Shown here one piece after another: positions 1-64,000 of a stretch of DNA of 64,000 nt (the stretch's first letter is position 1; the number at the start of each line of letters is the position of its first letter). Made by a program: the position numbers and the translations under genes. The stretch is from IMG/VR virus record IMGVR_UViG_3300020148_000038; one strand, given 5' to 3'. This DNA comes from an uncultured virus (IMG/VR IMGVR_UViG_3300020148_000038). Its lineage: Duplodnaviria > Heunggongvirae > Uroviricota > Caudoviricetes. The notes under the pieces are model-generated. The model did not search any database and had not been told where the DNA came from. It was given only the letters and a program-made list of their open reading frames with translations.

Positions 1-64
1 GATTGAAATATATCAGGAGCGCCCTTTTGTTTACAAAATCTTTTATTGGTATTATCATTGCCTC

Positions 65-385
65 GTGTTTGATACGGATGAACATGTCACGAGACAATGG
101 TTCGCGGTTCGCAAGGCTATCAATGTCGTTGATGCAGAAGACACCGATAGCGCTATCGGTGTCTTAAGAGATATAGTTACAGACTATGACAAAAACCGAA
201 ACTTCCTTTTCCCTTTTATTAGGATAAGTGAACTAATACCTATCGACCAAAAGGGATTATTCCTCGCCCTGTTCGAAGTCTCTTGGGTGCGTGATGCAGA
301 TGAAGCCAAACCGTATGTTGATTGGATGCTCAAGGATTACGCCTCTACTCATCAGAAAAAGATACTGACGAATAGTTCAAGCTGA
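65..385 (+). CDS. hypothetical protein
   Basis: 106-aa ORF; GTG start 6 nt after TTTACA-N17-TATCAT (leaderless). Confidence 0.65.
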   Translation: MFDTDEHVTRQWFAVRKAINVVDAEDTDSAIGVLRDIVTDYDKNRNFLFPFIRISELIPIDQKGLFLALFEVSWVRDADEAKPYVDWMLKDYASTHQKKILTNSSS

Positions 386-604
386 TGATTTGGCTTCGTA
401 TGAATTAATCCAGTCTTGGCATATCTTCTCTGCTCTATTCTTTCCCCATGCGCGGAATATGAACGAGTATTTTGTGCCGTAAAGAGATATATGATGGGCT
501 TTTCCTTCATATCTTCCGAACTTCAACTTGCGCACAGAGAAGTCGCTTTGTTCAATGGTTAGCTCGTCCGTCACCGGATAGCTTGCATTTTCTTTCTCTG
601 TCAC
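377..604 (-). CDS. hypothetical protein
   Basis: 75-aa ORF, GAAAGG SD upstream, co-oriented with 640..1326. Confidence 0.6.
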   Translation of the reverse strand: MTEKENASYPVTDELTIEQSDFSVRKLKFGRYEGKAHHISLYGTKYSFIFRAWGKNRAEKICQDWINSYEAKSSA

Positions 605-639
605 GAATCTGCCTTTCTCTTGTGTTTGATTTTATCAAA

Positions 640-1326
640 TCACAAGTTATGTGGCGATTTTACGGACTTCTTTTCCAATCCTTGTTTTACAGCCCGTATC
701 CAAACATGAGGTTCTGCTATAAACGGGAATGGTGCTCCTGGGTCTATCTGTGAAAAGGTGTAATCAACAACAAAACCGGGCTTGTCGTCTCTAGCCTGAA
801 GGAAGTTTGCGTAATGAACATTCAGTCCGTATGATTCTTGTTCTTCGGGAGTTAATTCCATGAAAATGACTTTGTTCTCATGGAAGTCCATTTCCAATCT
901 GTCGATGGCATCATTTATAGACTCTGAGACGATCACACAGTTGGACTTCGCGTTTTCAGGTGATCGTAAATCCGATAGTGAAGAGATCCAATAATATTCT
1001 TCGCCTTGTGCTTCTAGCGCTTCGTGTCCGTACATATCGATGTTATCTACTGGTGGAAGAAAATCCGGGTTCGCATCCATAGTGAATCGTATTTCTTCAA
1101 CTAGCTCGCTCATAACGGATTTTGCAGGTTCAATGTAGTAGGGGTGGAAGTCGTTGTTGAAATCAAGGAGGTCGTTCACATTAATTTCAAATGGTTCGTC
1201 ACTGACTGTAGAAGATTTCGGGTTAACGGTCACGGTCGAAGCTTCACTTTTGGTTTCATCAGATTCCCATCTTCTTGATACTGGATTGAAATGATATCCG
1301 GGTTGGTTAGCTATTGGTTTCGACAT
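640..1326 (-). CDS. acidic hypothetical protein
   Basis: 228-aa ORF; leaderless start after TGTC-N12-TAAGTT-N6. Confidence 0.75.
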   Translation of the reverse strand: MSKPIANQPGYHFNPVSRRWESDETKSEASTVTVNPKSSTVSDEPFEINVNDLLDFNNDFHPYYIEPAKSVMSELVEEIRFTMDANPDFLPPVDNIDMYGHEALEAQGEEYYWISSLSDLRSPENAKSNCVIVSESINDAIDRLEMDFHENKVIFMELTPEEQESYGLNVHYANFLQARDDKPGFVVDYTFSQIDPGAPFPFIAEPHVWIRAVKQGLEKKSVKSPHNL

Positions 1327-1332
1327 ATGTAT

Positions 1333-1392
1333 AACTTATCAGCAATATGGGACATTCGAGGGTGGTCGCGTGTCATAGGACAGCATTATGAT
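1333..1392. promoter_or_regulatory. divergent pair of TG(T/A)C-N12-TAnnnT promoters
   Basis: minus: TGTC 1354-1351, TAAGTT 1338-1333; plus: TGTC 1371-1374, TATGAT 1387-1392. Confidence 0.7.
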
Positions 1393-1413
1393 TACAGCTA
1401 AAAGGAGTCTTAA

Positions 1414-2205
1414 ATGTCAAACACCGTACCACAACAGAAGGTTGTTTCCAAGAATGGAAGGTCGTTCGTCCAAACTTACCATGTCAACCCCAACGCTAAT
1501 GTTTCTTCACAGAAACGCGATCTTTCTGGAATTGCCCCGTCTGTGCCCAACAAAGGGCACAATGAGTCGCATGCAGACCTCGACCATGCATTAGCATTAT
1601 ACAAAAATCGTTCGTATGGTAATGGTCGTGAACAAGACTTTGTTGATGGTTTTAATGCATGTTATCAAAATGGATTTTCCGATCCCGGACAGGCGTTGCG
1701 AGAAGACGGAAACAGAGACGGTAACAGCGCGGGCTATGCAGGCTATTTTACTGGATTCAGGGCCGCGTTGATAGCAAAGCTTGGACAGGAGCAAGGCAAT
1801 TACTTCACCAACGGTGTTTATCTTAAGACGGATGTGTATTCGGGCGGACTTAGCCAAAGCGATAGTGAGCTATACAAAAACAAAGTGCTTCCCTATAACC
1901 CATTCGTGGCGGGAGATGAAGTATTCATTCCTGCTGGAACCCCGTATGAGACTTCAGACCCTTCTAAGCCTGGTATTCAGTATAGCAAACGTGGACAAAG
2001 GGTTAAGCTGTATTCATCCGATCAGGGGTATGCGGATGTTGCTCTAGGAAGGTGCGAAATAGGAATGCCGATGATTACTGCGGTTGGGTCTTCATCATAT
2101 TACAAGGACTACGTAGTGACTCCCGATGTCATCTTGGCGAACGACCATGAATTGCGTCCTGGGGATTTACGAGACGCTGAAGAAACACTCCGTGGTACTA
2201 TCTAA
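1414..2205 (+). CDS. DKNG-leader family protein (variant leader)
   Basis: N-terminus VPQQKVVSKNGRSFVQTYHV; AAGGAG SD. Confidence 0.8.
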   Translation: MSNTVPQQKVVSKNGRSFVQTYHVNPNANVSSQKRDLSGIAPSVPNKGHNESHADLDHALALYKNRSYGNGREQDFVDGFNACYQNGFSDPGQALREDGNRDGNSAGYAGYFTGFRAALIAKLGQEQGNYFTNGVYLKTDVYSGGLSQSDSELYKNKVLPYNPFVAGDEVFIPAGTPYETSDPSKPGIQYSKRGQRVKLYSSDQGYADVALGRCEIGMPMITAVGSSSYYKDYVVTPDVILANDHELRPGDLRDAEETLRGTI

Positions 2206-2226
2206 AAACTAAGGGTTGAATAACGA

Positions 2227-2277
2227 CACCCCTTTTGGGGTGGTAATACGTATTACCTTTTCATGTATTTATACATG
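2227..2277. repeat. cluster of three palindromes (hairpin plus operator-like sites)
   Basis: CACCCC-tttt-GGGGTG; perfect 16-bp GGTAATACGTATTACC at 2242-2257; CATGTA-ttta-TACATG at 2262-2277. Confidence 0.6.
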
Positions 2278-2335
2278 TATTTATCAATGTAGATGTTATC
2301 CTTAACAAATCACTATTCAAAGGAAACGATTTGTT

Positions 2336-4378
2336 ATGCATTTAGCATCAATACCCAAACGTGATGAAGCAGAAAACTCCATCATGCAGACGATAACCAT
2401 TGCGGTTTCGGCAATTCTCATCGCGGCCGGTTTGGTTACTGCTCCTGGGCTTATCAATAACGCCAGGGACAATAACGCCAGAACCGACCTTGCAAACATT
2501 GCATATGCTCAGGAGTTCTACCTGTCAACTACAGGTCACTACTATGACGTTGACAACACGAACACCTTCTTGACAATCGAACAAGAAATGACGGCAAAGA
2601 GTATTGATAAGGAATCTGCTGTCAACAACCTACAATATGAAGCTCAGAACATCGGGGTCAACGGACTCGGAACATCTGTGAATGTTGCGGCGGATGATGT
2701 AGCGGGCGTTTCTTTCACCTTGTCTGGTGATGTCACGGGTCATGCTGTTGAAACCTGTGAGGGTGTTCCGTACTACCTTCTCAAGGATCAGTCGGCATCG
2801 GGTAAGTGGTTCTACCGTGGCTCCGGTTCTGCCGAAACAAGCAGTGACTTCTCAAAGATTTCCTCTGGAATCCCAGCCAAGGTTCTCGTTGCTTGCCCAG
2901 GTTTCGGTGATGGATTCGGTGAAGCACCATCCGATGACGAAAATCCAACAGATCCGGGTAACAACATCTCGGGAGGACAGGCTTTGCCGCTCAACGTCGG
3001 CTCAACCAAATATGACGACGACATCTACTTTGGGATAAGTGGATACTCTGACGATCCGGACGTTTCGGATTTCGGTGGAGGTAGCTTCTGGAGTCCAGAG
3101 CCGGGTTCTCAAATCTCTCTTTCCTATTACGATTCGGCAACCGATTCTTTGATTGAATTCCTTGACCATGCGTTCTCTTCTACTGAATGGGAAGATGCTT
3201 ATGTTCAATATGACGGCTACAGCAACATGCTTTTCGGTAAGTATGAAGGTGAGTATGTCACGCCTTCTAACGATGCTGATTTCCAAAAGATGCATGATAA
3301 CGGTGGAAGTATGACCTTTACTTCATCCGAAACTGGTGCAGAGATAACAGTTCAATGGAGCGCTCCAAATGCAGAATACATGGATCGCGATCCTGCCTTC
3401 CCTCAGCCTCCTGTTTACTTGGAGCATTGGAGCCAGTTGACACAAGCTCAGATGCAAACATTTGACATCTCTGGTGATGGCATGACTGTTATGACGGTTT
3501 ATTCCAGCAGCACATGTGGAGTAGAACTGCCCGCCGATAACGACGAATGTGGTTACATCTGGTTGTCACATGACGGCGGAGAAACATTTAATGCCATTAA
3601 AGATTTGAATGGCGTGGCGGCTAATTACTATCCGGTCGGCGGTCAGGTTAGCGGCGCTAAACTCTGGATCAAGACATTCCAAAGTAACAACGTAAGATAC
3701 TATACGTCTATTGACAGTGGAAACAGTTGGCAACTTGCTGATGTTCCAACCAATATAGGAATGGGTAACACTCCTGAGTTCGCAGTATCTCCTGACGGAA
3801 CAAGAATAATGGTTGGAAGTGGAACAACAATCCGAGTTTCTACTGGCAGTTCCACATATAACGAGGCAACCATTTCTGGTGCGGTAACCAGATTGGTATG
3901 GGGTGCAGACGGCACACTATATGCCACTTCCAACAGTGGTGGATGGCGCAGTACCAATAATGGTGTTTCATGGTCTGCATTGAGTGGCGTGCCAACTACA
4001 GCTAACGGTGTTGCTGTGAATGGCGACGGTTCTGTTGTGGTAGTTTCGGCGGCTGCACAGGGAATCTACCTATCAACAGATCATGGTGAAACCTTCACCA
4101 GGGTTAACGAAGATGGATGGAACATGCGTTCTGTAGCCATCTCTGCCGATGGACAGAAGATTATTTCTGGTGGTAACAGCGCCGTATTGGTATCTACTGA
4201 TCAGGGTGCGACTTGGAAGCGTCAGGAAGCTCTTGGCGGTACTGACTGGACAAGAGTGCAAGTGGCAGATGATTTCTCACGAATCTATGCGGCGAAAACA
4301 TATTCTTATTCATTCTCCGATTCTGGACTATATGTTCACCTCGAAGGTGATGAGGAATGTGTTGACTATTGTGACTAA
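2336..4378 (+). CDS. pilin-like N-terminus fused to a BNR/Asp-box beta-propeller (putative surface adhesin)
   Basis: hydrophobic helix followed by NARDNNARTDLANIAYAQEFY (type IV pilin-like); five S-x-(D/N)-x-G-x-(T/S)-(W/F) Asp-boxes in the C-terminal half. Confidence 0.7.
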   Translation: MHLASIPKRDEAENSIMQTITIAVSAILIAAGLVTAPGLINNARDNNARTDLANIAYAQEFYLSTTGHYYDVDNTNTFLTIEQEMTAKSIDKESAVNNLQYEAQNIGVNGLGTSVNVAADDVAGVSFTLSGDVTGHAVETCEGVPYYLLKDQSASGKWFYRGSGSAETSSDFSKISSGIPAKVLVACPGFGDGFGEAPSDDENPTDPGNNISGGQALPLNVGSTKYDDDIYFGISGYSDDPDVSDFGGGSFWSPEPGSQISLSYYDSATDSLIEFLDHAFSSTEWEDAYVQYDGYSNMLFGKYEGEYVTPSNDADFQKMHDNGGSMTFTSSETGAEITVQWSAPNAEYMDRDPAFPQPPVYLEHWSQLTQAQMQTFDISGDGMTVMTVYSSSTCGVELPADNDECGYIWLSHDGGETFNAIKDLNGVAANYYPVGGQVSGAKLWIKTFQSNNVRYYTSIDSGNSWQLADVPTNIGMGNTPEFAVSPDGTRIMVGSGTTIRVSTGSSTYNEATISGAVTRLVWGADGTLYATSNSGGWRSTNNGVSWSALSGVPTTANGVAVNGDGSVVVVSAAAQGIYLSTDHGETFTRVNEDGWNMRSVAISADGQKIISGGNSAVLVSTDQGATWKRQEALGGTDWTRVQVADDFSRIYAAKTYSYSFSDSGLYVHLEGDEECVDYCD

Positions 4379-4488
4379 TACCCTGGGTTGACCAACCAAC
4401 CAAATAGCCGGTGTTATCAATGCACCGGCTATTTGGTTTCCTATCTAAACATATTGCTATACAAATGATAATGAGCTATCATTTTGTT

Positions 4489-4695
4489 GTGTCTGTAACG
4501 AAGATGAAGGCTCTGATATACGCGAGTTTCTTACTGGTGTCTACCGCTGTATTTGGATATGTCATGCTCACTCAACCCAATGCCAGCCTGACATCTAATT
4601 TAGTTTTGGCGGGAGTTGCGGGACTTACAAGCGGTGCTGTGGTTCTAACGGCAGCATTGATTTCTCTTTTACTCATAGTAAGGAAGATTGACTGA
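4489..4695 (+). CDS. small two-TM membrane protein
   Basis: two hydrophobic segments; GTG 6 nt after TTGCTA-N17-TATCAT. Confidence 0.6.
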   Translation: MSVTKMKALIYASFLLVSTAVFGYVMLTQPNASLTSNLVLAGVAGLTSGAVVLTAALISLLLIVRKID

Positions 4696-5134
4696 TATGT
4701 CTTTCACACATAAACTTGACGAAGAAAAACGTGAGTTGGTTAGCGAGTATGTTGATGAATCAACTGGTCGCGCATATCGCAAAACTTTAAAATGGGGTGA
4801 AGAAGAATTCGAAGACGCCTTAATGTCCAAAGCCATTGATGCCTTCGAACAAAGCATCCAATCTAAATTGAATAAAGGAACCTTGTTCAACTCGCAAGAA
4901 GGATTTTCACATCTCAAAAAGATAATAAGCATTTTCGGATTTAACTTTTACATCGGTCACATTAAGAATGCTAATTTTGATACGGCAGCTATAGAAATTG
5001 GCTGGGTGAAGATTAGCTATAAAGAGGGCGACAAAACACCCAAGTTGCATCTTACCAAGAAGGATCGATTCTTATTGGGGTTCGGCGGATATCATTCCGC
5101 GAGGTTCTTCATGGTATCAAGGGCAAAGAGTTAA
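4688..5134 (+). CDS. hypothetical protein
   Basis: 148-aa ORF overlapping the upstream stop. Confidence 0.65.
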   Translation: MTDMSFTHKLDEEKRELVSEYVDESTGRAYRKTLKWGEEEFEDALMSKAIDAFEQSIQSKLNKGTLFNSQEGFSHLKKIISIFGFNFYIGHIKNANFDTAAIEIGWVKISYKEGDKTPKLHLTKKDRFLLGFGGYHSARFFMVSRAKS

Positions 5135-5171
5135 TCTTTAACTAATATCCGATTCTTATTAAGGAGTTCAT

Positions 5172-5300
5172 ATGTCTTTCAAGAAAAGACTGATTGAGGA
5201 AATTATGATCACGGGAGCAATGGTTCTTCTTGCGCCCGTGATATTGATTGATGCTTACAAGCTCTCTCGCAAGAGCAAAAGTCAGTCAAGAACAGATTGA
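5172..5300 (+). CDS. 42-aa membrane peptide (not in ORF track)
   Basis: AAGGAG SD; MSFKKRLIEEIMITGAMVLLAPVILIDAYKLSRKSKSQSRTD. Confidence 0.55.
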   Translation: MSFKKRLIEEIMITGAMVLLAPVILIDAYKLSRKSKSQSRTD

Positions 5301-6358
5301 CTAATCTGAAGACACTTTTGGAATCTATCGTCACGGTTAGTTTCGTCAACTATTTCTAGTTCGACTCCGTACTCTTCGTAAAGACCCATCAAGATCTCTC
5401 TATTCTTTCGTCTAGTTTCATCAGTGATGTCGAGACGTGTTCCATCTAACTCGTGTGGATTATGAGGTTCAATCCAAATTCTCTTATCTATCTTGTCTGC
5501 TTGTGCCTTGATAAGTACATCAAGAGCTTCGTGCTTTCTTCCGTATGAGGTGACATGGAAGAATTGTGTGTAGATGAGGTCGGTATCAACGAACAAGACT
5601 TTGTTGGCTGACTTTACAGCTTCGTTGATGAGGTGGCAATGCCCTGCTGCGATGTCAATGTAATCAATCGGATTGTCTATATCCGAGTAGGCGTTCTTAT
5701 CGTCGTAGTAGGTTCTACCGTATTCAGGAACGGCTACAGAGTTGAATGTTTCGGCAAGCATGTTACTCAGATGAGTTTTACCTGACGATTCGATTCCACA
5801 CAGGACAACTCGTTTCGTATAGTGCTTTTGTACCACCTTGGGAAGATAATCCCAATACTTGTATACCCCGCCCTCTCTAATTTGAGTGGCCGAGATATCG
5901 AACATGTCACGTGATTCGTAGAAAACTACGTGTTCTGCTTCTGGCACATATTTGGCGAAGTAGCCATCATACTCATGAGTGTTGCTAAATATGATGTCGA
6001 TATGTCCACCTACCGCTTCTTTCAGTTCTCGGTAGGTTTCCTCAATGAGAGGATCGTTCATATGCTCCGGACTTCTATGTTCGTATTGAGAAAGAACCCG
6101 AATGTTAGGGAAAGCTTTGAAAGACTCAGCGATCCAAGCCTCCCTAACTTTCGGGTCTACCCATTCGAACTTGTCGGTATTCTCAATGAGTTTCCGTTCG
6201 TGCTCTTCGTCGTATTGGACAGCGACAAAGAGGACATCAACCATTGATTGTGCTTTGAGAATGTAACTTTGGTGTCCTTTGTGGAACGGGAAGAACTTCC
6301 CGCCGTAGACCCCTACTTTCTTATTAGCGTATGTAGATACCGAAGGTCCGAAATCCAT
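5282..6358 (-). CDS. nadR: NadR-type bifunctional NMN adenylyltransferase / ribosylnicotinamide kinase (no HTH)
   Basis: GKFFPFHKGH (HxGH) motif; P-loop GIESSGKT; PEYGR and VDTD motifs; adjacent to pnuC. Confidence 0.92.
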   Translation of the reverse strand: MDFGPSVSTYANKKVGVYGGKFFPFHKGHQSYILKAQSMVDVLFVAVQYDEEHERKLIENTDKFEWVDPKVREAWIAESFKAFPNIRVLSQYEHRSPEHMNDPLIEETYRELKEAVGGHIDIIFSNTHEYDGYFAKYVPEAEHVVFYESRDMFDISATQIREGGVYKYWDYLPKVVQKHYTKRVVLCGIESSGKTHLSNMLAETFNSVAVPEYGRTYYDDKNAYSDIDNPIDYIDIAAGHCHLINEAVKSANKVLFVDTDLIYTQFFHVTSYGRKHEALDVLIKAQADKIDKRIWIEPHNPHELDGTRLDITDETRRKNREILMGLYEEYGVELEIVDETNRDDRFQKCLQISQSVLD

Positions 6359-6361
6359 GTT

Positions 6362-7129
6362 TTACTCTTTCTCTAGAACCACTGCATTATCCAACTCGGC
6401 AGCCTTGGAGATCTTGCGCCAGTTGACGTATCCGTAGATAGAGTTCACGAGGAACGCAGTCCACATAGCTGCCAAAGTCCAGTCGTTTCCACCGGAAGAG
6501 ATGAGTGTTGCAAACCACAGAGAGATGGTGAGCACATTTACTACAATCCAGAGAATCCACTGTTCGGCGTACCTGAAAAGCATCAAGAACTGTGCAACGA
6601 TGGAGAGGACAACAGCGGCAGAGTCAAGACGAACCTGCTGAGCGTTGATTGTTTCCAGAAGAACAGCGTATCCAAGAACTGCTACGAGTGTAACGGGAAT
6701 AAGAATGAGCCACTGTTTGAGGGAGAGTCGTTTAGCGTATACATCCTCACCGTTTACAGCTTCTTTACGCTTCTTGCTGTGCTTGAACCACATGTATAGA
6801 CCAACGAATTGGATTGGGAAGTAGAAGAATGCGTTCAACATTGCCTCTCCATAAAGTCCATATCCGTATGATACATATGCATATGTTCCTGCTTGAATAA
6901 GCCCCACATAGAATGTTGCGATCTTTCCCTTGGCCGCGAATACTACACAGAGAATTCCGGCGATAGAAGAAATGAGGCTGATAGGGGAACTTTCCCAGAT
7001 GACAGCCAGGGCGGTGATGACGATGGTGGAGATTGCCAACCAAGCAATCTCGTACTTAGACCAGTCCTTGAAAAGCGATAAGAAGGAGTCCTTGACTCCA
7101 AGTGCAATGCTTGTCATTTTTACTTCCAT
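6362..7129 (-). CDS. pnuC: nicotinamide riboside transporter PnuC
   Basis: multi-TM protein with EQWILWIVVN and NSIYGYVNW motifs; operon with nadR. Confidence 0.92.
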   Translation of the reverse strand: MEVKMTSIALGVKDSFLSLFKDWSKYEIAWLAISTIVITALAVIWESSPISLISSIAGILCVVFAAKGKIATFYVGLIQAGTYAYVSYGYGLYGEAMLNAFFYFPIQFVGLYMWFKHSKKRKEAVNGEDVYAKRLSLKQWLILIPVTLVAVLGYAVLLETINAQQVRLDSAAVVLSIVAQFLMLFRYAEQWILWIVVNVLTISLWFATLISSGGNDWTLAAMWTAFLVNSIYGYVNWRKISKAAELDNAVVLEKE

Positions 7130-7146
7130 TCTGTAATCGTAATATC

Positions 7147-7228
7147 ATACAGAAGGAAATTCCTTTTGCACAAGTCAAGCTTGCATCTCCTTGTTTTCTT
7201 CGAGGCGAAGGAGCTACCCTCTGTATAC
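7147..7228 (-). ncRNA. candidate compact NAD+-II (pnuC motif)-like riboswitch
   Basis: GAGG-GUAGCUCCUUCG-CCUC-GAAGAAAACAA-GGAG H-type pseudoknot at the 5' end of the pnuC leader; alternative 10-bp pairing 7226-7217 with 7156-7147. Confidence 0.5.
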
Positions 7229-7233
7229 GAAAA

Positions 7234-7263
7234 AGTATATCACAGATATTCATTAATAGTCAA
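7234..7263 (-). promoter_or_regulatory. sigma70/SigA-type promoter for pnuC-nadR
   Basis: TTGACT-N18-TATACT. Confidence 0.65.
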
Positions 7264-7276
7264 TAAGACTAAAATG

Positions 7277-7702
7277 TTATTCACGAGAATCTAGAATGCT
7301 CATTATCTTCTGCACTAGTGGTGTGCTATTGAGCCATTCAGCAGGATTTTGCTCCGATATGTTAGATAAACTGTAAACAAAATCCGAGAACTCGGCAGGG
7401 TCTATTTCGGGTATATCCAAAGATGTCATCGATACGTGTACTGCATATCTCAGGAGCGCGCCTAGATAAAAGCTTTCGATGTCTCTAAAGAGAAAGTTTA
7501 AGACGTTACGGAGGTATTCTGTGGTCATCTCTGTCAATACATGTGGCACTCCGTTGACATCAACCCACCATTGGTCTTGCTCGAATACACGTTTATCCAG
7601 ATTACCTGCACCTAGTTGACCAAATGATGTGAAGGGAAATTCTCCTGGCAGTAAGAATCTATCGGCAGGTACGGGAGATGGAAGTAAGTTATGTTCGCTC
7701 AA
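7277..7702 (-). CDS. hypothetical protein
   Basis: 141-aa ORF with WWVDVNG and WLNSTPL motifs. Confidence 0.75.
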   Translation of the reverse strand: MSEHNLLPSPVPADRFLLPGEFPFTSFGQLGAGNLDKRVFEQDQWWVDVNGVPHVLTEMTTEYLRNVLNFLFRDIESFYLGALLRYAVHVSMTSLDIPEIDPAEFSDFVYSLSNISEQNPAEWLNSTPLVQKIMSILDSRE

Positions 7703-8397
7703 GATAACTCCTTAATAAGCACGCCGTCCATGTAGATAGCGTTTTCCTCATATAGATTAAAGTTCTTGTGATCGACATAGTAGCAGAATGAGTAAGTGCC
7801 TGGGATGACATCGAAAACAACGATTTGTTTAAACATTCCGTGTTTATTGTTCGTACCACTATTATTCAAGTACAAGTCGAAATCAGAGATGATGTAATCC
7901 CAATAGCCACCTTTTACTTGTTCAACCAAGTTATAGCCAGCTTGCTGATATATTTCTGGTTCCAGATTAGCGAAGAGAACCGAATTTCTTTCAGAGTTGC
8001 AATATATTTCGGGCGGTACTGGAATCATCTCGTTGATAAAACCGGCAGCTTCACATTCCTTAGCATTTGCGGCTCGTCCTTGTCGGTTGAAAAAGTTTTC
8101 TAATGACTCGCTGTATGTGTTGAGAAGTCCGTTGAAAACAACCATCTTACCGCTGGGGATATCTATCTTGATTTGATGAATTCCGTCGCCTTCATATGTG
8201 CATGGCTCTATCACTGACATCTTGCCATGTACAACTTCGAATTGGGGGACATAAGAGCAATTCGTGCAGCCAATGTATGAAACGGCTTTTCCTTTACCGC
8301 CCTCTATCTCAATTTCAATGCTCTTTATGGATTCGTACAACTCATGTCCGTTTAATACCACCTCGGAAGGTGACACAATGAGGTGCTGTACTTTCAT
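7699..8397 (-). CDS. hypothetical protein
   Basis: 232-aa ORF; leaderless after TTGACA(8432-8427)-N17-TAATAT-N6. Confidence 0.75.
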   Translation of the reverse strand: MKVQHLIVSPSEVVLNGHELYESIKSIEIEIEGGKGKAVSYIGCTNCSYVPQFEVVHGKMSVIEPCTYEGDGIHQIKIDIPSGKMVVFNGLLNTYSESLENFFNRQGRAANAKECEAAGFINEMIPVPPEIYCNSERNSVLFANLEPEIYQQAGYNLVEQVKGGYWDYIISDFDLYLNNSGTNNKHGMFKQIVVFDVIPGTYSFCYYVDHKNFNLYEENAIYMDGVLIKELS

Positions 8398-8487
8398 GGG
8401 AGAATATTAGGTATTTGTACATGATTTGTCAACGTTGTGGCGACATAGTTCACTGTGCTATCATCTCTGCATCAGATTGGCGGAATT

Positions 8488-8760
8488 ATGAAAGATGAAC
8501 CCGTAATAGGCTCAAAGCGAGTTTTCCACACTGTTAGTGAGCGTTATGAAGTTCGCATTCCCAAAGGCTCTTCAGATGAGGTCAAGGAGTCCTACAAACA
8601 GTCTCTCATCAATTATGCTAACGCGATTGGGTATGCTGGAGATCCCATTCTTGAAGAAGTAGAAGATGGTGTCACTGTCTATTATTTAGAGGGTGAATAT
8701 AGCTCTTCTGGTCTTAACTACAACGACATGGTTTATTCGAACATCACGTGGATTGACTAA
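8488..8760 (+). CDS. hypothetical protein
   Basis: ORF starting MKDEPV. Confidence 0.6.
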   Translation: MKDEPVIGSKRVFHTVSERYEVRIPKGSSDEVKESYKQSLINYANAIGYAGDPILEEVEDGVTVYYLEGEYSSSGLNYNDMVYSNITWID

Positions 8761-8791
8761 ACAAACATACGACCGGAAATGACGATAGAAA

Positions 8792-9577
8792 ATGATGGTT
8801 GCTGACTCGGCTAAAGAGGTTGTCGTTCCAATTGATGCTGCCGACATATCAATTGGTGACATCATCAGATCTTCTCACTATAGACAGCTTCTTGGTCATT
8901 ACGGCGAAGGTAAAGTGACGGAGATTACAAATGAAGGTATCGTTGTCAATGACATTATTTTGAGTGGTTCGAAAGGGTGGACTTTTTACAAAGTTACAGT
9001 TCCAGAAACAAACATGATAGCGGAGCCGGTATATACCAATAACAAAACCGTTACCGTCCAAAGGGGTGTAGATGAGATTGAGTCTATGGAGTCGATGGAC
9101 GAAATTCGTAAACATTGTAAAGACCTGACAGTAACACTTCTTTTGTCTCTACTCAGAGATGAAAGTTGGGATGTTTTGGCAAAAGCCATCAAGCGTATCG
9201 GTGGAGCTAGAAACCTCGACATATTGTTCTCTAAATACACCGATTTGCAAGGTGTTCCAACAAGCGTGCTTAACCATAATTACATCAATCTGTTTACGTC
9301 GGATGCAAAAGAGAATATGCAAAGGATGTATTACTCCGGATTTGCTGGACTCAAAGGAGAAGAGCGGATTGAATACTGCGCCTCTTTCCTCCTTGCTTTA
9401 TTCCATAACAAGTTGAGCAAAAGAAGAATCGACCAAATAACTATTATCAGAAAAACCTTGGGCGTAGATAAATACTTGAAGTTGTGTCAACTCGACATCC
9501 CGTTTAAAGACATTCTCTTCGTGGCTGAAAATCGTCCTGATGTCGATATAGATGTTGTTGCAACAATGAATGAGTAA
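8792..9577 (+). CDS. C-terminal IDxD-module family protein
   Basis: ends LDIPFKDILFVAENRPDVDIDVVATMNE. Confidence 0.75.
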   Translation: MMVADSAKEVVVPIDAADISIGDIIRSSHYRQLLGHYGEGKVTEITNEGIVVNDIILSGSKGWTFYKVTVPETNMIAEPVYTNNKTVTVQRGVDEIESMESMDEIRKHCKDLTVTLLLSLLRDESWDVLAKAIKRIGGARNLDILFSKYTDLQGVPTSVLNHNYINLFTSDAKENMQRMYYSGFAGLKGEERIEYCASFLLALFHNKLSKRRIDQITIIRKTLGVDKYLKLCQLDIPFKDILFVAENRPDVDIDVVATMNE

Positions 9578-9586
9578 CGCGACCGT

Positions 9587-9742
9587 TTAATCATCAACAA
9601 TGATGCGGTATTTCTCCCAGCCTATTGCGCCGTTAGCAACAGCAATCAGAGCTTTGTCTGCTTCAAGGTTGTGATAATCGAATTCGTGGTAAGTCTGCCA
9701 TTCGTTATCTGGCGTAGTTTTATACATGACAACATATTGCAA
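9587..9742 (-). CDS. 51-aa hypothetical protein (not in ORF track)
   Basis: TTG start after GAGAAAGAAG; QYVVMYKTTPDNEWQTYHEF...KYRIIVDD. Confidence 0.5.
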   Translation of the reverse strand: MQYVVMYKTTPDNEWQTYHEFDYHNLEADKALIAVANGAIGWEKYRIIVDD

Positions 9743-9808
9743 GGCTCGACTTCTTTCTCTTGGCGACTTAATCCTATTATAGATTACTTCTCGTACTAAA
9801 TTCTGACA

Positions 9809-11002
9809 TTAATTCCCATTAGAACAAGTCACTTGTGAAGCGTTCTGTCCGGTTACTGCGGGAGGAAGAACCACAGCTTCGGGATCTGTTGTTTGTGTTC
9901 CTGGATTGGTGATTATAGAGCCGATATTTCCCGGTGCCGTTCCACCCGAAAGCACAATTTTCTGTTCGTTTTTGATTGCATTCATCAGCGCATTCGCTGC
10001 TGAGGTGTTCGGGAACACACCTGACTGACTACCAGAATTTCCATACACAGTTGGATATTGGATAAAGTTTACCTCTTCCAATTCGATATCTTTTAACGTC
10101 AATGCCATTGCTACTAAAGTGTTCAGATTGGCTAGACTTGTGGACAGCTTCACGTTATCTGCGGTCGCTCTTGCAAGAGCATATAGTTTGGTGAAATCGT
10201 TTAATGTGTTGTCGCTTTTTATTTCGCGTACCAAAGCCGAAAGGAACAGTTGTTGATTACTGATTCTCCCCAGGTCGCTTCCATCCCCAACACCATGCCT
10301 TGTCCGTAAAAACGCGAGCGCATCGTTTCCTTGGAGTGAATATTCACCCGGTTCAAGATGAACTCCGGTGTAGCTGTCATTAATAGCTGCGTTCACACAT
10401 ACATTTACGCCGCCAACTGCGTTAGACATCTCAATAACACCGTTGAACTCAACCATAGCTGCATACGGTATAGAAATCCCTGTTAAGTTCTCTACGGTCT
10501 TCACCACGCACGAAAGCCCTCCACGACTCAAAGCCTCGTTGATTTTAACGGAACGGCTCCCCGAACGAGTTTTCCCCGTTTCTGAATTAGTGCATTCCGG
10601 AATGTCTACAAAAGTATCTCTTGGGAATGAAACTGCGGTGATTCCGTCGTGGCTCTCGTTGATATGTATAAGGATATTAACATCATTGAGCGCGGCCGTT
10701 CTGTTTCCCCATCTTTGGTCGCCTTCTCCAGAATCGCTTCCTACGAGAAGAATATTCGCGCCGCCTTCTAGCGCTCCCATCTGCGGGACTTCCCTATCTT
10801 CTGTTTCTGGTTTGGTTTCCAATTCGACAGCATTGCTTTGAATGCTGTCATTTACCGAATAAACCAATATACCACCTGTGATGAGTGTTGCCGAAACCAC
10901 TACAGCCAAAGAAGACATGAGAAACTTACTGATGGTGATAAGTGGGTGATAGCGCTTCTGTGCACCATGTCTCACAGAAGCGACACGGCTTCGTGAAGAC
11001 AT
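9809..11002 (-). CDS. LCP (LytR-CpsA-Psr) family glycopolymer transferase, actinobacterial type
   Basis: N-terminal TM; NILLVGSD, SFPRD, KINEA, ALAFLRTRHGVGDGSDLGRISNQQ motifs. Confidence 0.92.
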   Translation of the reverse strand: MSSRSRVASVRHGAQKRYHPLITISKFLMSSLAVVVSATLITGGILVYSVNDSIQSNAVELETKPETEDREVPQMGALEGGANILLVGSDSGEGDQRWGNRTAALNDVNILIHINESHDGITAVSFPRDTFVDIPECTNSETGKTRSGSRSVKINEALSRGGLSCVVKTVENLTGISIPYAAMVEFNGVIEMSNAVGGVNVCVNAAINDSYTGVHLEPGEYSLQGNDALAFLRTRHGVGDGSDLGRISNQQLFLSALVREIKSDNTLNDFTKLYALARATADNVKLSTSLANLNTLVAMALTLKDIELEEVNFIQYPTVYGNSGSQSGVFPNTSAANALMNAIKNEQKIVLSGGTAPGNIGSIITNPGTQTTDPEAVVLPPAVTGQNASQVTCSNGN

Positions 11003-11070
11003 GTACTGAATTATACAAGCAACAAACTGTTAACGCTATGAATACAGACTCTTGTTATACAGCGTTATAT

Positions 11071-11613
11071 TCAGTTGACATAGATTGTGCTGCCATCGGA
11101 TGTCATGTCGATTTCGTTTTCTTTCCTTGCTGCATCTGCTAGGTCTTTACCGACTTGTCCGAGTTCTTCTCTATCCCAGAATCCAGTTCCATGTCCGTTG
11201 ACTGTATACCAGTAGTCGTGTCCGAAGTTCACAAGTCCGTATCCCGGCTTATCAAGAGCTTCTTTAACAAGGTCTTCATTTTCCGAAACGAATGCAAGAA
11301 CTCTGGATTCTAGGTCATCACGAATGTCATCAGTGATGTCGCTAATTCCGAAAATCCCATCGAGGGGTTCTTCGTCGTCTGTAATAGAGGTGAACAGAGC
11401 ACATTCAATTACCCCATCAACCATTTCATCAACTTCATCGCGTGAAAGGTCGCCTGGGTATCTCTTGCCATCTACTCCATATAGAGAGTTATCTACACGA
11501 GATGGGATGGCTGCTGTAGTGGGGAGTTTGGTTTCATCTACTGAGTCCTTGACATATCGAGTTACCAATACGCCGTTCTTATCAACACGTTTCTCTGGGT
11601 GTAAATTGCTCAT
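11071..11613 (-). CDS. DKNG-leader family protein with GHDYWYTVNGHGTGFWDR domain
   Basis: N-terminus LHPEKRVDKNGVLVTRYVK; promoter TGTC(11641-11638)-N12-TAATAT-N6-ATG. Confidence 0.85.
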   Translation of the reverse strand: MSNLHPEKRVDKNGVLVTRYVKDSVDETKLPTTAAIPSRVDNSLYGVDGKRYPGDLSRDEVDEMVDGVIECALFTSITDDEEPLDGIFGISDITDDIRDDLESRVLAFVSENEDLVKEALDKPGYGLVNFGHDYWYTVNGHGTGFWDREELGQVGKDLADAARKENEIDMTSDGSTIYVN

Positions 11614-11645
11614 GATGTAATATTAGATTCTTCCGCTGACATCAA

Positions 11646-12281
11646 TCAGTTTGCTTGGGCGCTGAATGTACGCCATCTGTTGTAAATGTTTTCGTAGTCT
11701 TCTTGCGCCTCAATGAGTTCTTGACGTTCTTCTGTACAGGATTCCCAAGCTTTAGCCATTTGCTTGAGCTTTCTATGGTTGTTTGGAATGTCATCGGATG
11801 ATGTGTAGCGTTCATTTCCCGCGAAATACTCATTGCCATCAGAGAATTCTGCTACAGACAAAACCGTTCCGTTGGTTGAGTCGCCTGCTCTAGTGAAGTA
11901 GCCTTCTCCATTCATTCCAACATACACATCCAGTCCATATCGAACTTCGATGTCTCTTTGGATTCCTTCTTTATGCTTTAATGCGTCATGGACATAGGGC
12001 GACATGGAATCAGCGATAACGGAGGCGGTCGTGGTCGCAACAGTGAAGTATTCCGAATTTTCTTTGAGGTAGTCTTCGAGCCAAACCTTCTCTTCTAGCA
12101 AGAGTCCGTAGTTATCGGCGGCATCTTCCCAGTAACGATCTAATTGAGGCAGTCTGATAGATGAATGTTGAAGGGCTACCCCGTCAACCCTTTTAGACTC
12201 GGTTGTGGCATCGTTCTTGACGTGCCTGATAACAACTTTACCGTTCTTATCAACGCGCTGTTCGGGGTGTAAATTACTCAT
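11646..12281 (-). CDS. DKNG-leader family protein
   Basis: LHPEQRVDKNGKVVIRHVK; promoter TGTC(12326-12323)-N12-TAATAT; GAAAGAGG SD. Confidence 0.85.
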   Translation of the reverse strand: MSNLHPEQRVDKNGKVVIRHVKNDATTESKRVDGVALQHSSIRLPQLDRYWEDAADNYGLLLEEKVWLEDYLKENSEYFTVATTTASVIADSMSPYVHDALKHKEGIQRDIEVRYGLDVYVGMNGEGYFTRAGDSTNGTVLSVAEFSDGNEYFAGNERYTSSDDIPNNHRKLKQMAKAWESCTEERQELIEAQEDYENIYNRWRTFSAQAN

Positions 12282-12361
12282 GTTGTATAACCTCTTTCAA
12301 CAATATATTAGTCCCTTCATATGACAGTGGTTCATTGTACTGTTTATGATAAAGGTAAAAC

Positions 12362-13162
12362 ATGTCGAATCAACAATCCGGGTTTGGAACTATTATTTTG
12401 CCATCGGGCGAAGCTGCTAAATTGCGTAAGAAGCTGCGCGATTTTCAAATTCTAGAACAAGAAAAATCTTTCGTATATGCACAAAAACTGCTTGATACGA
12501 TGACTCCAGAAGAGAAGAAAGAGATAAACCCGAATAGAACGCTATTTAGACTTAACGCTCATGTTTCCGATATGCAATGGAATGCTGCCAGAATGGTTGA
12601 AAAGCACATAGCTAACCGTGGTGTCAATTCAAAGGTGTTGAAGAAATCCGACCTTCCGAAGATAGAAGCTGCTCGTAAGGTTTTCTATGGAGAAGACAGC
12701 ATCAGAATCGAATTCGAAAATGATGGCAAGAGTGTTTATGTTGATTATGACGGGAATCGTGCCCTAGACAACATGCTATCTCGTCAAAATTCGCTATGGG
12801 ACATATGCAAAGATCACTTTAGTAAAATGAAATGGACTCGTGGAACTGGAGGAATCATCGAAGGTGAGGATGAATACGCGGGAGACGGTAATGTAATGGG
12901 CTTTGGTCCATTAGGCGCTTCTCAAGACCCAAGTATTACTTATCCTTATCTCGATTCATCTGGTGTACGAGTTGACCCGGAGAAGTTCAGAAACCCGGTC
13001 GATTACGAAAAGCTCTATCGAAATCTACCTCCTGGAGTATCTGTTCCTATGGGTGGTTCGGTAGGTCATGTCGGCGGGGGCAGATGTGGACATCCGCTAC
13101 CTCGCGGAGGCTATTGTGGTCGTCCATTTGGGCACAGAGACGGTATTCACAGGAAGAAATAA
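12362..13162 (+). CDS. hypothetical protein with C-terminal CCHH-like motif
   Basis: 266-aa ORF ending CGHPLPRGGYCGRPFGHRDGIH. Confidence 0.75.
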   Translation: MSNQQSGFGTIILPSGEAAKLRKKLRDFQILEQEKSFVYAQKLLDTMTPEEKKEINPNRTLFRLNAHVSDMQWNAARMVEKHIANRGVNSKVLKKSDLPKIEAARKVFYGEDSIRIEFENDGKSVYVDYDGNRALDNMLSRQNSLWDICKDHFSKMKWTRGTGGIIEGEDEYAGDGNVMGFGPLGASQDPSITYPYLDSSGVRVDPEKFRNPVDYEKLYRNLPPGVSVPMGGSVGHVGGGRCGHPLPRGGYCGRPFGHRDGIHRKK

Positions 13163-13163
13163 T

Positions 13164-13191
13164 GTCCATATTGACGGACATTATGTAAGTT
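13164..13191 (+). other. dif-like XerCD recombination site (candidate)
   Basis: GTCCATATTGA-CGGACA-TTATGTAAGTT; right arm resembles the XerD arm TTATGT(T/A)AA(A/C)T, left arm is degenerate. Confidence 0.35.
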
Positions 13192-13262
13192 AATGGAACC
13201 AATTGGGCACATTAACCTCTTTAAAGGAATGGATAGTTTCCAAAAATTCTTTCGAAATTCGC

Positions 13263-13291
13263 TTGACTTTGCTTATTTGTAGTGCTATTCT
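13263..13291 (+). promoter_or_regulatory. SigA-type promoter with extended -10
   Basis: TTGACT-N17-TATTCT preceded by TGn. Confidence 0.65.
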
Positions 13292-13297
13292 TAACTT

Positions 13298-13390
13298 GTT
13301 GTTGCTCCTTAGTTTGTGACAATGGTTTTCCTTTCAAAAATAGTTTCGGTTAGGGCGGGCTGCTGTGGTGGGCAGCCCGCCCATTTTTGT
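13298..13390 (+). ncRNA. candidate ~90-nt small RNA with CU-rich anti-SD motifs
   Basis: bounded by a promoter and an intrinsic terminator; contains CUCCUU and UUUCCUUUC. Confidence 0.45.
13353..13390 (+). terminator. intrinsic terminator
   Basis: GGGCGGGCTGC-N8-GCAGCCCGCCC followed by ATTTTTGT. Confidence 0.8.
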
Positions 13391-13431
13391 TTCCATTGTG
13401 ATATTTACAACTCGGTGGTAATATCCTTTGC

Positions 13432-14625
13432 ATGGGTAGGTATGTTGAGCAATTCCATGAAGGCTTGCCCCACGGACTAGGAAACAAGAAGTCTCGGCGG
13501 GGTGGTACTTATCATGCCTACATACCTGATAAGATGAGCGAGATAGACTTCGTGCCTTCTGAGAAGACGAGCTTTCTTTTATCCAAATCGCACGACGACT
13601 TTTCTCGATTGACCACGCTTATTGGTGCACGTTCCGAGCTTGATTTGTCGAAAGTCTTACTTTTCTCGGAAGGCATTGCATCTTCCCGTATCGAGGAAAT
13701 AGTGGGAACCACTCACAACATCGTGTTGGCTTTCAATGGGAGCCGGAAGCTAACGGATGTTTCACGCCTCATCATCAATAATGTGGAGCAAACTCGACGC
13801 TCTTTTGAGTTGTTTTCCGTAGAGGGTTTTTCTGTTGATGAAATCGAGATTCTTCAGAAGAGCCTACTGCGTAATCCTTCCTATGGTGAGCATTGGAATG
13901 CAATCATGCTGGGTTATCGTGGTGAACAGAACATTATCGGCGGCACCAGCCCGATTGACGCCATCTATGTTCCGCCTATACCAGAGCTTGTTCCCGAATT
14001 GGTTGAAGATCTCGTGAGTTATTTGAACCACAGCACACATGATGCTATTACCAAAATCGCTTTATCACACGCTCAGTTTGAAAGTATCCATCCGTTCATA
14101 GATGGTAATGGACGAACCGGTCGTTCATTGATTCAGGGTGTTATATCTCATGAGGGTTTGTTTCATACTGTACTCCCCATTTCTCGCGTTCTAATTTCAA
14201 GGGGGTCGGACTATTTCGGCGTCCTTAATGAAATAAGAAACGACGGTAAGCCTGATAACGATAAGATGAACCTCCTTGTTCAGTTCTTCTGCATCGTTGT
14301 TTCTGACGCGGTGTATCTGGTCGAAGAGGTAATATCTTGTATCGAAGAACTGCATAGGAGTGTTGATGAGATGTTCGGTTCTGGTTCGGAGGTTGTTAAA
14401 TTCATCTTAAATGGGCTAAGTGCTTCCTTGACCGATGTCATCAAGGAATTCGGTTATGAGTCGTTAGATGTTGTTAGAAAAGCCGTTGAGATTGGATTCC
14501 TGGAATCAAGAAGGAACAATGGGGAGGATTCTTACTTCTCGCCTGAGTTGATTTCTGTTATTGATGGAGTCCCATTCAAAACAAGCAGCTTTACAGATCG
14601 GGTTTTCTGTGATGTCACTAATTGA
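13432..14625 (+). CDS. Fic family protein (AMPylase-like)
   Basis: canonical HPFIDGNGRTGR motif; ASSRIE N-terminal motif. Confidence 0.92.
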   Translation: MGRYVEQFHEGLPHGLGNKKSRRGGTYHAYIPDKMSEIDFVPSEKTSFLLSKSHDDFSRLTTLIGARSELDLSKVLLFSEGIASSRIEEIVGTTHNIVLAFNGSRKLTDVSRLIINNVEQTRRSFELFSVEGFSVDEIEILQKSLLRNPSYGEHWNAIMLGYRGEQNIIGGTSPIDAIYVPPIPELVPELVEDLVSYLNHSTHDAITKIALSHAQFESIHPFIDGNGRTGRSLIQGVISHEGLFHTVLPISRVLISRGSDYFGVLNEIRNDGKPDNDKMNLLVQFFCIVVSDAVYLVEEVISCIEELHRSVDEMFGSGSEVVKFILNGLSASLTDVIKEFGYESLDVVRKAVEIGFLESRRNNGEDSYFSPELISVIDGVPFKTSSFTDRVFCDVTN

Positions 14626-14810
14626 TGTTTCAGGCAGTCACAAAACGTCTGTCGTTTATCGCAAATGGGTTAATCTTTAGGCGAGATTTCATGTTTGAAT
14701 ATGTTGTGAAAATAACAAGAATCTTTGATATGCGATACGCATTCATATCCACGCAAACTGGGATAGGTGTTGATGTTTATCTCGGTTCGCGGGCAACGTT
14801 CGCTAGTTAG
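14622..14810 (+). pseudogene. remnant carrying only a C-terminal IDxD-like module
   Basis: ends TGIGVDVYLGSR, cf. AGIDVDVYLASR (21397..22449) and TGIDVDVYLGY (39443..40414). Confidence 0.45.
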
Positions 14811-15025
14811 TCGAGTTCGATGTAAACCTTCATCACAGCACTGTCTACATCAACGATGTGTCCCAGGAAAACACCACCATCAGCGGACTGCACAATTACG
14901 TCGTGTCCGTTGAGATATGCCTGGTGGTCGTTCTCATTCTTAATAGGGAATGAAAGCGGCGTGACTTCAGTGTTGCGCGCCTCCAGAGCTTCGGAGGTAT
15001 GCTTACTGTTCAGGGTGAGTGCCAT
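14807..15025 (-). CDS. hypothetical protein
   Basis: 72-aa ORF; GGAG SD; TTGACT-N16-TAGAAT upstream. Confidence 0.65.
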   Translation of the reverse strand: MALTLNSKHTSEALEARNTEVTPLSFPIKNENDHQAYLNGHDVIVQSADGGVFLGHIVDVDSAVMKVYIELD

Positions 15026-15124
15026 TTCGGGTGCTCCAATCGGTTTATTGCTATGCTAATTCTAGCATATTTATTCTGTAAGTCAAGTCACTCACTTTGA
15101 AGAGAATGGGGTGTTGATCGAGTT

Positions 15125-15745
15125 ATGATTGATTCGCTACCGAAGGAGTTGGTCATGTCTGCCATTTCATTACCACTAACGCTTAAGCCTGTTGATAATA
15201 TATCATCCGAAGAAAGAGCTACTATCCTTGAATCATTGGGCGATAACTATTCGACCATTGGAACTGCATCCAATCCAGAAGAATGCTTGGAATACTTCGA
15301 AGGAAAGCATGGTGCATGGGTCATCTTCTCCCAAGAGCAACCTGTCGGATTAACAGGTCTTCACCGTTCCTCTTCTCGGGGTGAAGATTACATTCAGACT
15401 TCAACTTACATCTTCAATAAGAGCAGAAAGATGGGTTACAACAACTTCTTAAAGAGGGTCATGGCGCAAGCTTTCATTCATACCCCTCCATTTAAGATGT
15501 ATTGCGTGATTCGAGACTGGAACGAAAACGCCAGAAATTCTGTAGAGTCTGCCTTTCCAGATGTCAAGCCGATATTGGAGACGAGAACAGAAGCTCAAAA
15601 GCTGATAGACCCTGTTGAGCATCAATGGTTCTATGATTTCTCTAAGACTCACAGAAGGGATATTCTGTCGATGGAGAAGCCGATATACAACACCATTACA
15701 ATGTGGTTGAACAATCAGCGTAAACAGCTTTTCAAAGCGGCCTAA
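15125..15745 (+). CDS. GNAT (RimJ/RimL-like) acetyltransferase-fold protein
   Basis: PVGLTGL...STYIFNKSRKMGYN (motif A-like) and IRDWNENARNSV. Confidence 0.55.
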   Translation: MIDSLPKELVMSAISLPLTLKPVDNISSEERATILESLGDNYSTIGTASNPEECLEYFEGKHGAWVIFSQEQPVGLTGLHRSSSRGEDYIQTSTYIFNKSRKMGYNNFLKRVMAQAFIHTPPFKMYCVIRDWNENARNSVESAFPDVKPILETRTEAQKLIDPVEHQWFYDFSKTHRRDILSMEKPIYNTITMWLNNQRKQLFKAA

Positions 15746-16445
15746 AATTTGATGATGCTAATTCGGTGATGGCGATAATGTTAGCGATTGTTTCTGTTCT
15801 GATGAGTCTTACTAAATCAACTGACTCACCCAACTCATAGCCCCGGTCATTCTCTACTAGGTGTGCCCATTCACGCATATTATCTTCGGATAGATTGAAA
15901 CCATCATCTCGAAGATGCTGTATCTTCTTATACTGATTCTCTGTCGCATACATAGAATCGTTAATGTAATATTCTCTCCATATCTTCAAGAATGACTGGC
16001 GGGCGTAATCATCGATAAAAGGTGTTTCGAGAGTTTTTAGTTCTTCGGTGAGAAGTCCTGCCGCCCATGAACTTCCGTCTTCGGATTGAGTGCTACCCGT
16101 GATGCTGATAGACCACGCTTTATCAAGTTCTTTCAGATCGGTTGTCGTTACATCGTAAATGGGTTTAAGAACGACGTTGACATTGAGATGGCGTCCATCC
16201 TTGGTGATTCCTAATGAAGAAGTGGGTAGATGATATTCTCCGTCTTTATAGTCGATTCCACCTTCATCGAAAATCTCTGCAAGAAGCTTTTCGGTCATAT
16301 CGAATTCTTCGTTCCATTCGTCCTTGAAGGACGCCCTGGGTTCGAGTCCAACCACTCGGGAGTTGGTGATGTCTTCTGTCTTCTTGTAGACGTAGGTATG
16401 CTTTCCGTTTTTATCCACGATTGGCGTTTTCTGTAAGTTGGACAT
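15732..16445 (-). CDS. DKNG-leader family protein
   Basis: KTPIVDKNGKHTYVYKK; promoter TGAC-N12-TATACT-N6-ATG. Confidence 0.85.
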   Translation of the reverse strand: MSNLQKTPIVDKNGKHTYVYKKTEDITNSRVVGLEPRASFKDEWNEEFDMTEKLLAEIFDEGGIDYKDGEYHLPTSSLGITKDGRHLNVNVVLKPIYDVTTTDLKELDKAWSISITGSTQSEDGSSWAAGLLTEELKTLETPFIDDYARQSFLKIWREYYINDSMYATENQYKKIQHLRDDGFNLSEDNMREWAHLVENDRGYELGESVDLVRLIRTETIANIIAITELASSNFRPL

Positions 16446-16451
16446 ATAAAG

Positions 16452-16490
16452 AGTATATAGGAATCTGGTGTCACCTGAAAGGTATATTCT
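16452..16490. promoter_or_regulatory. overlapping divergent TG(T/A)C-box promoters sharing GGTGTCACC
   Basis: plus TGTC 16469-16472-N12-TATTCT-N6-ATG 16497; minus TGAC 16473-16470-N12-TATACT-N6-ATG 16445. Confidence 0.75.
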
Positions 16491-16496
16491 TTGAAT

Positions 16497-17315
16497 ATGA
16501 ATAATCAGCTTGTCCCAACTCCGATAGTAAGAAAAGACGGTATTCCAACAACCGTCTACAGACGTCCAGATGATGCCTTAGGTGCATCAAAACGTAGGGT
16601 TAATGATGTTGCGTTGCCCAAGACTGCTACTTTCATGGGAGAAGAATTCAATGTTGTCGATATGAATAATCTTGATATTTCTATGAAGCCGTTCGAGTTT
16701 GAAAGCAAGACAGGCTTTTTGAACACAGGTAGGTCTTTCGAGGCGGAAGCTGTTGTTGACGCCATTAGAGATTACAGCAGCGAGCTTTCTAATAGATTGG
16801 AGCTTGCTTCTGAGGAAATCGACATTCATGAAGAGTTTGGGTTTTCACCACAAGAAAGTGCAGAGGTACAAAAGCTTCACGAAGAGTTCGACAACCTAAG
16901 AAACATCATTAAAGGATTTGGTGTTGTTCGAGAAGAAGAAATGGCTTCCGATTATATACAGAGCGGACTGCTTGTTGAATGGACTGATGAGCTTGACACC
17001 TTGGCTAGAAACTGGCAAGAGACGATGTACACGGATTCTGGAATGATTACTTCGGAAAATGACCTGGATATTCGTGGAGAACAGATCATCGATGAACTCA
17101 TCAGGAATGACTACAGTTTTGATGAATTGCCGAGCAAAATACTCGACACATTGAATCTTGGTAAAGACTCTGAACGTTTTTACGGAATGTCTCTTGACGA
17201 GGTAAGAGAAACCGACGAAAGTATTTTCGACTACCGCAAAATAGCAGAGGCGTTGATTGAGTCCGATAACGTTCCTAGTGCAGAAATCAACGGAACAAAA
17301 TATTACTTGCTCTGA
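16497..17315 (+). CDS. DKNG-leader family protein (RKDG variant), highly acidic, weakly ArdA-like C-terminus
   Basis: LVPTPIVRKDGIPTTVYRR; ends FDYRKIAEALIESD...EINGTKYY. Confidence 0.8.
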   Translation: MNNQLVPTPIVRKDGIPTTVYRRPDDALGASKRRVNDVALPKTATFMGEEFNVVDMNNLDISMKPFEFESKTGFLNTGRSFEAEAVVDAIRDYSSELSNRLELASEEIDIHEEFGFSPQESAEVQKLHEEFDNLRNIIKGFGVVREEEMASDYIQSGLLVEWTDELDTLARNWQETMYTDSGMITSENDLDIRGEQIIDELIRNDYSFDELPSKILDTLNLGKDSERFYGMSLDEVRETDESIFDYRKIAEALIESDNVPSAEINGTKYYLL

Positions 17316-17452
17316 TCACTATCAACACCAGTACCGTTACATGAAGCGCACTTAGGGATGCGCCCGTTCACTGCGGCGTCATAGTATCCGCTTCCGCTGC
17401 AAGCGACGCACTTCTTTTTGGTCGTGCTTTCGTAACTTACCTTAAGCTTCAT
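17303..17452 (-). CDS. 49-aa stand-alone DnaJ-type zinc finger (not in ORF track)
   Basis: CVACSGSG and CASCNGTG (two CxxCxGxG); TTGAAC-N17-TAGCAT-N6-ATG. Confidence 0.75.
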   Translation of the reverse strand: MKLKVSYESTTKKKCVACSGSGYYDAAVNGRIPKCASCNGTGVDSDQSK

Positions 17453-17490
17453 AATTTAATGCTACCAGAACATACTCTGGCGTTCAACTA

Positions 17491-18510
17491 TTATTTGCGA
17501 AAGTCTATGTCGAGCTTGGTAACTTTTTGCTTCTTGTTTGCGTTTCTATGGATAAGTTTAGTTACATCGGATGCTCTACTTTCATCCAATGTGTAGAAGA
17601 ACGGCTTATCGTCTAGCGCAAACCAAGCCGTTCTTGCATTGGCGGATCTTCTTCCGCCGCCGAAGAAGGCGTCATCAAAACCAGAGTATATTTTGTTGTT
17701 TCCGAGAATAGAGTTGTGATGTCCGGACTGTCTTGCAGAGCCATCAACAGACTTCAGCACCGCTGCGGCATCTGCAATATCTTGACCGACGAAATAAACG
17801 GTTCTGTTTACACCGTTGATGGTTACTGGTACTTCTGCGTATTCTAATTTTTCAGAGTCGCGTAGTGTCCCAATTGCTCTAGGAATGGCTCCGAATTCGT
17901 ATTCGGACGCGCCCATGTATTCCAACTCGTAATGTGTGTCAAACGAGCCTTCGTCCCCACCAGAACTCTCCATTCTTCTATTAAATATTTGAGAGAGATA
18001 GAATCTTTTTGTGTCCCTTTTTGAAATCCCAGGAACATTCACTCCAACTGTTTCTGCGGATTGACCGAAGATGGCGTTTTCAACTTCATTGTCTTTGTCT
18101 TCGTAACTCGAACTCTCGGGGATATCGAAAGTATCCATAGGTACATCTTCTAGACCCGAGGCGGCGATGATTTGTTTAGCAGCTTCTAATTCATTGGACG
18201 GAGAGAAAGAATGGAGTTCGCCTGCCAGGTGTTCACTCAAAGCTCCGAAGTAGACGAAATTAGGATTAGATAAGTCTTCGAAGAACATCTTAACCCTCTC
18301 CACATCACGCTCTAGAATTCTAGGGTTAGGAGCCTGTCCGTTATACATGACGGTGTTGATGATATTTTTGGTCTTCATGAACAAAGACCTGTTAGCCACC
18401 TTGTTGACTGCTTCGAAGTTTCTTGCGTTGGCTTCCTTGTTCAGATTCTTATGAACGGTGGTTCTTTTGCCGTTCTTGTCAATGATTTGGGTGGGGGTAA
18501 GATTGTTCAT
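17491..18510 (-). CDS. DKNG-leader family protein with YMGASEYEFGAIP domain
   Basis: LTPTQIIDKNGKRTTVHKN; promoter TGTC(18538-18535)-N12-TAGCAT-N6-ATG. Confidence 0.85.
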   Translation of the reverse strand: MNNLTPTQIIDKNGKRTTVHKNLNKEANARNFEAVNKVANRSLFMKTKNIINTVMYNGQAPNPRILERDVERVKMFFEDLSNPNFVYFGALSEHLAGELHSFSPSNELEAAKQIIAASGLEDVPMDTFDIPESSSYEDKDNEVENAIFGQSAETVGVNVPGISKRDTKRFYLSQIFNRRMESSGGDEGSFDTHYELEYMGASEYEFGAIPRAIGTLRDSEKLEYAEVPVTINGVNRTVYFVGQDIADAAAVLKSVDGSARQSGHHNSILGNNKIYSGFDDAFFGGGRRSANARTAWFALDDKPFFYTLDESRASDVTKLIHRNANKKQKVTKLDIDFRK

Positions 18511-18605
18511 ATCTATATGCTAATTCTAGCTTCCGACACTGATTGCAGGTTGTCAAAAACCAGCTAATATGTTATAGTTGTTTTGCTAGAAAGGCGGGTT
18601 CAAAT

Positions 18606-19793
18606 ATGACGAAAATCGGTTTTGACGGGAATAAGCTGATTGTTCCCGATGACCCCACTCTCCTTTATATCGAGGGAGATGGTATTGGTAAGGATATTTG
18701 GAAAACTGCCCAGAAGGTATTCGACGCAGCAGTTATCCAGACTTATCAGGGTAAGCGTAAGGTTGACTGGATGGAAGTCCTGGCTGGGGGCAAGGCTTAT
18801 GAGGAAACCCTTGACTGGCTTCCTGCTGAAACGGTCGATAGCATTCGTGAGTATCTTGTAGCTATCAAGGGTCCGCTGGCTACTCCTACCGGTGACGGAT
18901 ACAGGTCGCTTAACGTCGCCATGCGTCAGGAGTTCGATCTGTATACATGTCTTCGTCCAATTCGTTATTTCGATGGAGCACCTAGCCCGGTCAAGAATCC
19001 CGAGAAGGTGAATATGACCATCTTCCGCGAGAACACCGAAGATATTTACTCCGGTATCGAATGGAATGCAGGCTCGGTCGCTGCGAAGTGGATCATTGAA
19101 TGGATGCAGCGTGAGCTTGGTGTTAACAACATCCGTTTCCCGAACTCCACGAGTATTGGGATCAAGCCGATTTCCGTAGAGGGCAGTAAGCGGCTTGTTC
19201 GGGCGGCTATCGAATATGCTTTGAGCCACGACAAGAAGATCGTAACCATCGTTCATAAGGGCAACATCCAGAAGTTCACCGAGGGTGGCTTCCTGAAGTG
19301 GGGACATGAGGTTGCACAGGAAGAATATGCCGAGCAGTTGGCATCGGGCAGGCTTATTGTCAACGACATCATTGCCGATAATTTCCTTCAGCAGGCTCTC
19401 ATCCTCCCTGAACAGTTCGAGGTTGTAGCGCTTACCAACCTGAATGGCGACTATGCTTCTGATGCTGTGGCTGCTCAGGTCGGAGGCATCGGAATCTCCC
19501 CCGGTGGAAACATCAACTACAAGACTGGACATGCCATCTTCGAGGCTACTCACGGAACCGCTCCTGATATTGCTGGTAAGAACTTGGCTAACCCCTGCTC
19601 GGTTATTTTGAGTGGCGCGATGATGTTTGACTACATCGGCTGGACAGAGGTTTCTGAACTCATTGTCAAGGCGGTGGAAGAAACTATCGCTCACAAGACT
19701 GTTACCGGCGATTTCGCTCGGTTGATGGACGATGCAACCCAGGTGACAACAAGTGAATTCGGTGAGTTGCTTATTGGACAGATGGTGCGGTAA
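18606..19793 (+). CDS. icd: homodimeric isocitrate dehydrogenase, predicted NAD+-specific
   Basis: [30 protein letters not shown] and [12 protein letters not shown] motifs; Asp-Ile at the coenzyme positions. Confidence 0.95.
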
Positions 19794-20443
19794 TGGACTC
19801 TCGAAGATCCGTTATTTTGGCGAATACGGATTCACAGCAATATCCTGAATTGGATACAGATGTTGCCTACATTAAATCTGAAAAAGCATTTAGGGCAAAC
19901 TTCATAACTCCTAAAGCAGCATTGCTGGAATCTTTGCAGGAAAACCTTGCGTTTAGACCTTACAAAACCAAGGGTGACAACCGCTTGCTGAATCGTAAGG
20001 AATATATTGAGATTGGTGAATTCGGATTGACCGCTCTATTCGTCCTCATCAACAATGTGACGCCAGCTAAAGATTCTCTGATCGCATTAAAACTGATACA
20101 TAATTCTGGCATCAACCTTTCCGAGATTGTATCTCGAATAGACACAAGAATTACAAGGGATAGATGGGTTGTGTCTAGGAATTTTGGGCTTCTCAAGAAG
20201 ACCGGTAAGAAAACAAATAATTGGATTAGAAATGCGGATGCTCTTGCTTTGAGCTTAGTATTTCATGCCAGCTATTCCTATCGCGAATTAACAGAAATCG
20301 AGGCTCGTGAATTGGTGCAGGCATACCGAGAATACGGAGGCAATGTATTGATGCCTCTCGTTGCCAGAGGTGTCCCCATTCACCATATTCCGAGTGTCGT
20401 TAATCACAATATCGATATTGATATAACGATGGCGATTGGTTGA
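19793..20443 (+). CDS. C-terminal IDxD-module family protein
   Basis: ends RGVPIHHIPSVVNHNIDIDITMAIG; TAATG-coupled to icd. Confidence 0.8.
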   Translation: MDSRRSVILANTDSQQYPELDTDVAYIKSEKAFRANFITPKAALLESLQENLAFRPYKTKGDNRLLNRKEYIEIGEFGLTALFVLINNVTPAKDSLIALKLIHNSGINLSEIVSRIDTRITRDRWVVSRNFGLLKKTGKKTNNWIRNADALALSLVFHASYSYRELTEIEARELVQAYREYGGNVLMPLVARGVPIHHIPSVVNHNIDIDITMAIG

Positions 20444-21404
20444 TTCATTAAGAAGGCGGAATATGGTTATAATGAAGTCATCGAGTGATGAAGTGGTTTT
20501 GGATATCAGTCACATCACCGCATCAAAAACGGTAGTTATTCCCGAAAGACATATTGGACTTCCCGAGATAGATCGCGTATTAATCAATAAGTCGGATAAC
20601 TCTGTTCTTGTTGATATTTACTACACGATGGTTGAATTTCCATATATCGGAAATAAAGCAATCACTCATTATGCTGCTGGAAATTTTGAATACTACATTT
20701 CTCAATCCATATCCTCTGGCTCTTTAAGCAAGATTGTTGGAAAAGAACTGGTTGAATATACAACCATTTTCTCAGATGACAAAATTCAAACATCTCTTCT
20801 TAAAACAAAGGTGATAACCGGAATTTCAGAAATCTCCGAAATTGATGTCATGGAAATCATTGACGAATTTGAATCAAGTGCTGGTATAGACAATATTAAG
20901 TCGGTTCGCGCTAAAGTGATTGAATTATATAACGAATGGGCAGAGAAGGCTAAAATCCTCCCTTTTCTCAACCGAGAAAGAATTAACCTTTATGGCTTTA
21001 ATACGCCTGATGATATGTACGAAAACATTATGGGCTTATTTATCATCAGGCTTTTGGCAGCGATTACCAACAATCTACAATTCAATCCTACTGAATTAGC
21101 CGAACATTTCCAAAATGTTTATAGCCGAAAAGATGTTTTTAGGGCTTTAGCAGAAATAGAAATACACCTCAATGAAGTTGTACAAGTTGCGTCCACCGCC
21201 CGTACTGTAAACGGTGATAAAGTCTATATATCAGAACTGCATGCACAAGAAATATGGAAGCGTCGCATTCAAGATGTCATCGATAAGCCATACCTCGGTG
21301 AATGGTATCAAGCTGGTTTTTATCAAGAAGAGGATGTCAATAGGTTTATTAGCAACGGCGTAGATGTCAATGTTGCTTTAGCTTTGGAGATGAATAATGG
21401 ATAA
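20436..21404 (+). CDS. C-terminal IDxD-module family protein
   Basis: ends WYQAGFYQEEDVNRFISNGVDVNVALAL. Confidence 0.8.
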   Translation: MVDSLRRRNMVIMKSSSDEVVLDISHITASKTVVIPERHIGLPEIDRVLINKSDNSVLVDIYYTMVEFPYIGNKAITHYAAGNFEYYISQSISSGSLSKIVGKELVEYTTIFSDDKIQTSLLKTKVITGISEISEIDVMEIIDEFESSAGIDNIKSVRAKVIELYNEWAEKAKILPFLNRERINLYGFNTPDDMYENIMGLFIIRLLAAITNNLQFNPTELAEHFQNVYSRKDVFRALAEIEIHLNEVVQVASTARTVNGDKVYISELHAQEIWKRRIQDVIDKPYLGEWYQAGFYQEEDVNRFISNGVDVNVALALEMNNG

Positions 21405-22449
21405 TACTTCTAAGCCAATAGATGTTTATGGGAATATCCCTCAATTTCAATATAAGGTTAACCATTCCTCTAGAGTTAATTCCTTTAACAATGCCGAATA
21501 CAAAGAAAGTGGCGCAATGTATATTGGTTTATCTGAACATGAAAAACTAGATGTAATAGAACAAATTGATGTATATGGAACCAAGCTTGCTGCATTGAAT
21601 TTACATCACTATGCAAGGCTTGGTGACTTTATCGAAGTTAATGTTGATTTAGATATGGGTATCAGCTTCTCGAATTATAATCTTTCGTATTATACCAAAT
21701 ATGCAGCTATAGATAGTTTAGTGGATTTCATTGAACTCCATAATATTTCTCTTCGTTCGGGAACCGTCGTAAATAAAGAGCATGATTTGTTTTACGAATT
21801 TGGATTCTCTGTAAGTATAAATGATGTCGGTTTTATGGATAACGGGGTTCCTCAAATCAACGTCGATTTGTTACTGAATCGGATATTGGCGAATTTCGAT
21901 AAAGTCAATCATTCTGAGGCTATTGATGAAATCAAGAAACTATATAGCGAGTGGCATGATTTCTATGCTGATTTATTAGAGTACGATAAGAATTTCCCGC
22001 GCCCGGAGTTTAAGTTTCATCATAATGACGAGCTTTTCAAATTCGGGGTTAATCGAGCTATCGAACACTTTGTTTCTTCTTATAGTCCTCGGAGGAAAGA
22101 GCCTTCGTTATCCTATTATTCAGAAGTAGATGAGCTAGACAAAGACCGTGAATTTATCACCGAAGTTTCATATCTTGAAAAAAGTAGAGATGGGTATGAG
22201 AAATATCAAGACGGTTCTTTGATTGCCGAAGTTTGTATATGGTGGAATACCGTGTTCGAAGGCAACATCCTGCTCGCTGGTACGGGTATTCCAGAATCCG
22301 CTCGTAAATGGATTGAGATATATTCGTCCAGCCTTGATGAAACCGATATCGAATGGCTAAAGCTTGGAATAGAGCTTAAAGATATAGAGGTGTGCAAGTC
22401 GGCAGGTATAGATGTCGATGTCTATCTGGCTTCACGCTCATCCAAGTAG
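21397..22449 (+). CDS. C-terminal IDxD-module family protein
   Basis: ends WLKLGIELKDIEVCKSAGIDVDVYLASR. Confidence 0.8.
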   Translation: MDNTSKPIDVYGNIPQFQYKVNHSSRVNSFNNAEYKESGAMYIGLSEHEKLDVIEQIDVYGTKLAALNLHHYARLGDFIEVNVDLDMGISFSNYNLSYYTKYAAIDSLVDFIELHNISLRSGTVVNKEHDLFYEFGFSVSINDVGFMDNGVPQINVDLLLNRILANFDKVNHSEAIDEIKKLYSEWHDFYADLLEYDKNFPRPEFKFHHNDELFKFGVNRAIEHFVSSYSPRRKEPSLSYYSEVDELDKDREFITEVSYLEKSRDGYEKYQDGSLIAEVCIWWNTVFEGNILLAGTGIPESARKWIEIYSSSLDETDIEWLKLGIELKDIEVCKSAGIDVDVYLASRSSK

Positions 22450-22497
22450 CTGGTGTCACACCGGTCTTATAGTATATAGATGAAAGGTAGTCAAACT

Positions 22498-23058
22498 ATG
22501 TCCCATCTCATTCCACAAGCAAGAGCCGACCGCAATGGAAAGGTTGTCACCAGGCATGTCAAGCCGGATGTCGCAACCGATAATGCGCGTGTAGCCCCCT
22601 CCCCTACTTCTTCCAGCGCCGTCGCTCCAGAGTATTCACAGATAGCTCCCAATCTCAATGTTTCTGAATTGGATGAAAAGGGTCAATCCGTTCATATGTC
22701 TCTGAGGTTCTTCTTGGAATCCACAGACCGTTTCCTAGACTCCTTTGCGGAAAACATGAGGGAGAGAATGAATGCGGACTCTAAGAAGGAATGGTTCGAC
22801 TGGGGTAATCTTCAGGATGCGGTAACCATCGCAGCTACGCAGAACAATGTAGCCCGCATCAAGCAGAATCTAAACAAAGTCGAAAGTGCCGAAGATTTTG
22901 ACAGCTTGATCGAAAACATCAAGTACACCGCCAACGACAACATCAAGAGATTCGCGCGTAATGGTGGTTCTAGTCGTTCAACTTCTGAAACAAGTAATCT
23001 CGTCGCGGCCGAAGAGGCGGCGTTCTGGGCAAGGATTCTCGAAAGGGTAGACTTCTAA
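22498..23058 (+). CDS. DKNG-leader family protein (DRNG variant)
   Basis: LIPQARADRNGKVVTRHVK; promoter TGTC(22454-22457)-N12-TAGTAT; GAAAGG SD. Confidence 0.85.
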   Translation: MSHLIPQARADRNGKVVTRHVKPDVATDNARVAPSPTSSSAVAPEYSQIAPNLNVSELDEKGQSVHMSLRFFLESTDRFLDSFAENMRERMNADSKKEWFDWGNLQDAVTIAATQNNVARIKQNLNKVESAEDFDSLIENIKYTANDNIKRFARNGGSSRSTSETSNLVAAEEAAFWARILERVDF

Positions 23059-23766
23059 ATGTCAGATCTCGTTCCTGTACCCATAGTTGATAAGAATGGT
23101 AAGCACACAACCGTTCATAAGAGATTGCACAATCAGATAAAGAGCGTTCGTGCTGCTGTAGTTCAAATCAGGAGCTTTTCCAATGAAGAACCTGAAACCG
23201 TATCATTCGAAGAGGCTTTGAACATAGCTCGCGAGGTAGACCCTGACGCCAAGGTTCTCGTTAAAGAAGGTAAAACATTCATCAGGGTTGATGATGGCAA
23301 TTTGGACATCGAGGTGCCTTGGACTCTTTCAGATGAACTTCCAGGTATATTCAAGGGCACATATGCGGAGAGTGCCCTTGCTCAAAAGGACGAAACTTAC
23401 GGTGATGAGCTTCATAGATGGGCTGATGCTCATAGTATTTATTCATACACACCCACCCCTGTTATTGCCGCTTATTACAACATCGAGGCTAACAAAATGG
23501 CATTGAAGAGGGAATGGATAGAGAAGAAGGCTGCCAAGTTAGGCGTTAGGAATCCTAATGAAATCATGAATGCTATCGTTCAGTACGAAAAAGAGAACGG
23601 GCTAACGAAAACATTGGGTCTGAAGAATCTCCCCGGCATCCTTCCTGAAGAAATCGAGCTTTTCGAAGAACATGTTTCTCAGACTCCAAACACTGAAATC
23701 AGAAAGTATATCGATAAAGAGAACAAGGTCTGGTTTGATTTCATTGATAGTTGCGAATCTTACTAA
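23059..23766 (+). CDS. DKNG-leader family protein
   Basis: LVPVPIVDKNGKHTTVHKR; directly abuts the upstream family gene. Confidence 0.85.
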   Translation: MSDLVPVPIVDKNGKHTTVHKRLHNQIKSVRAAVVQIRSFSNEEPETVSFEEALNIAREVDPDAKVLVKEGKTFIRVDDGNLDIEVPWTLSDELPGIFKGTYAESALAQKDETYGDELHRWADAHSIYSYTPTPVIAAYYNIEANKMALKREWIEKKAAKLGVRNPNEIMNAIVQYEKENGLTKTLGLKNLPGILPEEIELFEEHVSQTPNTEIRKYIDKENKVWFDFIDSCESY

Positions 23767-23860
23767 CTGCTAACTTCTTCGTCATTATCGGCTCTTATGG
23801 CGACATCTACCGTCATAAAAAAAGCTTGATATCTAAAACCGATACATCTAGAATGTCATC

Positions 23861-24070
23861 ATGTTAGCAAGGGTCTTGAACACGGCGATCTTCTTCTCAA
23901 TAGTTGGTTTTATGATTTTGTCTGTACTTTGTATCAACGATTTAGTGTCGGATTCATACCCCGTGTTCAACCGCGAGATTCTTTTCAACTCGACAAGTTT
24001 CTTTGCAGCACTCGGTATTGTTGCATTGATGGCGCGTACCCGTTTTACCGCGCACGAAGACGAAAGCTAA
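23861..24070 (+). CDS. small two-TM membrane protein
   Basis: hydrophobic; TTGATA-N17-TAGAAT-N6-ATG. Confidence 0.65.
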   Translation: MLARVLNTAIFFSIVGFMILSVLCINDLVSDSYPVFNREILFNSTSFFAALGIVALMARTRFTAHEDES

Positions 24071-24577
24071 TTACCTTTCGTCAAGAATATCTTCAGCGCT
24101 GAGCCTCTGGATGAACTCTCCTAGAGTTCCTTCCATTCTCAGTTGTCCGTCGAATTTTCCACACTCACAACGCGCATCGGCGTTGAAGCCTCTGCACTCG
24201 TTATCGTCAGTGAAAGTTCCAGCGAACTCTACCCATTCGTCTTCATAGATTTTGGTAAGTTCGGTAATCTTGCAATTGTTTAAATGCGCAGCCATTCTGT
24301 CGTCAACCCATCCATATACTGATGGTTTAGAATCTAAGGGTCGCCCTTCTCTTGCTATGGTTTTTGCGAGCTTGATGCGATACTTTTGCCCCCACTGGAC
24401 TTCTGGCGAGTGTTCGTCCATCGTCAGAAGATTTTCTGGAACTTCAACATCGTTATTAGATGTAGGTGCTTGCTTGATAACTCTTTTCATATTGTCGGAT
24501 GTCGGAGTTTTATGAACGGTAGTTTTCTTTCCGTTCTTATCAATTATTTGAGTGGGTACTGTACGAGATGTCTTCAT
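24071..24577 (-). CDS. DKNG-leader family protein, Cys-containing
   Basis: VPTQIIDKNGKKTTVHKT; promoter TGAC(24605-24602)-N12-TAAGCT-N6-ATG. Confidence 0.85.
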   Translation of the reverse strand: MKTSRTVPTQIIDKNGKKTTVHKTPTSDNMKRVIKQAPTSNNDVEVPENLLTMDEHSPEVQWGQKYRIKLAKTIAREGRPLDSKPSVYGWVDDRMAAHLNNCKITELTKIYEDEWVEFAGTFTDDNECRGFNADARCECGKFDGQLRMEGTLGEFIQRLSAEDILDER

Positions 24578-24758
24578 AGATGTAGCTTACCATTCGCCCA
24601 TGTCAATTGATTTGACCTAGGCTTTTCATCGTGTTATACTAAAATCTGTACAGTAAGCCATTCGCATTCATGCATAGAGGTGCGAACTTGGCGAAGAAAG
24701 AGCCGTCATTCTTGGGACGGCTCTTTCCTTTTGTCTTGATACAAGCTAAAATAGTTCC

Positions 24759-25226
24759 ATGTTGGAAGACGGCTTTGATACTAAAGGTCTGTATCGCAAA
24801 ATCCTTGACTGTGGACATCACATGCTGGATTCATATGGCATCCCTGATTCTATCTTGACAGAAGACGGACTAATCGGCGTCGAAGTTGTTCAATGGTCTG
24901 ATGTCGAGGTAGCTGGAGAATATTATCTATCTCGTCCAGTGATTCGGGATGTCAATTATCCGGAATATCTGATGTTCTCCGACAAGTCCTCTTACCCTAA
25001 TGGTGATGTTGTCGAGCGCATTTACACCTTCTACAACGATTCTGGTCATTCACTCCAACAAACTCCAGAACCAATTTACGACCTAAAGGATGGGATGACA
25101 CTCCACGATTATCTCAGTGGGATTTTCGAGCAGTTCGGGCTTTCTCATTTCAATGATGAGCTTGACTTTCTCCTTTACAAAATGGAGAAGGGTTCTTCGA
25201 TCATTTCCGGCTCTCATCAAAATTGA
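24759..25226 (+). CDS. hypothetical protein
   Basis: 155-aa ORF; TAAAAT-N6-ATG leaderless. Confidence 0.7.
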   Translation: MLEDGFDTKGLYRKILDCGHHMLDSYGIPDSILTEDGLIGVEVVQWSDVEVAGEYYLSRPVIRDVNYPEYLMFSDKSSYPNGDVVERIYTFYNDSGHSLQQTPEPIYDLKDGMTLHDYLSGIFEQFGLSHFNDELDFLLYKMEKGSSIISGSHQN

Positions 25227-25272
25227 CATAACCTCTTTCGTCTAGTATGATTAGATTAATTAAGGAGGAACC

Positions 25273-25923
25273 GTGATCCCAGGTAGTAGCGTCAATGTTG
25301 GCAATTCGGTAGCCAACATGTACCGGTTTGATCCGCCCTCCCACCAGTTCGACTTTATGGAAAGCGTTAAGTTCACAACTCAGGTTAATAACAACCCTGA
25401 GTTCGTAAAGAAGTGGCGAGAAACCCAGAGCCATAGCTTTCGCCAGTTTGACGACTGGTACTTTGATGTTCACGGTTATCATACCGACCCTTTAAATCCG
25501 GGTAATTTCCCTACCGGTGAATTTTTCGTGGACAACTTCAAGAAGGGGTTTGAAGTTTTTGAAGGGCTGGGGTGGACGTACCTTTGCATGTACGGGTTGA
25601 GTATAGCCCGCAGCAATGGTATCTATTACAGCAACGGGATTGATGAATACCCGCTTGAATGGTTCAACATCACTCGTAAGCACGGGATTGATTGGCGAGA
25701 TGCTTACATGATGATCCGCGCCTTGGAGCGCAACCCCACTATGACCGCTGACAAGATCTTCTCGGTGTTCTGTGATATGTGTGAGAAGTTCGAGCGTTAT
25801 GGACGTGCAGAGTTCATGCCTAAGATTGACACTCTCCGTAGCAATTATCCTATTGAGGTCATCACCGCCAGTTGGGAACATCCTGACATCAGTAACGATA
25901 TTCTTCTTTCGATGCTTGTGTAA
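25273..25923 (+). CDS. C-terminal IDxD-module family protein
   Basis: ends NYPIEVITASWEHPDISNDILLSML; TTGACA(25223)-N17-TATGAT; AAGGAGG SD. Confidence 0.8.
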   Translation: MIPGSSVNVGNSVANMYRFDPPSHQFDFMESVKFTTQVNNNPEFVKKWRETQSHSFRQFDDWYFDVHGYHTDPLNPGNFPTGEFFVDNFKKGFEVFEGLGWTYLCMYGLSIARSNGIYYSNGIDEYPLEWFNITRKHGIDWRDAYMMIRALERNPTMTADKIFSVFCDMCEKFERYGRAEFMPKIDTLRSNYPIEVITASWEHPDISNDILLSMLV

Positions 25924-25999
25924 TCTTGGTCGATTTCTTTCGTAATCAGGTTTTCTCCTTTTCTTGGTCTAAAATGTAGTTCAAGAGAAAAGGGATGGT

Positions 26000-26464
26000 A
26001 TGACTATCAGTTCTACCAAGGAACACTTCCACTCATCTCCTAACGGTACGAGTGGAAGCTACCAGGACTTCATAACCGATGGTGGGGTGAATACTATCAA
26101 GCCTCCGAAGCCGAGGAATGCGAAGAAGGCTTTCCCTCATCGACAGGGCTTCTCATCGGTAAGTGCAGAACGCTTCTATGATTCTCTGCTGGAGGGTATC
26201 GATGATTTAGACACCATCCTCAACAAGAGTGATTTGTTTTGTGATGATGTCAAGTTCGACATCGGAAGGCTCTGTGCCGTCAAAATAGTTTCAAGGGTTA
26301 TCTACCAAGTCAACGAGTATCCAGAAGTTGAAGATATGGTTACCGAGATATTACAAAGACTTGATGATTTCTACCATGACTGTCGCCACGATATGAGATA
26401 TCCCGAGTCTATGGGAGCACGAAGCATCAGAAGGAACGTCGAATCCTTCTTTGGGCTTACCTAG
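26000..26464 (+). CDS. hypothetical protein
   Basis: 154-aa ORF with AAAGGGA SD. Confidence 0.7.
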   Translation: MTISSTKEHFHSSPNGTSGSYQDFITDGGVNTIKPPKPRNAKKAFPHRQGFSSVSAERFYDSLLEGIDDLDTILNKSDLFCDDVKFDIGRLCAVKIVSRVIYQVNEYPEVEDMVTEILQRLDDFYHDCRHDMRYPESMGARSIRRNVESFFGLT

Positions 26465-26882
26465 ATTCTTCCAACTTCTTACGGTACTCTTCAGCCAAAA
26501 CTTCGGTCATGGCGAGCTTGCTTTCTAACTCTTTCCTTTCCTTGATGGCTTTCATTGCCTTCGCGGTTGCCACTTCAACGTAGACGAGGTTATAGATATC
26601 TTCCAACTCTTCGACGGAGATGGAATAATCATCATCGAAGTAGAATACCCCTTCGTGATAATCCGTGAAGTTCCCGTTGGAATAAATCCATTCATTTACC
26701 CAACTGTATTTGGTGTCGTAAATGACACCACCGGCTGCTTCGCAGGCGCGCTTTACCAACTTGAACTTCTCGGTGATGTACTTGACCACATTCCGACGAT
26801 CTTTCATGTACTCAGAGTGTGCTTTCTCGAACCGATTCATCATCTCGACTGTCTCGGCAGTTCTTGTGGTGCTGAAGCTCAT
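26457..26882 (-). CDS. hypothetical coiled-coil protein
   Basis: 141-aa ORF; GGAGG SD; TTGACT-N17-TATTAT. Confidence 0.75.
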   Translation of the reverse strand: MSFSTTRTAETVEMMNRFEKAHSEYMKDRRNVVKYITEKFKLVKRACEAAGGVIYDTKYSWVNEWIYSNGNFTDYHEGVFYFDDDYSISVEELEDIYNLVYVEVATAKAMKAIKERKELESKLAMTEVLAEEYRKKLEESR

Positions 26883-26924
26883 AGTAATATTCCTCCAACT
26901 AAAATAATATCAGGTAATCGGTTG

Positions 26925-27803
26925 TTAGTCAACTAGCGAGGACGCGATGATTTCCGGGTCGATGGAATATTTTATTCCATGTTCGATCATCGCACCGTCA
27001 ACGACCCCAACTCGGTAATACCTTGCCGCATCATCGAATGATATTCCTCTTAAACAGTAATCCCGTATCATCTTTTCCACTTGTGGTTGATAAGAGAATT
27101 TATCGGTTGTGGACTTTGATACATAATCTGTGATGAGAATAGTCCAAGAAAGAGTTGGCGTGGAATCCACATCGCAGTTCTCCAGCATTCTAGAAACCAA
27201 CCTTTTGATATTAGAGTTCATTCGCCTAATATGGTTCTTCCTGAAGGCTTGTGGGAACCTGCTGATGGTGTGCAGTACCATCCCCATATAGACCGGGTAT
27301 TTCTTCATCGAAAAATCCGAATCAGATTTTGCCGGTGCCATACCTCCCAGCCCCGTTCCGGAAGTGAGGGTATAAAATGCTTCTAGGTCAATGGCGCGGG
27401 ACTCAGTGAAAATCTTCCCCTTCCAGTATTCTTCTGGGAACGTGAAGTAGTCTATCCAATTCGCATCTTCGGCTTTTTTCAGACTATAAGTGGGATTCTC
27501 TTTGAGAAAGTTGACGAAGGTGGTCAATGATTCCGGGGCTGCGTTGAACCGCAACAACATATCAGAATACAGTTGCGAGTATCCCAGCGTTCCTCTAACA
27601 ACCTCAGCCTCATCTGTCTCAATAATTTCCAGATAACGGTCTACCTCATTTTGGTGTGGTGTGCGCCGAAGCATGAAGTTTCGTTTTACGGCTTCTTTTC
27701 CATGAACGTACTCGTAGCAATCCTCACCATAGAGACGCTGTAATTCCTCTGACACCGGTATGAGTTCTCCCCAATACGTCCGGTCGAGGTCGCGCAGAAT
27801 CAT
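26925..27803 (-). CDS. C-terminal IDxD-module family protein
   Basis: ends YYRVGVVDGAMIEHGIKYSIDPEIIASSL; TTGACA(27838-27833)-N17-TAACAT-N6-ATG. Confidence 0.8.
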   Translation of the reverse strand: MILRDLDRTYWGELIPVSEELQRLYGEDCYEYVHGKEAVKRNFMLRRTPHQNEVDRYLEIIETDEAEVVRGTLGYSQLYSDMLLRFNAAPESLTTFVNFLKENPTYSLKKAEDANWIDYFTFPEEYWKGKIFTESRAIDLEAFYTLTSGTGLGGMAPAKSDSDFSMKKYPVYMGMVLHTISRFPQAFRKNHIRRMNSNIKRLVSRMLENCDVDSTPTLSWTILITDYVSKSTTDKFSYQPQVEKMIRDYCLRGISFDDAARYYRVGVVDGAMIEHGIKYSIDPEIIASSLVD

Positions 27804-27856
27804 ACATACATGTTATCGTGTTCTGTCACTGATGTCAATTTAGATAAGGCAAGGCT

Positions 27857-28387
27857 TTATTTGACGTTGTAGTTAAGCCACTGTTCGAATTCAACCTTTC
27901 GGTCGAATGTGTCTGGCTGGTTTGCATATCCGGTTGCGTTGATGATGTTGATGACTGCCTGCTTCACCTCTTCGCTGATTTTGAAGTAGCTTCTGGCGAG
28001 AGCGATTCTGTGTTCTGGTTGGTTTTCTCCAATGTAGATAGCGACCTGCTCCATTCCCACCATCTTCTGTAGATAGTTGATATTACGAAGTGGTACGGTT
28101 TTCCCGTTCTTCAATGTTATCGTGAAATCTTTCCAGTTGACGATGAGCGGCTTGTTCAGCTTCGCCAGTCCGAATACATACAAACCCATTCCTATTGCGT
28201 AGGCGGGGATAATCAGCCATAGGTAGGGGATTTGCACTACGTAGATGTTGAGAACGATGAGGGCTGGTATGAGAAAGATGGGCAGCCAGGTAACCGGGTT
28301 CTTCAATATCGCTTCTTTAGCTGTTCTGTGCCCAAGCGTTAGTATCTGGGTTTCTGGGTCGTAGTGTACGGTTGTGTAGAAGTTCAT
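27857..28387 (-). CDS. two-TM membrane protein
   Basis: two hydrophobic helices followed by a soluble domain. Confidence 0.75.
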   Translation of the reverse strand: MNFYTTVHYDPETQILTLGHRTAKEAILKNPVTWLPIFLIPALIVLNIYVVQIPYLWLIIPAYAIGMGLYVFGLAKLNKPLIVNWKDFTITLKNGKTVPLRNINYLQKMVGMEQVAIYIGENQPEHRIALARSYFKISEEVKQAVINIINATGYANQPDTFDRKVEFEQWLNYNVK

Positions 28388-28439
28388 GGACGGATGATAG
28401 CAGAGCAGTATTGTCGCTCCCGTCGTTTATGATTTTCGT

Positions 28440-29255
28440 ATGTCGAAGTCTCATCTCGTCCCTAAATCGGTTATCGATAAGAATGGGAAACGCACGACGG
28501 TATATGTGAAATCCGAAACTCAACCGCGATATCGCCCGGTTTCTATATCTAGCAAAGCTTCTTCGACCCCGGCTATCCCCGAGCCTGCTGCTCGTTCCCA
28601 TGTTCTTCCTGGTGAACGCAAACTTCCCGGTGTGAAGGTGGATGTTGGGGATTATTCTCACGAAATCGCGCCCGCTGGTTTTTCCGGGGCGAAGTGTTGG
28701 AAGTGCGGTTCGTTTTTCTCGTTGGAGGAAATGGATCGCTATTTCGATAAAATGCTTCATTGTCAGTGGTGCGGAAATGAACAGATTTACGGTGTTGCTC
28801 AAGTGGGCATCCGCGATGATTGTTTGAAGTTCATCAACCCGGATGAGGTGAGGTCTGCTACGTGGTATCACATCACCACCCGCGCGAATTGGGATGAAGA
28901 TATCTTGGAAGAGGATGTTTATATTCAGCCGTTTGTCCATTTAGGTACGTTAGCGGCAGCCCGTGAGCGGATGAAGTTCCTTGTCACCGACTTGGAGAAG
29001 TCAGGTTTGCCTATCCCGACTTTCTATTGTTTCGAGGTTGAGATTTTCCCTGATACGGAGATTTCGGATGATTTGGTTCCTGATGACAATGAGGTAGCTC
29101 CGCAATGCGCGAAGGATTTAGATGAGCCATTCGCTCTTAACGGTTACGCCCGTTTCGGCGTCACAAGATATGTCAACGAGTACGAATCTCATGGTTCTAT
29201 CTCGTTAACGGCGCATCCATGCGCTTTCCGGGTTGTGGATTCCTACCCGGTTTGA
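28440..29255 (+). CDS. DKNG leader + Zn ribbon + ADP-ribosyltransferase-like domain
   Basis: VPKSVIDKNGKRTTVYVK; CWKC...CQWC; WYHIT, VHLGTLAAARER, RYVNEYESHGSISL; promoter TGTC(28412)-N12-TATGAT-N6-ATG. Confidence 0.7.
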   Translation: MSKSHLVPKSVIDKNGKRTTVYVKSETQPRYRPVSISSKASSTPAIPEPAARSHVLPGERKLPGVKVDVGDYSHEIAPAGFSGAKCWKCGSFFSLEEMDRYFDKMLHCQWCGNEQIYGVAQVGIRDDCLKFINPDEVRSATWYHITTRANWDEDILEEDVYIQPFVHLGTLAAARERMKFLVTDLEKSGLPIPTFYCFEVEIFPDTEISDDLVPDDNEVAPQCAKDLDEPFALNGYARFGVTRYVNEYESHGSISLTAHPCAFRVVDSYPV

Positions 29256-29263
29256 TTTATCCT

Positions 29264-29310
29264 TTGACGCGCTAGAAGCCGTTCTAAGCGGTTTTCTTTC
29301 ACTGGGTGAT
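29264..29310 (+). repeat. degenerate direct repeat, copy 1 (copy 2 at 31301-31348)
   Basis: TTGA(A)CGCGCT-N4-GCCGTTCT.AG..GTTTT-N6-CTGGGTGA; about 34/47 identities by hand alignment. Confidence 0.55.
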
Positions 29311-29529
29311 GTTATGACCCGTTTCGCGCTTCTCGTAGAGCGTGACAGCCCGCGACGCGCTGCTGGCGACCATGATAAGCCCGATGATGAACCACACTGA
29401 GTTCCAGATGGTTTCCTCTGCTCCGGTTCGCATGATGATTTGGTTGTGGTACATGATGACCATGCCTCCCACGATGAGGGTGGTGAAGAGGATGGTTCGG
29501 ACAATGTTGCGGATGAGCTTGTTGTTCAT
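29299..29529 (-). CDS. small two-TM membrane protein
   Basis: MNNKLIRNIV... after AAAGGAGG SD. Confidence 0.65.
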   Translation of the reverse strand: MNNKLIRNIVRTILFTTLIVGGMVIMYHNQIIMRTGAEETIWNSVWFIIGLIMVASSASRAVTLYEKRETGHNITQ

Positions 29530-29670
29530 GGTGTTGCCTCCTTTGTCTTTTATCAAGCTAGCACCGGCTCCGTTCTTTGTCAATTTCATTTTACCGGCGT
29601 GTCGCCACGGTCTTGTTTCTCTTTCTGTTTTGTTGTAGGATATGTTTATCTCATCGAAAGGTTTACTCAT

Positions 29671-30267
29671 ATGAGTTCATTCACCGAAGCTGATTATCCG
29701 AAGCTCTTGGGGCTTTTGGAGTTCAAGAAGACGATTACGTTGGATTGCAGTCAACCTTTCGGGTCTGGTGATGATGATGATTCCCATTTCGTCAACCTAT
29801 GGCTTGATGATGACGGTTACATTTGGGGTAACTTCGATTGCGGCTGGCTGAAGTCCCAGGATGTTGACGAGGATGCTCGCCAGAAGCGTTATCAGAAGAG
29901 GTTCCGCAGTTTCGTTCAGGATGACGGTGAAATCGGTTTGGAGTTCACCTATCTTCCAGCTATTCCGCTGCTAGATTACTATGATGAGGATGACTGGGAG
30001 AAGCACGCGCGTCGTGTTTTCGATATGACTCGGCTTTCCGAGGTGATGTCTTTTGAGGATTTCGCCCGCGATGTCAAGAATGAAGCTTCGTGGGTTGATG
30101 ACCTTTCCGGCGTTGGTGGGGAAACTTATGCGTTGGTGTTCGATGTCGTTCCCGCTGGTCGTCGGTCTGTTATCGTGGAAGAGTTCGACGGTATTTTGAG
30201 TAAGCCGTTGTGGATTCAGTACAAGGGCAAGAAGTATAATATTCATGTGGGTGTTACTCAGGACTGA
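29671..30267 (+). CDS. acidic hypothetical protein
   Basis: MSSFTEADY... after GAAAGG SD. Confidence 0.7.
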   Translation: MSSFTEADYPKLLGLLEFKKTITLDCSQPFGSGDDDDSHFVNLWLDDDGYIWGNFDCGWLKSQDVDEDARQKRYQKRFRSFVQDDGEIGLEFTYLPAIPLLDYYDEDDWEKHARRVFDMTRLSEVMSFEDFARDVKNEASWVDDLSGVGGETYALVFDVVPAGRRSVIVEEFDGILSKPLWIQYKGKKYNIHVGVTQD

Positions 30268-30870
30268 ATGAGGTTTCTCATGCCTAAGTCTTTGTCCGAG
30301 CGCTTGGTTCTGTTCTTCCGTTGGTGCAGGGTTTATCTCACTGTTCCTGATGCCGGTAAGCAGATGAACATGTTCTTGTCTATTGCTGATGATTTCAACA
30401 TGCCGAAGTTCTATGCAAGGGTGTGGTTTATTTCTTTTGCGCCTTTGGGTAATGGTTTCGCTTCCAAGGTCGTCAAGTGGTTGCGTACCGGGGTGAATAA
30501 TTATGATGGGTCTTTCGTTTATTGGGGTGGAACGAATCGTTCTCGTCGCTCTCTTTTCTTCGGTGGTTATCTTCCTCCAACTCCTGCTGGTTGTAGGTTT
30601 CATTCTCATTCTGTTCTGAGGTTCATTCCGGTAGATGTTGCTTCTGATGGTTTCGCGGTTGAGGTCGAGCCTTTGGTGTGGTTGCTTCGCGGGTTCGATA
30701 TCACAAGTGGTTTCGAGGGTGAGATTGCTCTGCCGGTATTGAAGAAGGTTTTCGCCCGTAGTGATATTTCCGCCTCGGTTTTCGAGTTCGCTGTTCGTGA
30801 AGCTGAGGCTAATTTTGTTCTGGATGCATATGGGGTGGATTCCGATGTTCTGGATGCGGTTGAGGGTTGA
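30268..30870 (+). CDS. C-terminal IDxD-module family protein
   Basis: ends EANFVLDAYGVDSDVLDAVEG. Confidence 0.7.
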   Translation: MRFLMPKSLSERLVLFFRWCRVYLTVPDAGKQMNMFLSIADDFNMPKFYARVWFISFAPLGNGFASKVVKWLRTGVNNYDGSFVYWGGTNRSRRSLFFGGYLPPTPAGCRFHSHSVLRFIPVDVASDGFAVEVEPLVWLLRGFDITSGFEGEIALPVLKKVFARSDISASVFEFAVREAEANFVLDAYGVDSDVLDAVEG

Positions 30871-30924
30871 ATACAACACATTTCACCTTTTGACTTCATT
30901 ATCAATATGTGTTATGACAGTTTT

Positions 30925-31278
30925 ATGACAACTTCGGCTCTGGTAGTTTTTGAGGAATCCAACAGCGCAATCTTCGTGCGTTCCGATGGATATCCCCAGG
31001 TTATGTTGCCCGCGCTCGCTCGTATTGCACAGCGTGGTGAGTTGGGTTCCCTTTCTGCTGTTTCTGATTATGCGACACTCTTTGGTGGCGTTGCTCGGGT
31101 AGATGATGAGCAGGGTGAACCGCTTTCTGTTGTGGATGGCATTTTCGGTTGTCCTTATGTGCTTTCAGATGGTGAGTATGTTTCGGCTGATTTCCTCTAT
31201 TTGGTGCGAGGGAATGGTGAACTCATCTGCTTTGATGATTTCGTTCCGGAATCGCTGGGTTTTCTGTCTGCTGCTTGA
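30925..31278 (+). CDS. hypothetical protein (DGYP motif)
   Basis: AIFVRSDGYP motif; TTGACT-N17-TATGAC-N6-ATG. Confidence 0.65.
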   Translation: MTTSALVVFEESNSAIFVRSDGYPQVMLPALARIAQRGELGSLSAVSDYATLFGGVARVDDEQGEPLSVVDGIFGCPYVLSDGEYVSADFLYLVRGNGELICFDDFVPESLGFLSAA

Positions 31279-31300
31279 AACTCGTGTGGCTCTGATTCGC

Positions 31301-31348
31301 TTGAACGCGCTGTACGCCGTTCTGAGGCGTTTTTAGCTGCTGGGTGAC
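31301..31348 (+). repeat. degenerate direct repeat, copy 2
   Basis: matches 29264-29310. Confidence 0.55.
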
Positions 31349-31500
31349 ACCGGGCTTCATTCTGGGTGGTAAAAGCTTGTCAGGCGGGCGCGTGGCTTTG
31401 CTGAGTGGCGTTTCTGTGTTGTAGGGTGAGCGCTAGGATTGTTGGGCGAGCTTTGGTTCACTATGTTGTGCTTTGTGTGGTGTTGTGGTAGTTTTAAAGT

Positions 31501-31746
31501 GTGAATAAGTTTATTGTTGCTCTTGTGCCTACTGATGCGCAGGCTGAGGTGTTGGCTCGTTATGGTTCTCCTGAGACTGTTGGGTTCTTTCAGAATGCTC
31601 CTGGGGATTCGGTTTATTATTATGATGTCAATGGTTCTGAGGTTGTCTTGGTGGTGATTGAGCCTGATGGTGAGGTTTTCACGGAGACGTTGGAATATGA
31701 TAGTTGGGTGCGTCGTGATTCGGATGGTAATCAGGTTGATTATTAA
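31501..31746 (+). CDS. hypothetical protein
   Basis: 81-aa ORF; TAGTTT-N6-GTG leaderless. Confidence 0.6.
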   Translation: MNKFIVALVPTDAQAEVLARYGSPETVGFFQNAPGDSVYYYDVNGSEVVLVVIEPDGEVFTETLEYDSWVRRDSDGNQVDY

Positions 31747-31749
31747 TTC

Positions 31750-32170
31750 TGTCTGATGCTGGGTGGGATGGCTCGGGGTTGTTCCTGGGTGTTTTGTTCG
31801 GTGTGAGGTGAACCCTGTAGTTCGGATTTTGGTTTTGTCTGGGCTACGGGGTTCTTTTTTGTTTGGTGGTGTTGAGTTTCTGTTTGGTGGCTTTCTGGGG
31901 ATATGTGGGCGGGTTGGTTGTGGTGGGTGTTGGGTGGTCGAGATGTTTTCTCGGTGGTGGCAAGCTGTGGGGTGGTTGGGTGTGGATGGTCTGGTGGTGG
32001 TCTTGGGGTGGGGATTTTTGGTTTGAGGTTGATGAAAATGAAAAATTAGAGGGGGTGTTGAAGGGGCTTTCTTCCCTTATTTTAACAGGCTTCTAAGGCT
32101 CCCTTGGAGGTAGCTCTCTCCGGACAAATTCGTATTAACTATAACCAAGAGAAATCCGCGCCGATTTTTG
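31750..32170. other. extremely G+T-rich intergenic tract between convergent gene blocks
   Basis: 31921-31980 is 51/60 G or T; many GG/GGG runs. Confidence 0.7.
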
Positions 32171-32178
32171 AGGTGTTT

Positions 32179-32799
32179 TTAGTGGTTGATGGAGAGGTAT
32201 ATTTCGGGGTCGATTTTGTCGAGGATGAGTGTTTTGTAGTGTTTGGTGTGGATGCCGATTTCGTTGTATTTTTGTAGTTGGGGGATGGTGATGTGTTTTC
32301 CGAGTTCGTGTGTCCATTGGAGGAAGTCTTGTTTTGTTGAGAATGGTTCTTTTTCGTAGGCTGTAACGTTGTGGGCGTAGTTGGCGATGACGAGGATGCT
32401 GTGTGCTGGGAGGTTTTCTCTGACTTCTTGGATGTGTTGGGTTGGGATGTAGGTGAGGGCTTCGTAATGTTCTATGCCTGGTTGTGTGAGGTATTTTTGC
32501 CAGGAGATGAGGGTTATGAGTTCTTTGATGGTGTAGTGGTCGAATGGGTTGTGTTTGGTGGGTATTGTGAGTTCTTCTACGTTTCGGATGGTGTCGTTGA
32601 GTGCGTTGATGGTGATGTGGTGTTGTTCTGGGTTGGTGGCGCTGAGGGTTTTGTTGGTGGTGATGGTGGGTTTTGGTTTGGTTTCTTGGGTGATTTTGGG
32701 TATGAGTGATATGGGTTGGTTTGTGATTGATGGGAGTATGTTGTCGAGGGTGATTTTTCTGGGTTTGTTTCTTAGCCAGTGTGAGGATAGGGTTTTCAT
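32179..32799 (-). CDS. C-terminal IDxD-module family protein
   Basis: start MKTLSS (ATGA overlap); ends KYNEIGIHTKHYKTLILDKIDPEIYLSI. Confidence 0.75.
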   Translation of the reverse strand: MKTLSSHWLRNKPRKITLDNILPSITNQPISLIPKITQETKPKPTITTNKTLSATNPEQHHITINALNDTIRNVEELTIPTKHNPFDHYTIKELITLISWQKYLTQPGIEHYEALTYIPTQHIQEVRENLPAHSILVIANYAHNVTAYEKEPFSTKQDFLQWTHELGKHITIPQLQKYNEIGIHTKHYKTLILDKIDPEIYLSINH

Positions 32800-33749
32800 G
32801 AGTTGATGAGTTCTCTGAGGATGTCGAAGTCGATGTTGTGGTTGGCTGCGATGATGATATCTGTCATTTCGGTGAGTTGTCCGTGGCGTTTTTGGTGTAT
32901 GGCTGTGTTGATGATGTTTTGTGGTGTTTCGGTTTCTTTGATGAGTTCTACGGTGTTTGGGGTTGGTTTTTGTTTGGCGTCGGTGATGGAGTTGAGGATT
33001 AGTCCGATGATTGTTGTTTGGTGGTCTGCTCCTGCTTGAATCCATTCTTTGTGTGCGTCGGGTGTGAGTTTTTGGAATCGGGTGCGTGGGAGGGTTTCTT
33101 CGGTGAAGTATTGTTGGATGATTTGTAGCGCGTCAAGGTCAGGGTCATATTCGGTGAGTGCTTTTTCGAGGTTTCCGATTTTGATTGGTCCGACGGTTTT
33201 GGTGAATGGGCTGAGTTGGTTTGTTTGGTAGAATTTGTATAGCGCGCCGTTTTGTTCGGCTGTTTCTTGTCCTATCGCATAGTAGGTGAGTCCGCAGAAT
33301 GTTCCTTGGCAGTCTTCACATCTGTACCAGCTTGGGTTTCCTGGGTCGGCCGTGGGGTCAAGTATTTCGTTGGAGGTGATGTTGGGAAATATGCATTCGG
33401 GGTTTTTGAGGTTTAGCCAGAGGTCGAATAGATCTCTGATTCCGAGCACTTCGTAGTCTTCGTTGAGGCTGATGAATTTGCTTGGGCATGTGCAGGTTAT
33501 GAATGGTTGGCTGAATGGTGCGTAGTCTGGTTTGATTTGGATGAGTGGCTTCACCCATTGTTCGGTGAAGTTTTCCCAGTCGCTTTGGATGGTTCCGTAG
33601 GATTTGGTGTAGTGTGCCCATTTATTTGCTTCTCGGAGTGATTCTTCTAATCGTTTACCGGTTGAGATGATGATGTTTGGGCTGTCGATTTCTCGGTACA
33701 TACCTATTTTGGGTATGCCGGGTTCGTTGTATGCGTTTTTGATGGTCAT
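32796..33749 (-). CDS. C-terminal IDxD-module family protein, Cys-rich
   Basis: start MTIKNAY (ATGA overlap); ends DIIIAANHNIDFDILRELINS. Confidence 0.75.
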   Translation of the reverse strand: MTIKNAYNEPGIPKIGMYREIDSPNIIISTGKRLEESLREANKWAHYTKSYGTIQSDWENFTEQWVKPLIQIKPDYAPFSQPFITCTCPSKFISLNEDYEVLGIRDLFDLWLNLKNPECIFPNITSNEILDPTADPGNPSWYRCEDCQGTFCGLTYYAIGQETAEQNGALYKFYQTNQLSPFTKTVGPIKIGNLEKALTEYDPDLDALQIIQQYFTEETLPRTRFQKLTPDAHKEWIQAGADHQTTIIGLILNSITDAKQKPTPNTVELIKETETPQNIINTAIHQKRHGQLTEMTDIIIAANHNIDFDILRELINS

Positions 33750-34276
33750 GGCTGGATGTATGTTACATCGGGTTCGTTGATGGAGTTGATGATTTCTGAG
33801 TCGATGCCGTACATTCCTTTTGTTAGCTGTTCGATGCTTCTTCCTGTTCGGAGGATTTCGACGCTTTTTCTGAATGTTCCAGCCCCGAATTGTTTGGTGA
33901 GTTCGACGGCGTATGGGGTGAGTGTTGCGGGTTCTATTCCGAAGTTTTTCGCGATGACAACCCATCCTAGTTTGCTGTAAGGTTCTAGTCTTCCGGCGTC
34001 TTTTGGTTTGATGATGTTTTCTGGGTACAGATATGTGTATTTAAGTCCTTTGAGGGTTTCTGGGTTTACGTTTTTGATGATGAAGGCGTATTCGCCTATG
34101 GTGGTTTCGTAGTGGTAGATGGGGAGTTCTGCGATGAGGTTGTATACGTCTTTGCAGAGAATTTCTGTTTCCGATTCTCCGTAGAATGTGTCTTCTGGGC
34201 AGTTGTATAGCCAGCTAGCTTTTTGGTCTAGTAGCTTTTGTAGGTCAGGAGAATATTCTTTTTCGTAGAAATCCAT
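33746..34276 (-). CDS. C-terminal IDxD-module family protein
   Basis: GRSIEQLTKGMYGIDSEIINSI near the C-terminus; perfect TTGACA-N17-TATAAT-N6-ATG. Confidence 0.8.
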   Translation of the reverse strand: MDFYEKEYSPDLQKLLDQKASWLYNCPEDTFYGESETEILCKDVYNLIAELPIYHYETTIGEYAFIIKNVNPETLKGLKYTYLYPENIIKPKDAGRLEPYSKLGWVVIAKNFGIEPATLTPYAVELTKQFGAGTFRKSVEILRTGRSIEQLTKGMYGIDSEIINSINEPDVTYIQP

Positions 34277-34282
34277 GTTTGG

Positions 34283-34311
34283 ATTATACGTTTATGCTGT
34301 CTGGATGTCAA
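34283..34311 (-). promoter_or_regulatory. consensus SigA-type leaderless promoter
   Basis: TTGACA-N17-TATAAT, 6 nt before ATG 34276. Confidence 0.85.
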
Positions 34312-35513
34312 ACTGTCACTAAGGAGTGGATCACGTCCGGGTCGATGTTGTTCTCTAGTCCTTTGAGGATAGTTTTGCAATCATATATTCTCGCGTCGGT
34401 ATATCTTTTGATTTCTTCTGCCGAATAGGGTGATTCGATGAGTTCTGTGATGTGTTTTGGGTTTACGGGTATGCGAAGGTATGGTTTGACGGTTTGGTAG
34501 TCGAGTTGGGTGACTTTCTTGAACATGTGGTTGATGGCTTGTGCCCCTACATCTTGTATTGGTTTGGGCATCTTGTATTGTTTGTTTTGGTATAGCTTGT
34601 GTTCGATTGCCCATGAGAGTGCAAGGTTTGGGTCTTTGGCTGTTTCGCGATACTTGAGAACTCTTTTGGTGGTGATGTTTGATTCGGACTCTCTGGGTTT
34701 ATAGTAGTTGCGGTTCTTGTTCAGGACGTAGCTGGCAAATCGGGTTGGATTATTGATAATCTCGTGGGTAAATTCGTTGACTTGAACTTGCTTCGTGTCG
34801 TAGATGGTTCCGCATTTTCCTTCGTCTACAACGAATTGTAGTGTGATTTCGTCAATAACTGATTCTTTGATTTGTTTCAGTATTATTTCGCGGTTGGGGT
34901 TTGCCATTTTCTTTGGTTCGTCAAACCAGACGCGCGCGTTTTGGGTGAGGTTGTGTCTGGTGTGGTCTGTTTTTACGATGTGTTGGTTCCATAGATATAA
35001 TTTGACGAAAGCCTCTATTGCTCTTTTGTTTGTGTTCTGTGTTTGGGCGAATGGGTCATCTTTTTGGAACATTTTGGAGTCGGAGTTTCGGAAGATGGCG
35101 ATGATGTCTTCTGGTGCTTGGTTGATGTGCAACCATTCGATGATTTCTGATTTTAGCGGTCTGACTCTTGCAAGTCTGATTCCGGTTGCTCGGTATTTTG
35201 GGTGGGTTCCGAAAGCTCCGTAAAGAACTTTCGATACTGGTTCTTGCTCTGTGAGTAGGTCTGTTACCACTTCGAGGTTGTTGATTTTTGTGGTGTTTTG
35301 GTTGAATTCCCAGAACTTTCTTGGGGCTATTTGATGTGTCTCGATGAGATGTTTGATGTAGCCGTATTTTTCTTCTTGGGGGATGACTAGTTCGGTGCGC
35401 GGCAGGTGGTCTGATTCGACGTAGAATTTGTCTTCTATTTCGTCGTAACTGAATTGCGCTCCGAGATTTTTAAGCATGAGTTTGATTTTACCCGATTTGG
35501 GTGGTTTATTCAA
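34308..35513 (-). CDS. C-terminal IDxD-module family protein
   Basis: ends YTDARIYDCKTILKGLENNIDPDVIHSL. Confidence 0.8.
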   Translation of the reverse strand: MNKPPKSGKIKLMLKNLGAQFSYDEIEDKFYVESDHLPRTELVIPQEEKYGYIKHLIETHQIAPRKFWEFNQNTTKINNLEVVTDLLTEQEPVSKVLYGAFGTHPKYRATGIRLARVRPLKSEIIEWLHINQAPEDIIAIFRNSDSKMFQKDDPFAQTQNTNKRAIEAFVKLYLWNQHIVKTDHTRHNLTQNARVWFDEPKKMANPNREIILKQIKESVIDEITLQFVVDEGKCGTIYDTKQVQVNEFTHEIINNPTRFASYVLNKNRNYYKPRESESNITTKRVLKYRETAKDPNLALSWAIEHKLYQNKQYKMPKPIQDVGAQAINHMFKKVTQLDYQTVKPYLRIPVNPKHITELIESPYSAEEIKRYTDARIYDCKTILKGLENNIDPDVIHSLVTV

Positions 35514-36111
35514 GGTCTGTCTCTGCTATTGATTGCAGGATGTCAGAGTCTATATTGTGGTTGATAAAATCACGAATTGTTGATAATCCTTCTCCCTGTT
35601 CGATGAGTGGTTTTGCAAAAACGAGTTTGTCTTTTCCGAACTCTCGATAAATTTCCGCCATTTTTGACATTTTGAAGAGTCGGCTGTTCAAAGTATTGCC
35701 GTTGTTGGTTATGTCTCCATGAATGGAGAAGATGTCGATGATCTCGTACCATTCGGCTTCTTTAACAACTTCCTTGATGGCGGTGAATACCCTTTTAGGG
35801 AATTGTTGTGATTGGCGAAGGGAAATCATAAATTGGTAGGTTCTTAGTGCAATGGCGAGTACAGTCCATGCTTCTTTGGTGTCTCCGAAGACTCCTGTGA
35901 CACCTATTATGCCTTGTTGAAGAACTCTGCGGTCTGTTGATAAAACAGGTCTTTCAATGGCGTTGTGGACTTCGCGTATAGCTTCGTAACTGTTGTTGAT
36001 ATCTACGTTGAGTTCTTGACATATTTCTTCGACGGACTCTTTTGTTCTTCCGAGTGCGCGCCGCACGAGAATGTCTATTTCTGTATCAGGAGGGGATGAG
36101 GTTACGTCCAT
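35506..36111 (-). CDS. C-terminal IDxD-module family protein
   Basis: ends QGEGLSTIRDFINHNIDSDILQSI. Confidence 0.8.
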   Translation of the reverse strand: MDVTSSPPDTEIDILVRRALGRTKESVEEICQELNVDINNSYEAIREVHNAIERPVLSTDRRVLQQGIIGVTGVFGDTKEAWTVLAIALRTYQFMISLRQSQQFPKRVFTAIKEVVKEAEWYEIIDIFSIHGDITNNGNTLNSRLFKMSKMAEIYREFGKDKLVFAKPLIEQGEGLSTIRDFINHNIDSDILQSIAETDLE

Positions 36112-36113
36112 TT

Positions 36114-36293
36114 TTACATTTCCAGAATTGAGACGGCGATTTCTGGGTCTACTTCTGCGTCGAGGAAATTGAACAGTTCGTGGATGTTGGTGATTCCAGC
36201 CGAAACCATATCCATGACTTTCTTTTCGCCGTGTTTTTCTAAGAGTATGGATATATCGGGAATTGATATGCCGTTGATGTTCTGGTGGGTCAT
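36114..36293 (-). CDS. 59-aa stand-alone IDxD module (not in ORF track)
   Basis: MTHQNINGISIPDISILLEKHGEKKVMDMVSAGITNIHELFNFLDAEVDPEIAVSILEM; TAATG overlap with the upstream ORF. Confidence 0.65.
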   Translation of the reverse strand: MTHQNINGISIPDISILLEKHGEKKVMDMVSAGITNIHELFNFLDAEVDPEIAVSILEM

Positions 36294-36658
36294 TACGCGA
36301 TGCTTTCTAGGACTTCATAGAGTTCTTCTGCTGTGTAATATTCTTTGGTAAGGCTTGATTTAAGCTCGTCGTTGTTGAATAGCCCCGAAATGGCTTTGGC
36401 GTATACCTTCTGTAGAGCTTTGCGTTCAACTGGGATGGAGAGCGGGATTTTCTTGCCACAAGGTAGCTGTAATGCGTAGACGCGAACTGTTGGGTTGTTC
36501 TTCTCCAGCGCATTGTAGAGTTTAGTGGGTAGGTTAAGGTCTGTGTATCCTGAGTTGATTTGAGCACAGACGAAATTTCCGCTGGAAGCCATTTCGGGTG
36601 TGGCGATGAGCGCCGATATCAGTACCGGCGTTTTGGGGGAATGCGAAAACAATTCCAA
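36293..36658 (-). CDS. hypothetical protein (possibly the N-terminal half of a split IDxD-family gene)
   Basis: 121-aa ORF; GAAAGG SD. Confidence 0.65.
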   Translation of the reverse strand: MELFSHSPKTPVLISALIATPEMASSGNFVCAQINSGYTDLNLPTKLYNALEKNNPTVRVYALQLPCGKKIPLSIPVERKALQKVYAKAISGLFNNDELKSSLTKEYYTAEELYEVLESIA

Positions 36659-36733
36659 GAATGTTGCCTTTCAGAATGGCATGCTAAGAAAATGCCATCA
36701 TTGATTTTATCAGATGTGATTGTTTTTGGCAAA

Positions 36734-36988
36734 TTAGACTGATGAGAGGTCTTTTAATTCTGATTCTTGAAATGCATATATGCTCGGATATGTCCCTACT
36801 CCATACCCTCTGTACTGTCCGAAGTAGTAAAGCTCTCCCTGTATTTTCTGACCATTGTTGAGTGTTGCCGTGACCGTAGAGAAAGCGTAGTCGAGCAAGC
36901 TTGGCTTTGTAACATCGTCTTTGATGTTCTTCCAAACCTTTTGTGACTTTCCGTTCTTGTTAATAATTTCTACTAGTTGTCTAGTCAT
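36734..36988 (-). CDS. DKNG-leader family protein (NKNG variant)
   Basis: LVEIINKNGKSQKVWKN; promoter TAGACA-N17-TAGAAT-N6-ATG (exception, no TGWC box). Confidence 0.75.
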   Translation of the reverse strand: MTRQLVEIINKNGKSQKVWKNIKDDVTKPSLLDYAFSTVTATLNNGQKIQGELYYFGQYRGYGVGTYPSIYAFQESELKDLSSV

Positions 36989-37070
36989 GGGCGCATTCTA
37001 ATGCTGAGGTTTTATTTTGTCTAGTCTGGGGTGTCTCATTGGGTGGGTATACTTATGTTGGAGGAAGTTG

Positions 37071-37925
37071 ATGAATAACAATACAGTAAGAACGCCAGTG
37101 GTGCGTAAGGATGGGGTTTTGACTCACGTGCATAAGAATCTTGAACATCCTGGCGGTGCTTCGGTTGTCACTCGCATACCAAGTGTGACCCCTTCTGGCT
37201 CGGTCAAGAACCCGAAGGTATTCACGAATGGCGTAAAAACTTTCGTTCCTTACGGAAATTATTCCCGTGAGGACGTTGACAGTTTTGCTGAAGATGTCAA
37301 CGGGTATGTTGATGATTTGTTTTCCGGTCGCATTTTCATTGCTGACGATTTCGGCTCTGATCTAAATGATTATTGGATGGTTAATGGGTACAAAAACTTC
37401 AACACTCTTTCTCAGCTACTCGCGGACGAAGCACCTGATGATTTGTCGGATGAAGATTTTGTCAACATGGCTCATGACGTAGCTCGTTATATTGATGCGC
37501 ACCTCCCTGAACAGGTTGCGAGCTTGCAGAGGTTTGATAATGCTGGTGATTCCTATATTGCTGTTTTTGAGGCTGTTGATAATGGCTCGGTTCCTATTAT
37601 TAGCGAACGTTTTGATAAGTGGCGGGATGAGATAAGGTTGAGAAACGATATCGGTTTGGATGGTGACATTCCGCTTTCTGATGATGAGATAAACACAAAC
37701 GCTCTATCGTCTGCCCGTCAAGAACTCATCTCCGATACCATGTCGGCTTTCGCTCGTGTTTATTCTGAAGGTTTGGGGAATCGCTCTCCTGCTTCGTTCT
37801 ATAACGAGGCGGCTTCTTTCATCATCGGTAATAAAGATTCTTACTTTGGTCGCGGCGAGGGAAGGAAATCTTTCGAGTCTGAGGTCGCTAAGTTTATCGA
37901 TGTCCATTTAGCGAATAAGCGATAG
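37071..37925 (+). CDS. DKNG-leader family protein (RKDG variant), acidic
   Basis: VRTPVVRKDGVLTHVHKN; promoter TGTC(37032)-N12-TATACT; GGAGG SD. Confidence 0.85.
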   Translation: MNNNTVRTPVVRKDGVLTHVHKNLEHPGGASVVTRIPSVTPSGSVKNPKVFTNGVKTFVPYGNYSREDVDSFAEDVNGYVDDLFSGRIFIADDFGSDLNDYWMVNGYKNFNTLSQLLADEAPDDLSDEDFVNMAHDVARYIDAHLPEQVASLQRFDNAGDSYIAVFEAVDNGSVPIISERFDKWRDEIRLRNDIGLDGDIPLSDDEINTNALSSARQELISDTMSAFARVYSEGLGNRSPASFYNEAASFIIGNKDSYFGRGEGRKSFESEVAKFIDVHLANKR

Positions 37926-38447
37926 AACGATATCCTTGTCTAAATCTTTGACGATTTCTTTTAGGTTGCTTCCCGTTTTGGCAACTTCATCAAAGTGGAT
38001 TTGATTGGAGCGAAAGAACTTTACAGAGTCGGTGATTTCATCGATGATGTCGTGTTCCATGAACAGCATCATCCATGCAAGGTTTTCGTAATCGTCAAGA
38101 ACCATCCCGCATTTTTGTAATGCAATTAGGATTTGTAATGTTGTTGATGTATCAATCTGGTATGTGTTTTCGAAAGCCTTGGGGAATCGAGATAGTACGA
38201 AAAGAATTTCGCCTTGTGAGAAGATGTATTCAGTGTTCTGAACGATATATCCCACACCGTTATCTGGGATATTTAGCTTTCCAAGAAGGGTTTTGATGTG
38301 GGTTTCGTCAAGAACAGATTCATCTTCTGTAGGCGTGAACATGTTTTCCGGATTGTAGAATCCAACATAATCGAAAGCATCTTCTTGGGTGATGACACAT
38401 GGGTATGGCTCTTCCCATGTCGTTCTGGCAACAAGATCGCTAAGCAT
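37908..38447 (-). CDS. C-terminal IDxD-module family protein
   Basis: ends KTGSNLKEIVKDLDKDIVLSLIR. Confidence 0.7.
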   Translation of the reverse strand: MLSDLVARTTWEEPYPCVITQEDAFDYVGFYNPENMFTPTEDESVLDETHIKTLLGKLNIPDNGVGYIVQNTEYIFSQGEILFVLSRFPKAFENTYQIDTSTTLQILIALQKCGMVLDDYENLAWMMLFMEHDIIDEITDSVKFFRSNQIHFDEVAKTGSNLKEIVKDLDKDIVLSLIR

Positions 38448-39423
38448 CTACTACTCCATAGATGAGGTCAATATCGATACCGTAATCATATCCAGCCTTT
38501 GCCTCGCTGATTCCCAACTTATTGTCTTGAGAGGGGTTCTTAATAATGTATTCCACAAAGTCAGCGTTGGTGTATGCATCTTCGGCATCTTCGGCACTAA
38601 AGCCGTGTCTTTGTGTAAAACCCTGATAATAAAGGTTGCAGAGCATGGAGATATATGCCCCCTTTTCTACCCCGAAATCATTGATCGCATCTGCATAAAT
38701 ACTGCTACCGTAATATGACATGTATCCATTTGCCCTTTTCTGCTTTCTTTGAAGAATAAGAGGCAGCAGGTTTTTCTCTTGGATGATGATTGCGATTTTT
38801 TCGAATGCTGCGACAGCAGCTTTCTCTAGCTCTTCTGATTGAGAAAAGAACTGGAGATATTTGCCGCTTTCGAGTCCGGACATTGAGATAGTCATGGGCG
38901 AAATGCGTCCGTTTGCGAGAAGTTGGATGCCGAGGTTCTGGTCTGTTTCGTAAACATCCGCGTCGATGCGGTGAGGGCTTCTCCCCTTGGACATCATGCT
39001 AACTCTTTTCCCTTGGTTGGGAACGAACCCCTCAGCTTCCTGCCCTTCGAAAATGATGGGGATAAGGGATTTGTCCCGGAAGTAGATGTCGAAAAGGTCA
39101 AGAATCCCCATACCGTTTGCATCTGCTGAAGCACTGATGTTGACAAGTCGGCACATCTTGGAGTTATGGCTGTAGTCGCATTGATTTTCGAGTTCGTTGT
39201 TAAGGATGGGGTTGTACCAGTTGTTGATGAAGTCTTTCAGTTGGCTTCCTGTGACCCCGTAATTTTCCATGTTCTTCATGGTTGCGAATGAATTCCAGGC
39301 GCGCTTCGCTACCATGCCGGTGAACATGATGAATCGGGTGCTGTTTTGATCTCCCCGGTGCGGATTGATGGTTCTCGACAGCCCAATGCTGTTCCCCCGC
39401 GAATGGATGAGTCCATAATTCAT
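38440..39423 (-). CDS. C-terminal IDxD-module family protein
   Basis: ends LGISEAKAGYDYGIDIDLIYGV; TTGCAA-N17-TAATGT-N7-ATG. Confidence 0.8.
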   Translation of the reverse strand: MNYGLIHSRGNSIGLSRTINPHRGDQNSTRFIMFTGMVAKRAWNSFATMKNMENYGVTGSQLKDFINNWYNPILNNELENQCDYSHNSKMCRLVNISASADANGMGILDLFDIYFRDKSLIPIIFEGQEAEGFVPNQGKRVSMMSKGRSPHRIDADVYETDQNLGIQLLANGRISPMTISMSGLESGKYLQFFSQSEELEKAAVAAFEKIAIIIQEKNLLPLILQRKQKRANGYMSYYGSSIYADAINDFGVEKGAYISMLCNLYYQGFTQRHGFSAEDAEDAYTNADFVEYIIKNPSQDNKLGISEAKAGYDYGIDIDLIYGVVDA

Positions 39424-39442
39424 ATTGGATACATTACCATGT

Positions 39443-40414
39443 TTATGCAATAGTTGCAAGTGGCTGTTGGTAGCCTAAATAAACATCAACGTCTATCCCT
39501 GTGTCCAGTAAGGTTATCGCTTCTTCGATAGTTGGCTTCAATCCCGCTTCTGCCATGACGATTCCGGTTCTGATAAGCTCGGTTACCAGTTTTTCGTTTG
39601 AAAATGCCTCCATCCGAACCGCACCGTTGTTAATACTTCTTCCCGGCGCAAAGAATAGTTCAAGAAGCGTGTAGAACACAGCTTCGTTTTCATCTTGAGA
39701 AAACATCCGCTTATATTGGAAAATGTGATCTATTCCATCGTGTTTATACATTTTCATTATCGGAAAGTTGTTTTTAATATGAAGGTTGGCGAAATAACGC
39801 AAATTCCTTTTCACCAATTTCCAATTTTTAACTGGCGGGGCATTCCAAGAATAAGATTGGCGGTAGTAGATATTTTCTATGTTGGCTTTTATCTCTTTGG
39901 GCATCCTGCTTTGTGCCAGTTCTGAATTAGGCGAGCTTCCAATCAGAGCGTTAATGAAATTGTTGCTTTCTTCTGGAACCAGTATTTTGTATTCTTCTCC
40001 GCAATTACAGTGAGCCGCCCTCCATTTTCCTCTATTTGGTTTGAAAAAGTTCCCTGAAAATGCGGGAGAGAGGTACTGAAGAACATTGAAGGTTCTGAAG
40101 TCTAAGAGATCGTTTGGACCTATATAGAACACTTCGTTCCCTCTTATGGCGTGTTCATCTTCGGTATAGGCATATCTTGCGTTTATCGGATGGCTGTTAA
40201 CTTGAGAAATCGGAATAACGAAGTTCTTCTCGAAGTTCTCAATTGTTTTCGTGGTGATGTTTTTGCCGAAAATATCGGTTGTGTTGTGGTATCTCAGAGA
40301 GTCTTTGAAGGCATTCCAGTCGGACAGAAACTCTTCCGAGCCAACAATCCCATTGTTTTTAGACCCTGGACGCAAGGACATCTTGTTGCGAGTCCCGAAG
40401 TTAATATAAACCAC
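39443..40414 (-). CDS. C-terminal IDxD-module family protein
   Basis: AGLKPTIEEAITLLDTGIDVDVYLG near the C-terminus. Confidence 0.8.
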   Translation of the reverse strand: MVYINFGTRNKMSLRPGSKNNGIVGSEEFLSDWNAFKDSLRYHNTTDIFGKNITTKTIENFEKNFVIPISQVNSHPINARYAYTEDEHAIRGNEVFYIGPNDLLDFRTFNVLQYLSPAFSGNFFKPNRGKWRAAHCNCGEEYKILVPEESNNFINALIGSSPNSELAQSRMPKEIKANIENIYYRQSYSWNAPPVKNWKLVKRNLRYFANLHIKNNFPIMKMYKHDGIDHIFQYKRMFSQDENEAVFYTLLELFFAPGRSINNGAVRMEAFSNEKLVTELIRTGIVMAEAGLKPTIEEAITLLDTGIDVDVYLGYQQPLATIA

Positions 40415-40423
40415 TATTGGATG

Positions 40424-40861
40424 TTATCCCAAAGCCAGTTTTGAGTCAATCATGTTTGCTGCAATGTCGATGTCAATGTTGGTGCGGTAGGCAAATAGCA
40501 GGACTTCTATACTACCAAATGCATTGTAATCTCTGACGGTCTTGACCCCATCGAATACAGAGAGTTCTCTTATTCGGTCGATTTGAACCCCTTGCAAAGC
40601 GAGTAAAATTGCATAGGGTTGCCAATCCCCAAATTCTTTGGTTCCGAAATATATCCACCCGTAAACAGCTTTCAATACATCACTGCCTTTTGGTTTAAAT
40701 CCCCCATTTCTGAGAAAAGCCAAAGAGTCGATAAACCTTTTGACGGAAGTTATATCCCCGAATACTTCAGTCCATGAATTGATAATTTTGAATATGTCTT
40801 TTTCCGGTATATTGAACGCTAATTTGGCTACCTGCCAGACATAATCTTTGTCGTTGAGCAT
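40424..40861 (-). CDS. C-terminal IDxD-module family protein
   Basis: start MLNDKD (TAATG overlap); ends LLFAYRTNIDIDIAANMI. Confidence 0.75.
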   Translation of the reverse strand: MLNDKDYVWQVAKLAFNIPEKDIFKIINSWTEVFGDITSVKRFIDSLAFLRNGGFKPKGSDVLKAVYGWIYFGTKEFGDWQPYAILLALQGVQIDRIRELSVFDGVKTVRDYNAFGSIEVLLFAYRTNIDIDIAANMIDSKLALG

Positions 40862-41571
40862 TAGCCAATCACCGCCCCTTGATACATCCCGATGATGATC
40901 GGTGTGACGCTCAAGCCAGCCATTGCCGACAGCACTATATATAACCATTTGAGCCTCTTGGGGTGGTATTGCATATAAACATCTACCAGTGATGCAAGCC
41001 AAGAGAAGATGAGTATTCCTAACACTCCGATCCCAACATACTTGGACATCGCAGAGAAGAATGATGGGTTGCTGGAAATAGATAGCATTGCGCTTAAGGC
41101 TAAGAAGAACGATGCAATAGCGCTTATACGAAAGAGGTTATTCGAAAAAGTTTCTTTGAGAAGACCTTGGCTGTTGGCAAGAGGGTGCTCGACATCTCCA
41201 TTTCGATAATCGTTCAGCCTTGCTTTTGCCTCGTCAAACCATTTTGCTTGGTTTTCATATTCCTGACGCATTCTTTCTTCTTCTGCTTCGCGTCTTTGGA
41301 CGTTCTGTTGATATATGAGGTTGTCATATATAGGTGTATCTCTTCTCCTATAAGATAGTGGGGACGCAACAGAAGCTCGTATAGATGCGTCATAAGAGCG
41401 CCGTGATACTGTGTTGTTTAGGGTTTCAAAAGCATGCTGCACCCTTTTGAATTCATCTTCGTCACCGCCGACATCGGGGTGGAGAACTCTTGCCTTTTGA
41501 CGATAGGCTCGTTTGATTTCGTGGTGAGAAGAATGCTCGTCAACACCGAGTATCTGGTATAGAGTTTCCAT
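40861..41571 (-). CDS. J-domain protein with C-terminal TM segments
   Basis: TLYQILGV...EIKRAYRQKARVLHPDVGG...RRSYD (intact HPD); three hydrophobic helices. Confidence 0.9.
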   Translation of the reverse strand: METLYQILGVDEHSSHHEIKRAYRQKARVLHPDVGGDEDEFKRVQHAFETLNNTVSRRSYDASIRASVASPLSYRRRDTPIYDNLIYQQNVQRREAEEERMRQEYENQAKWFDEAKARLNDYRNGDVEHPLANSQGLLKETFSNNLFRISAIASFFLALSAMLSISSNPSFFSAMSKYVGIGVLGILIFSWLASLVDVYMQYHPKRLKWLYIVLSAMAGLSVTPIIIGMYQGAVIG

Positions 41572-41623
41572 CGTTCGGTCAGTTTAACGACGCGAGACGA
41601 AGATCTTGTCCTTTTCGGTAAAT

Positions 41624-42055
41624 TCACTCGCTTTGTTCGATTAGATAATCTTCGGCCGTGGCGGAATCACCGAAGGTGCCCATAGACCCGCAATATGTGC
41701 CGCCTTTAAGTCTTGAGCCTATATATACACTGCCAGAATCGATTTCAGTACGACCTATGATTTTGTTGTTAGGATTTTCTAGGTCATTGATGTCGCCCTT
41801 GAGAACGTAGGCAGTATTAACGCCAAGTATTTTCGCTGTAACTCCGAAGTGTTTGGAATCGATTTCATACGGCTCGCTTATCTTATCAGCCCCTCGTGCT
41901 ATTTCGGTGTAGCCATGTGTCATCTTGGGTGCCATGCTGGGCACTGTTCTTCTTAGTCCGTCTGCCTTTACTTGGTCACGGTAGTTTTCGATCTTCCGAT
42001 AAACGGTGGTTTCTCTTCCGTTTTTATCAACGATTCGTGTGGGTACTTTATCCAT
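41624..42055 (-). CDS. DKNG-leader family protein
   Basis: VPTRIVDKNGRETTVYRK. Confidence 0.85.
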   Translation of the reverse strand: MDKVPTRIVDKNGRETTVYRKIENYRDQVKADGLRRTVPSMAPKMTHGYTEIARGADKISEPYEIDSKHFGVTAKILGVNTAYVLKGDINDLENPNNKIIGRTEIDSGSVYIGSRLKGGTYCGSMGTFGDSATAEDYLIEQSE

Positions 42056-42755
42056 TTTTCAATGCCTCCGTTTTGTATTCGTCCCAGTTGCGTCTAGATA
42101 CATCAACCGTCAGTGAGAAGGTGTCCTCGTTCATTGGAATTTTGAGTTTGTATTTTTGGTCGTCCAAACCCATTATTTCCATTTCGAGAATCCTTTCCCA
42201 TGTTTTGATGTCTGATTTAGCACCGACACCAGAAATAACGAAGTTGTGTCCCTTGATGTCTTTTATTGGCGTCTCAAAGTATTCTGCTAGGATTCCGACC
42301 ATCTCACTGTATGTGATGACCTTTCCTATGAGAGAGAGGTTTACGGAACCTTCGAAACCGAAAAACAAGGATGCATTGTCCGTATCCAGCTTCTCGGACA
42401 ACTTTGTCCACCCGTTAATTCTGGAATTGTTATCTACCCTGTCGCTAGAAAAAAGAACCTCTTTCTCGTTTCCGTCTTTGTCTATCACCCACGCCGCGTA
42501 GAAAGCGTTGTTTTCATTTGGCAAGGACGGAATATCCGATTCGTAAACTGATTCGAATAATAAGGTTTCCCCTGATGAGAGGTTTCTGTATGTCGAACCA
42601 ATAATTCCCTGCATCTTGGGAGGAAGGGCGGCAACGGGCGGCGCTGCTACATTTCCCACCCGCGTTTTCTGAGAACTGACCGACTCTGGGTTCTTATGAA
42701 CGGTTGTGTGTTTGCCGTTCTTGTCGATGATTGGCGTAGGGATTTTTGTGTTCAT
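42048..42755 (-). CDS. DKNG-leader family protein
   Basis: IPTPIIDKNGKHTTVHKN; AGTC-N12-TAATAT-N6-ATG. Confidence 0.85.
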   Translation of the reverse strand: MNTKIPTPIIDKNGKHTTVHKNPESVSSQKTRVGNVAAPPVAALPPKMQGIIGSTYRNLSSGETLLFESVYESDIPSLPNENNAFYAAWVIDKDGNEKEVLFSSDRVDNNSRINGWTKLSEKLDTDNASLFFGFEGSVNLSLIGKVITYSEMVGILAEYFETPIKDIKGHNFVISGVGAKSDIKTWERILEMEIMGLDDQKYKLKIPMNEDTFSLTVDVSRRNWDEYKTEALKNG

Positions 42756-42788
42756 ACGCTAATATTAGAAGATCCCACTGACTTAGGT

Positions 42789-42977
42789 TCAGTCGAACCG
42801 CTCTTCGTCTTCATAGAAAAGCTCTTCTTCGTTCTTCCAATAAGAAGAGCCTGCTCGATGGTCGCCAGAATGTCCAAAAGGCTCTTCGCAGAATTCACCT
42901 TGCCCGTTAGGGAACGAACATTCGATTTCTTCTTCATCGAATTCAACAATCTGCTCGTCGTCAAATCCATCAAACAT
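42789..42977 (-). CDS. small acidic CCHH-motif protein
   Basis: CSFPNGQGEFCEEPFGHSGDH; AAGGAG SD. Confidence 0.65.
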   Translation of the reverse strand: MFDGFDDEQIVEFDEEEIECSFPNGQGEFCEEPFGHSGDHRAGSSYWKNEEELFYEDEERFD

Positions 42978-43018
42978 TGTTAATCTCCTTAGTGACTTGG
43001 TGTTTGTAATGGTAATTC

Positions 43019-43086
43019 AAAATCTCCACTTGAGTATAGATTTTAGGGATATGGCGACTTAAAATCTCCATTTTAGTGTAGATTTC
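43019..43086. promoter_or_regulatory. two tandem imperfect palindromes (operator-like), 42 bp apart
   Basis: AAAATCTCCACTTGAGTATAGATTTT (43019-43044) and AAAATCTCCATTTTAGTGTAGATTTC (43061-43086). Confidence 0.65.
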
Positions 43087-43097
43087 ATGTATCTATT

Positions 43098-43559
43098 TTA
43101 CTGGGTTTGCGGAACTGGTGAAACTGTGATGGGAACCCTCTTCACCGCTTCAGAGTTCACATAAATGACGAATGTGTATCTACCGGGGGCATCGAACTGC
43201 ACGTTGGTTATAGGTATGATGATAGGAACGTTGAATTCGTCTTCTATTTTGTAGTTCTCTTTACTCGATGGCGGAATCTTTACTTCAACGGAATCTGCAC
43301 TGTGTATACCTCCTGGCGTTTGGACTCGATAAAGTACAATCTTGCGGCCGTCCTGGTCGATGAGTTCTAGCCTGATTTTGTGTTCTTCACCGAGAGCGGT
43401 ATATGGGATGTGAATAAGAGTGCATATAAACATGGAGTGTACCTTGGGGAAGGAGTTTGTCCACAATACATTCCACCCTGCCCCCAGTGTGTCTATCTTG
43501 CCGTTCTCTGTTTTGGCATAGTCTGCCAAAAATGCGTCTACTTCTATTTCTAATGACAT
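43098..43559 (-). CDS. beta-sandwich protein, DUF6941-like
   Basis: DAFLADYA...GKIDTLGAGW; PGRYTFVIYVN. Confidence 0.65.
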   Translation of the reverse strand: MSLEIEVDAFLADYAKTENGKIDTLGAGWNVLWTNSFPKVHSMFICTLIHIPYTALGEEHKIRLELIDQDGRKIVLYRVQTPGGIHSADSVEVKIPPSSKENYKIEDEFNVPIIIPITNVQFDAPGRYTFVIYVNSEAVKRVPITVSPVPQTQ

Positions 43560-43570
43560 TTCTCTACCTC

Positions 43571-43912
43571 TTAAAATAGTCTCGGGTTGTTCTTGATAAT
43601 GGTTTCTACAGGAATTTGCTTGGCGAGATTTTGCATGTCTACATTGTCAAAGAAATATCCCTCTTCGATGTCAAGCCGCATTATCTCTAGCATATGCGGC
43701 GGAACATTAAGTTCGGATATTTCGGCTTTTCCGCCAGTCGTGTAGCTGTATTGTTTGTAGTTCTCGTCCATGTCGTATTCTACTTGTACTGATATTTTGA
43801 CAGTGATGTACATATTGGACTCTTCGCCCCGTTCGCGCTTGGCTTTGGGTATGTAGAACTCACCTTTATTTTCTAGGGCGCTATCCCAATCAAGCAAATT
43901 AATAATAGACAC
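43571..43912 (-). CDS. hypothetical protein
   Basis: 113-aa ORF in operon. Confidence 0.65.
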   Translation of the reverse strand: MSIINLLDWDSALENKGEFYIPKAKRERGEESNMYITVKISVQVEYDMDENYKQYSYTTGGKAEISELNVPPHMLEIMRLDIEEGYFFDNVDMQNLAKQIPVETIIKNNPRLF

Positions 43913-44321
43913 CGTATAACTCCCAGCCGTCCTCTTTATGGTTCACGAATACTGGCAGTCTGAGGTTATCTGGCTCAAAGGGTTCTAGCCCGAACGTCTC
44001 ATATTCAAAAGTGTCTCCGTTGCGATTTTTTAACATGACACCAAATGGTTCGCTGCGTTCGTCGTCGCTTTCTTCATATTCGTAACCAATGTAGAGATGC
44101 TGATTTTCGTTGTATCGTCTGTAGCTCAGTTTCTCCACCTTTTCTGGAAGAACCGTCTCGCCAAAGATTTTGAAGCCTAGATGAGAGATGTCAGTATTTT
44201 CCCGTCTTCCCATTCTGCTGGGAACGGTAATGTCAAGAAGAGTGCCAGCTTCAAGATGAAGTCTTATTCTGTCTCCAACTTCAAACTCAGTTCCCTTATA
44301 GATTAAAGCCATGTTTCGCAT
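43899..44321 (-). CDS. hypothetical protein
   Basis: 140-aa ORF in operon. Confidence 0.65.
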   Translation of the reverse strand: MRNMALIYKGTEFEVGDRIRLHLEAGTLLDITVPSRMGRRENTDISHLGFKIFGETVLPEKVEKLSYRRYNENQHLYIGYEYEESDDERSEPFGVMLKNRNGDTFEYETFGLEPFEPDNLRLPVFVNHKEDGWELYGVYY

Positions 44322-44330
44322 CCTATCAAA

Positions 44331-45119
44331 TTATTCTGAAACATCAAGTATGGACGATGCGATATCAAGGTCTATGTCCAGATAAACCGCATCTATCACA
44401 TAAAGAGTGCTCATCGATGTATTCAACGAGACATTCCAAACCTTATCAAGCTTTTCTCCTTGCATCTCGCTGAGTTTTACCATGAGGGATTCTACCTCAT
44501 CGTTGAAATATATTGGTGCAGCCTCAAGTGAAAGGATGAGCGCTTTCAGCGCGGATTCGTCATCTTTCCCACTGAAGGCGTCTACCCTTCTTTTACAATC
44601 TACCGCTAGCAGACTTGTTTTGAAGTTTGATTTCTCACCATATATTGAGAAATCCGAGATTTGGTTTTCGTACAGCTTTTGCACTTCTTCGTCTGGGTTC
44701 TTAGGTCTGTTTCTATACAATTGCCTTCTATGCTCACCGAATAATTCCGGCATGCTCATGAATTCCGCTGGGGCGAACTGGGGAAAGTTCCCGAACTTTC
44801 CTTTGACTCTTTCATGCACGAAGACATCTTTCATTACCTTGGAGAATGCATTGAACGATATCCCAGCATACGAAAAGAATGATTCTCCGAACGGGAAATA
44901 CGCATCGGAGATTCTGACGTACTCCTTTCCAGTTAAGTATTCGTCTTGACTCTCGACCTCTATCAGTTTGCGTTGGCGGGGTTTGGTGAATCCACCGTTC
45001 GCCCAGTCTTCTTCGTGTATCCAGAAGATAGTGTCGATATCTTTAGCTTGTTCCCGTTTGGGTTTGAGAACGAATCTGGACTTATATTCAGTCCGAATCT
45101 TATCGGGGTCGGTTCTCAT
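44331..45119 (-). CDS. C-terminal IDxD-module family protein
   Basis: ends YVIDAVYLDIDLDIASSIL; TTGACA(45155-45150)-N17-TAGAAT-N7-ATG. Confidence 0.8.
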   Translation of the reverse strand: MRTDPDKIRTEYKSRFVLKPKREQAKDIDTIFWIHEEDWANGGFTKPRQRKLIEVESQDEYLTGKEYVRISDAYFPFGESFFSYAGISFNAFSKVMKDVFVHERVKGKFGNFPQFAPAEFMSMPELFGEHRRQLYRNRPKNPDEEVQKLYENQISDFSIYGEKSNFKTSLLAVDCKRRVDAFSGKDDESALKALILSLEAAPIYFNDEVESLMVKLSEMQGEKLDKVWNVSLNTSMSTLYVIDAVYLDIDLDIASSILDVSE

Positions 45120-45151
45120 AATATTGATTCTAAGCTTGGGTCATTATTATG

Positions 45152-45553
45152 TCAATGTTTGGATATTGTCTGACCTATTTTAATATGCGCCGCAATAGGC
45201 AGGATACAGAGGACAATAGATATCAACAGTACAATGTAACTACCTGTTGCTGCGGCGATGAATGCCAGCAAGAAGACTATAATCCACCCAACTAAAGCAA
45301 TCATCGCATAGTCGCTCTTGGGGTGGCTATCTCTGGAAACAGGTTGTTCATTGCTCAGCACCTCGTAAGCTCTTTGGACTGCACGATTGGCTATTTCATC
45401 GCCCCCATTAATAGGATCGGTGAGGTGTAACATTCTCTTGTATGCAGAGATGATTTCGTGTTCAGTGGAGTCTTCGGCAATTCCGAGGGTTTTGTATGCG
45501 CTTTCTCGTCGGCTAGTCTGAATTGGTTTCATTTCGTATGCAGCTTTCACCAT
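45152..45553 (-). CDS. degenerate J-domain membrane protein (HPD replaced by TDP)
   Basis: AYKTLGI...EIISAYKRMLHLTDPINGGD...RAYEVL plus two TM helices. Confidence 0.75.
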   Translation of the reverse strand: MVKAAYEMKPIQTSRRESAYKTLGIAEDSTEHEIISAYKRMLHLTDPINGGDEIANRAVQRAYEVLSNEQPVSRDSHPKSDYAMIALVGWIIVFLLAFIAAATGSYIVLLISIVLCILPIAAHIKIGQTISKH

Positions 45554-46386
45554 TAGTCGAGGAACTTCACATCTACATCTGGATGATAGCTGGCAATCCT
45601 TTTAAACATATTGTCTCTTTGTTTTTCATCCTGTTCGGAACCTATGACGTTCCTTTTCTGATTGATTGCAGCGATTGCGGTCGAACCTGAACCCATGAAT
45701 GGATCATAGACAACATCTCCTTCGTTGCTGAATAGCTTGATAAACCATTCTGGAAGCCAAACAGGGAATGGTGCGGAGTGCCCCACATTAGATGTTTCCG
45801 GCGCTCCATGTAGCACATTACCTGGGTAGACAAGATCTTTACCTACCCAGTTTGATACGTTCTTTCCGAAGCCACTGTCTACTGCTGAATTTTGGCGAAC
45901 CATATCTTTCTCGGAGAGGTTCTTGAGCCTGCTCTTGCTCCAATCGCCAATCGGAACGCGGACATCATCCTGGTTCATAACGAATTTCTTCTGCTTGGTG
46001 AAGTGGTAGAGATGTTCCCACAAGTCTCTGAACCTATTTGGCCATTTTCCAGGCGTGCTTGTGGTTTTGTGCCACATGTACTCTTCTGTCCACCTCCAAC
46101 CCAGGGATTTCATCATCATTACCAATTCGTAAACATATGTGCTTCTTTCTCCGTCAACAACCCGCTCTTTGATGTTGAGGATGAATGAACCGTCATCTGC
46201 AAGTATCCTCAGCATCTCGGCCGCGAAAGGCTTAAACCATTCGACATATTCATCAACATGTACGCCACCATATGTGTGTTTGCGCTGGTCAGCAAATGGC
46301 GGCGATGTTACGATGAGGTTTACTGATTGGTCGGGGAGAGTCTTCATGAATTCAAGACTGTCACCGATTTTGATTTCAATTTTCAC
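45553..46386 (-). CDS. beta-class N4-cytosine/N6-adenine DNA methyltransferase
   Basis: TSPPF catalytic motif before DPFMGSGST SAM-binding motif; HSAPFP. Confidence 0.92.
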   Translation of the reverse strand: MKIEIKIGDSLEFMKTLPDQSVNLIVTSPPFADQRKHTYGGVHVDEYVEWFKPFAAEMLRILADDGSFILNIKERVVDGERSTYVYELVMMMKSLGWRWTEEYMWHKTTSTPGKWPNRFRDLWEHLYHFTKQKKFVMNQDDVRVPIGDWSKSRLKNLSEKDMVRQNSAVDSGFGKNVSNWVGKDLVYPGNVLHGAPETSNVGHSAPFPVWLPEWFIKLFSNEGDVVYDPFMGSGSTAIAAINQKRNVIGSEQDEKQRDNMFKRIASYHPDVDVKFLD

Positions 46387-46807
46387 TGAGGATTCCTTTT
46401 ACAACGTCTGGGTCTAGATTGTGTTCTATGGCGTTCTTAATGTCGGAAAGCTTCATGCCGTGATATTGCAGGTACTCTGGATTGAGGTTGTATAGCACTA
46501 ATTTACTGAACAGATTATGATCGATATTATCTCTGGGGTAAACGTTCGCGTTGACGAAATAAACTATTTCGGTGTTTGCCCACTGTCGCTCCTGTTCTGA
46601 TATATCTGAAATGCTTTCGTGAGGTAAATGAGAGTAAAAAATGATGTCGTGATGTGATACATAGAGCTTGAGCGCTAGATATCTCACCATTTTTTCATAA
46701 GGAATAAGGAGCGATTGGAATTTTTCTCTATTCCATTCCGATATGAGCTTCTTGGCTTCTTCTTGCCACAACTCTAAATCTTCGGGGCTTATATCCTGAA
46801 TTCGCAC
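46376..46807 (-). CDS. C-terminal IDxD-module family protein
   Basis: ends YHGMKLSDIKNAIEHNLDPDVVKGIL. Confidence 0.8.
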   Translation of the reverse strand: MRIQDISPEDLELWQEEAKKLISEWNREKFQSLLIPYEKMVRYLALKLYVSHHDIIFYSHLPHESISDISEQERQWANTEIVYFVNANVYPRDNIDHNLFSKLVLYNLNPEYLQYHGMKLSDIKNAIEHNLDPDVVKGILSEN

Positions 46808-46873
46808 GATGCTACTTTACAACAATCCTTAAATAAGCAACAGACCCCTATATGGATTTGCCATTAAAGATAT

Positions 46874-47053
46874 CTAGTTGTTATCCTCTCGGCTGGATAA
46901 AATAGTTTCTAGTGCGGCGATCTCTGTTTCTATTTCGGGTAGAAGCCGTCTTTCGCCTCTTCTTTCGCCGCGCTCTATTTCCGCCTTCTGCACCTTCAGC
47001 ATTCCCAGCCTAATGATGAGGGCATAGTTATTATTGCTTGATGTTCTCGGCAT
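46874..47053 (-). CDS. 59-aa coiled-coil protein (not in ORF track)
   Basis: MPRTSSNNNYALIIRL...EIETEIAALETIL; TTGGAA-N17-TACACT-N6-ATG. Confidence 0.55.
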   Translation of the reverse strand: MPRTSSNNNYALIIRLGMLKVQKAEIERGERRGERRLLPEIETEIAALETILSSREDNN

Positions 47054-47096
47054 TTTTGTAGTGTACCATTACTGGCGTTATTTTCCAATTTGATAT

Positions 47097-47903
47097 ATGA
47101 TGAATCTTGTGGTGCGAGAAATAGATCCAAATTTAGAAGACCTGAAGGATGAGTCTGTTCATACCCTTATCAATCTATCCATATATCAAGAGCGAGAATA
47201 CTCGTGGTGGGGTCGGTTACCAACTTTTGACTTCTTTAAGAAATGGTTAACCATCAAATCAGAAACAGAGTTCATACCGCTTCTGAGCGAGCCGCCTTTT
47301 GATTCCACTAAAGAATATTCTGATAATCATAGATTGAGTGTCAATACGCACAGTAATTGTACGTATGTTCTTGACAACATGAAATGGGATATGGATATCT
47401 TCCATGCCATTTTCCCATCAGTAGCCCCGAGCGTTCCCGAAAGAATTGACTTGCTTAACGAAGCACTTGAGCTTCGTGCGAGCTTGAACAAACCATTGGA
47501 TATCAATGAATTAGCGCTTCGTGCCGGTTTCTATGTTCCAGAGTTGTTGAAAAGAGGCGTGAAGGTTCGTGAGTTGCTTTATGTAATGGACAACAACATG
47601 AAAATTCACGATATCGATTATTTGACTTATGATGAGAAGTCTATAGCGGCGAGAGCGGAAATAATAAACGATTTGAGGAATTTCGCAACCGATGATTCAG
47701 CTTACGGTTGGTACATGATCATAAATCGCGCCAAGGGCGCGCAATCTAGAAGATTCTATAGCATTAACAAACAAAAACTCTCGGAACTGGTTTCGCGCTA
47801 TACGCCGAAACAGGTAGAGCCATACCTGCTGAGCAACATCAAGATGCAAGATATCATCGTAGCTTTGGGCTCGGGTATTGATATCAACCTTTTAACAAAT
47901 TAA
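47097..47903 (+). CDS. C-terminal IDxD-module family protein
   Basis: ends YLLSNIKMQDIIVALGSGIDINLLTN. Confidence 0.8.
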   Translation: MMNLVVREIDPNLEDLKDESVHTLINLSIYQEREYSWWGRLPTFDFFKKWLTIKSETEFIPLLSEPPFDSTKEYSDNHRLSVNTHSNCTYVLDNMKWDMDIFHAIFPSVAPSVPERIDLLNEALELRASLNKPLDINELALRAGFYVPELLKRGVKVRELLYVMDNNMKIHDIDYLTYDEKSIAARAEIINDLRNFATDDSAYGWYMIINRAKGAQSRRFYSINKQKLSELVSRYTPKQVEPYLLSNIKMQDIIVALGSGIDINLLTN

Positions 47904-48375
47904 CGGCTATATCTACATCAACATTGTTGGCTTCAAACGACCTGATTGTATCAATGTCATAGATACCATTGGCGTACCATTTGATTAGCTCAGGGAACTG
48001 CTCCATGTTGAGGTATCTTTCCAACCATACGTGGGTTTCCTTTTTCTGGAACTCAATCCGCATTCTTTCACGCAGTTTGGACATTGGCTCGACATATTGC
48101 ATCCAAACCATTATTTCGGACCAAATCATACCTTCTTTTTCTACGCTTTGAGTTTTGAGAACATCTATCATCGACTCAGAATCTTCTTGAGAGAATGTTG
48201 TTCCTTCTAAAAGTCTGTTGAGGGATTTGTCTGCTGATTTGTTGTTGGTAAGTTCAGGGCGAACCCAATACAGCAGAAAATATTTGAAGCGGTTTTCTTC
48301 GCACCCCATCGCCCCGAAGTTGTGTCGAGGGTATGTCTGCATCAAATGGTTGTAGAACTCGCTGTACGAAACCAT
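47884..48375 (-). CDS. C-terminal IDxD-module family protein
   Basis: ends WYANGIYDIDTIRSFEANNVDVDIAVNLL. Confidence 0.8.
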   Translation of the reverse strand: MVSYSEFYNHLMQTYPRHNFGAMGCEENRFKYFLLYWVRPELTNNKSADKSLNRLLEGTTFSQEDSESMIDVLKTQSVEKEGMIWSEIMVWMQYVEPMSKLRERMRIEFQKKETHVWLERYLNMEQFPELIKWYANGIYDIDTIRSFEANNVDVDIAVNLLKG

Positions 48376-48414
48376 ATAGCAGTTTTAGAATAGAATTGCT
48401 ATATATGCCAGTGT

Positions 48415-49062
48415 CTAATCGTCTTCTGGGTCTGGGATGACGCTTCTAATGAGTTGCCCTATCGAGCCGCCATAGTCGTAATCGTTTACGAGGTCGAGTA
48501 GTTTGGTTTCTGACTCTACGCGGTCGCCCATGTATTCAATCGTTTCTGAGTTTGGTCTGCCTTCGTATTCAACGTAGAAACTGATGGAAATTTGTTCTTC
48601 AGATCCTTCTTCGAATTCCCCGCCGTACTTTTGAGCAAGCGCTTCACCTATTTCGTAACGGTAATTCTCGATTTGCTCGTTAACTCTTTCTTCGTATTCG
48701 TCGTCGGTTTCGTCTTTCCTTTGTTCCCCAGCGAGGTCTTCTCTGAATGCGGTCAACATGATGTCAACACCGTAGGCGATTCCTTCGTTGGAGACTTCAG
48801 CCCAATGCGCTCGGGAGTAACTGTCGTCGCCATCTAATCTTTCATCGATGTAATCTGAAGCGATTCTAACTTCTTCAAGTGTCATGTTCTGGGGAATTCT
48901 GATGTAGTCTGATGGGTAATTGGTCGGCACATCATTCCATTTATACTGTGAGGGCACCCCGCTGATAACACTATCTCTCTCCTTGGAGGATTGTAGAAGC
49001 TCTTTCCTCCATACATGGGTGAGCTTACCGTTTTTATCGATGATTGGAGTTCTAACGTTCAT
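48415..49062 (-). CDS. DKNG-leader family protein, highly acidic
   Basis: MNVRTPIIDKNGKLTHVWRK; TGTC(49090-49087)-N12-CATAAT-N6-ATG. Confidence 0.85.
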   Translation of the reverse strand: MNVRTPIIDKNGKLTHVWRKELLQSSKERDSVISGVPSQYKWNDVPTNYPSDYIRIPQNMTLEEVRIASDYIDERLDGDDSYSRAHWAEVSNEGIAYGVDIMLTAFREDLAGEQRKDETDDEYEERVNEQIENYRYEIGEALAQKYGGEFEEGSEEQISISFYVEYEGRPNSETIEYMGDRVESETKLLDLVNDYDYGGSIGQLIRSVIPDPEDD

Positions 49063-49222
49063 GTTTTTATTATGCCCTAGTCGAATGACATTATTATGAG
49101 TGACTTCCGCGATGTCCCAGTTTTCTTTGGCAACTGCGTTTGGCGACCGGCATCCAATATCCACACGGTGTATATTGTGCTGTGTTCTTATGGTTGATAA
49201 GTTTGGGCAATTCTGTCATGAC

Positions 49223-49399
49223 AAGATAGTGGTAAGACACTCCATCTCTTTTCCTAAAAAAACTACCGCTATCTTCTGATATTTCCTTTCAATGGGGTGA
49301 TGAGTGTATAATGATGAATGCCCGTCCTGGTTAGCCTCGGGGACCAAATAATTAGAGCTTCGAGCTTACACAGCCCGTGAAGCATCCAGGGCGGGCATT
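49223..49399 (+). ncRNA. candidate structured non-coding RNA(s)
   Basis: 12-bp stem 49223-49234/49264-49275 with a CU-rich loop; UUUCCUUUC at 49282; TATAAT at 49307; 14-bp stem 49317-49330/49386-49399. Confidence 0.45.
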
Positions 49400-49403
49400 A
49401 TGT

Positions 49404-49601
49404 TTAGTTTTTGGCGAGCGCGTTTTCGAGTTCTTCGATTTCTGCTTCTCGCATTTCGATTCCTCGGTTAACGTTGATTACCTGCCACTCGTTAGCGAAC
49501 TCCTTGCGGTATTGCTTGATTTGCTTCTTTGCCTGCTCGTTCAGTGTCTTCAGCCGTTCGATGCGAGCAGGAGCCTTGTCCATATCCTTGAGTGTAATCA
49601 T
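49404..49601 (-). CDS. small coiled-coil protein
   Basis: 65 aa; AAAGGAG SD. Confidence 0.7.
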   Translation of the reverse strand: MITLKDMDKAPARIERLKTLNEQAKKQIKQYRKEFANEWQVINVNRGIEMREAEIEELENALAKN

Positions 49602-49740
49602 TTTATTCTCCTTTTCTCTTTACAAGACCATCATAGCACCGACTACAGACAACTTCTAGTCATTTTGACTAAAACTATTAAATTTGTTTAGAACAGCTTG
49701 AATCAGCGGAAACACCTCTCGCTTCATATAGAATCCACGC

Positions 49741-50868
49741 ATGTTAAAAGCTAGACCTATCACTCCGTTTGTCATTGCAACAGTCATGATCTCGCTATCG
49801 GTTCCGCTACTTGGAATCATGTTGCCTATAGCCGGTTTACCATTCGGTGTTGATTTAAGAGCAACTTCCTTCGTCTGGCTCACCGCATTATTAGCCCTGT
49901 CTGTCATATCTTCTGTTGTTGCCTTAATACTTCTCGTTTTGGACGGCAGGAGAACTTCAACTCCAAACAAAATAGCTATATGGTTCTCATTAATAGGCTC
50001 TTTTGTGGGGCTTTTCTATGGAGTCCCCTTGGTAGCAGTTATTGCATCTATGGTTGTATTAGCGCTGGTTTCTACGATATTTGCTACATCTAAAAAGTCG
50101 GAAGATTTTATTCCAACTGTGTCTTCTTACAGCATGCTCGCAATTATCTCTGGAATCATCGCTGCTGTCTTTTTGGGATACGCAGTGATAGCAGAAATCG
50201 GAACAATGTTGTTTTACGTCTTCAACTTAGAAGATATAGCTTACCTCGGAACTCAAGCAACCAGGGCGGGTAGGTATGAGGTTGGGTTGGATGCAGCATT
50301 GATTGCGGCACCTCTTGGTGCGGTTACGATTGGGATAGTTGCTTTGCTGGTAGCCGCCAAAGGCTATGAAGAAAAGACTGCATCACTTTTTGCAGCAGGA
50401 ATGTTGACGCCCGAAGAGAACTTAGCAAGAACAAAGAAGGCACATTTCTGGGTTAATGATTTCCCAACCCTCGGTCTAACTATATGGATAGCTTCGGTAT
50501 TTCTTTACGCGCTGATATATGGTTTCGTGTATCGTTCAATGTCTTATCCGGGAAGTTGGTCACCGGAAGAGTTGACTACCTACGTTGCGATACGATTCTG
50601 GATTCTTTCTCAGGTATTGGCTATTTTGTTAGTGGGACGCCACCGCAGAGAAAAGGGAAATACGCTATTCGACATCAAGGCGAAGATGGAAGCAGCGTCC
50701 CCTCTTGAATCCGATCCGGAAGCATTTTATGCCTACAAGAAGGATATGGATAAGAAGATTAACAAGATTTCTCGTAAAAGGGGTTGGGGCTATTTTGGTT
50801 GGGTGACAGCAGCGGCCACGCTCGGATCTATATTAGCCGTGGTGACCGCTCTGCCCATCACCTTCTAA
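49741..50868 (+). CDS. multi-pass membrane protein
   Basis: about 9 hydrophobic segments. Confidence 0.8.
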   Translation: MLKARPITPFVIATVMISLSVPLLGIMLPIAGLPFGVDLRATSFVWLTALLALSVISSVVALILLVLDGRRTSTPNKIAIWFSLIGSFVGLFYGVPLVAVIASMVVLALVSTIFATSKKSEDFIPTVSSYSMLAIISGIIAAVFLGYAVIAEIGTMLFYVFNLEDIAYLGTQATRAGRYEVGLDAALIAAPLGAVTIGIVALLVAAKGYEEKTASLFAAGMLTPEENLARTKKAHFWVNDFPTLGLTIWIASVFLYALIYGFVYRSMSYPGSWSPEELTTYVAIRFWILSQVLAILLVGRHRREKGNTLFDIKAKMEAASPLESDPEAFYAYKKDMDKKINKISRKRGWGYFGWVTAAATLGSILAVVTALPITF

Positions 50869-50870
50869 TG

Positions 50871-51032
50871 TTAGATCTTGCAGCAATCCATCACGTCCGA
50901 GTGGTAGAAGGAATAGCCGTCCTCCATCGTGATAAGCTCGCCATCGACAGAAGCTACGATGCCTGAGAACTCAGCGCACCCAATCGAGTCGCCCTCGTCA
51001 ACATAAATCTCGTCGCCAGCCTTGATGTCCAT
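50871..51032 (-). CDS. small SH3/KOW-like beta protein
   Basis: MDIKAGDEIYV...; GAAGGAG SD; TTGACA-N17-TACTGT. Confidence 0.65.
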   Translation of the reverse strand: MDIKAGDEIYVDEGDSIGCAEFSGIVASVDGELITMEDGYSFYHSDVMDCCKI

Positions 51033-51141
51033 TATGAAGCTCCTTCGTTTCGTTTTTCGATAATAATAGAACAGTATCATATTATCTAAAATTTGTCAAT
51101 CGTGTCTGGACTTGTTCATAGATTTCTGATATATTTTAGGT

Positions 51142-51669
51142 ATGAATGCATTTGAGTTCGAGAACTTGTATGAGAAGTATTCGATTGACATCAACAACAT
51201 GACCTGTGTGATGTTGAAGACTCAGGATATTCCTGTTGACACGCTGCTTGATGAACGCAAGTTGTTCTTCGCTGACAAGGAGCACCTTCCCTTTGTGCAA
51301 GGGGCAGTAGCGTCTAACAATTCTCATATCACTTTGCATCAGTCCCTTCTTCCGTGTGTAACTGATGAAGATATCGATCTTGTGCTTGATGGGTGCGAAC
51401 CTGCCGGTTTTGTCACCATCAACTCTATCGAGACTTTCACCGGTCAAGAATACTCCACAATCGTTGCCAAGGTTAATGTGGATGACTGGATTCTCGAAGC
51501 ACACACCCGGTTGAGCTTTTTGCCCCATGTGGATCTTTTCGAGGATTTCATTCCTCATATCACCCTTGCCTATGTCGTACCGGGTTATGTTGATGAAGCC
51601 GTCGAGCGTCTGAGTTTCCTCGTTGGACAGACCAAGACAACTGCTGCACGCATGTCACCTTATCTGTAG
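51142..51669 (+). CDS. 2H phosphoesterase, Acb1-like
   Basis: two HxT motifs (SHITL and FEDFIPHITLAY); TGGACT-N17-TATATT-N6-ATG. Confidence 0.75.
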   Translation: MNAFEFENLYEKYSIDINNMTCVMLKTQDIPVDTLLDERKLFFADKEHLPFVQGAVASNNSHITLHQSLLPCVTDEDIDLVLDGCEPAGFVTINSIETFTGQEYSTIVAKVNVDDWILEAHTRLSFLPHVDLFEDFIPHITLAYVVPGYVDEAVERLSFLVGQTKTTAARMSPYL

Positions 51670-51672
51670 TGG

Positions 51673-52347
51673 TTAGTCCATTGAGCGATTCACGAACTTA
51701 ACTATAAAGAAATCGCTTCTTCCGTGAGTTCTTCTGGACTCGTTCAGTTCTTTTATTTGACTATCGATGTGTTCAAGAGCTACCTTCTTGTCATCGGTGA
51801 GAGAATAAACTTGACTTGCAGATATCTTTCCTGTGGATAGGTCGTTAGCCATATTGAGAAGAATATTTAGTCGTTCATCAATGGATTCGCGCAATGGACG
51901 CCTTCCATCTTTTCCGTCCCATATCCTTTCGAACAGTTCATCAAATGGGGTGGGGATTCCTGCATCATAAGATCTGACGTGTGCTCTCAGCTTGCATATT
52001 TCAGCCGCGTCTTGTTCCATGAGAACTTTGAAGTCGGGAGATTTCTCCATGTTCCTACGGTATATCCTTTCGAATCTTTTAAGGTTTCTGTAGTTCCGAG
52101 GTTTTCTCCCCATCGTGCTATACCATTCTCGTCCGTGGGCGGCATCGAAAATGATTCTCTTGATTGCCTGTTCTTTGTCTTCTTGGGTTATTTTGAGACA
52201 AAGTTCTTCAAAGGTTGCCGCGCTGGTGGCTGGAACGATGCTCCCAACGTTTCGTGAGAAAACGTTGGGAAGTGCAATTTCCTTGACATGTCTGGTAACA
52301 TGTTTGCCATTTTTGTCTACCCTGACTTGAGGTTTGAGCACTCCCAT
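51673..52347 (-). CDS. DKNG-leader family protein
   Basis: LKPQVRVDKNGKHVTRHVK; CGAC-N12-TACTCT-N6-ATG. Confidence 0.85.
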   Translation of the reverse strand: MGVLKPQVRVDKNGKHVTRHVKEIALPNVFSRNVGSIVPATSAATFEELCLKITQEDKEQAIKRIIFDAAHGREWYSTMGRKPRNYRNLKRFERIYRRNMEKSPDFKVLMEQDAAEICKLRAHVRSYDAGIPTPFDELFERIWDGKDGRRPLRESIDERLNILLNMANDLSTGKISASQVYSLTDDKKVALEHIDSQIKELNESRRTHGRSDFFIVKFVNRSMD

Positions 52348-52451
52348 ATGTAGAGAGTATCACTAGTATACGTCGCTTATGTATTATTTTTTAGTATGTT
52401 TGCACAGTTACACGCCTCTGTAATGTCTTCTATATTTGGTAATCTATCTCT

Positions 52452-53339
52452 GTGAGGTTGTCCAGTCTGATTCCGAAGAGAATCATAGATAAAAACGGTA
52501 AACAGAACACTGTTTATATTAAGCCTGAAATTGATGCACCGACCAGACATGTTCCCATCCCAATCAATAGCAATCCAGATTTTCATAGAAGCATATCCAT
52601 CACGGGCTGGCCGACTAGGGCGTTAGCTGGAGTGGATTCAGAAGGTAAATGGGATGGACGCAAACTAGAGCATGAAAGAGTCTTGATAGGTGGATATGAA
52701 AGTTGGCATATAGCTCCGGAAGGACGCTCGGGTGCATATTGTTATCAGTGCCATTCGTTTTATCCTAAAGATACCCACGACTTCTTCAATGCTGAGTGCG
52801 AGGTGTGTGGGTTTACATCTATGGGCAAACCGCTTTCGGGAATAAGAGAAGAGTTTTTGGGCTATTTCGACACATCTACGGTGAAAGACGATAGATGGTT
52901 TCATATTACTACCAACCCGGATTGGGGCAAGGATATCAATGACCCCGAGTATATGGATAAGCCTTTTGTTCATGTAGGGACTGAAGAGGCTGCCTATGAA
53001 AGAATGAGAGATATCATCAAAGATCTTAGAGGCGCATCGAAACCAGATTTTTATTTATACGAAGTGTCGGTGAAGGAGTCCGCGCCTGTTCACCCCGCTA
53101 TCATCTCTGACTACGACATCTCTGCTCCGAAAACTATAAACCAAGTGAAAGAGGAAATCGCGAACGACATCAGTGAAGACGGAACTTCTTACGATGATCG
53201 TGCCGAGTTCTTCGAGATGTATGAATTGAACGGGGTAACAGCCTACATGAATGAATATGAATCCGTAGGTTCCGTTTCGTTGATAGCTCACCCAGATTCT
53301 CTAGAAATTATTGGGGTGAAGGCAATAAATCTAGATTAG
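52452..53339 (+). CDS. DKNG leader + Zn ribbon + ADP-ribosyltransferase-like domain (paralog of 28440..29255)
   Basis: IPKRIIDKNGKQNTVYIK; CYQC...CEVC; WFHITT, VHVGTEEAAYER, AYMNEYESVGSVSL; TGTC(52424)-N12-TAATCT-N6-GTG. Confidence 0.7.
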   Translation: MRLSSLIPKRIIDKNGKQNTVYIKPEIDAPTRHVPIPINSNPDFHRSISITGWPTRALAGVDSEGKWDGRKLEHERVLIGGYESWHIAPEGRSGAYCYQCHSFYPKDTHDFFNAECEVCGFTSMGKPLSGIREEFLGYFDTSTVKDDRWFHITTNPDWGKDINDPEYMDKPFVHVGTEEAAYERMRDIIKDLRGASKPDFYLYEVSVKESAPVHPAIISDYDISAPKTINQVKEEIANDISEDGTSYDDRAEFFEMYELNGVTAYMNEYESVGSVSLIAHPDSLEIIGVKAINLD

Positions 53340-53387
53340 ATGCGAACGTTGTTATAGTATGTTCGCGGAGAAAGAAAGAGTCTATCA

Positions 53388-53792
53388 ATGGATAAGATGG
53401 TCACTCATTTAGAGTCTGCTGGTAACGATGAAGTATCGGCAGCAACTCACATAGCTTTGTTTTATGCATGTATGTCCATCAGGGGTCTTCTCAATGAAAA
53501 GCATCAGGTAGATAGGTCTATATCACCTGTTGAATTCTTCAAAACACATACAGACTATAGACTTTCTATTCGTGACCTAGTTCCTAACGGACTGGATTAC
53601 CAAAGGCTTTATGAGGTTTATCTGGTAGAGAATGGTTGGCAGAGAATACCGTTCTCTCGAATCGAAAAAGAAGAGCCATACAACATTGAGAACTGTTGGG
53701 AAAACGTAGACATCCTGAATCAGTTCATAGAACAACAAAAGTTTTTCAGATTAGAGAACGTAAATAGTCCAGTTCGATTTCCATATCTTTGA
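53388..53792 (+). CDS. hypothetical protein
   Basis: 134-aa ORF with purine-rich SD. Confidence 0.65.
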   Translation: MDKMVTHLESAGNDEVSAATHIALFYACMSIRGLLNEKHQVDRSISPVEFFKTHTDYRLSIRDLVPNGLDYQRLYEVYLVENGWQRIPFSRIEKEEPYNIENCWENVDILNQFIEQQKFFRLENVNSPVRFPYL

Positions 53793-54039
53793 TGGCAGAC
53801 TTTATTGATTCATCTTCTGTGATTGGGAGGTTGGATAATATATCATAGACGATGTACAGTCTTCTGGCGGAATCCAGCATCTCTTTTTTACCCGATTGCT
53901 GTGCCGAAGTGGTGAATGAAACTATCTGCCCTCCTAGTGGTGCTATACCGATGTCTTTTAGAGGTCGTGAAAGGAACTCTTTTAAGTTCCGTTCTATTCT
54001 ATCTAGATGAGTTTCAAAGACCAAAGAACTATTTCCCAT
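53746..54039 (-). CDS. hypothetical protein
   Basis: 97-aa ORF; TAGGAT-N6-ATG. Confidence 0.6.
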   Translation of the reverse strand: MGNSSLVFETHLDRIERNLKEFLSRPLKDIGIAPLGGQIVSFTTSAQQSGKKEMLDSARRLYIVYDILSNLPITEDESIKSAIKDMEIELDYLRSLI

Positions 54040-54123
54040 GCCCGAAATCCTATCAGCGGAATATTTGGAATCATCCTGTTTGCGATATTTGACAACAAAC
54101 TAACGTTGCGCTACCATTAAATT

Positions 54124-54594
54124 ATGACCAACCTGACAATCAACACGACTGTTAATTTCTCTACGACCGAAGATGCCCGCCGAGTGGCTACTGCCTTGGA
54201 AGTTGTGTTGGGAGATAAGTTCGTTCCGGGGTCTATCCATCTCACTGAGTTTCCTTCCATGAAGGATGTTCCGACGCACGTTCCCACTTTTGATAAGAGC
54301 AAGGTGGTACATGGCGTTCAGGGAGGTCTTGGTTTGGCTAACTTCATTATCAAGCACGTCACCGAATCCACTAGCACCGATGTTTCGTCCGACTTCTGGA
54401 ATGAATTTCTTGATGAAATTAAGTCTACCGGGCAGCTTGATAAGCTATCCCTCGTCTCGCTTGTGGGTGAGATTCTTGGGGAAGAGCCTTCATCTACGCG
54501 GGTCATGGATATTGTTGTTGATGCATATTCCGCATTTTATCGTGATGAGGCCGCTCGCGAACTTTCTGTGCTCAGCAGGGCGTCCAAGAGATAA
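54124..54594 (+). CDS. hypothetical protein
   Basis: TTGACA(54089)-N17-TACCAT-N6-ATG. Confidence 0.75.
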   Translation: MTNLTINTTVNFSTTEDARRVATALEVVLGDKFVPGSIHLTEFPSMKDVPTHVPTFDKSKVVHGVQGGLGLANFIIKHVTESTSTDVSSDFWNEFLDEIKSTGQLDKLSLVSLVGEILGEEPSSTRVMDIVVDAYSAFYRDEAARELSVLSRASKR

Positions 54595-54625
54595 AAGCTT
54601 ATATCTTCATAATATAAGCTTTTTC
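54593..54625. terminator. AT-rich inverted repeat between convergent genes
   Basis: AAAAGCTTATAT-N7-ATATAAGCTTTT. Confidence 0.55.
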
Positions 54626-54690
54626 TTGGAATTTGTTGTGTGCAAACAACAGAAAAACATCGTTTGTTTTGTTTGATACATACAAGCGGT

Positions 54691-55161
54691 TTAGTCTTCG
54701 AGCATCCGCATTTTCGTTTCCCACAACTCGATTGCTTCGGAAACGCCGGGAGTTGGGTCTTCTTGATTTAGTTCTTTCTCTTCATCAAGAACTTCACACA
54801 TAAGGTCGTGAGAAGCTTTCATGCTGTTTTGAGAACTGATGATTCTGTTCCATATATCGAATAGCTCTTCCACTTTGTTGGCCTTGTTCACATACAGGTC
54901 GTAGCTTGGTTTACCGTAAAGCCTATCTGTCATGTCCTGTATGTTCTTGATATCTTCGATGGTGAGATTGTAAAGATCCTTGACATCGCCATACTGGTCG
55001 TCGCTGAATGATGGAATGTCACGCATAGCAAACGGTCCTGGTGCGCGGGGAGGTATGGCTTGACGAACACCACCCACCTTGGCAACATCATTTCTTTTGT
55101 GAACGGTGGTAGCCCTTCCGTTCTTATCAATGATTCGTTCTGGGTGCGTATTTGCTGACAT
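54691..55161 (-). CDS. DKNG-leader family protein
   Basis: THPERIIDKNGRATTVHKR; TTTC-N12-TATGAT-N6-ATG. Confidence 0.85.
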   Translation of the reverse strand: MSANTHPERIIDKNGRATTVHKRNDVAKVGGVRQAIPPRAPGPFAMRDIPSFSDDQYGDVKDLYNLTIEDIKNIQDMTDRLYGKPSYDLYVNKANKVEELFDIWNRIISSQNSMKASHDLMCEVLDEEKELNQEDPTPGVSEAIELWETKMRMLED

Positions 55162-55197
55162 GTGAACATCATACACGACACCACCGAAACGAAACTT

Positions 55198-55536
55198 CTA
55201 CTCTATTGGGTAAGAGTATTCAACAAGAAGCTCAGACATCTTTAAAAGGGGTTCATCGCCCTCTAGATACTTCACTCGTTCAACTTCTTGCGGATTTCGT
55301 GACAGCAAGAAGGCTAGCTCTCCAACAGTAATCTTGTCCCAATCAAGCTTCGAGGTTCCTATGAACTTAACCGTGCAAATCATCTCGTCAAAATCAACTT
55401 CTGAACCCCGTCTACCTTCGCCTGGTTTCCTTTTGGATTCCCAATCCATACCGTAGAAGATGGGAGATAGATGGTTCCTAACGGTGTTGTTGATATAGGG
55501 AAAGACTGATTCGCATATTGTTCGATTGTTCACCAT
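55198..55536 (-). CDS. hypothetical protein
   Basis: 112-aa ORF. Confidence 0.6.
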   Translation of the reverse strand: MVNNRTICESVFPYINNTVRNHLSPIFYGMDWESKRKPGEGRRGSEVDFDEMICTVKFIGTSKLDWDKITVGELAFLLSRNPQEVERVKYLEGDEPLLKMSELLVEYSYPIE

Positions 55537-55590
55537 CCGAGTCTAGCATCTTTGCTTGACGATATTGCTTTCTCAGCGTTTAGATTACGT

Positions 55591-56052
55591 TTAGCCCGTG
55601 TAGAACGAAACCAAAGTGTCTACATCAAGACTGCTCTTACTGAGTTTTTCAAGTGCTTCCACGTCGCCTCGGGGAATATGTTTGATGAGATACAATATTT
55701 CGTTTTCGTTCCTGTATCCCCTTGCTTCCTTAATGGAGTCAATTGCCATGATGACGCCTATTAAGTTCAGAGCATATTTATGAACTGCCGCCCAATGTAG
55801 AACGTCACGAGATGACTCACCAAACGGTTCTAATGTATCTTTACACCAATAATAAGCCTGCTCGGTAAAGAAGCGGTCACCACCTAACGCGACGAGCGAG
55901 GCGAATGAGTGCGGAAACCTCTTGGGTAGCTTGAGTCCATTTGCATATAGGTAAACCATGTGTACATAAACACGGTCGTCAAAGGTTATGTTGTGTCTTA
56001 TCGCCCATTTTCTGACTTTCCGCTTATAGAAAGACTCAAAAACATAACTCAT
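55591..56052 (-). CDS. C-terminal IDxD-module family protein
   Basis: ends ALEKLSKSSLDVDTLVSFY; TTGATT-N18-TATAAT-N6-ATG. Confidence 0.7.
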   Translation of the reverse strand: MSYVFESFYKRKVRKWAIRHNITFDDRVYVHMVYLYANGLKLPKRFPHSFASLVALGGDRFFTEQAYYWCKDTLEPFGESSRDVLHWAAVHKYALNLIGVIMAIDSIKEARGYRNENEILYLIKHIPRGDVEALEKLSKSSLDVDTLVSFYTG

Positions 56053-56080
56053 GTCGAGATTATATAGTCAGAATGTCTGG

Positions 56081-56869
56081 TTAATCAAGCGTTGGAAACG
56101 GCAGACAGTTGTTGTCAAATGGGGTGATGATGACATCCTCCACCTTCTTGTGATGCAGATGCGATATCACTGGGTAATTTCGCACGTTCGCGAAATCATA
56201 AAGATTTCTGATTTCCGGGTGCTCGTCATAAGAAAGTAGCCACCCGCTTTCCCTTTCTGCAAGATAGTCTGCCAGTTCCTTATGGTCTAACGACCCGTGA
56301 ATGTAAAGCCCACCACCTTCGGCGTAATACGGCGGGTCGTAATAGACGAACTCGGCATCTGATGCTTCTTTCCAATGTCCGTTCTTAACAACAACTTCGC
56401 TTCGATTCAGAAGCTTGTTGCAACTTTCTGCCCATGCACGAAGTCTCTTCGGACTCCATCTGCAATCAACTTTGTATGCCCCGGTTTGGTTCTTTCCTCC
56501 AATGGGTGAACCTGCCATGCCTCCCATGCCAGAATACGAGATTTGATGCAACGCGAGCTTGCGGAATCCGTCCGCGTATGGATCTCCGGTGTTTGGGTTG
56601 TTCTTAAACTCATAGAAGTCTTCTGCGCGCGGTATATAGCTGTCTATCCGTTTGGTGAGTTCTTCTATATCGTTGACGATAGATAACCAGAGTGCATAAA
56701 TTCCGTAATCCAAGTCGTTGATTACGATTCTTTCTAGAGGTTGTCTCTTCGCCACCTCTAAGGTTATCGCCAACCCTCCCGCAAAAGGTTCCGACCAGTC
56801 TTTTACGTCGGTGGGAATGTACTCTAATAGAGTTTTTGCGTGCTTTCTTTTGCTTCCTGGGTATCTCAT
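56081..56869 (-). CDS. D12-class (Dam-like) N6-adenine DNA methyltransferase
   Basis: MRYPGSK, EPFAGG, INDLD, YYDPPYY and WLLSYD motifs. Confidence 0.92.
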   Translation of the reverse strand: MRYPGSKRKHAKTLLEYIPTDVKDWSEPFAGGLAITLEVAKRQPLERIVINDLDYGIYALWLSIVNDIEELTKRIDSYIPRAEDFYEFKNNPNTGDPYADGFRKLALHQISYSGMGGMAGSPIGGKNQTGAYKVDCRWSPKRLRAWAESCNKLLNRSEVVVKNGHWKEASDAEFVYYDPPYYAEGGGLYIHGSLDHKELADYLAERESGWLLSYDEHPEIRNLYDFANVRNYPVISHLHHKKVEDVIITPFDNNCLPFPTLD

Positions 56870-56936
56870 ATCAATCTCGTAAATGATAGCGCGACAGGTG
56901 TTAAATATCAACAAATCTGCCGAGCAGAACTTGTTG

Positions 56937-57344
56937 TTACCCTCGGTATCCTTTTAGGAAAACCGCGAGGGTGTCGTAGAAATCTGCGTTCTCATCGATC
57001 CATTCTTCGACATGAGAGAAGAACTCAGAAAGGATTTTTCTGGCTTCGTGGTGAAGTGGGTGCTCTATATTCTTACCAGCCCATATCAACCATTCTGTGT
57101 ATGTTGTGACAAGGTAGTTGTCCTGATCGAACCCGCTATCGAAATTATAGAGAAGTTCATCTAAATCGGCTATCTCTTGTCTGATGCTGTCGGTAACCTC
57201 GCCAAAGCGTCCGGTAGACATAAGCATCATTGCGTTTTGAAGGACCAAGGCATAATCGTCTACAGAAACACCCACAACCTTGATTCGAGGGATAGTTTTT
57301 AGGGTCGCCTTTGATTGTTCAATAGCCTTTTTAGATGCGCTCAT
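56937..57344 (-). CDS. hypothetical protein
   Basis: MSASKK... after GGAG SD. Confidence 0.7.
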   Translation of the reverse strand: MSASKKAIEQSKATLKTIPRIKVVGVSVDDYALVLQNAMMLMSTGRFGEVTDSIRQEIADLDELLYNFDSGFDQDNYLVTTYTEWLIWAGKNIEHPLHHEARKILSEFFSHVEEWIDENADFYDTLAVFLKGYRG

Positions 57345-57451
57345 GTCGTCTCTCCAGTGACAGCCTCGGAATGATACCTTATTGGGTTGCCGTTGGCAAC
57401 AAAACTCTGAATAACGATTCCCGATACGTATTTGGCAGCTATCATTACCGA

Positions 57452-57547
57452 ATGCGAAACATATCAAATTCCAGAACGGTAAAGGTAGCTTTAGTGGCAG
57501 CAGCTATTGCTGTTGTTGTCGGAACTGTACTCACTATAAGTTTTTAA
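57452..57547 (+). CDS. 31-aa single-TM peptide
   Basis: MRNISNSRTVKVALVAAAIAVVVGTVLTISF; TATCAT-N6-ATG. Confidence 0.45.
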   Translation: MRNISNSRTVKVALVAAAIAVVVGTVLTISF

Positions 57548-57575
57548 CCTCGGTTCCTGATGGTACATTATCTAT

Positions 57576-58145
57576 ATGTCAGAAAAAGTGCCCAAGAAAA
57601 TTGTTGATAAGAATGGCAAACACACAACGGTTTATGTCAAATCTCAGTCTTCGGGCAAAATAGACCGAATCGTTCCTCAAAACGCCCCACCTATCGTTGG
57701 ATACGAAACTATAGATATCAGGGATACCTATGAGGAACGGGCAACTAATTTAGTCAATACATTATTCTCGGCCGCTCGACATGCCAGCGATAAATCAAAT
57801 GACGACGATTTATCTCGGCATCTTTTTGATATCGGGCATGACGTTGTTGCTCTCATGTCAGAAATGCATCTGAAAATTCAAAGACAACGTGAAGAGATAG
57901 AGTTGCTTCAACAAGGTAGACTTATGAACTATTCACAATTCGTGGACTCTCACTCCAATTACTTCTTCGGAACGAAGTTGGAAAGGTTCAAGGACGCTTC
58001 CGGTAAGGAACATCTTGTGATTCCAAACGGGGTTGCCATAGGAAGTGTCTCTATGGACGATGCTGATTTAACGAAATTCAGGAAAGCTGTTTCTGAGTAT
58101 AACTCGATATTAGCCGCGCTGGAATCTTATATTTCAAAGGAATAA
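57576..58145 (+). CDS. DKNG-leader family protein
   Basis: VPKKIVDKNGKHTTVYVK; TACATT-N6-ATG with a degenerate CCTC box. Confidence 0.85.
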   Translation: MSEKVPKKIVDKNGKHTTVYVKSQSSGKIDRIVPQNAPPIVGYETIDIRDTYEERATNLVNTLFSAARHASDKSNDDDLSRHLFDIGHDVVALMSEMHLKIQRQREEIELLQQGRLMNYSQFVDSHSNYFFGTKLERFKDASGKEHLVIPNGVAIGSVSMDDADLTKFRKAVSEYNSILAALESYISKE

Positions 58146-58847
58146 ACTACGCGCCATTTCTGGGTTGATGTTGTTCTCGATTGCGTTTTTGATGTCGTCT
58201 ATTCTGAATATTCCCGCCCGAATATAATCTAGTGCAGGAAGTCCATCTCGCAACATCTCAAAGATGTAGGAAAACGCTATGTCGCTGTTATTCAAAGAGC
58301 CGTTGACAACTTCTGTGGTGATATTGGTTGGCTCTTCGGCTTCGCGGTGAAGAACGTCGTTCATAATCATATGTGCTTCTGATTTATAGATTGACATCGG
58401 AAGCACTGATACAAATTCTCCTTCAACCTCTAATGAGAAATGCGGCTCTTGATCCGAATGCATAGCCTTCATAACAAAAAGTGGTGCCAGAGGGTTGATT
58501 GTGTTGGTGGTGAGTTTTCGTATGATTGTTCGTGCAACGCCATCAACATCTGCCCGGATTGATTCCGGAATGTAGCTTCTGTCCAAAGAGGATATGTAAT
58601 CTTTGACGGTATTGAAATCGAATTGCAGGTGAATCAGTTCCTCTGTCACTTCTCGCATAGTTTCTTTGGTTCGGGTGCTTGAGAACTGTTCCCATCTCTC
58701 GGTAACTATATCCCTGGCTCGCGGGTCGATGACCCGAAAGGTTTCTTTTATCGGCGTATCAATATCGAATTCATATGGGTTTTCCCAGTTGTAGTGTTCA
58801 AAGATTCCGCTTTTAAAGAATTGCTCTGATGTTTCGTTTCTTTTCAA
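58134..58847 (-). CDS. C-terminal IDxD-module family protein
   Basis: ends YIRAGIFRIDDIKNAIENNINPEMARSL. Confidence 0.8.
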   Translation of the reverse strand: MKRNETSEQFFKSGIFEHYNWENPYEFDIDTPIKETFRVIDPRARDIVTERWEQFSSTRTKETMREVTEELIHLQFDFNTVKDYISSLDRSYIPESIRADVDGVARTIIRKLTTNTINPLAPLFVMKAMHSDQEPHFSLEVEGEFVSVLPMSIYKSEAHMIMNDVLHREAEEPTNITTEVVNGSLNNSDIAFSYIFEMLRDGLPALDYIRAGIFRIDDIKNAIENNINPEMARSLFL

Positions 58848-58863
58848 CGCTGTTCTTTCTTAC

Positions 58864-58983
58864 TCAGCCGAGACGAGCAAATCCTTTGTACCAGTCGCCC
58901 CTTTTGCGGTAAGAATCGACCGAAAATGCTGCCAAAGCCAAAATCGGAACAATAACCGCCCCCAAAACAACTAACCTCTTCAT
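58864..58983 (-). CDS. 39-aa membrane peptide (not in ORF track)
   Basis: MKRLVVLGAVIVPILALAAFSVDSYRKRGDWYKGFARLG; TAGACA-N17-TATCCT-N6-ATG. Confidence 0.6.
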   Translation of the reverse strand: MKRLVVLGAVIVPILALAAFSVDSYRKRGDWYKGFARLG

Positions 58984-59015
58984 GTCGAGAGGATAACATC
59001 ATGCCCGACGTTTGT

Positions 59016-59996
59016 CTATAACGGTTGCGTCTCTTCGTATAACCATTCGGGTATCTGACGTTCAGGGAATCTGACCATTGTCGAGTTACCTATTGCGTAG
59101 ACTGATTCTTTGCTTGCCTTCTCTATGAATCCTAGGTTCTCCTGCCTGAAGAAATAATTCCCTAAAACGTCTTTGCCGTTTCCGTAGTAAAACATATTGT
59201 CTTCAAATCCGTACTCTGTATAGAACTTTCTTAACCTACTGTAATGAGACTTTCTGTTTTCTTCGTAATGGATTGAGCTTTCCCTAATGCTTCCATCTCC
59301 TGCTTCACTTGGAACTAATGAAAGGACATAATGATTTTCGTCAGCGTGTTTGGTGATGATCGACATCACATGCGAACCTATTCCAATTCCTCGCATCTGT
59401 GCGTCTATGTATATGTCGTTGATGGCGCAGAACTTTCTTTCTTCGTCGGCGCTTCTATCCGATAACTTGATATAGATGACCCCGTTGTATATTTCTTTGA
59501 TGAAAGCGGTCATCTCTTCTAACGTTGCGAAAGAAGGCACTATGGTTTTGTTTATTTTCTTCGCTTGTTCGAGAAGATATGTTCGGTCTTTGGGTAATCT
59601 AACCAAACCCGTCTCTCTTCCATCTCGCGAAGATACTGTGGCGTTAATCCATCCGCCAGGTTCTCCAGCGCTATGCAGTCTGACCGTTTCAAGGTCTATA
59701 TCATGTAAACGATCTATATCGCTCCAGTCATAGGCTTTATTTCTGGATACAATCTCTCGCATTATCCGTGGTATAGACAATCCTTCTGGACATTCACTCA
59801 ATCCACATCCGACTACGTTGTGTTTTCTACTTTTGCAGATTTTGGGTTCAAGCCTGTTCTGAATAAGTGCGTTCTTGTCGTGTAACAGCCCGCTGTTGTC
59901 AACGTTTACAACCCTATTATTGGTTTTTCGGGAGATGTTCTTCCATACATGAGTGAACTTACCGTTCTTGTCTATGATGGGAACCCGAGTGGACAT
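59016..59996 (-). CDS. DKNG leader + GNAT-like domain
   Basis: RVPIIDKNGKFTHVWKN; INDIYIDAQMRGIGIGS and RLRKFYTEYGF. Confidence 0.8.
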   Translation of the reverse strand: MSTRVPIIDKNGKFTHVWKNISRKTNNRVVNVDNSGLLHDKNALIQNRLEPKICKSRKHNVVGCGLSECPEGLSIPRIMREIVSRNKAYDWSDIDRLHDIDLETVRLHSAGEPGGWINATVSSRDGRETGLVRLPKDRTYLLEQAKKINKTIVPSFATLEEMTAFIKEIYNGVIYIKLSDRSADEERKFCAINDIYIDAQMRGIGIGSHVMSIITKHADENHYVLSLVPSEAGDGSIRESSIHYEENRKSHYSRLRKFYTEYGFEDNMFYYGNGKDVLGNYFFRQENLGFIEKASKESVYAIGNSTMVRFPERQIPEWLYEETQPL

Positions 59997-59998
59997 GT

Positions 59999-60619
59999 TT
60001 ACCCTCCGACGAGGAATTCGTAATCTTTGTTGTTTCCAATGAACTCTCTGAATTCAGCGGTTTGCTTCTTAACGCTATCAAACATCTTGGTTACGCGATG
60101 CATTTCGTCATAGTCGCTCATATCGAAGCCTACTTCGCTGGCTAGCTCTTGTGGCGTCCGACAGTTGTCGGATATGGAGGCGTCGAGAATCAAGGAGTGA
60201 AGAACGTCTTCGACAGTTGGAACCGTATCAATAGCAAGTCCAGTGCTGTATGGAATCTGAATCTCTTTGTTGTCGTCATTCGTAAGGGTGATGATAAACT
60301 TGTTTTGTAATATGTTCTTACCAACATTATCTGTATAACGCTGTCCTATGTAATAAGCCGAACCGGTCACCCCGAGCCTTTTGGATACTTTTTCGATCCT
60401 AAAAGTTTCTCCGTCTGAGTATGAACCTTTAGGGAGCATCGGAGTTGAACTCTCTGGTTGTAAATCAGCGATATTGGTGACGGTTCTATTCTCTTGGTGC
60501 CCGGTATTTGGAACGGCCGACACCATCTTTTTCACTCCGACTTTTGGCTCGGCGCGTTTATGTACAGTGGTCTTACGTCCGTTCTTGTCTATGATTTGGG
60601 TGGGTACGAGGTTTGACAT
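59999..60619 (-). CDS. DKNG-leader family protein
   Basis: LVPTQIIDKNGRKTTVHKR; GGTC-N12-TATAGT; AAGGAG SD; PTVEDVLHSLILDA domain. Confidence 0.85.
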   Translation of the reverse strand: MSNLVPTQIIDKNGRKTTVHKRAEPKVGVKKMVSAVPNTGHQENRTVTNIADLQPESSTPMLPKGSYSDGETFRIEKVSKRLGVTGSAYYIGQRYTDNVGKNILQNKFIITLTNDDNKEIQIPYSTGLAIDTVPTVEDVLHSLILDASISDNCRTPQELASEVGFDMSDYDEMHRVTKMFDSVKKQTAEFREFIGNNKDYEFLVGG

Positions 60620-60684
60620 TGGGATGCTCCTTAACAATGTTACTATACAACGAGGGTGTGACCTCATTCGAATAGAGTTTCTAA

Positions 60685-61575
60685 TTAGCAACCGTAACGA
60701 GATCCGTATGCATTAGCGCCCGCTTCAAGTTCCTCTCTGTTGTAGATTACGCCGCCTTCCATATCAATCATTCCATTCACCCATTGATAATAGTGGTAGG
60801 ACTCATGTGCTATGGCCGTTCTGACTTTACAATCTGGTCTGTTGAGCCAAGCTGGAGTGATAATAATGTAGTTGTCTCCTGGGTAATAACATGCAACGCC
60901 AATAGGACAATACGCAATAACTATTGGTGGTACGTAAATAGAAATACCTTGACTCAGCCTTGCTAATCTGTCCGCCTGAGATGCGTCCGGGACTCGCCCT
61001 GACCCCCGCGCAGCCGCCTCACGCGCCGCTGCTTCCGCTTCCTCCTTGGCTATTCTGTCGTTCTCGCTTTTGACTATTTTCTTGAAGCTTTCGATTTTCT
61101 CTTCTAACGGCGGAATTTGTTCGTCCACCCACAGCGTTACTTCGGATTCCCATTCTTCCACGGTTTCCTTGGTGACAATCGAGTGCCAAACTTGGAGTCT
61201 TTGGGATGGTTCTATTTCGTAGATATCATCCAATTGGTCAACTTGCTCTTTTATTTCCTCGGCAAGAGATGTCATTTCCTTGGTTGGATTTGCCCCAGCT
61301 TTTCCGTGATCTGCGTCGAGCACGTCTGTTATGTTTTTAATTTCCAATTTCAGCCTAGAGTCTTCATCACGCAAGAAGGACTCAATTGACTTCTTTAGCT
61401 CTTCGTGCTCTTTATTGGCTTGCCGTATCTGGTTTTCTGTTCTGTGTATGCTTTCCATATATCTAGAATTCAGGCTGTCAACTTCGCTGTCAGACGGCAC
61501 CCTCATGTCAGATACGAACATGAGTCCTAATGTTGGAATTATTAACAAGCTGATAATACGAACAAAGTTTTTCAT
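60685..61575 (-). CDS. secreted or anchored coiled-coil protein with HExxH metallopeptidase-like domain
   Basis: N-terminal hydrophobic helix; AIAHESYH...ELEAGANAY. Confidence 0.75.
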   Translation of the reverse strand: MKNFVRIISLLIIPTLGLMFVSDMRVPSDSEVDSLNSRYMESIHRTENQIRQANKEHEELKKSIESFLRDEDSRLKLEIKNITDVLDADHGKAGANPTKEMTSLAEEIKEQVDQLDDIYEIEPSQRLQVWHSIVTKETVEEWESEVTLWVDEQIPPLEEKIESFKKIVKSENDRIAKEEAEAAAREAAARGSGRVPDASQADRLARLSQGISIYVPPIVIAYCPIGVACYYPGDNYIIITPAWLNRPDCKVRTAIAHESYHYYQWVNGMIDMEGGVIYNREELEAGANAYGSRYGC

Positions 61576-61622
61576 TATGGGTTGACGTTAGCAAAGATTC
61601 GTGATGAATGGGATAACTTTGA

Positions 61623-62078
61623 CTATTTTAGTCCAAAAATATATTCGCCCGATTCTGGGTCATCTCGTATTTGAAGAGTAAAGTATTCATCTCCCCTTAA
61701 TATCGCTGCTGCGTATCTGTGGTTTCCGTCGATTAAAGGGTGAAGGTTAAACAGGTGTTTCTCTACACTGAATATGGGAAGGTGCCAATCGTCTTCGCAC
61801 TGGACGCCATTGTGATAAAACCACGCCACCCTATTGATGTGGTATTGCCTAACTTCATTAGAATATCCTTCTAGATCAACTCCACAATATTCCTTGGATG
61901 ATGCCTCAGCAAGCGGAACAGACCTAACCTCTTCTTCAGTGAGAACATCACCGCCCCAAGTCGGGTAAATAAAAGCGCTAGGAATGATAGACTTCAGTAA
62001 AGAAACCCGAACCTTGTAAATGTTGTGAGATAACCTAATGGCATCTTCAGTGGTTGGTTTATCTGTTCGTGTTGACAT
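61623..62078 (-). CDS. ParB/sulfiredoxin N-terminal-like protein
   Basis: LIDGNHRYAAAILRG motif; TTGATT-N17-TATTAT-N7-ATG. Confidence 0.65.
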   Translation of the reverse strand: MSTRTDKPTTEDAIRLSHNIYKVRVSLLKSIIPSAFIYPTWGGDVLTEEEVRSVPLAEASSKEYCGVDLEGYSNEVRQYHINRVAWFYHNGVQCEDDWHLPIFSVEKHLFNLHPLIDGNHRYAAAILRGDEYFTLQIRDDPESGEYIFGLK

Positions 62079-62110
62079 CGCTGGGATAATAAAACATCTC
62101 GGTCTAAAAA

Positions 62111-62956
62111 TCAACCAGAGATAATCTCTAGCACGTCGTTATCGACTTTAGCCCATTCCCTCAACCTGAATGGATTCTTTTCGTGAGCGGCTACATCAAC
62201 AATTGCATCAAAGTCCAGCCTGAAGAGGCGAACCATAATCAACCATATCCACAGGGGAGGGAAGTTGTGGTCTTGGCGCGCCCTGTTTCTGATGTAGTAG
62301 AAGACCCAGAGGATGAATTGTCTGTTTCCGATTCTGCGATACAGTCGGACATTCGCTGCGTTGATGTCTTCCCATAGTTCACGCCCTATATAGTGTTGCC
62401 GCGAGATGATTTCGGCGGCTTCTCCAACCGTAATGCGCTCGTTATAGAAATGGGTTTTCATAGAAAGCGTTGAAAGCAACAACGGGGTAAGTCTTCCCTC
62501 TTGAGAGAGAATTTTGATTAAGTCGTCTTTGTTACAAGAGATCAACCTATGTGGTTTTTTAACCGAGCTATTTCCATATTTACTATGACCCAGATGTTGA
62601 AGTCCTGGACTATAAATCGTATCTTTGTATTTCAGCCACATTCCGACAAAGAAAGCAGCCAAATCCAAATCCTCTGCGTCATTGATGCTGGTTAGTCGTG
62701 AAATTTGATACGGCGAAGACTCCCTGAATTCGGATTTTTCAACCTCTGTCAAATCGGAAGCTTTAAGAAATCTTTCAAATTGGGTTTGAGTGGGGAGTGA
62801 CCAATAACTAAAATTTGAAAATGGTATGCGGCATTGTTCGATATCTCGGTAACGCCCGTCTTGGGAGGGGTCAACCCATTCCAAGAATTTAGATATTGGC
62901 TCGATGCTGTCTTCTAGTGATTTATCTATAACTAGGCTTCTTTTTGGAAAGCTCAT
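62111..62956 (-). CDS. hypothetical protein, weak C-terminal IDxD module
   Basis: ends REWAKVDNDVLEIISG. Confidence 0.65.
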   Translation of the reverse strand: MSFPKRSLVIDKSLEDSIEPISKFLEWVDPSQDGRYRDIEQCRIPFSNFSYWSLPTQTQFERFLKASDLTEVEKSEFRESSPYQISRLTSINDAEDLDLAAFFVGMWLKYKDTIYSPGLQHLGHSKYGNSSVKKPHRLISCNKDDLIKILSQEGRLTPLLLSTLSMKTHFYNERITVGEAAEIISRQHYIGRELWEDINAANVRLYRRIGNRQFILWVFYYIRNRARQDHNFPPLWIWLIMVRLFRLDFDAIVDVAAHEKNPFRLREWAKVDNDVLEIISG

Positions 62957-63393
62957 CTCATTTTCGATTCAAGCGTGGGGAGTAGGATATCTTGCTCCGG
63001 CTGGAATAGTTCGTACTCTTCTATAGAGTTGAACCTTTTTAAACTCGGACTTTCTGATGACTTGGCATATACCACCCCGCCATCGCCATATTTAGCTGCC
63101 ACGATATAATGGTTTCCGTCAGCAGACGCGGTAGTGGCTACTTGGATGCCGGTGGGAATCACAACGGAGAAAGATGCGTCAGATGTTATTTCGACAATGC
63201 TGCCCGCATATCTTCCGTTTTTATCACGAAAATAAGTTTGAGCCGCCGCGAAATCAATCACCGTGTTTTTAACAAGCTGTTCAGTAGAAACAGTCTCCAC
63301 TGGCGTCGGGTTTGGCTCTCGGTGTTCACTACATCCAGTTAAGAGGAATGCAGACCCTATTATTACCGCTGCCGCTACTACTTTCTTGAACAA
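62953..63393 (-). CDS. lipoprotein with pilin-like globular domain
   Basis: lipobox LLTGC; AAAQTYFRDKNGRY...HYIVAAK. Confidence 0.7.
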   Translation of the reverse strand: MFKKVVAAAVIIGSAFLLTGCSEHREPNPTPVETVSTEQLVKNTVIDFAAAQTYFRDKNGRYAGSIVEITSDASFSVVIPTGIQVATTASADGNHYIVAAKYGDGGVVYAKSSESPSLKRFNSIEEYELFQPEQDILLPTLESKMR

Positions 63394-63451
63394 CTTAAAC
63401 TCTTCCGTCTTTTATTGCAATAAGCAATTTGATATAAGGTAATCTTATTGT

Positions 63452-64000
63452 ATGTCCCGCGTCTTTTCAAGTATATTTTCGCGCCTATTTTTGGCGACGG
63501 CGCTGGTTATGCCGTTTTTGGCATTCGCCCTTCCTGCCCAAGCATCTGTGGATGAATCAGCAGTGATGTTTGAATCTATTAATGACGAAAGGCAGTCTAT
63601 AGGGCTTGAACTTTTGGAAGAAGATCCGCAGTTGAATGATGTCGCGCAGTCGTGGGCATTACAGATGTCTGAAGACGGTGAAATGTCTCACAACCCGAAC
63701 TATTCAAAGCAGATTCCGTCTGGATGGGAGGCTTCGGGAGAAAATGTTGCATATGGGTATCCTGATGGTGCGACCACTGTAGCAAATTGGATGCAATCGG
63801 AATCCCATAGAGAAAATATTCTTGGTGACTATACCCATGTTGGAACAGGTTGGGTGATGGACGATATGGGTACGAGTTGGGCTGTTCAGGTATTCGCTAA
63901 ATACCCTGTGGGAGGTATTGGAGAACCTGTTAAAAATGAAGGTGGATCTCAACCTGCTTCATCCGATCCCGTCGAGACTTCGCAAGGGGTTTCTGGTTCC
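63452..64000 (+). CDS. secreted CAP (SCP) domain protein, runs off the window end
   Basis: signal peptide ending AQA; INDERQSIGL, MSHN, GENVA, WMQSESHRENIL, VGTG motifs. Confidence 0.88.
   Translation, partial: MSRVFSSIFSRLFLATALVMPFLAFALPAQASVDESAVMFESINDERQSIGLELLEEDPQLNDVAQSWALQMSEDGEMSHNPNYSKQIPSGWEASGENVAYGYPDGATTVANWMQSESHRENILGDYTHVGTGWVMDDMGTSWAVQVFAKYPVGGIGEPVKNEGGSQPASSDPVETSQGVSGS

Follow-up and report, generated by a model that had tools for sequence, protein, structure and literature searches.

Introduction

Middle promoters of bacteriophage T4 combine a MotA box at about -30 with a host -10 element, and AsiA/MotA remodels sigma domain 4. A comparable arrangement is described for actinobacterial PafBC. 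According to the sections of PMC8635444 used here, PafBC is a wHTH-WYL heterodimer, activated by single-stranded DNA (ssDNA), that is wedged between sigma domain 4 and the DNA. Its in-vivo consensus in actinobacteria is the 22-nt sequence tGTCgg(N10)tA(N3)T; these promoters have a -26 element at -23 to -28 and a canonical -10, lack a -35, and their GTC is recognised via two G:C pairs of the triplet. The housekeeping SigA polymerase alone leaves the mycobacterial promoters silent, and the mode of activation is called "sigma adaptation"; T4 AsiA/MotA is named there as a related mode. The PafBC motif is non-palindromic in the portion of PMC6789036 used here.

Here we analyse 64,000 nt (the window) of a 495-kb contig from an uncultured virus. 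A sequence-only reading had proposed a non-canonical promoter class, TG(T/A)C-N12-TAnnnT, tied to genes of the DKNG family and read by an element-encoded activator or sigma factor. We compare these promoters with the two systems above.

Results

Box, spacing and -10 in the window

A profile built from alignment A1 split off exactly 21 DKNG genes from 100 crude ORFs (E <= 7e-12; runner-up 0.87), a separation with some circularity in it, since these same 21 genes had gone into the profile. The proteins have only their first ~25-45 residues in common, save for the pair 28440 and 52452 (34% identity across 293 aa), and the 5' end of the family, judged by these alignments, appears clearly to have been spread by duplication or recombination. 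Genes 23059, 42055 and 59996 start within the preceding family gene or 0-2 nt past it; they sit directly behind a family member, and therefore 18 family genes head a unit, in agreement with the gene order proposed earlier. The putative promoters of the window are as follows (box, spacer, -10).

1333..1354, minus strand: TGTC-N12-TAAGTT, non-family gene 1326-640, leaderless (6 nt, then ATG)
1371..1392, plus strand: TGTC-N12-TATGAT, DKNG gene 1414-2205, 21-nt leader with aaaggag
11620..11641, minus strand: TGTC-N12-TAATAT, DKNG gene 11613-11071, leaderless
12305..12326, minus strand: TGTC-N12-TAATAT, DKNG gene 12281-11646
12322..12343, plus strand: TGAC-N12-TACTGT, non-family gene 12362-13162
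15064..15085, minus strand: TGAC-N12-TATGCT, 38 nt ahead of non-family ORF 15025-14807
16452..16473, minus strand: TGAC-N12-TATACT, DKNG gene 16445-15732, leaderless
16469..16490, plus strand: TGTC-N12-TATTCT, DKNG gene 16497-17315, leaderless
18517..18538, minus strand: TGTCgg-N10-TAGCAT, DKNG gene 18510-17491, leaderless
22454..22475, plus strand: TGTC-N12-TAGTAT, DKNG genes 22498-23058 and 23059-23766, one operon
24584..24605, minus strand: TGAC-N12-TAAGCT, DKNG gene 24577-24071, leaderless
28412..28433, plus strand: TGTC-N12-TATGAT, DKNG gene 28440-29255, leaderless
37032..37053, plus strand: TGTC-N12-TATACT, DKNG gene 37071-37925
42762..42783, minus strand: AGTC-N12-TAATAT, DKNG genes 42755-42048 (leaderless) and 42055-41624
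49069..49090, minus strand: TGTC-N12-CATAAT, DKNG gene 49062-48415, leaderless
49630..49651, minus strand: TGTC-N12-TATGAT, 65-aa ORF 49601-49404, leader with aaaggag
51103..51124, plus strand: TGTC-N12-TAGATT, non-family gene 51142-51669
52354..52375, minus strand: CGAC-N12-TACTCT, DKNG gene 52347-51673, leaderless
52424..52445, plus strand: TGTC-N12-TAATCT, DKNG gene 52452-53339, leaderless, GTG start
55168..55189, minus strand: TTTC-N12-TATGAT, DKNG gene 55161-54691, leaderless
57548..57569, plus strand: CCTC-N12-TACATT (degenerate box), DKNG gene 57576-58145, leaderless
60642..60663, minus strand: GGTC-N12-TATAGT, DKNG genes 60619-59999 and 59996-59016

The twelve sites earlier called exact all consist of TGTC or TGAC, 12 nt and TAnnnT (CATAAT at 49062), and the four boxes with one mismatch were located at AGTC 42755, CGAC 52347, TTTC 55161 and GGTC 60619, as was the degenerate CCTC at 57576. 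Gene 36988-36734, divergent from 37071-37925, has no good box, its only site being the poor AGAC-N12-CAGCAT; in all, the box is poor or missing in 4/18 family heads. The conserved C recurs in 17/17 aligned sites, together with T in 13, G in 15 and T in 14 (A in 3) at the preceding positions. The box is followed by A in 10, G in 5 and T in 2 of these sites, and the position after that shows no preference. The boxes of the divergent promoters 12305-12326 and 12322-12343 overlap by a common pentamer; promoters 16452-16473 and 16469-16490 have the pentamer TGTCA/TGACA in common.

The comparison with non-family genes suggested earlier gave a clear difference: nG[TA]C-N12-TAnnnT occurs in the upstream regions of 14/18 family heads and of 8/46 non-family heads (Fisher p = 1e-5), the latter being ORFs that measure at least 60 aa and are preceded by a gap of at least 25 nt, which excludes the other 33 non-family ORFs. 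The spacing is strict, since every other distance from 6 to 21 nt was found in 0-3 of the 18 family heads. Across the whole window the exact pattern is not enriched (21 matches at N12 versus 9-25 at spacings 6-23); 11 of these 21 lie just 5' of family genes, five before other ORFs and one before a doubtful ORF. The signal is thus positional and not one of window-wide abundance.

A TTGnnn -35 placed N16-18 from TAnnnT was present in 0/18 family heads versus 11/46 non-family heads, and interleaved non-family genes of the window do carry TTGACA-N17-TAnnnT. The distance from the -10 to the start codon is exactly 6 nt in 12/18 family heads. In these 12 putatively leaderless genes the box stands 25-28 nt ahead of the ATG and would therefore lie in the DNA upstream of the transcript. 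If they are leaderless, transcription would start on the ATG and the box would lie at about -28 to -25; this agrees with the proposal that its distance from the -10 is too short for a SigA -35. Leaderless genes make up 30/64 unit heads of the window. A search for positions 15700-19800 in sequencing runs returned three DNA runs containing the stretch, one of which may be its source, and listed no RNA run.

The class is not confined to the DKNG family. At least 4-5 non-family window genes also have the motif, including gene 640..1326, for which the predicted TGTC-N12-TAAGTT, 6 nt and ATG were found. Two of the products concerned resemble known domains: gene 12362-13162 weakly matches a CDI-toxin restriction-endonuclease-like domain, and gene 51142-51669 is 2H phosphoesterase / RNA-ligase-like (phrog_755, E 2.7e-10).

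The promoter in other elements

Metagenome DKNG genes were picked by coding pattern alone and the motif was sought within 90 nt upstream. It was present in 30/47 independent genes versus 2/51 control loci, while other spacings were found in 0-3/47 and TTGnnn-N16-18-TAnnnT in 2/47. These 30 sites have the first T in 19/30, the third T in 28/30 and a purine next in 26/30, and the motif occurs in elements of 45-62% GC. In a 203-kb relative, G001, 10/14 family genes have a site, and of the 15 sites that lie no more than 60 nt from an ORF start, 10 stand before family genes. A footprint was visible in three orthologues (36-57% identity), where box, spacing, -10 and the distance of 6 nt to the start codon are all preserved although the sequence between differs; for gene 18510-17491 the architecture is preserved in two orthologues at 36% identity. 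These data define a real second promoter class, strongly tied to DKNG genes, with its motif, exact spacing and missing -35 conserved in other elements.

Comparison with PafBC and T4 promoters

Like PafBC (RecA-NDp) promoters, the window sites measure 4+12+6 = 22 nt and start with tGTC and a purine. They share a box with a GTC core at a fixed 12-nt distance from a canonical -10, the lack of a -35, a non-palindromic box and G and C as the best-kept bases; the predicted box position of -28 to -25 falls within the -23 to -28 element. The "gg" that follows the mycobacterial GTC is, however, not preserved in the window, and A replaces T in 3/17 sites. The known promoters stand before chromosomal repair genes, whereas those of the window are on a giant phage-like element and drive a paralogous tagged family, and no PafBC gene was seen in the window. 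The class proposed as non-canonical is therefore a real second class without a -35 but not a novel one, because it equals the PafBC promoter in sequence and spacing. Among the literature titles and abstract openings listed, none described promoters of the PafBC type for phages or plasmids.

T4 middle promoters are likewise hybrids, in which an activator box ~12 nt before a host -10 replaces the -35. The window box is TGTC and not a MotA box, and MotA and AsiA are encoded by T4 itself, whereas no such factor was found in the searched parts of the element and of G001. The T4 analogy drawn earlier is nevertheless apt, and the same parallel is made in the PafBC paper (PMC8635444).

Search for an activator and host setting

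The window, 64 kb of the 495-kb contig (~430 kb lie outside the search), gave no sigma, PafBC, WYL or HTH match among its ORFs, of which 76/100 are without a Pfam match at E <= 0.01. No PafBC, WYL, Sigma70_r2 or HTH_11 was found in the 203 kb of G001 (the 654-kb contig that carries its orthologue has ~450 kb outside the search), and no WYL in four related viral records. The element-encoded sigma factor or activator of the sequence-only reading thus found no candidate in the window or G001, most of both elements being outside the search.

The window is presumably part of a giant phage-like element, and the putative host is an actinobacterium. A WhiB-like domain scoring above the Pfam cut-off lies in a 227-aa protein of G001; of 14 control genomes, only Corynebacterium yielded this family. 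The many leaderless starts of the window also speak for such a host. The window itself yielded no WhiB. The best 12 matches listed for the G001 DnaE are all to Streptomyces phages. The GC content of the window (43-44%) is low for Actinobacteria, its NadR-like gene best matches Bacillus phages, and a plasmid blastn of its icd region gave nothing relevant. Gene 11613 seemed to match Mycobacterium phage Cactus over its full length, but this similarity was rejected, since it covers two separate genes and provides no tagged homologue.

The DKNG tag

In related contigs, DKNG proteins carry LPD29, ART-PolyVal, ArdC-N+MPTase-PolyVal and GmrSD_N domains, the first three at the C-terminus. Such domains belong to the injected polyvalent proteins that phages and conjugative elements encode (Iyer et al. 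2017, PMC5512222). In the window itself the likeness consists of weak GNAT-like (the C-terminus of gene 59996-59016) and 2H phosphoesterase-like matches. Polyvalent proteins are multi-domain giants, whereas DKNG proteins have one domain per small protein behind a ~25-residue tag. From these domain matches, the tagged proteins resemble the injected polyvalent anti-defence effectors of phages and plasmids, reduced to a single domain each.

A search of 185,579 species genomes did not find the tag pattern, and tblastn of the 35-aa tag against 50,697 cultured-phage records gave nothing significant; its sole match was one Pseudomonas phage under two accessions (E = 5). The pattern of a narrower alignment, A2, occurred 77 times in genome contigs, about the chance number estimated by hand, of which 0 were upheld by tblastn, where a 35-aa query may miss the E-value threshold. 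A single protein gave 244 pattern matches in viral contigs and none was upheld. A word-based homologue search with gene 42755 returned only itself, and the ESM Atlas gave no usable feature match for this gene, all structural matches having a TM below 0.5. AlphaFold2 modelling of gene 18510 and four relatives reached a mean pLDDT of 37.9; an N-terminal hairpin around DKNG is predicted for gene 18510 with low confidence.

Discussion

We favour, with a probability of about 60%, the reading that the window promoters are hybrids of the PafBC type, that the host PafBC probably fires them on ssDNA, and that they drive tagged effectors resembling anti-defence proteins. A -26 element (tGTCR) 12 nt ahead of an ordinary TAnnnT -10 would replace the -35, and the element would thereby put ~20 DKNG-tagged genes and a few untagged ones under a PafBC-type promoter. 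Genes so placed would be turned on by the host PafBC or a similar adaptor, in response to ssDNA formed at DNA entry, replication or damage, while the interleaved genes would stay on ordinary TTGACA-N17-TAnnnT promoters. The middle or late timing proposed earlier is unsupported, a PafBC-type promoter predicting firing on ssDNA or DNA damage. What stands of the original interpretation is the promoter class, its link to the family and the T4 analogy; its novelty, the element's own factor, the timing and the exclusivity are not supported.

The element could instead possess a dedicated activator or sigma factor that has no relation to PafBC, reads TG(T/A)C at -26 together with a host -10 and governs a regulon with middle/late timing; the resemblance to the PafBC motif would then be convergent. 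Phages often bring promoter-specificity factors such as T4 MotA/AsiA (mentioned in the sections of PMC8635444 used here). With 76/100 ORFs lacking a Pfam hit, most of the proteins are orphans and a novel factor could therefore be hidden; G001 also has a WhiB-like protein, and sigma domain 4 is bound by WhiB proteins. The searches covered 64 kb out of 495 kb and 203 kb out of 654 kb, which argues in the same direction. We consider this rather unlikely, because neither G001 (sigma, WYL, HTH_11) nor the window (sigma, HTH) yielded a candidate in the parts searched, and convergence on the 4-nt core, the purine after it and the 12-nt spacing of a known host system is not to be expected.

Many actinobacterial promoters lack a -35, and the host polymerase might thus use -10-only promoters unaided, TGTC being the half-site of a repressor or other DNA-binding protein that overlaps the spacer. 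Some boxes do lie in short palindromes, e.g. GGTGTCACACC at 22498 and TGTCATAGGACA at 1414. This explanation is improbable: a palindromic partner is missing at most sites, the motif of PafBC is non-palindromic too (PMC6789036), and the distance between box and -10 shows zero tolerance at 14/18, 30/47 and 10/14 sites in diverged elements, which points to a protein in register with the polymerase. It is hardly credible that the pattern has no regulatory meaning, as a product of chance or a hitchhiker on a duplicated promoter-plus-N-terminus cassette, even though the window-wide N12 count is within the range of other spacings and the family 5' end appears clearly multiplied. The spacing controls already largely refute it; moreover, the box and the -10 are preserved, unlike the flanks and the 12-nt spacer, and the motif also precedes non-family genes and recurs in elements of 45-62% GC.

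The PafBC-type promoters are short and portable and therefore directly testable in Mycobacterium smegmatis or Corynebacterium reporters. More tentatively, giant actinobacterial phage-like elements (0.5-0.65 Mb contigs) may hijack the ssDNA-sensing PafBC of their hosts, so that DNA entry or replication would fire more than 20 single-domain effectors, a "monovalent" counterpart of the polyvalent proteins, with the ~25-residue DKNG head possibly acting as a new signal for delivery, packaging or sorting. If this is true, the DKNG genes would form the first regulon of a mobile element to rely on sigma adaptation, and would provide a new protein-targeting tag. If the PafBC reading is right, sigma adaptation by PafBC would be more than a chromosomal repair switch, since very large elements would time their anti-host genes by it, and the promoter would forecast the timing and the hosts of expression for a large dark protein family.

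A box at fixed spacing precedes most of the tagged genes

The sequence-only reading had placed a TG(T/A)C box 12 nt (N12) before a TAnnnT -10 hexamer at the DKNG genes, which have a common N-terminal tag, and all the promoter sites that it listed were found as described. The exact pattern is not enriched across the window (21 occurrences at N12 and 9-25 at other spacings): the non-random aspect of the motif is its position, not its number. When 70 nt were searched upstream of the DKNG genes that come first in their own unit (family heads), nG[TA]C-N12-TAnnnT was present at 14 of 18, and each other spacing from 6 to 21 gave at most three. The preference for family over non-family genes was borne out, since only 8/46 non-family unit heads carried the motif as against 14/18 family heads (Fisher p = 1e-5). 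The non-family heads showed a second peak at N18 (8/46), due to the TGAC inside TTGACA-N17; TTGnnn at N16-18 occurred at 11/46 of them versus 0/18 family heads. The spacing peaks and the TTGnnn distribution thus reveal two promoter classes interleaved in the window. A TAnnnT ended 5-8 nt before the start codon at 12/18 family heads and 18/46 others; these positions point to frequent leaderless initiation in this system.

At two divergent gene pairs, 16445/16497 and 12281/12362, a single pentamer, TGTCA/TGACA, forms the box for both strands:
16452-16490, both strands: shared-box divergent promoters, one pentamer
12305-12343, both strands: shared-box divergent promoters, one pentamer
This sharing accounts for two of the TGAC variants, those of gene 16445 and of the non-family gene 12362. 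The -10 hexamers of each pair lie 29 nt apart, and the arrangement suggests that the paired promoters are used mutually exclusively or alternately.

The tagged family and its promoter in other elements

The 21 DKNG genes of the window have in common only an N-terminal stretch, consensus MSxLVPxxIxDKNGKxTTVH; the C-termini differ, except in one pair with 34% identity along the whole length. Codons inside the motif vary synonymously, indicating that selection acts on the tag peptide. A search of 185,579 species, one genome per species, gave no match to the coding pattern for the commonest tag form, and among 50,697 records of cultured phages the 35-aa tag had no significant match. Metagenome contigs commonly carry the family: at least 47 different tagged N-termini were counted among the 127 loci listed. 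The DKNG core also lies inside a conserved bacterial protein as ...LSNLAIVDKNGKATRVGF... (control loci such as L009, L010 and L024), which we take to be the hairpin of ribosomal protein L24; by analogy, the tag may fold into a beta-hairpin of this kind.

The metagenome genes were fetched by a degenerate coding pattern alone, a retrieval blind to upstream sequence. Among the matches listed, nG[TA]C-N12-TAnnnT lay within 90 nt upstream of 30/47 non-redundant tagged N-termini, with 0-3 of 47 at every other spacing, and at 2/51 control loci having the same coding-pattern match (internal pattern matches and the conserved bacterial protein). In these 30 listed matches the base 3′ of the box is G or A at 26 sites; seven genes are leaderless and 23 have leaders of 18-39 nt. 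The GC content of the metagenome loci ranges from 45 to 62%. In G001, a related viral record, the motif stands no more than 60 nt from an ORF start at 15 sites: ten precede 10/14 family genes, and the remaining five precede 5 of about 228 non-family ORFs. Three orthologues retain TGTC, 12 nt, TAGnAT, 6 nt and ATG, with all sequence between differing, a clean phylogenetic footprint. The tie between this promoter pattern and the DKNG genes is a solid and replicated observation.

Gene content of the window and of G001

The window (43-44% GC) is part of a 494,976-bp contig. A Pfam match at E <= 0.01 was absent in 76/100 crude ORFs, no tRNA gene was found in the 64 kb, and the sole database protein matching gene 42755 was gene 42755 itself. 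The recognisable genes and other features are:
2336-4378 (+): 680-aa protein, hydrophobic pilin-like N-terminus and BNR/Sortilin propeller
5282-7129 (-): PnuC transporter and NadR-like NMN adenylyltransferase, auxiliary metabolic genes (phage families also matched for both); G001 has NAMPT and PRPP synthetase instead
18603-19790 (+): full NADP isocitrate dehydrogenase, then three orphan genes, one operon
40861-41571 and 45152-45553 (-): two DnaJ-type J-domain proteins lacking the remainder of DnaJ (a single one in G001, 101698-102468)
Also recognised: LCP transferase, Fic protein, two DNA methylases
The J-domain proteins of the window and G001 adjoin a conserved N6/N4 DNA methylase and may be chaperone-hijacking factors.

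Strand bias is extreme at 31300-33200 (shoulders 29500-36700), where G+T makes up 75% of the + strand (A is 13.5% and C 11.4%, the latter dropping to 7.8% near 32500). All three minus-strand frames are consequently almost free of stops, and crude ORF calls are unreliable; minus-strand protein segments that look real change frame within the region (33746-34291, 32796-34040, 32179-33132). The public runs containing 15700-19800 are three DNA runs, all labelled 'ant metagenome', one of which contains all sampled words of that stretch and may be its source; none is RNA.

Three features tie G001 (IMG/VR, 202,737 bp, 51% GC) to the window as a distant relative: the tagged family, an orthologue of 339 aa at 36% identity, and BNR proteins of pilin-like type. 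It has the look of a huge phage, and its recognisable genes include neither capsid nor terminase. Its features include:
64899-81841 (L143 4899 to L144 1841): 64 tRNA genes and tmRNA (tag ANASRNDFALAA) in one array of about 17 kb
81954-83537, 31065-31574, 6775-8343: three relatives of the 680-aa BNR protein, one with 77% identity over 70 aa (region noted together with these and the pilus genes: L141 4574-10663)
Replication and nucleotides: DnaE, clamp loader, NrdIEF, LigA, thymidylate synthase, dUTPase
Other enzymes: RtcB, CCA-adding enzyme, NAMPT, HNH nucleases
CRISPR-associated: Cas3/Cse1/Cas5/Cas6e
Type IV pilus-like gene set; T2SSE ATPases (two), T2SSF platform protein, A24 prepilin peptidase
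Phage-like elements do not usually carry a pilus or secretion machine. The record is entered as a 203-kb 'provirus' (CheckV 96%); since a 654,127-bp contig encodes a protein identical to G001's orthologue of gene 18510, the record probably covers only a section of a far longer element.

Likeness to PafBC promoters and a proposed source of the activator

The in-vivo binding consensus of mycobacterial PafBC, a DNA-damage activator of Actinobacteria, is given as the 22-nt tGTCgg(N10)tA(N3)T, whose 3′ part is the SigA -10, with no -35, and in whose 5′ part the PafB helix-turn-helix contacts a "-26 element" spanning -23 to -28 (PMC8635444). Target activation is described as going through this non-palindromic motif (PMC6789036). 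The window promoters have the same 22-nt layout. Their best-kept box positions are G and C, and the tolerated T/A lies between these two bases, which are those that PafBC reads. The older RecA-NDp motif, tTGTCRgtg-N8-TAnnnT, likewise fits the purine after the box. By this resemblance the mechanism class appears already known; what is new is its place of use, on giant uncultured elements and before a large set of co-regulated genes for tagged, effector-like proteins, for which the titles and abstract openings listed showed no precedent.

We propose that the tagged genes would be silent for plain SigA polymerase and would fire once a PafBC-type adaptor is active. Its simplest source would be host PafBC, switched on by ssDNA that an incoming or replicating element would inevitably make; the title of a 2025 paper names ssDNA binding to PafBC as the trigger of the response (PMC11804915). 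Several points weaken the host-PafBC reading and keep an element-encoded factor a live rival. The 64-kb window gave no PafBC, WYL, sigma or HTH gene, and the 202,737 bp of G001 no WYL, Sigma70_r2 or HTH_11, a minor part of each element being covered. The window's GC is low for Actinobacteria, and its NadR-like gene has its best matches in Bacillus phages. The actinobacterial link would come from G001, whose WhiB-like domain exceeds the Pfam cut-off (among 14 control genomes, the family occurs in Corynebacterium only) and whose DnaE, compared with a collection in which actinophages abound, is closest to those of Streptomyces phages among the matches listed; the window would add only its leaderless style. 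One conceivable element-encoded adaptor is G001's WhiB-like protein of 227 aa.

Putative effectors under the proposed control

The proteins controlled in this way look like early anti-host effectors. Any Pfam match was obtained for 9/38 DKNG proteins scanned from related contigs, the domains in metagenome members being LPD29, ART-PolyVal, ArdC-N with MPTase-PolyVal, GmrSD_N, DUF7226 and DUF7007; the window gave weak GNAT-like and weak 2H-phosphoesterase/RNA-ligase-like matches. The section headings of a paper on polyvalent proteins name ARTs, GNATs, 2H phosphoesterase, ArdC-N and LPDs, and the paper describes such proteins as injected along with the parasite's DNA at the very start of infection; processing by zincin-like metallopeptidases is also mentioned (PMC5512222). 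By analogy with these injected proteins, whose domains some DKNG proteins carry, the common tag may be a delivery or packaging signal.

Follow-up and report, generated by a model that had tools for sequence, protein, structure and literature searches.

The 64-kb window, by which we mean the whole stretch of DNA analyzed here, contains, interleaved with each other, one conserved promoter-plus-leader cassette and one local family of paralogues. A first-pass annotation had read it as a bipartite protein-addressing program, in which N-terminal DKNG leaders and C-terminal IDxD tails mark mutually exclusive sets of proteins with different promoter classes. That observation holds in part: the two tags, their non-overlap, and a distinctive DKNG promoter all stand, but a special IDxD promoter does not. 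Because a conserved leader cassette is accompanied by a tail family that is seen only in this window and has ordinary promoters, the two do not amount to a bipartite program.

To define the ORFs (∼97), a greedy rule that keeps the longest ORF was applied in place of a gene finder. The leader and tail profiles were built from the window's own sequences and then used to score those same sequences, which makes them partly circular. With these profiles, 45 of the ∼97 ORFs (46%) are tagged, 21 with DKNG and 24 with IDxD, in alternating blocks on both strands, close to the interleaved 40–45% estimated earlier. Every leader match is N-terminal (E ≤ 7.6e-11; next match, E = 2.2), and every tail match is C-terminal (E 2e-16 to 0.013; next match, E = 0.69). 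No protein had been seen with both tags, and indeed a profile search of all window ORFs found none, the best cross-matches being a DKNG ORF scored with the tail profile (E = 2.6) and an IDxD ORF scored with the leader profile (E = 7). Independence would predict 5.2 double-tagged ORFs from 21 and 24 of ∼97 (P(0) = 0.001), a weak null, since no overlap is to be expected between two distinct gene families in any case.

The leader is a basic peptide of ∼25 residues with the consensus M-x4-P-x2-[IV][IV]-DKNGK-x-TTVHK, and the similarity shared among DKNG proteins lies mostly in their first 20–50 residues. Synonymous variation in the DKNG codons (GAT 11, GAC 5; AAG 11, AAA 5; four Gly codons) indicates selection on the peptide. 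In the AF2 model of the protein encoded at 28440, residues 6–12 and 18–24 form a hairpin, and residues 26–63 a linker (pLDDT <50) that joins it to a folded body; the leader is modeled as a β-hairpin that a disordered polar linker connects to mostly unrelated bodies. Our results support a leader that behaves as an address or docking peptide for diverse cargo. To that extent, and in having a separate promoter class, DKNG proteins fit their earlier description as N-tagged cargo. Looking after the leader for a conserved T4- or phiKZ-type protease site, we found only a loose R-h-x-x-h-P motif.

Every promoter named here is a sequence prediction. The predicted DKNG layout pairs a sigma-70-type −10 (TAnnnT) with an upstream TGTC(A/G) box that takes the place of the −35, the two separated by exactly 12 nt. 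The pattern TG[TA]C-N12-[TC]AnnnT occurs ≤70 nt upstream of 12/21 DKNG genes, 6/52 other genes, and 1/23 IDxD genes, where it overlaps that gene's own TTGACA (12/21 DKNG versus 7/75 for the rest, Fisher p = 1.1e-5). Strict TGTC-N12-TAnnnT has 13 sites in the whole window, and nine of these fall in the 45 nt preceding a DKNG start, against an expectation of 0.07. The N12 sequence is not conserved among sites, so the sites did not arise by recent copying. The −10 often lies exactly 6 nt before the ATG, and the mRNA would therefore be leaderless. Thus, the DKNG genes are predicted to form a separate promoter class without a normally spaced −35. Their assignment to a TG(T/A)C-N12 class is upheld for the 12 boxed genes but not for 4 of 18 transcription units, which have no box.

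Eight of the boxed genes have putatively leaderless mRNAs: 11071–11613 (−, 180 aa, E 1.1e-13; box 11620–11641, TGTC-N12-TAATAT, 6 nt before the ATG), 15732–16445 (−, 237 aa, E 3.8e-16; box 16452–16473, TGAC-N12-TATACT), 16497–17315 (+, 272 aa, VRKDG variant, E 2.8e-14; box 16469–16490, TGTC-N12-TATTCT), 17491–18510 (−, 339 aa, E 1.6e-16; box 18517–18538, TGTC-N12-TAGCAT), 24071–24577 (−, 168 aa, E 2.9e-14; box 24584–24605, TGAC-N12-TAAGCT), 28440–29255 (+, 271 aa, E 1e-13; box 28412–28433, TGTC-N12-TATGAT), 48415–49062 (−, 215 aa, E 7.9e-12; box 49069–49090, TGTC-N12-CATAAT), and 52452–53339 (+, 295 aa, GTG start, E 5.6e-15; box 52424–52445, TGTC-N12-TAATCT). The palindrome GGTGTCACC is common to 15732–16445 and the divergent gene at 16497. 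Predicted mRNA leaders of 21 nt with an SD, 23 nt, and 17 nt with an SD precede, respectively, 1414–2205 (+, 263 aa, degenerate VVSKNGR, E 2.4e-11; box 1371–1392, TGTC-N12-TATGAT), 11646–12281 (−, 211 aa, E 6e-15; box 12305–12326, TGTC-N12-TAATAT), and 37071–37925 (+, 284 aa, VRKDG variant, E 7.6e-11; box 37032–37053, TGTC-N12-TATACT). The last boxed gene, 22480–23058 (+, E 4.6e-14; box 22454–22475, TGTC-N12-TAGTAT), starts at 22480 or 22498 and encodes 186–192 aa.

Two further DKNG genes have variant boxes, AGTC-N12-TAATAT at 42762–42783 for the putatively leaderless 42048–42755 (−, 235 aa, E 3.1e-17) and GGTC-N12-TATAGT at 60642–60663 for 59999–60619 (−, 206 aa, E 1.8e-16; 22-nt mRNA leader, SD). 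Three without a promoter of their own directly follow another DKNG gene: 23059–23766 (+, 235 aa, E 2.3e-16) starts 0 nt after 22480–23058 and is thus probably cotranscribed with it, 41624–42055 (−, 143 aa, E 3e-13) overlaps the end of 42048–42755, and 59016–59996 (−, 326 aa, E 1.8e-12; weak GNAT matches, E 5e-4) starts 2 nt after 59999–60619. Among the four boxless units, the DKNG-like 36734–36988 (−, 84 aa, INKNGK, E 2e-11) is preceded instead by a sigma-70-like TAGACA-N17-TAGAAT at 36995–37023, putatively leaderless. The other three have a −10-like element 6 nt before the ATG and a different tetramer at the box position: only TACTCT, with CGAC, for 51673–52347 (−, 224 aa, E 9e-13); TATGAT, with TTTC, for 54691–55161 (−, 156 aa, E 2.6e-14); and TACATT, with CCTC, for 57576–58145 (+, 189 aa, E 8.6e-15).

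The same cassette is found outside the window. G001, an unrelated 202.7-kb record with no nucleotide similarity to the window, contains 19 leader genes, and 11 of these have the box; G001 holds 29 boxes in total (shuffle mean, 19.6). The product of 17491–18510 has a full-length relative there (34% identity over 344 aa). Among 112 unique leader-gene upstream regions from metagenomes, none with a blastn match to the window or G001, 54 have the box and about half are without a strict one. Strict TGTC...TAnnnT pairs in these regions are spaced by 12 nt 53 times and by every other distance from 6 to 21 nt only zero to five times each. The box is nearly exclusive to leader genes. As far as sequence can tell, the leader/box pairing is also present in many uncultivated giant mobile elements, and it suggests cargo proteins that are switched on as a set.

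The IDxD tail is an acidic, helical C-terminal domain of 35–65 residues. The last 65 aa encoded by 47884–48375 give an AF2 model with four helices (pLDDT 86.8); as modeled, the tail is a folded C-terminal domain, and this shared domain probably binds one common partner. By profile, no IDxD tail was found in G001, with its 19 DKNG genes, nor were relatives found outside the window among 1.84 billion representatives, every single-stretch C-terminal match being one of the window's own proteins. The 24 genes appear to be a locally expanded family seen only in this window, and nothing ties them to the leader system. Given the folded domain, the confinement to this window, and the absence from G001, IDxD as a second arm of one program is not supported; the last two, with the family's default promoters, also tell against the bipartite reading.

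All six IDxD promoters listed by the first-pass annotation are present as written, and a seventh was added at 40421–40449. They precede 25273–25923 (+, 216 aa, E 2.4e-12; 25223–25251, TTGACA-N17-TATGAT, 11 of 12, SD leader), 26925–27803 (−, 292 aa, E 2.7e-13; 27810–27838, TTGACA-N17-TAACAT, leaderless), 33746–34276 (−, 176 aa, weak tail, E 4e-4; 34283–34311, TTGACA-N17-TATAAT, 12 of 12, leaderless), 38440–39423 (−, 327 aa from the ATG at 39423, E 2.5e-7; 39431–39459, TTGCAA-N17-TAATGT, 7 nt before the ATG), 39443–40414 (−, 323 aa, E 3.5e-7; the seventh, TTGACT-N17-TAACAT, leaderless), 44331–45119 (−, 262 aa, E 1.9e-9; 45127–45155, TTGACA-N17-TAGAAT, 7 nt before the ATG), and 55591–56052 (−, 153 aa, weak tail, E 9.2e-5; 56059–56088, TTGATT-N18-TATAAT, leaderless). 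A −35 hexamer with ≤1 mismatch precedes 5/23 IDxD and 8/52 untagged genes (p = 0.52), and a generic scan of 24–44 kb gives 31 sigma-70-like sites where 28.4 are expected, so only top-scoring, correctly placed sites count. IDxD genes are predicted to have ordinary sigma-70-type promoters, also used by untagged genes, or to be operon members. The proposed Fisher tabulation of tag against promoter class, run on the window, thus sets apart the DKNG genes but not the IDxD genes, and the claim of a distinct IDxD class is not supported.

Behind an isocitrate dehydrogenase gene (18543–19793) lie three IDxD genes: 19793–20443 (+, 216 aa, E 1.8e-11), starting 1 nt from its end; 20436–21404 (+, 322 aa, E 2.7e-14), which overlaps both neighbors by 8 nt and is therefore in an operon; and 21397–22449 (+, 350 aa, E 7.1e-12). 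The remaining members are 8792–9577 (+, 261 aa, C-terminal match, E 2.4e-10), the weak 30268–30870 (+, 200 aa, E 3.2e-4) in a strand-skewed region, 32179–33045 (−, at most 288 aa, start uncertain, low-complexity N terminus, E 4e-12), 32796–33965 (−, at most 389 aa, start uncertain, E 2.2e-11), 34308–35513 (−, 401 aa, E 2e-16), 35506–36111 (−, 201 aa, E 2.2e-13), 37908–38447 (−, 179 aa, E 3.3e-6), 40424–40861 (−, 145 aa, start as in P0038, E 4e-8), 46376–46807 (−, 143 aa, E 2e-12), 47097–47903 (+, 268 aa, E 7.9e-10), the modeled 47884–48375 (−, 163 aa, E 2e-16), 58134–58847 (−, 237 aa, NINPE variant, E 9.5e-14), and the weakest, 62111–62956 (−, 281 aa, E 0.013). The 24th, missing from the original list, is a tail-only mini-gene at 36114–36293 (−, 59 aa, E 1.4e-4), recovered by a library search as P0035 (1.3e-9).

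Our best explanation joins a cassette served by an element-encoded factor, docking and delivery of its products, and a separate IDxD family; taken whole, we hold it tentatively, at somewhat less than an even chance. The factor would recognize the box near −30, leaving the −10 to host sigma, and would act either as an activator in the manner of MotA/AsiA at phage T4 middle promoters or as a dedicated sigma. In T4, the MotA box stands in for the −35 at a distance of 12 ± 1 bp from the −10 (PMC2988021); the window's TGTC box also lies 12 nt from the −10, in the −35's place. Leader genes would be switched on together once the factor is made, and it is reasonable to infer that DKNG expression needs this element-made factor and so comes later than immediate-early. 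Neither the window nor the 202.7 kb of G001 yielded a recognizable sigma factor or MotA/AsiA-like family, and in hosts where many promoters have no −35, a repressor could instead use the box as its operator.

The hairpin would dock every leader protein on one common receptor, most likely an assembling particle or else another transfer machine. T4 internal proteins are a diverse set with only a capsid-targeting sequence in common (PMC3012670); the window's leader is likewise common to diverse bodies, but without a conserved protease site. Virion genes (capsid, portal, terminase, and prohead protease among them) and clear secretion genes went unrecognized in both the 64-kb window and the 202.7 kb of G001, so the viral status of the element draws no support from recognized genes. 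G001 encodes a VirB4-like AAA_10 protein and T2SSE/T2SSF genes, which would fit a conjugative or pilus route in place of particle delivery.

Once docked, varied effector enzymes would be carried, along with the DNA, into the next cell. Among the leader-borne bodies are ART-fold enzymes, ArdC-N, a PARP domain, and a toxin domain. The 28440 gene and its paralogue at 52452 (34% identical over 293 aa), together with four metagenome relatives, have in models a zinc ribbon and an ART fold. The best fold match of the 28440 AF2 model is ParT (Z 6.9, rmsd 3.6, 114 aligned), followed for this family by RES and MbcT (each Z 6.8), and H167, R177, Y244, E249, and S253 are invariant in it. Leader fusions to ArdC-N and to a polyA/CCA polymerase domain occur in G001 and other contigs, and two more leader proteins carry, by precomputed Pfam assignment, a PARP domain and Tox-PLDMTX. 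Finally, phrog_1915 and phrog_4273 align to the bodies only of 11071–11613 and 59999–60619, respectively, and phrog_15500 and phrog_2319 likewise to the bodies only of G001 leader proteins; such bodies thus occur elsewhere without the leader.

The DKNG leader, an N-terminal peptide of the form M-x4-P-x2-[IV][IV]-DKNGK-x-TTVHK, and the IDxD tail, a helical C-terminal module, mark two separate sets of proteins in the window. Both were sought by a regular-expression pass followed by profiles, over all stop-to-stop ORFs of at least 50 aa. The leader was found in 21 ORFs (E ≤ 7.6e-11; next match, E = 2.2) and the tail in 24 (E from 2e-16 to 0.013; next match, E = 0.69). Because the profiles were trained on the very genes that they score, a procedure that is partly circular, only the gap to the next match carries weight. 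The first-pass annotation had held the two tags to be mutually exclusive. Indeed, no ORF carries both, and the best cross-matches have E = 2.6 and E = 7. Independence would have given 5.2 double-tagged ORFs (P(0) = 0.001); the non-overlap is a weak test, because two distinct families would also give none. In an all-against-all blastp, the common part of the DKNG proteins is mostly their first 20–50 residues. However, the proteins encoded at 28440–29255 (+) and 52452–53339 (+), hereafter 28440 and 52452, are 34% identical over 293 residues, and eight more DKNG pairs align over 110–228 residues at 22–31% identity. Thus, some DKNG bodies are distant paralogues. The IDxD proteins have only their last ∼45 residues in common.

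The DKNG units had also been assigned a promoter class of their own, TG(T/A)C-N12. Within the window, this assignment is borne out, with a box 12 nt upstream of the −10 hexamer in place of a normal −35. The pattern TG[TA]C-N12-[TC]AnnnT occurs within 70 nt upstream of 12 of the 21 DKNG genes, 1 of 23 IDxD genes and 6 of 52 other genes (Fisher p = 1.1e-5 for DKNG versus the rest), and in the lone IDxD case the box is part of the gene's own TTGACA. Two further DKNG genes have AGTC or GGTC at the box position, and three directly follow another DKNG gene with no intergenic space, so that the box, or a version differing by one base, is present in 14 of 18 units. Of the other four, the unit starting at 36988 has TAGACA-N17-TAGAAT, and those at 52347, 55161 and 57576 show nothing but a −10. 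The strict form, TGTC-N12-TAnnnT, is present at 13 sites on the two strands of the window (shuffle mean, 8.95). Of these 13, nine fall in the 45 nt that precede a DKNG start, although only 0.07 would be expected there. Away from DKNG genes the count of strict boxes is at or below chance, and the box is therefore essentially private to the DKNG class. Its sequence is (G/A)TGTC(A/G). The columns of the N12 spacer are unconserved and the DKNG codons vary synonymously, which argues that these sites are not recent copies of one another and that the peptide is under selection.

A TAnnnT-like hexamer ends 5–8 nt, and mostly exactly 6 nt, before the start codon of 42 of 96 genes, against 12.6% by chance; the DKNG class contributes 15 of its 21 genes, the IDxD class 8 of 23 and the rest 19 of 52. 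With 6 nt between −10 and start codon, transcription would begin on the A of the ATG itself, as in leaderless mRNAs. As judged from predicted promoters, then, leaderless architecture is the norm in the window. The 51-nt intergenic region 16446–16496 holds two such leaderless box promoters back to back, serving the divergent DKNG genes at 16445(−) and 16497(+). A palindrome common to both promoters, GGTGTCACC, supplies the TGTC of one strand and the TGAC of the other. Among untagged genes, just one has a clearly placed box, 640–1326 (−), which is divergent from the DKNG gene at 1414; there, TGTC-N12-TAAGTT ends 6 nt before the ATG.

The coupling of promoter and peptide extends beyond the window. 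When IMG/VR was scanned for exact matches to the back-translated motif, one record was found, G001, of 202,737 bp and 51% GC, and two more patterns returned either this record or no match. G001 has no nucleotide similarity to the window, yet it contains 19 leader ORFs (domain E ≤ 1e-3), and TGTC-N12-TAnnnT lies upstream of 11 of them. The whole record has 29 such sites, compared with 19.6 in shuffles. Metagenome contigs scanned in this way yielded 108 loci, with GC contents of 0.42–0.67, none of which matched the window or G001 in blastn. The box is found in 54 of 112 unique metagenome upstream sequences and its spacer is rigid, with 12 nt in 53 of the 112 regions and each other length from 6 to 21 nt in 0–5 of them. 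In all, the coupling spans >130 genes on contigs of 42% to 67% GC. The position of the −10 relative to the gene is less uniform. It ends 6 nt before the ATG in 12 metagenome cases and 17–39 nt before it in 41 of 53, as it does in 10 of the 11 box-bearing leader genes of G001, and most of these more distant cases have a Shine-Dalgarno-like stretch. Since the peptide is kept where the −10 lies 17–39 nt upstream of the ATG, the idea that the leader is conserved for leaderless translation was dropped.

A word-based search of 5.8 billion proteins placed leader proteins on contigs of 494,976, 654,127 and 805,269 bp and on smaller ones. The proteins of the window sit on the first of these, as do two leader proteins encoded outside it (P0004 and P0014). 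A leader-coding piece of 35–42 nt at 42691–42732 recurs in seven further copies on three contigs of one metagenome assembly (X1), four of them without mismatch, and the element therefore has more leader genes elsewhere. A scan of GTDB with a looser leader pattern gave at least 120 loci; among the matches listed, all profile matches were internal and due to chance, and no N-terminal leader was seen, which weakly suggests that GTDB genomes lack the leader. Literal literature searches with leader strings returned unrelated papers only, so by string matching alone the motif is apparently undescribed in the literature searched.

What the leader is attached to can be partly described. AF2 modeling of 28440 on an alignment of six sequences (mean pLDDT 76.3) predicts a leader hairpin (residues 6–12 and 18–24), a stretch with pLDDT <50 (residues 26–63) and a well-folded body. 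Across the DKNG set, the first 26 residues carry a net charge of +1 to +5 with 0–3 histidines, and the next 34 residues are 65–79% polar. Pfam returned no match on leader regions at E ≤ 0.01, PDB sequence profiles gave only chance-level rows for leader and tail (E ≥ 0.15), and the ESM Atlas gave no usable match either to one DKNG body or to the leader. A presumed resemblance of the leader to an AbrB half-domain was dropped, as Pfam lent it no support. Several leader-protein bodies match PHROG families over the body part only. Thus, leader and linker look like an add-on to proteins that elsewhere occur without them. G001 encodes fusions of the leader to an ArdC-N domain and to a polyA/CCA polymerase domain, and precomputed Pfam assignments give one leader protein a Tox-PLDMTX domain and a different one a PARP domain.

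The best-modeled body is that of 28440, whose C-terminal domain (residues 132–271) matches ParT with Z 6.9 and rmsd 3.6 over 114 aligned residues, followed by Xre-RES and MbcT (both Z 6.8) and, lower down, by exotoxin A, diphtheria toxin, pertussis S1, Tpt1 and tankyrases. The top Foldseek rows, too, consist almost entirely of ART-fold proteins, at E ≥ 0.011. The predicted bodies of 28440 and 52452 are thus consistent with an ART fold, but the match is modest because Foldseek E is 0.011 or worse. Four Cys residues (a zinc ribbon), H167, R177, Y244, E249 and S253 are invariant in 28440, 52452 and four metagenome relatives. The predicted fold and the R-E-S order of the invariant R177, E249 and S253 recall the RES/ParT/MbcT toxins. 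By contrast, Z stays below 8, Foldseek E is ≥0.01, there is no Pfam match, the four-Cys zinc ribbon is extra to those toxins, and no antitoxin was recognized. Just downstream of 52452, the gene at 53388–53792 has a weak match to DUF7832.

The IDxD set presents a different picture. The six SigA-type promoters that the first-pass annotation listed for it are all in the sequence, and a further one lies at 40421–40449. Their supposed distinctiveness did not hold up: a −35 with at most one mismatch stands before 5 of 23 genes in the IDxD set and 8 of 52 without a tag (p = 0.52), so the promoters are of the ordinary type. Among genes with a leaderless-placed −10, a −35-like hexamer accompanies 6 of 8 IDxD, 6 of 19 untagged and 2 of 15 DKNG genes (IDxD versus untagged, p = 0.087; IDxD versus DKNG, p = 0.006). 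Other IDxD genes lie in same-strand runs with overlapping or abutting ends, at 19793–22449, 32179–36293 and 37908–40861. The tail itself, modeled on the last 65 residues of 47884–48375 with 24 tails aligned, has four predicted helices (pLDDT 86.8), and its last 38 residues have a mean charge of −3.2. The sole Foldseek row was the Dsk2 UBA (E 7.1, TM 0.40/0.51) and a wide VIA search reached at best Z 4.6, to unrelated helical chains; neither search identified the fold. Against 1.84 billion representative proteins, the tail profile gave 24 matches at E ≤ 1e-3. Sixteen fit window IDxD genes by protein size, and the seven that were retrieved were all the window's own. The remaining eight are long, multi-stretch, repetitive matches in unrelated Pfam families and were discarded as relatives. 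In G001 a profile search found no tail (best E = 0.36). We take the IDxD set to be a lineage-restricted, locally expanded family. The correction matters: the tail is a feature of that family rather than a sorting signal of general use. When an IDxD tail was modeled in complex with a DKNG leader, the score was 0.00, which gives no verdict either way.

These facts fit a cassette of promoter plus leader that would mark a co-regulated set of diverse proteins. Its parts are the TGTC box, the 12-nt spacer, the −10 hexamer and the 25-codon hairpin leader. We tentatively favor a reading in which an element-encoded factor would read the box, a common receptor would read the hairpin, and the cargo would be delivered to the next cell. 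Factor, timing, receptor and delivery are all steps that we infer. They are favored because the promoter geometry matches that of T4 middle promoters and the logic of the leader matches that of the T4 capsid-targeting sequence. In a bolder and less probable form of this reading, the ∼110-bp segment would be a portable "switch on and send" module of an undescribed clade of 0.5- to 0.8-Mb uncultivated elements, with the box read by a single factor in the manner of sigma appropriation. Any captured gene could in this way become a co-regulated, delivered effector, with at least 20 effectors per genome, among them ART-fold, ArdC-like anti-restriction and toxin domains. Nearly as likely as the favored reading is a role inside the producing cell, where the hairpin might bind a common host target (RNA polymerase, ribosome or nucleic acid) or a chaperone, or might serve a protease as a timed degradation tag, and where the promoter would give only co-expression. 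The charge of +1 to +5 and the 0–3 histidines of the leader suit such a role, as does the fact that delivery machinery was not recognized nearby, in the window or G001, and that no cleavage motif follows the leader. On the other hand, a short peptide on a disordered linker before unrelated folded bodies is typical of docking peptides, and cargo of the ArdC-N, ART-fold, PARP and toxin kinds acts, in known systems, on a new host, which by analogy would point to delivery.

Two other readings seem to us considerably less probable. The first-pass annotation had joined both tags in one bipartite addressing programme, with IDxD proteins as early, cytoplasmic products of host RNA polymerase, DKNG proteins as late cargo for the next cell, and leader and tail as complementary sorting signals. 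The absence of double-tagged ORFs, the excess of −35-like hexamers in IDxD over DKNG genes with a leaderless-placed −10, and the alternation of the two classes in blocks along the window all agree with it. Nevertheless, we regard it as unlikely: G001 has 19 leader genes and zero IDxD tails, the tail is without relatives outside the window, canonical promoters are shared with untagged genes, and the tail is modeled as a folded domain rather than a short signal. With the tail absent from G001 and the promoters ordinary, the casting of IDxD as the other half of the programme is unsupported. Alternatively, the ∼110-bp segment could be mainly a recombination or gene-conversion cassette that spreads before captured genes, its peptide having no common function. 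Unrelated bodies do follow it, and the copies of the 42691–42732 piece would supply homology for exchange. This we consider quite improbable, since spacer, untranslated region and synonymous sites are unconserved while box, 12-nt spacing and peptide are kept across contigs with GC contents of 0.42–0.67; such a pattern argues for selection on function and against recent copying.

It is useful to contrast the cassette with its closest known counterparts. An L/I-x-E-type cleavage motif belongs to the T4 capsid-targeting system. No such motif lies downstream of the DKNG leader; neither the leader alignment nor the 21 window proteins show a conserved acidic cleavage-type motif after it, and only a loose R-h-x-x-h-P is seen. 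The T4 internal proteins are a diverse set whose sole common feature is the capsid-targeting sequence and whose members counter host defenses or modify the host (PMC3012670). Like that sequence, the leader is a short N-terminal peptide on otherwise unrelated proteins, and among its cargo, as in the T4 system with Alt, are predicted ART-fold and anti-restriction-type domains. The two peptides are unlike in sequence, however, and the leader is a predicted β-hairpin on a ∼40-residue linker. The scaffold, protease and capsid genes of T4 were unseen here: family searches recognized no capsid, scaffold or prohead protease family in the window or in the 202.7 kb of G001, and no capsid, portal or terminase in the latter. 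The N-terminal propeptides of ejection proteins in giant phages (SPN3US, phiKZ-like) differ in that they lack one shared conserved motif behind one dedicated promoter, and no relatives of these phages were found by megablast or by two tblastn queries against 50,697 phage records.

For the promoter, the nearest parallel is provided by T4 middle promoters, in which a MotA box lies 12 ± 1 bp from the −10 and replaces the −35 (PMC2988021). Here too the −10 is of host type, and a box centered near −30, exactly 12 nt from the −10, takes the place of the −35. The box differs, being TGTC(A/G) rather than TGCTT, so that the MotA consensus (a/t)(a/t)(a/t)TGCTTtA is unmatched, and it serves almost only leader genes rather than a general middle regulon. 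No MotA- or AsiA-like Pfam family was among the matches for 92 window and 165 G001 ORFs. Polymorphic toxins have a conserved N-terminal trafficking domain (LXG, MuF and others) ahead of interchangeable C-terminal domains of enzymatic or toxic kind, and the leader likewise precedes varied C-terminal bodies. By comparison, the leader is much shorter, carries no LXG, MuF, PAAR or similar domain (Pfam, E ≤ 0.01), and each leader gene has its own promoter.

If it serves as an address, the leader would be a new and easily recognized signal. It would list, from sequence, the proteins that very large uncultivated elements send into a new host or use first in it, a repertoire otherwise invisible among ORFans, and it would give a role to about one-fifth of the genes in a window that has 85% of its ORFs without a family. 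With its rigid TGTC-N12 geometry, the promoter would add a second natural example of a replaced −35 contact. Should delivery fail, one promoter type joined to one N-terminal peptide would still make a clear regulatory unit in need of explanation.

The window (64 kb, ∼44% GC) was called by a greedy longest-ORF rule, which gave 92 ORFs, and six overlapping ORFs were added. The analysis covered 64 kb of the 495-kb contig in this case and 203 kb of a 654-kb contig in that of G001. Pfam families in the window are NadR, PnuC, LytR_cpsA_psr, Fic, isocitrate dehydrogenase, two J-domain proteins, two DNA methylases, DUF6941 and BNR/sortilin; PHROGs adds little, and no tRNA genes were found in the window. 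The auxiliary genes with clear families are, in order, NadR and PnuC (5282–7129), LytR_cpsA_psr (9809–11002), Fic (13432–14625), isocitrate dehydrogenase (18543–19793), which heads an operon with three IDxD genes, and the N4/N6 (45553–46386) and Dam-like (56081–56914) DNA methylases. Megablast of 24 kb of the window against 50,697 phage and 72,556 plasmid records gave no match, nor did tblastn against the phage records with one protein from each set (DKNG and IDxD), and a near-length search with one DKNG protein returned only itself. The DNA of the window is present in three DNA runs labelled ant metagenome, whose contigs contain the same DNA without informative structural differences.

G001, which IMG/VR lists as a provirus, 96% complete, appears to have been cut from the 654,127-bp contig. 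Its replication and nucleotide genes encode DnaE, DnaB, clamp loader, GyrB, NAD-dependent ligase, class Ib ribonucleotide reductase, ThyX and dUTPase, and the DnaE is closest to that of a Streptomyces phage (37% identity over 80% of the query). It also encodes RtcB, two T2SSE and one T2SSF proteins, a VirB4-like AAA_10 protein, and a type I-E CRISPR-Cas set (Cas3, Cse1, Cas5 and Cas6e-like) that runs from L010:14277 to L011:1757, L010 and L011 being pieces of the record. Probably it carries tRNA genes as well, as suggested by tRNA-like ORF artefacts at ∼64.6–65.9 kb, in the piece L001. A Gram-positive and perhaps actinobacterial host would suit the leaderless architecture, LytR_cpsA_psr and the class Ib reductase. 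One of the few proteins common to window and G001 is a BNR/sortilin β-propeller protein with a hydrophobic, pilin-like N-terminal segment (2336–4378 in the window, 81954–83537 in G001), 46% identical over the first 183 residues. J-domain proteins are encoded among tagged genes in the window (40861–41571 and 45152–45553) and in G001 at 101698–102468, where the gene adjoins one for an S26 signal-peptidase-like protein. Finally, the + strand of the window is extremely asymmetric over 29400–35500, with GC skew up to +0.66 and AT skew down to −0.55 at a normal GC content. Genes on both strands are affected, those on the + strand being G/T-rich and those on the − strand being A/C-rich with low-complexity basic N-termini. 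The asymmetry resembles the effect of strand-specific pressure (C>T plus A>G) or of a foreign insert.

Follow-up and report, generated by a model that had tools for sequence, protein, structure and literature searches.

A predicted independently folding C-terminal domain shared by variable proteins of a giant plasmid- or phage-like element

We report an undescribed acidic domain, here termed the C-module, which is predicted to fold independently into three to four short helices and which terminates a set of otherwise largely dissimilar proteins encoded by a giant, uncultivated, plasmid- or phage-like element. Our analysis covered 64 kb (henceforth the window) of the ~495-kb contig that is the source element, itself related to other giant metagenomic elements; judged by profile and motif, 16 C-module proteins in the window are well supported and their number may reach 23. 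We tentatively favor the reading, to which we give somewhat less than even weight, that variable proteins share the C-module as a constant docking domain, which may route them for delivery along with DNA.

Proteins of the window that carry the C-module

The original prediction had placed a common tail of ~35 residues on about 23-25 ORFs, all 25 of which are present in the DNA with readable tails; the conserved unit proved longer, at 45-55 aa, and membership is graded. A leave-one-out profile, for which the window and its relatives supplied 41-42 tails, was run against the six-frame ORFs of the window and 2,332 reversed or shuffled decoys. The predicted C-terminal similarity stood out from these controls in 14/25 ORFs, which outscore every decoy; one decoy ranks above each of two more (32179 and 38440), and nine (8792, 25273, 30268, 33746, 37908, 44331, 55591, 62111 and 14622) fail. 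Seven of the nine are probable members by their terminal motif, while ORF 25273 and the supposed remnant 14622, supported by neither the profile nor the terminal-motif test, are set aside. When built from 22 out-of-window relatives alone, the profile recovers five window ORFs at E<1e-3 and seven at E<0.1, with the first decoy at E 4.4; a window-only leave-one-out run places 12/20 above all non-members and 17/20 within rank 23. The final 25 residues show a 67-fold enrichment of the short form of the terminal motif, [ILV]-D-x-[DE]-[ILVMT]. The longer form, [ILV]D.[DE][ILVMT]..x[ILVMFY], is counted 19 times, in 18 proteins, within the 25 C-terminal residues of the 102 predicted window proteins and twice in the remaining 17,881 residues (binomial p = 2.6e-28, for a pattern chosen after seeing the tails).

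Nine ORFs have leave-one-out E-values below 0.01 with no decoy above them. Those on the minus strand are 58134..58847 (237 aa, the module being the last ~50 aa; E 2.3e-9, and again 2.3e-9 with the relatives-only profile); 47884..48375 (163 aa; E 1.4e-7), a full-length member of the ~165-aa family discussed below; 26925..27803 (292 aa; E 6.8e-7, relatives-only 2.9e-7); 34308..35513 (401 aa; E 8e-7, relatives-only 4.4e-7), which has an extended repeat region upstream of the module and is recruited at 5.7e-22 by jackhmmer from a relative; 46376..46807 (143 aa; E 2.2e-4), of which a jackhmmer search from a relative aligned residues 28-143 at E 1.5e-29 and AF2 modeled the tail alone with confidence; the stand-alone 59-aa module 36114..36293 (E 2.5e-4), the start of which overlaps the stop of ORF 36293-36658 by 1 nt; and 35506..36111 (201 aa; E 1.7e-3), whose tail matches that of 19793 at 1e-5 in BLASTP. 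The plus strand encodes 20436..21404 (322 aa; E 8.8e-7, relatives-only 1.7e-4), the middle gene of the 19.8-22.4 kb array, and 21397..22449 (350 aa; E 3.3e-4), with a GIDVDVYL-type tail.

Five further ORFs score between E 0.04 and 0.3, likewise with no decoy above: 19793..20443 (plus; 216 aa; E 0.038), 39443..40414 (minus; 323 aa; E 0.057), 40424..41002 (minus; at most 192 aa; E 0.2) and 32796..33965 (minus; E 0.28), each with the terminal motif, and 47097..47903 (plus; 268 aa; E 0.21). The two outranked by a single decoy, 32179..33045 (E 2.0) and 38440..39459 (339 aa; E 2.6), lie on the minus strand and also carry the motif. Certain gene starts need adjustment: 40424..41002 as listed overlaps the J-domain gene 40861-41571 by ~140 nt and probably begins later, and the real start of 32796..33965 probably lies below 33746, since its upstream portion and ORF 33746 are in different frames. 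The listed N-terminal parts of both 32179..33045 (its first ~83 aa being spurious) and 32796..33965 are out-of-frame read-through into the neighboring gene in a T-poor minus-strand stretch. The start point of 19793..20443 coincides with the stop of an isocitrate dehydrogenase gene.

Among the ORFs placed by their terminal motif, the stronger candidates, all on the minus strand, are 44331..45119 (262 aa), which fails the leave-one-out test and has an N-terminal part homologous (E 4e-35) to the protein encoded at 5048-5914 of the related locus L118, which has a GID-type tail; 33746..34276 (176 aa; leave-one-out E 58); 37908..38447 (179 aa; E 150); and 55591..56052 (153 aa; E 240). Possible members are 8792..9577 (plus; 261 aa; profile E 74), 30268..30870 (plus; 200 aa; E 76) and 62111..62956 (minus; 281 aa), the last of which the profile did not find. 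ORF 30268..30870 overlaps a longer minus-strand ORF in a skewed region.

Members range from 59 to 401 aa, and the expectation that their N-terminal portions would be largely dissimilar was borne out: BLASTP links only two marginal pairs (~2e-4) among 24, and jackhmmer searches with the N-terminal parts gave no cross-matches between window members. All 24 C-module proteins of the window lack Pfam domains and any recognizable effector domain, and we noticed by eye no signal peptide or membrane segment in their N-termini. In several window members the module is preceded by a helix that has kept a conserved Trp, as read from the tails.

Fold, distribution and origin of the module

The C-module is built from 13-14-residue helix-turn units of the form G-[IV]-x-x-x-[DE]-[IVL], with hairpins that read G-[IV]-x and [NG]-[IV]-D. 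The last 45 aa of ORF 36114 are modeled by AF2 as four helices at pLDDT 93.2. The conserved columns (Y, G, I, D as a helix cap, and hydrophobics) look structural, and column conservation of the tails reveals no evident conserved surface patch. Over the last 40 aa, net charge averages -3.4 in 41 tails and -4.8 in 106 database representatives, and this acidity argues against nucleic-acid binding by the module.

The original prediction had proposed searching a profile of the tails against the replicon and databases and comparing a model of the module with known structures. The profile matches 306 cluster representatives in metagenomes, and no match was found among 185,579 species genomes, 50,697 phage records and 72,556 plasmid records; it corresponds to no family in Pfam, NCBIfam, PHROGs or PADLOC and matches no PDB sequence. 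The confidently predicted fold likewise found no significant counterpart. The top matches are the UBA, CUE and EF-Ts-N three-helix bundles, which the module resembles in size and helix arrangement; their scores are nevertheless non-significant, with Z at most 4.2 (the Dsk2 UBA, rmsd 2.7 Å over 44 residues, with many unrelated small bundles within 1 Z) and Foldseek E at least 2.9 (the Mud1 UBA). All fold scores of the modeled module lie in the chance range for small helical bundles. The Gly-hydrophobic loop between the helices recalls the Met-Gly-Phe loop of UBA domains; by sequence, a UBA identity is rejected, as 0/20 tails match PF00627 or its relatives at E up to 10, and the profile search of PDB sequences returned no UBA chain. 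The tandem helix / G-[IV]-x hairpin / helix geometry is also like that of helix-hairpin-helix repeats, but where such a hairpin has its second Gly the module has Asp or another residue, and the domain is acidic; with no HhH Pfam match for the tails and the mean charge of -3.4, we reject a helix-hairpin-helix DNA-binding motif.

In all 106 single-module representatives the module ends at most 15 aa from the C-terminus, and in the loci of relatives all matches but one have their best domain within 0-12 aa of the stop. Stand-alone size (50-99 aa) is seen in 5/106. Some proteins hold two units in tandem, and hence the module can be internal and a free C-terminus is not always required. The N-terminal parts of 101 representatives fall by BLASTP into 16 clusters, the largest of which (78/101) is a single ~165-aa family homologous over its full length, with the consensus 'LDRSxLGxFA ... 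ExxFWW ... YFxAGIWDxxFIxRCIxxGIDxElAxSL'. In the window, ORF 47884 alone matches this family over the full length (positions 21-163 of 166, E 5.7e-14), and 20436, 58134, 26925, 34308, 36114 and 32179 match only over the C-terminal 40-70 positions.

This dominant family raises the alternative, which we regard as rather doubtful and yet to be taken seriously, that the C-module is no tag: all its bearers would descend from the ~165-aa protein as one fast-evolving paralogous family in which the C-terminal subdomain changed slowest and the N-terminal parts diverged or expanded. Consistent with this are the 78/101 cluster, the full-length membership of ORF 47884, the conserved-Trp helix of several window members, the two-unit proteins, and the tandem arrays, which are typical of paralog expansion. 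Such arrays, noted in the original prediction, are confirmed: C-module genes adjoin one another 11 times in the window against 5.2 expected by shuffling (P = 0.002), and a related locus, L103, has a tandem array of eight. Conversely, the spread of lengths, the 15 further N-terminal clusters, the failure of jackhmmer to join any two window members by their N-terminal parts, the confinement of six other window members to matches over the C-terminal 50-70 positions, the stand-alone modules and the presence of the unit in unrelated architectures (see below) all speak against it. The predicted plan of a variable region plus a constant C-terminal module survives in part: dissimilar N-terminal parts and stand-alone modules agree with it, and the full-length family and tandem two-unit proteins make a pure tag less likely.

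Gene neighborhoods and related architectures

The original prediction had likened these proteins to F-box adaptors, whose variable part would bind a substrate and whose constant tail would possibly recruit a host protease, chaperone or RNA polymerase. We consider this improbable and found no support for either the analogy or such recruitment. The architecture is compatible, the non-significant top fold matches are to UBA, CUE and EF-Ts-N bundles, and two J-domain membrane proteins are encoded inside C-module operons of the window. However, no adaptor family, UBA and F-box included, is matched by sequence, the fold scores lie within chance, the J-domain gene also occurs in a 202-kb related contig in which no C-module was found, and the 64 kb examined revealed no protease partner. 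F-box proteins as such are rejected: the Pfam matches of 86 window proteins and of 20 tails include no F-box family, and those of the 86 window proteins no Skp1-like family.

The last helix-turn unit of the module recurs in tandem in other protein types. These include proteins combining ArdC-N with MPTase-PolyVal, and DUF3846 with LPD18 and DUF3849, against whose repeat hhalign aligned the C-module at 93% probability over 18 columns (reversed control <1%). The unit is also found 5-13 times in the C-terminal regions of M56/BlaR1-type membrane peptidases (10/52 scanned representatives; hhalign 95% over 24 columns), and similar repeats follow the kinase domain of a Ser/Thr kinase. Scores of single repeats reach only 0-14 bits. 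The hhalign comparison is partly circular, its repeat alignments having been drawn from proteins that the C-module profile had itself selected. Three multi-repeat proteins gave weak matches to HHH_5, the polymerase-lambda finger and the NCBIfam DNA topoisomerase I model PRK14973. The peptidases and the kinase might suggest that the unit has a repeating ligand, from the cell envelope or a small molecule, to which it anchors proteins in the manner of sensor-domain repeats; given the low repeat scores, the circularity, and N-termini that showed the eye neither signal peptide nor membrane segment, we hold this to be very unlikely.

In related giant elements, domains of the ArdC, ADP-ribosyltransferase and LPD types bear a second tag, which is N-terminal and, by inspection of the sequences, basic. 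Pfam matches were obtained for 10/116 N-tagged ORFs of relatives, namely ArdC-N/MPTase, ART-PolyVal, ADPrib_exo_Tox (twice), LPD29, DUF7007, DUF7226 and, weakly, Tox-PLDMTX (twice). The two tags never meet in one ORF: of 45 ORFs with the C-module and 160 with the N-tag, none has both. Genes of both families share operons, such as those on the minus strand running from 42755 down to 37908 and from 36988 down to 32179. That C-module proteins, many of them small and acidic, are immunity proteins or export chaperones, each binding a single, basic N-tag effector by its variable part and docking the pair by its constant tail, is the least probable reading, despite the common operons, as adjacency of the two gene types is below random (2 observed versus 5.6 expected, P(<=obs) = 0.048, counting 12 of at least 16 N-tag genes) and the 202-kb relative has the N-tag on eight ORFs and no C-module gene.

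A docking handle and its possible delivery route

Read as a docking handle, the C-module would give a range of variable proteins a single shared binding partner, encoded either by the element or by its host. In favor of this reading are the terminal position, the predicted independent fold, the acidity, the variable N-terminal parts, the helix-turn unit shared with protein types described as delivered, and the exclusiveness of the two tags. Against it count the absence of effector domains from the 24 window proteins, the structural look of the conserved columns, the dominant full-length family, the tandem units, and the 202-kb relative with its N-tag and no C-module. A more specific guess is that this partner belongs to a route, either conjugative transfer or capsid packaging, which carries proteins with the element DNA into a new cell, and that the N-tag family runs in parallel, its identifiable cargo domains being those known from polyvalent 'escort' proteins. 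We identified no docking partner and no transfer or packaging apparatus in the window or the 202-kb relative, and a capsid or terminase gene in neither. That contig, the sole relative searched for a coupling protein, gave no match to terminase (PF03237), HK97 capsid (PF05065) or the T4SS-DNA_transf coupling protein (PF02534), and showed only an AAA_10 ATPase and type II/IV secretion-like ATPases.

Three known systems offer parallels. The internal proteins of phage T4 reportedly bear a short N-terminal capsid targeting sequence, a shared terminal address on unrelated proteins which enter the particle and are then injected along with the DNA; this signal resembles the N-tag more than a folded C-terminal domain. 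In the antibacterial type IV secretion system of Xanthomonas, the X-Tfe effectors share a conserved folded C-terminal domain, XVIPCD, on differing N-terminal parts, which is a handle recognized by VirD4 (PMC8740702); XVIPCD is defined by a length of ~120 aa, conserved motifs, a Gln-rich tail and binding to the VirD4 all-alpha domain. Unlike it, the C-module spans 45-55 aa, is acidic, lacks the Gln-rich tail and shows no sequence relation in Pfam and PDB profile searches; on grounds of size, tail and sequence we reject its identity with XVIPCD. The third parallel is with polyvalent proteins, whose domain types are described, in passages of PMC5512222 that do not mention the repeat unit, as delivered with DNA. 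The last helix-turn unit of the C-module occurs in ArdC-N/MPTase and LPD proteins, and the N-tag family has ArdC-N, ART-PolyVal and LPD29; in polyvalent proteins the domains are fused into one polypeptide, and here each is a small protein of its own that bears a terminal tag. The window C-module proteins are not themselves polyvalent proteins (Iyer et al. 2017), as they have no Pfam domain and share only the short repeat unit.

Building on the docking reading, we offer the further and unlikely proposal that this lineage of giant elements 'unbundled' a polyvalent escort protein into dozens of small single-domain proteins with two exclusive tags and one delivery or packaging route. The basic N-terminal peptide and the acidic C-terminal helical domain would then feed two entry points of that route, and over a third of the genes in the window (~40/98; the Pfam scan used 86 window proteins and the motif count 102) would encode cargo sent ahead with the DNA.

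At its plainest, the C-module is an undescribed domain family of 306 cluster representatives. If it is a docking or address domain, its profile (alignment A2) would serve as a simple sequence handle for searching metagenomes, and the proteins that bear it would constitute a large and so far invisible set deployed together by giant mobile elements. Together with the N-terminal tag, this would, if true, amount to a two-signal sorting system.

Membership and predicted fold of the shared tail

The original prediction listed ORFs of the window with a common C-terminal tail, and we read the tails of all 25, anchoring them on a terminal [ILV]-D-x-[DE]-[ILV] motif. A profile of 20 tails recovered exactly those 20 from the six-frame translation of the window, save for matches at E>2 to ORFs 30268 and 14622 (ORFs are named by start coordinate), and missed 8792, 25273 and 62111. 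In leave-one-out tests inside the window 12 of the 20 scored above every non-member and 17 fell within rank 23, the weak members being 37908, 44331 and 55591. In a leave-one-out test that drew on all tails, with reversed or shuffled decoys, 14 of the 25 ORFs outranked every decoy and two more fell below a single one, leaving nine without support in this test. When the profile was built solely from 22 tails lying outside the window, it retrieved five window ORFs at E<1e-3 and seven at E<0.1, the best of 2,332 decoys reaching E 4.4. The short terminal motif, a pattern picked post hoc, is enriched 67-fold in the last 25 residues (19 occurrences in 2,550 residues vs 2 in 17,881) and is carried by seven of the nine profile failures. 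The listed membership holds in large part; 25273 and 14622 are supported by neither the profile test nor the terminal motif. Chance or low complexity as the source of the shared tail is ruled out by the decoy and leave-one-out tests. The repeated top non-member match of the module profiles (E 0.14-0.5) is a 47-aa frame at 16071-16214(+), antisense to the gene at 15732-16445, and is probably due to chance.

An AlphaFold2 model from the 20-tail alignment is confident (pLDDT 93.2). Numbered over the last 45 residues, its helices span 2-7, 9-17, 23-31 and 36-44. The conserved columns of this C-terminal module (the C-module) comprise a Tyr, a Gly-[IV] turn, hydrophobic positions and the Asp starting the last helix, a pattern that looks structural. 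The tails are acidic, with a mean net charge of -3.4 over 41 window and related tails and -4.8 over 106 database tails. In fold searches UBA, CUE and EF-Ts-N bundles ranked first at non-significant scores (best Z 4.2; Foldseek E 2.9 or higher); the profile, searched against PDB sequences, returned no significant match, and Pfam held no family for any of the 20 tails. Complex prediction with two copies of the tail from the 41-tail alignment scored 0.01 against a mark of 0.42, which is uninformative on a homodimer either way. Outside its tail, the full-length AlphaFold2 model of ORF 46376 is poor (mean pLDDT 63), and the ESM Atlas offered nothing usable for 46376 and 47884.

The N-terminal parts are largely dissimilar, as the original prediction had held: BLASTP yielded only two marginal pairs, and jackhmmer with these parts detected no similarity among window members. 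The claimed clustering of the genes in arrays is likewise borne out, with 11 adjacencies between C-module genes vs 5.2 expected (P = 0.002). Genes in the arrays show start/stop codon overlaps of 8 nt, as read from coordinates, and among close variants in protein clusters the start codon is the sole difference.

Occurrence of the module in sequence databases

The profile of the 41-tail alignment matched 306 of 1.84 billion cluster representatives at E<=1e-3, 15 of them at E<=1e-10; the best 148 of the 306, excluding the window's own proteins, were analysed. A single dominant module is present in 106 of these 148 (median length 171 aa), ending in all 106 at most 15 residues from the C-terminus. 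By BLASTP, 78 of the N-terminal parts group in a single cluster and the others in 15 small ones. The cluster of 78 constitutes a family of about 165 aa with the conserved motifs LDRSxLGxFA and ExxFWW. ORF 47884 belongs to this family over its full length (E 5.7e-14), and a further six window members match the family profile in its C-terminal part alone. Some database proteins carry a tandem pair of module units.

The remaining 42 of the 148 are multi-repeat proteins. These include M56/BlaR1-type peptidases, a Ser/Thr kinase, one protein in which a 27-residue repeat occurs at least 13 times, and proteins with ArdC-N and MPTase-PolyVal (with or without LPD25) or with DUF3846, LPD18 and DUF3849, the latter two classes sharing the repeat Q-M-x-E-I-R-x-G-L-E-x-G-L-D-V-S-x-Y-A. 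Profile-profile comparison related the module to the polyvalent repeats (probability 93% over 18 columns) and to the M56 repeats (95% over 24 columns), with a reversed control below 1%, the repeat sets being drawn from proteins that the same module profile had already selected. Others of the 42, such as ankyrin and adhesin repeats at about 2 bits per copy, are clear false positives.

Searching a word index with the 20-tail profile yielded the window's own proteins only; the ~165-aa family profile yielded seven unnamed metagenomic proteins. Pfam, NCBIfam, PHROGs and PADLOC have no family for either the C-module or the ~165-aa family, the proteins are unnamed in every source searched, and a literature search with motif strings turned up just two papers, both irrelevant. 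The ~165-aa family is absent from the phage, plasmid, IMG/VR and species-genome records searched: tblastn of a member against phages and plasmids, a scan of IMG/VR with its alignment, and a search of species-genome contigs with that alignment gave no match. IMG/VR scans with two window proteins were also negative.

The elements encoding the C-module

The window (G+C 40-49% in 4-kb windows) holds about 98 genes, few of which are recognised by Pfam: a NadR-like protein, PnuC, isocitrate dehydrogenase, LytR_CpsA_Psr, Fic, DUF6941, CAP, two DNA methylases, two J-domain proteins with C-terminal hydrophobic membrane segments (40861-41571(-) and 45152-45553(-), both inside C-module operons) and a BNR/sortilin-repeat protein of 680 aa whose hydrophobic N-terminus resembles that of a type IV pilin (2336-4378(+)). 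PHROGs added almost nothing. Records place the window's proteins on a 494,976-base contig, with identical copies on contigs of 358,353 and 93,247 bases. Megablast of positions 40,000-60,000 (20 kb) against collections of phages and plasmids was negative.

At least 16 window ORFs carry a second, basic tag at residues about 6-25, P-x-x-[IV]-[IV]-D-K-N-G-K-x-T-T-V-[HY]-K (the N-tag). They lie at 11071-11613(-), 15732-16445(-), 17491-18510(-), 22480-23058(+), 23059-23766(+), 24071-24577(-), 28440-29255(+), 36734-36988(-), 41624-42055(-), 42048-42755(-), 48415-49164(-), 51673-52347(-), 54691-55176(-), 57576-58145(+), 59016-59996(-) and 59999-60691(-), with variants at 11646, 16491, 37017 and 52452. 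The corresponding DNA pattern, with six exact matches in the window vs none expected, served as a probe for relatives. It identified one IMG/VR contig of 202,737 bases with eight N-tag ORFs and 93 metagenome stretches, likewise with N-tagged ORFs, on contigs of up to 231 kb, and had no match in 185,579 species genomes; an N-tag protein compared with phages by tblastn also gave no match. Pfam domains follow the N-tag in 10 of 116 ORFs: ArdC-N/MPTase, ART-PolyVal, ADPrib_exo_Tox (two), LPD29, DUF7007, DUF7226 and Tox-PLDMTX (two, weak). The C-module and the N-tag never share an ORF (0 among 45 C-module and 160 N-tag ORFs).

The module is present in the metagenome loci, conserved more sharply than in the window, with the consensus Y-F-x-A-G-I-W-D-x-x-F-I-x-R-C-I-x-x-G-I-D-x-E-l-A-x-S-L, and a single 7.9-kb locus carries eight C-module genes. 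A jackhmmer search seeded by these tails pulled in 34308, 26925, 58134, 47884, 46376, 36114 and 20436 and no reversed decoy; with one exception, the module lay 0-12 residues before the stop in the relatives' matches. DUF6941, DnaJ and LytR_CpsA_Psr are common to these loci and the window, and a BNR/sortilin protein and DnaJ to the 202-kb relative and the window. The window, the metagenome loci and the 202-kb contig belong to one lineage of elements. J-domain genes occur in locus L098 as well as in the 202-kb relative, in which a similar BNR/sortilin protein accompanies two T2SSE-type ATPases and one T2SSF protein.

The 202-kb relative further encodes Pol III alpha, DnaB, clamp, clamp loader, gyrase B, RNR, ThyX, NAD ligase, RtcB, NAMPT, one AAA_10 ATPase, an N-tagged ArdC-N protein and a type I-E Cas set (Cas3, Cse1, Cas5 and Cas6e-type genes); type I-E cas genes are located at 14277-19261 of locus L047 and 385-1760 of locus L048. 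It is labelled a provirus in IMG/VR. No capsid, portal, terminase or tail family turned up when 125 of its 134 long ORFs were compared with Pfam and 82 with PHROGs, and six-frame searches with Terminase_6N, Phage_capsid and T4SS-DNA_transf had no match.

Positions 30000-35500 of the window display an extreme strand asymmetry (plus strand A 15.5, C 15.1, G 31.2, T 38.2%), peaking at 31500-33000 (A 13.7, C 10.3, G 36.5, T 39.5%) and producing spurious long minus-strand ORFs. As genes on both strands are affected, the asymmetry looks mutational, resembling a build-up of C-to-T and A-to-G changes on the plus strand. Prolonged exposure as a single strand would be expected to leave such a pattern, and the region could mark a replication or transfer origin.

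Possible roles of the C-module

We tentatively posit, at somewhat less than an even chance, that the C-module would serve as a constant docking handle common to many dissimilar proteins; about half of this weight falls on delivery with DNA. The latter proposal draws on the cargo domains behind the N-tag and the recurrence of the module unit inside polyvalent proteins, described in PMC5512222 as delivered with DNA through conjugation or injection. Against docking and delivery stand the structural appearance of the conserved residues, the module-free state of the 202-kb relative, the dominance of one full-length family among the database matches and the failure to find either a machine or a partner. 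That the tailed proteins are a single diverged paralog family devoid of any tag function is a somewhat less likely alternative, and other explanations take up the remaining probability. Gene order speaks against a one-to-one pairing of C-module and N-tag genes, the two kinds being adjacent twice vs 5.6 times expected. The original prediction of a modular architecture was partly right, and the F-box- or protease-related mechanism attached to it is unsupported.

The C-module is a real, undescribed domain family in unusual expansion. Its conservation extends over a lineage of giant elements, which may be giant plasmids or huge phages that have diverged strongly, and it is encoded in operon-like arrays.
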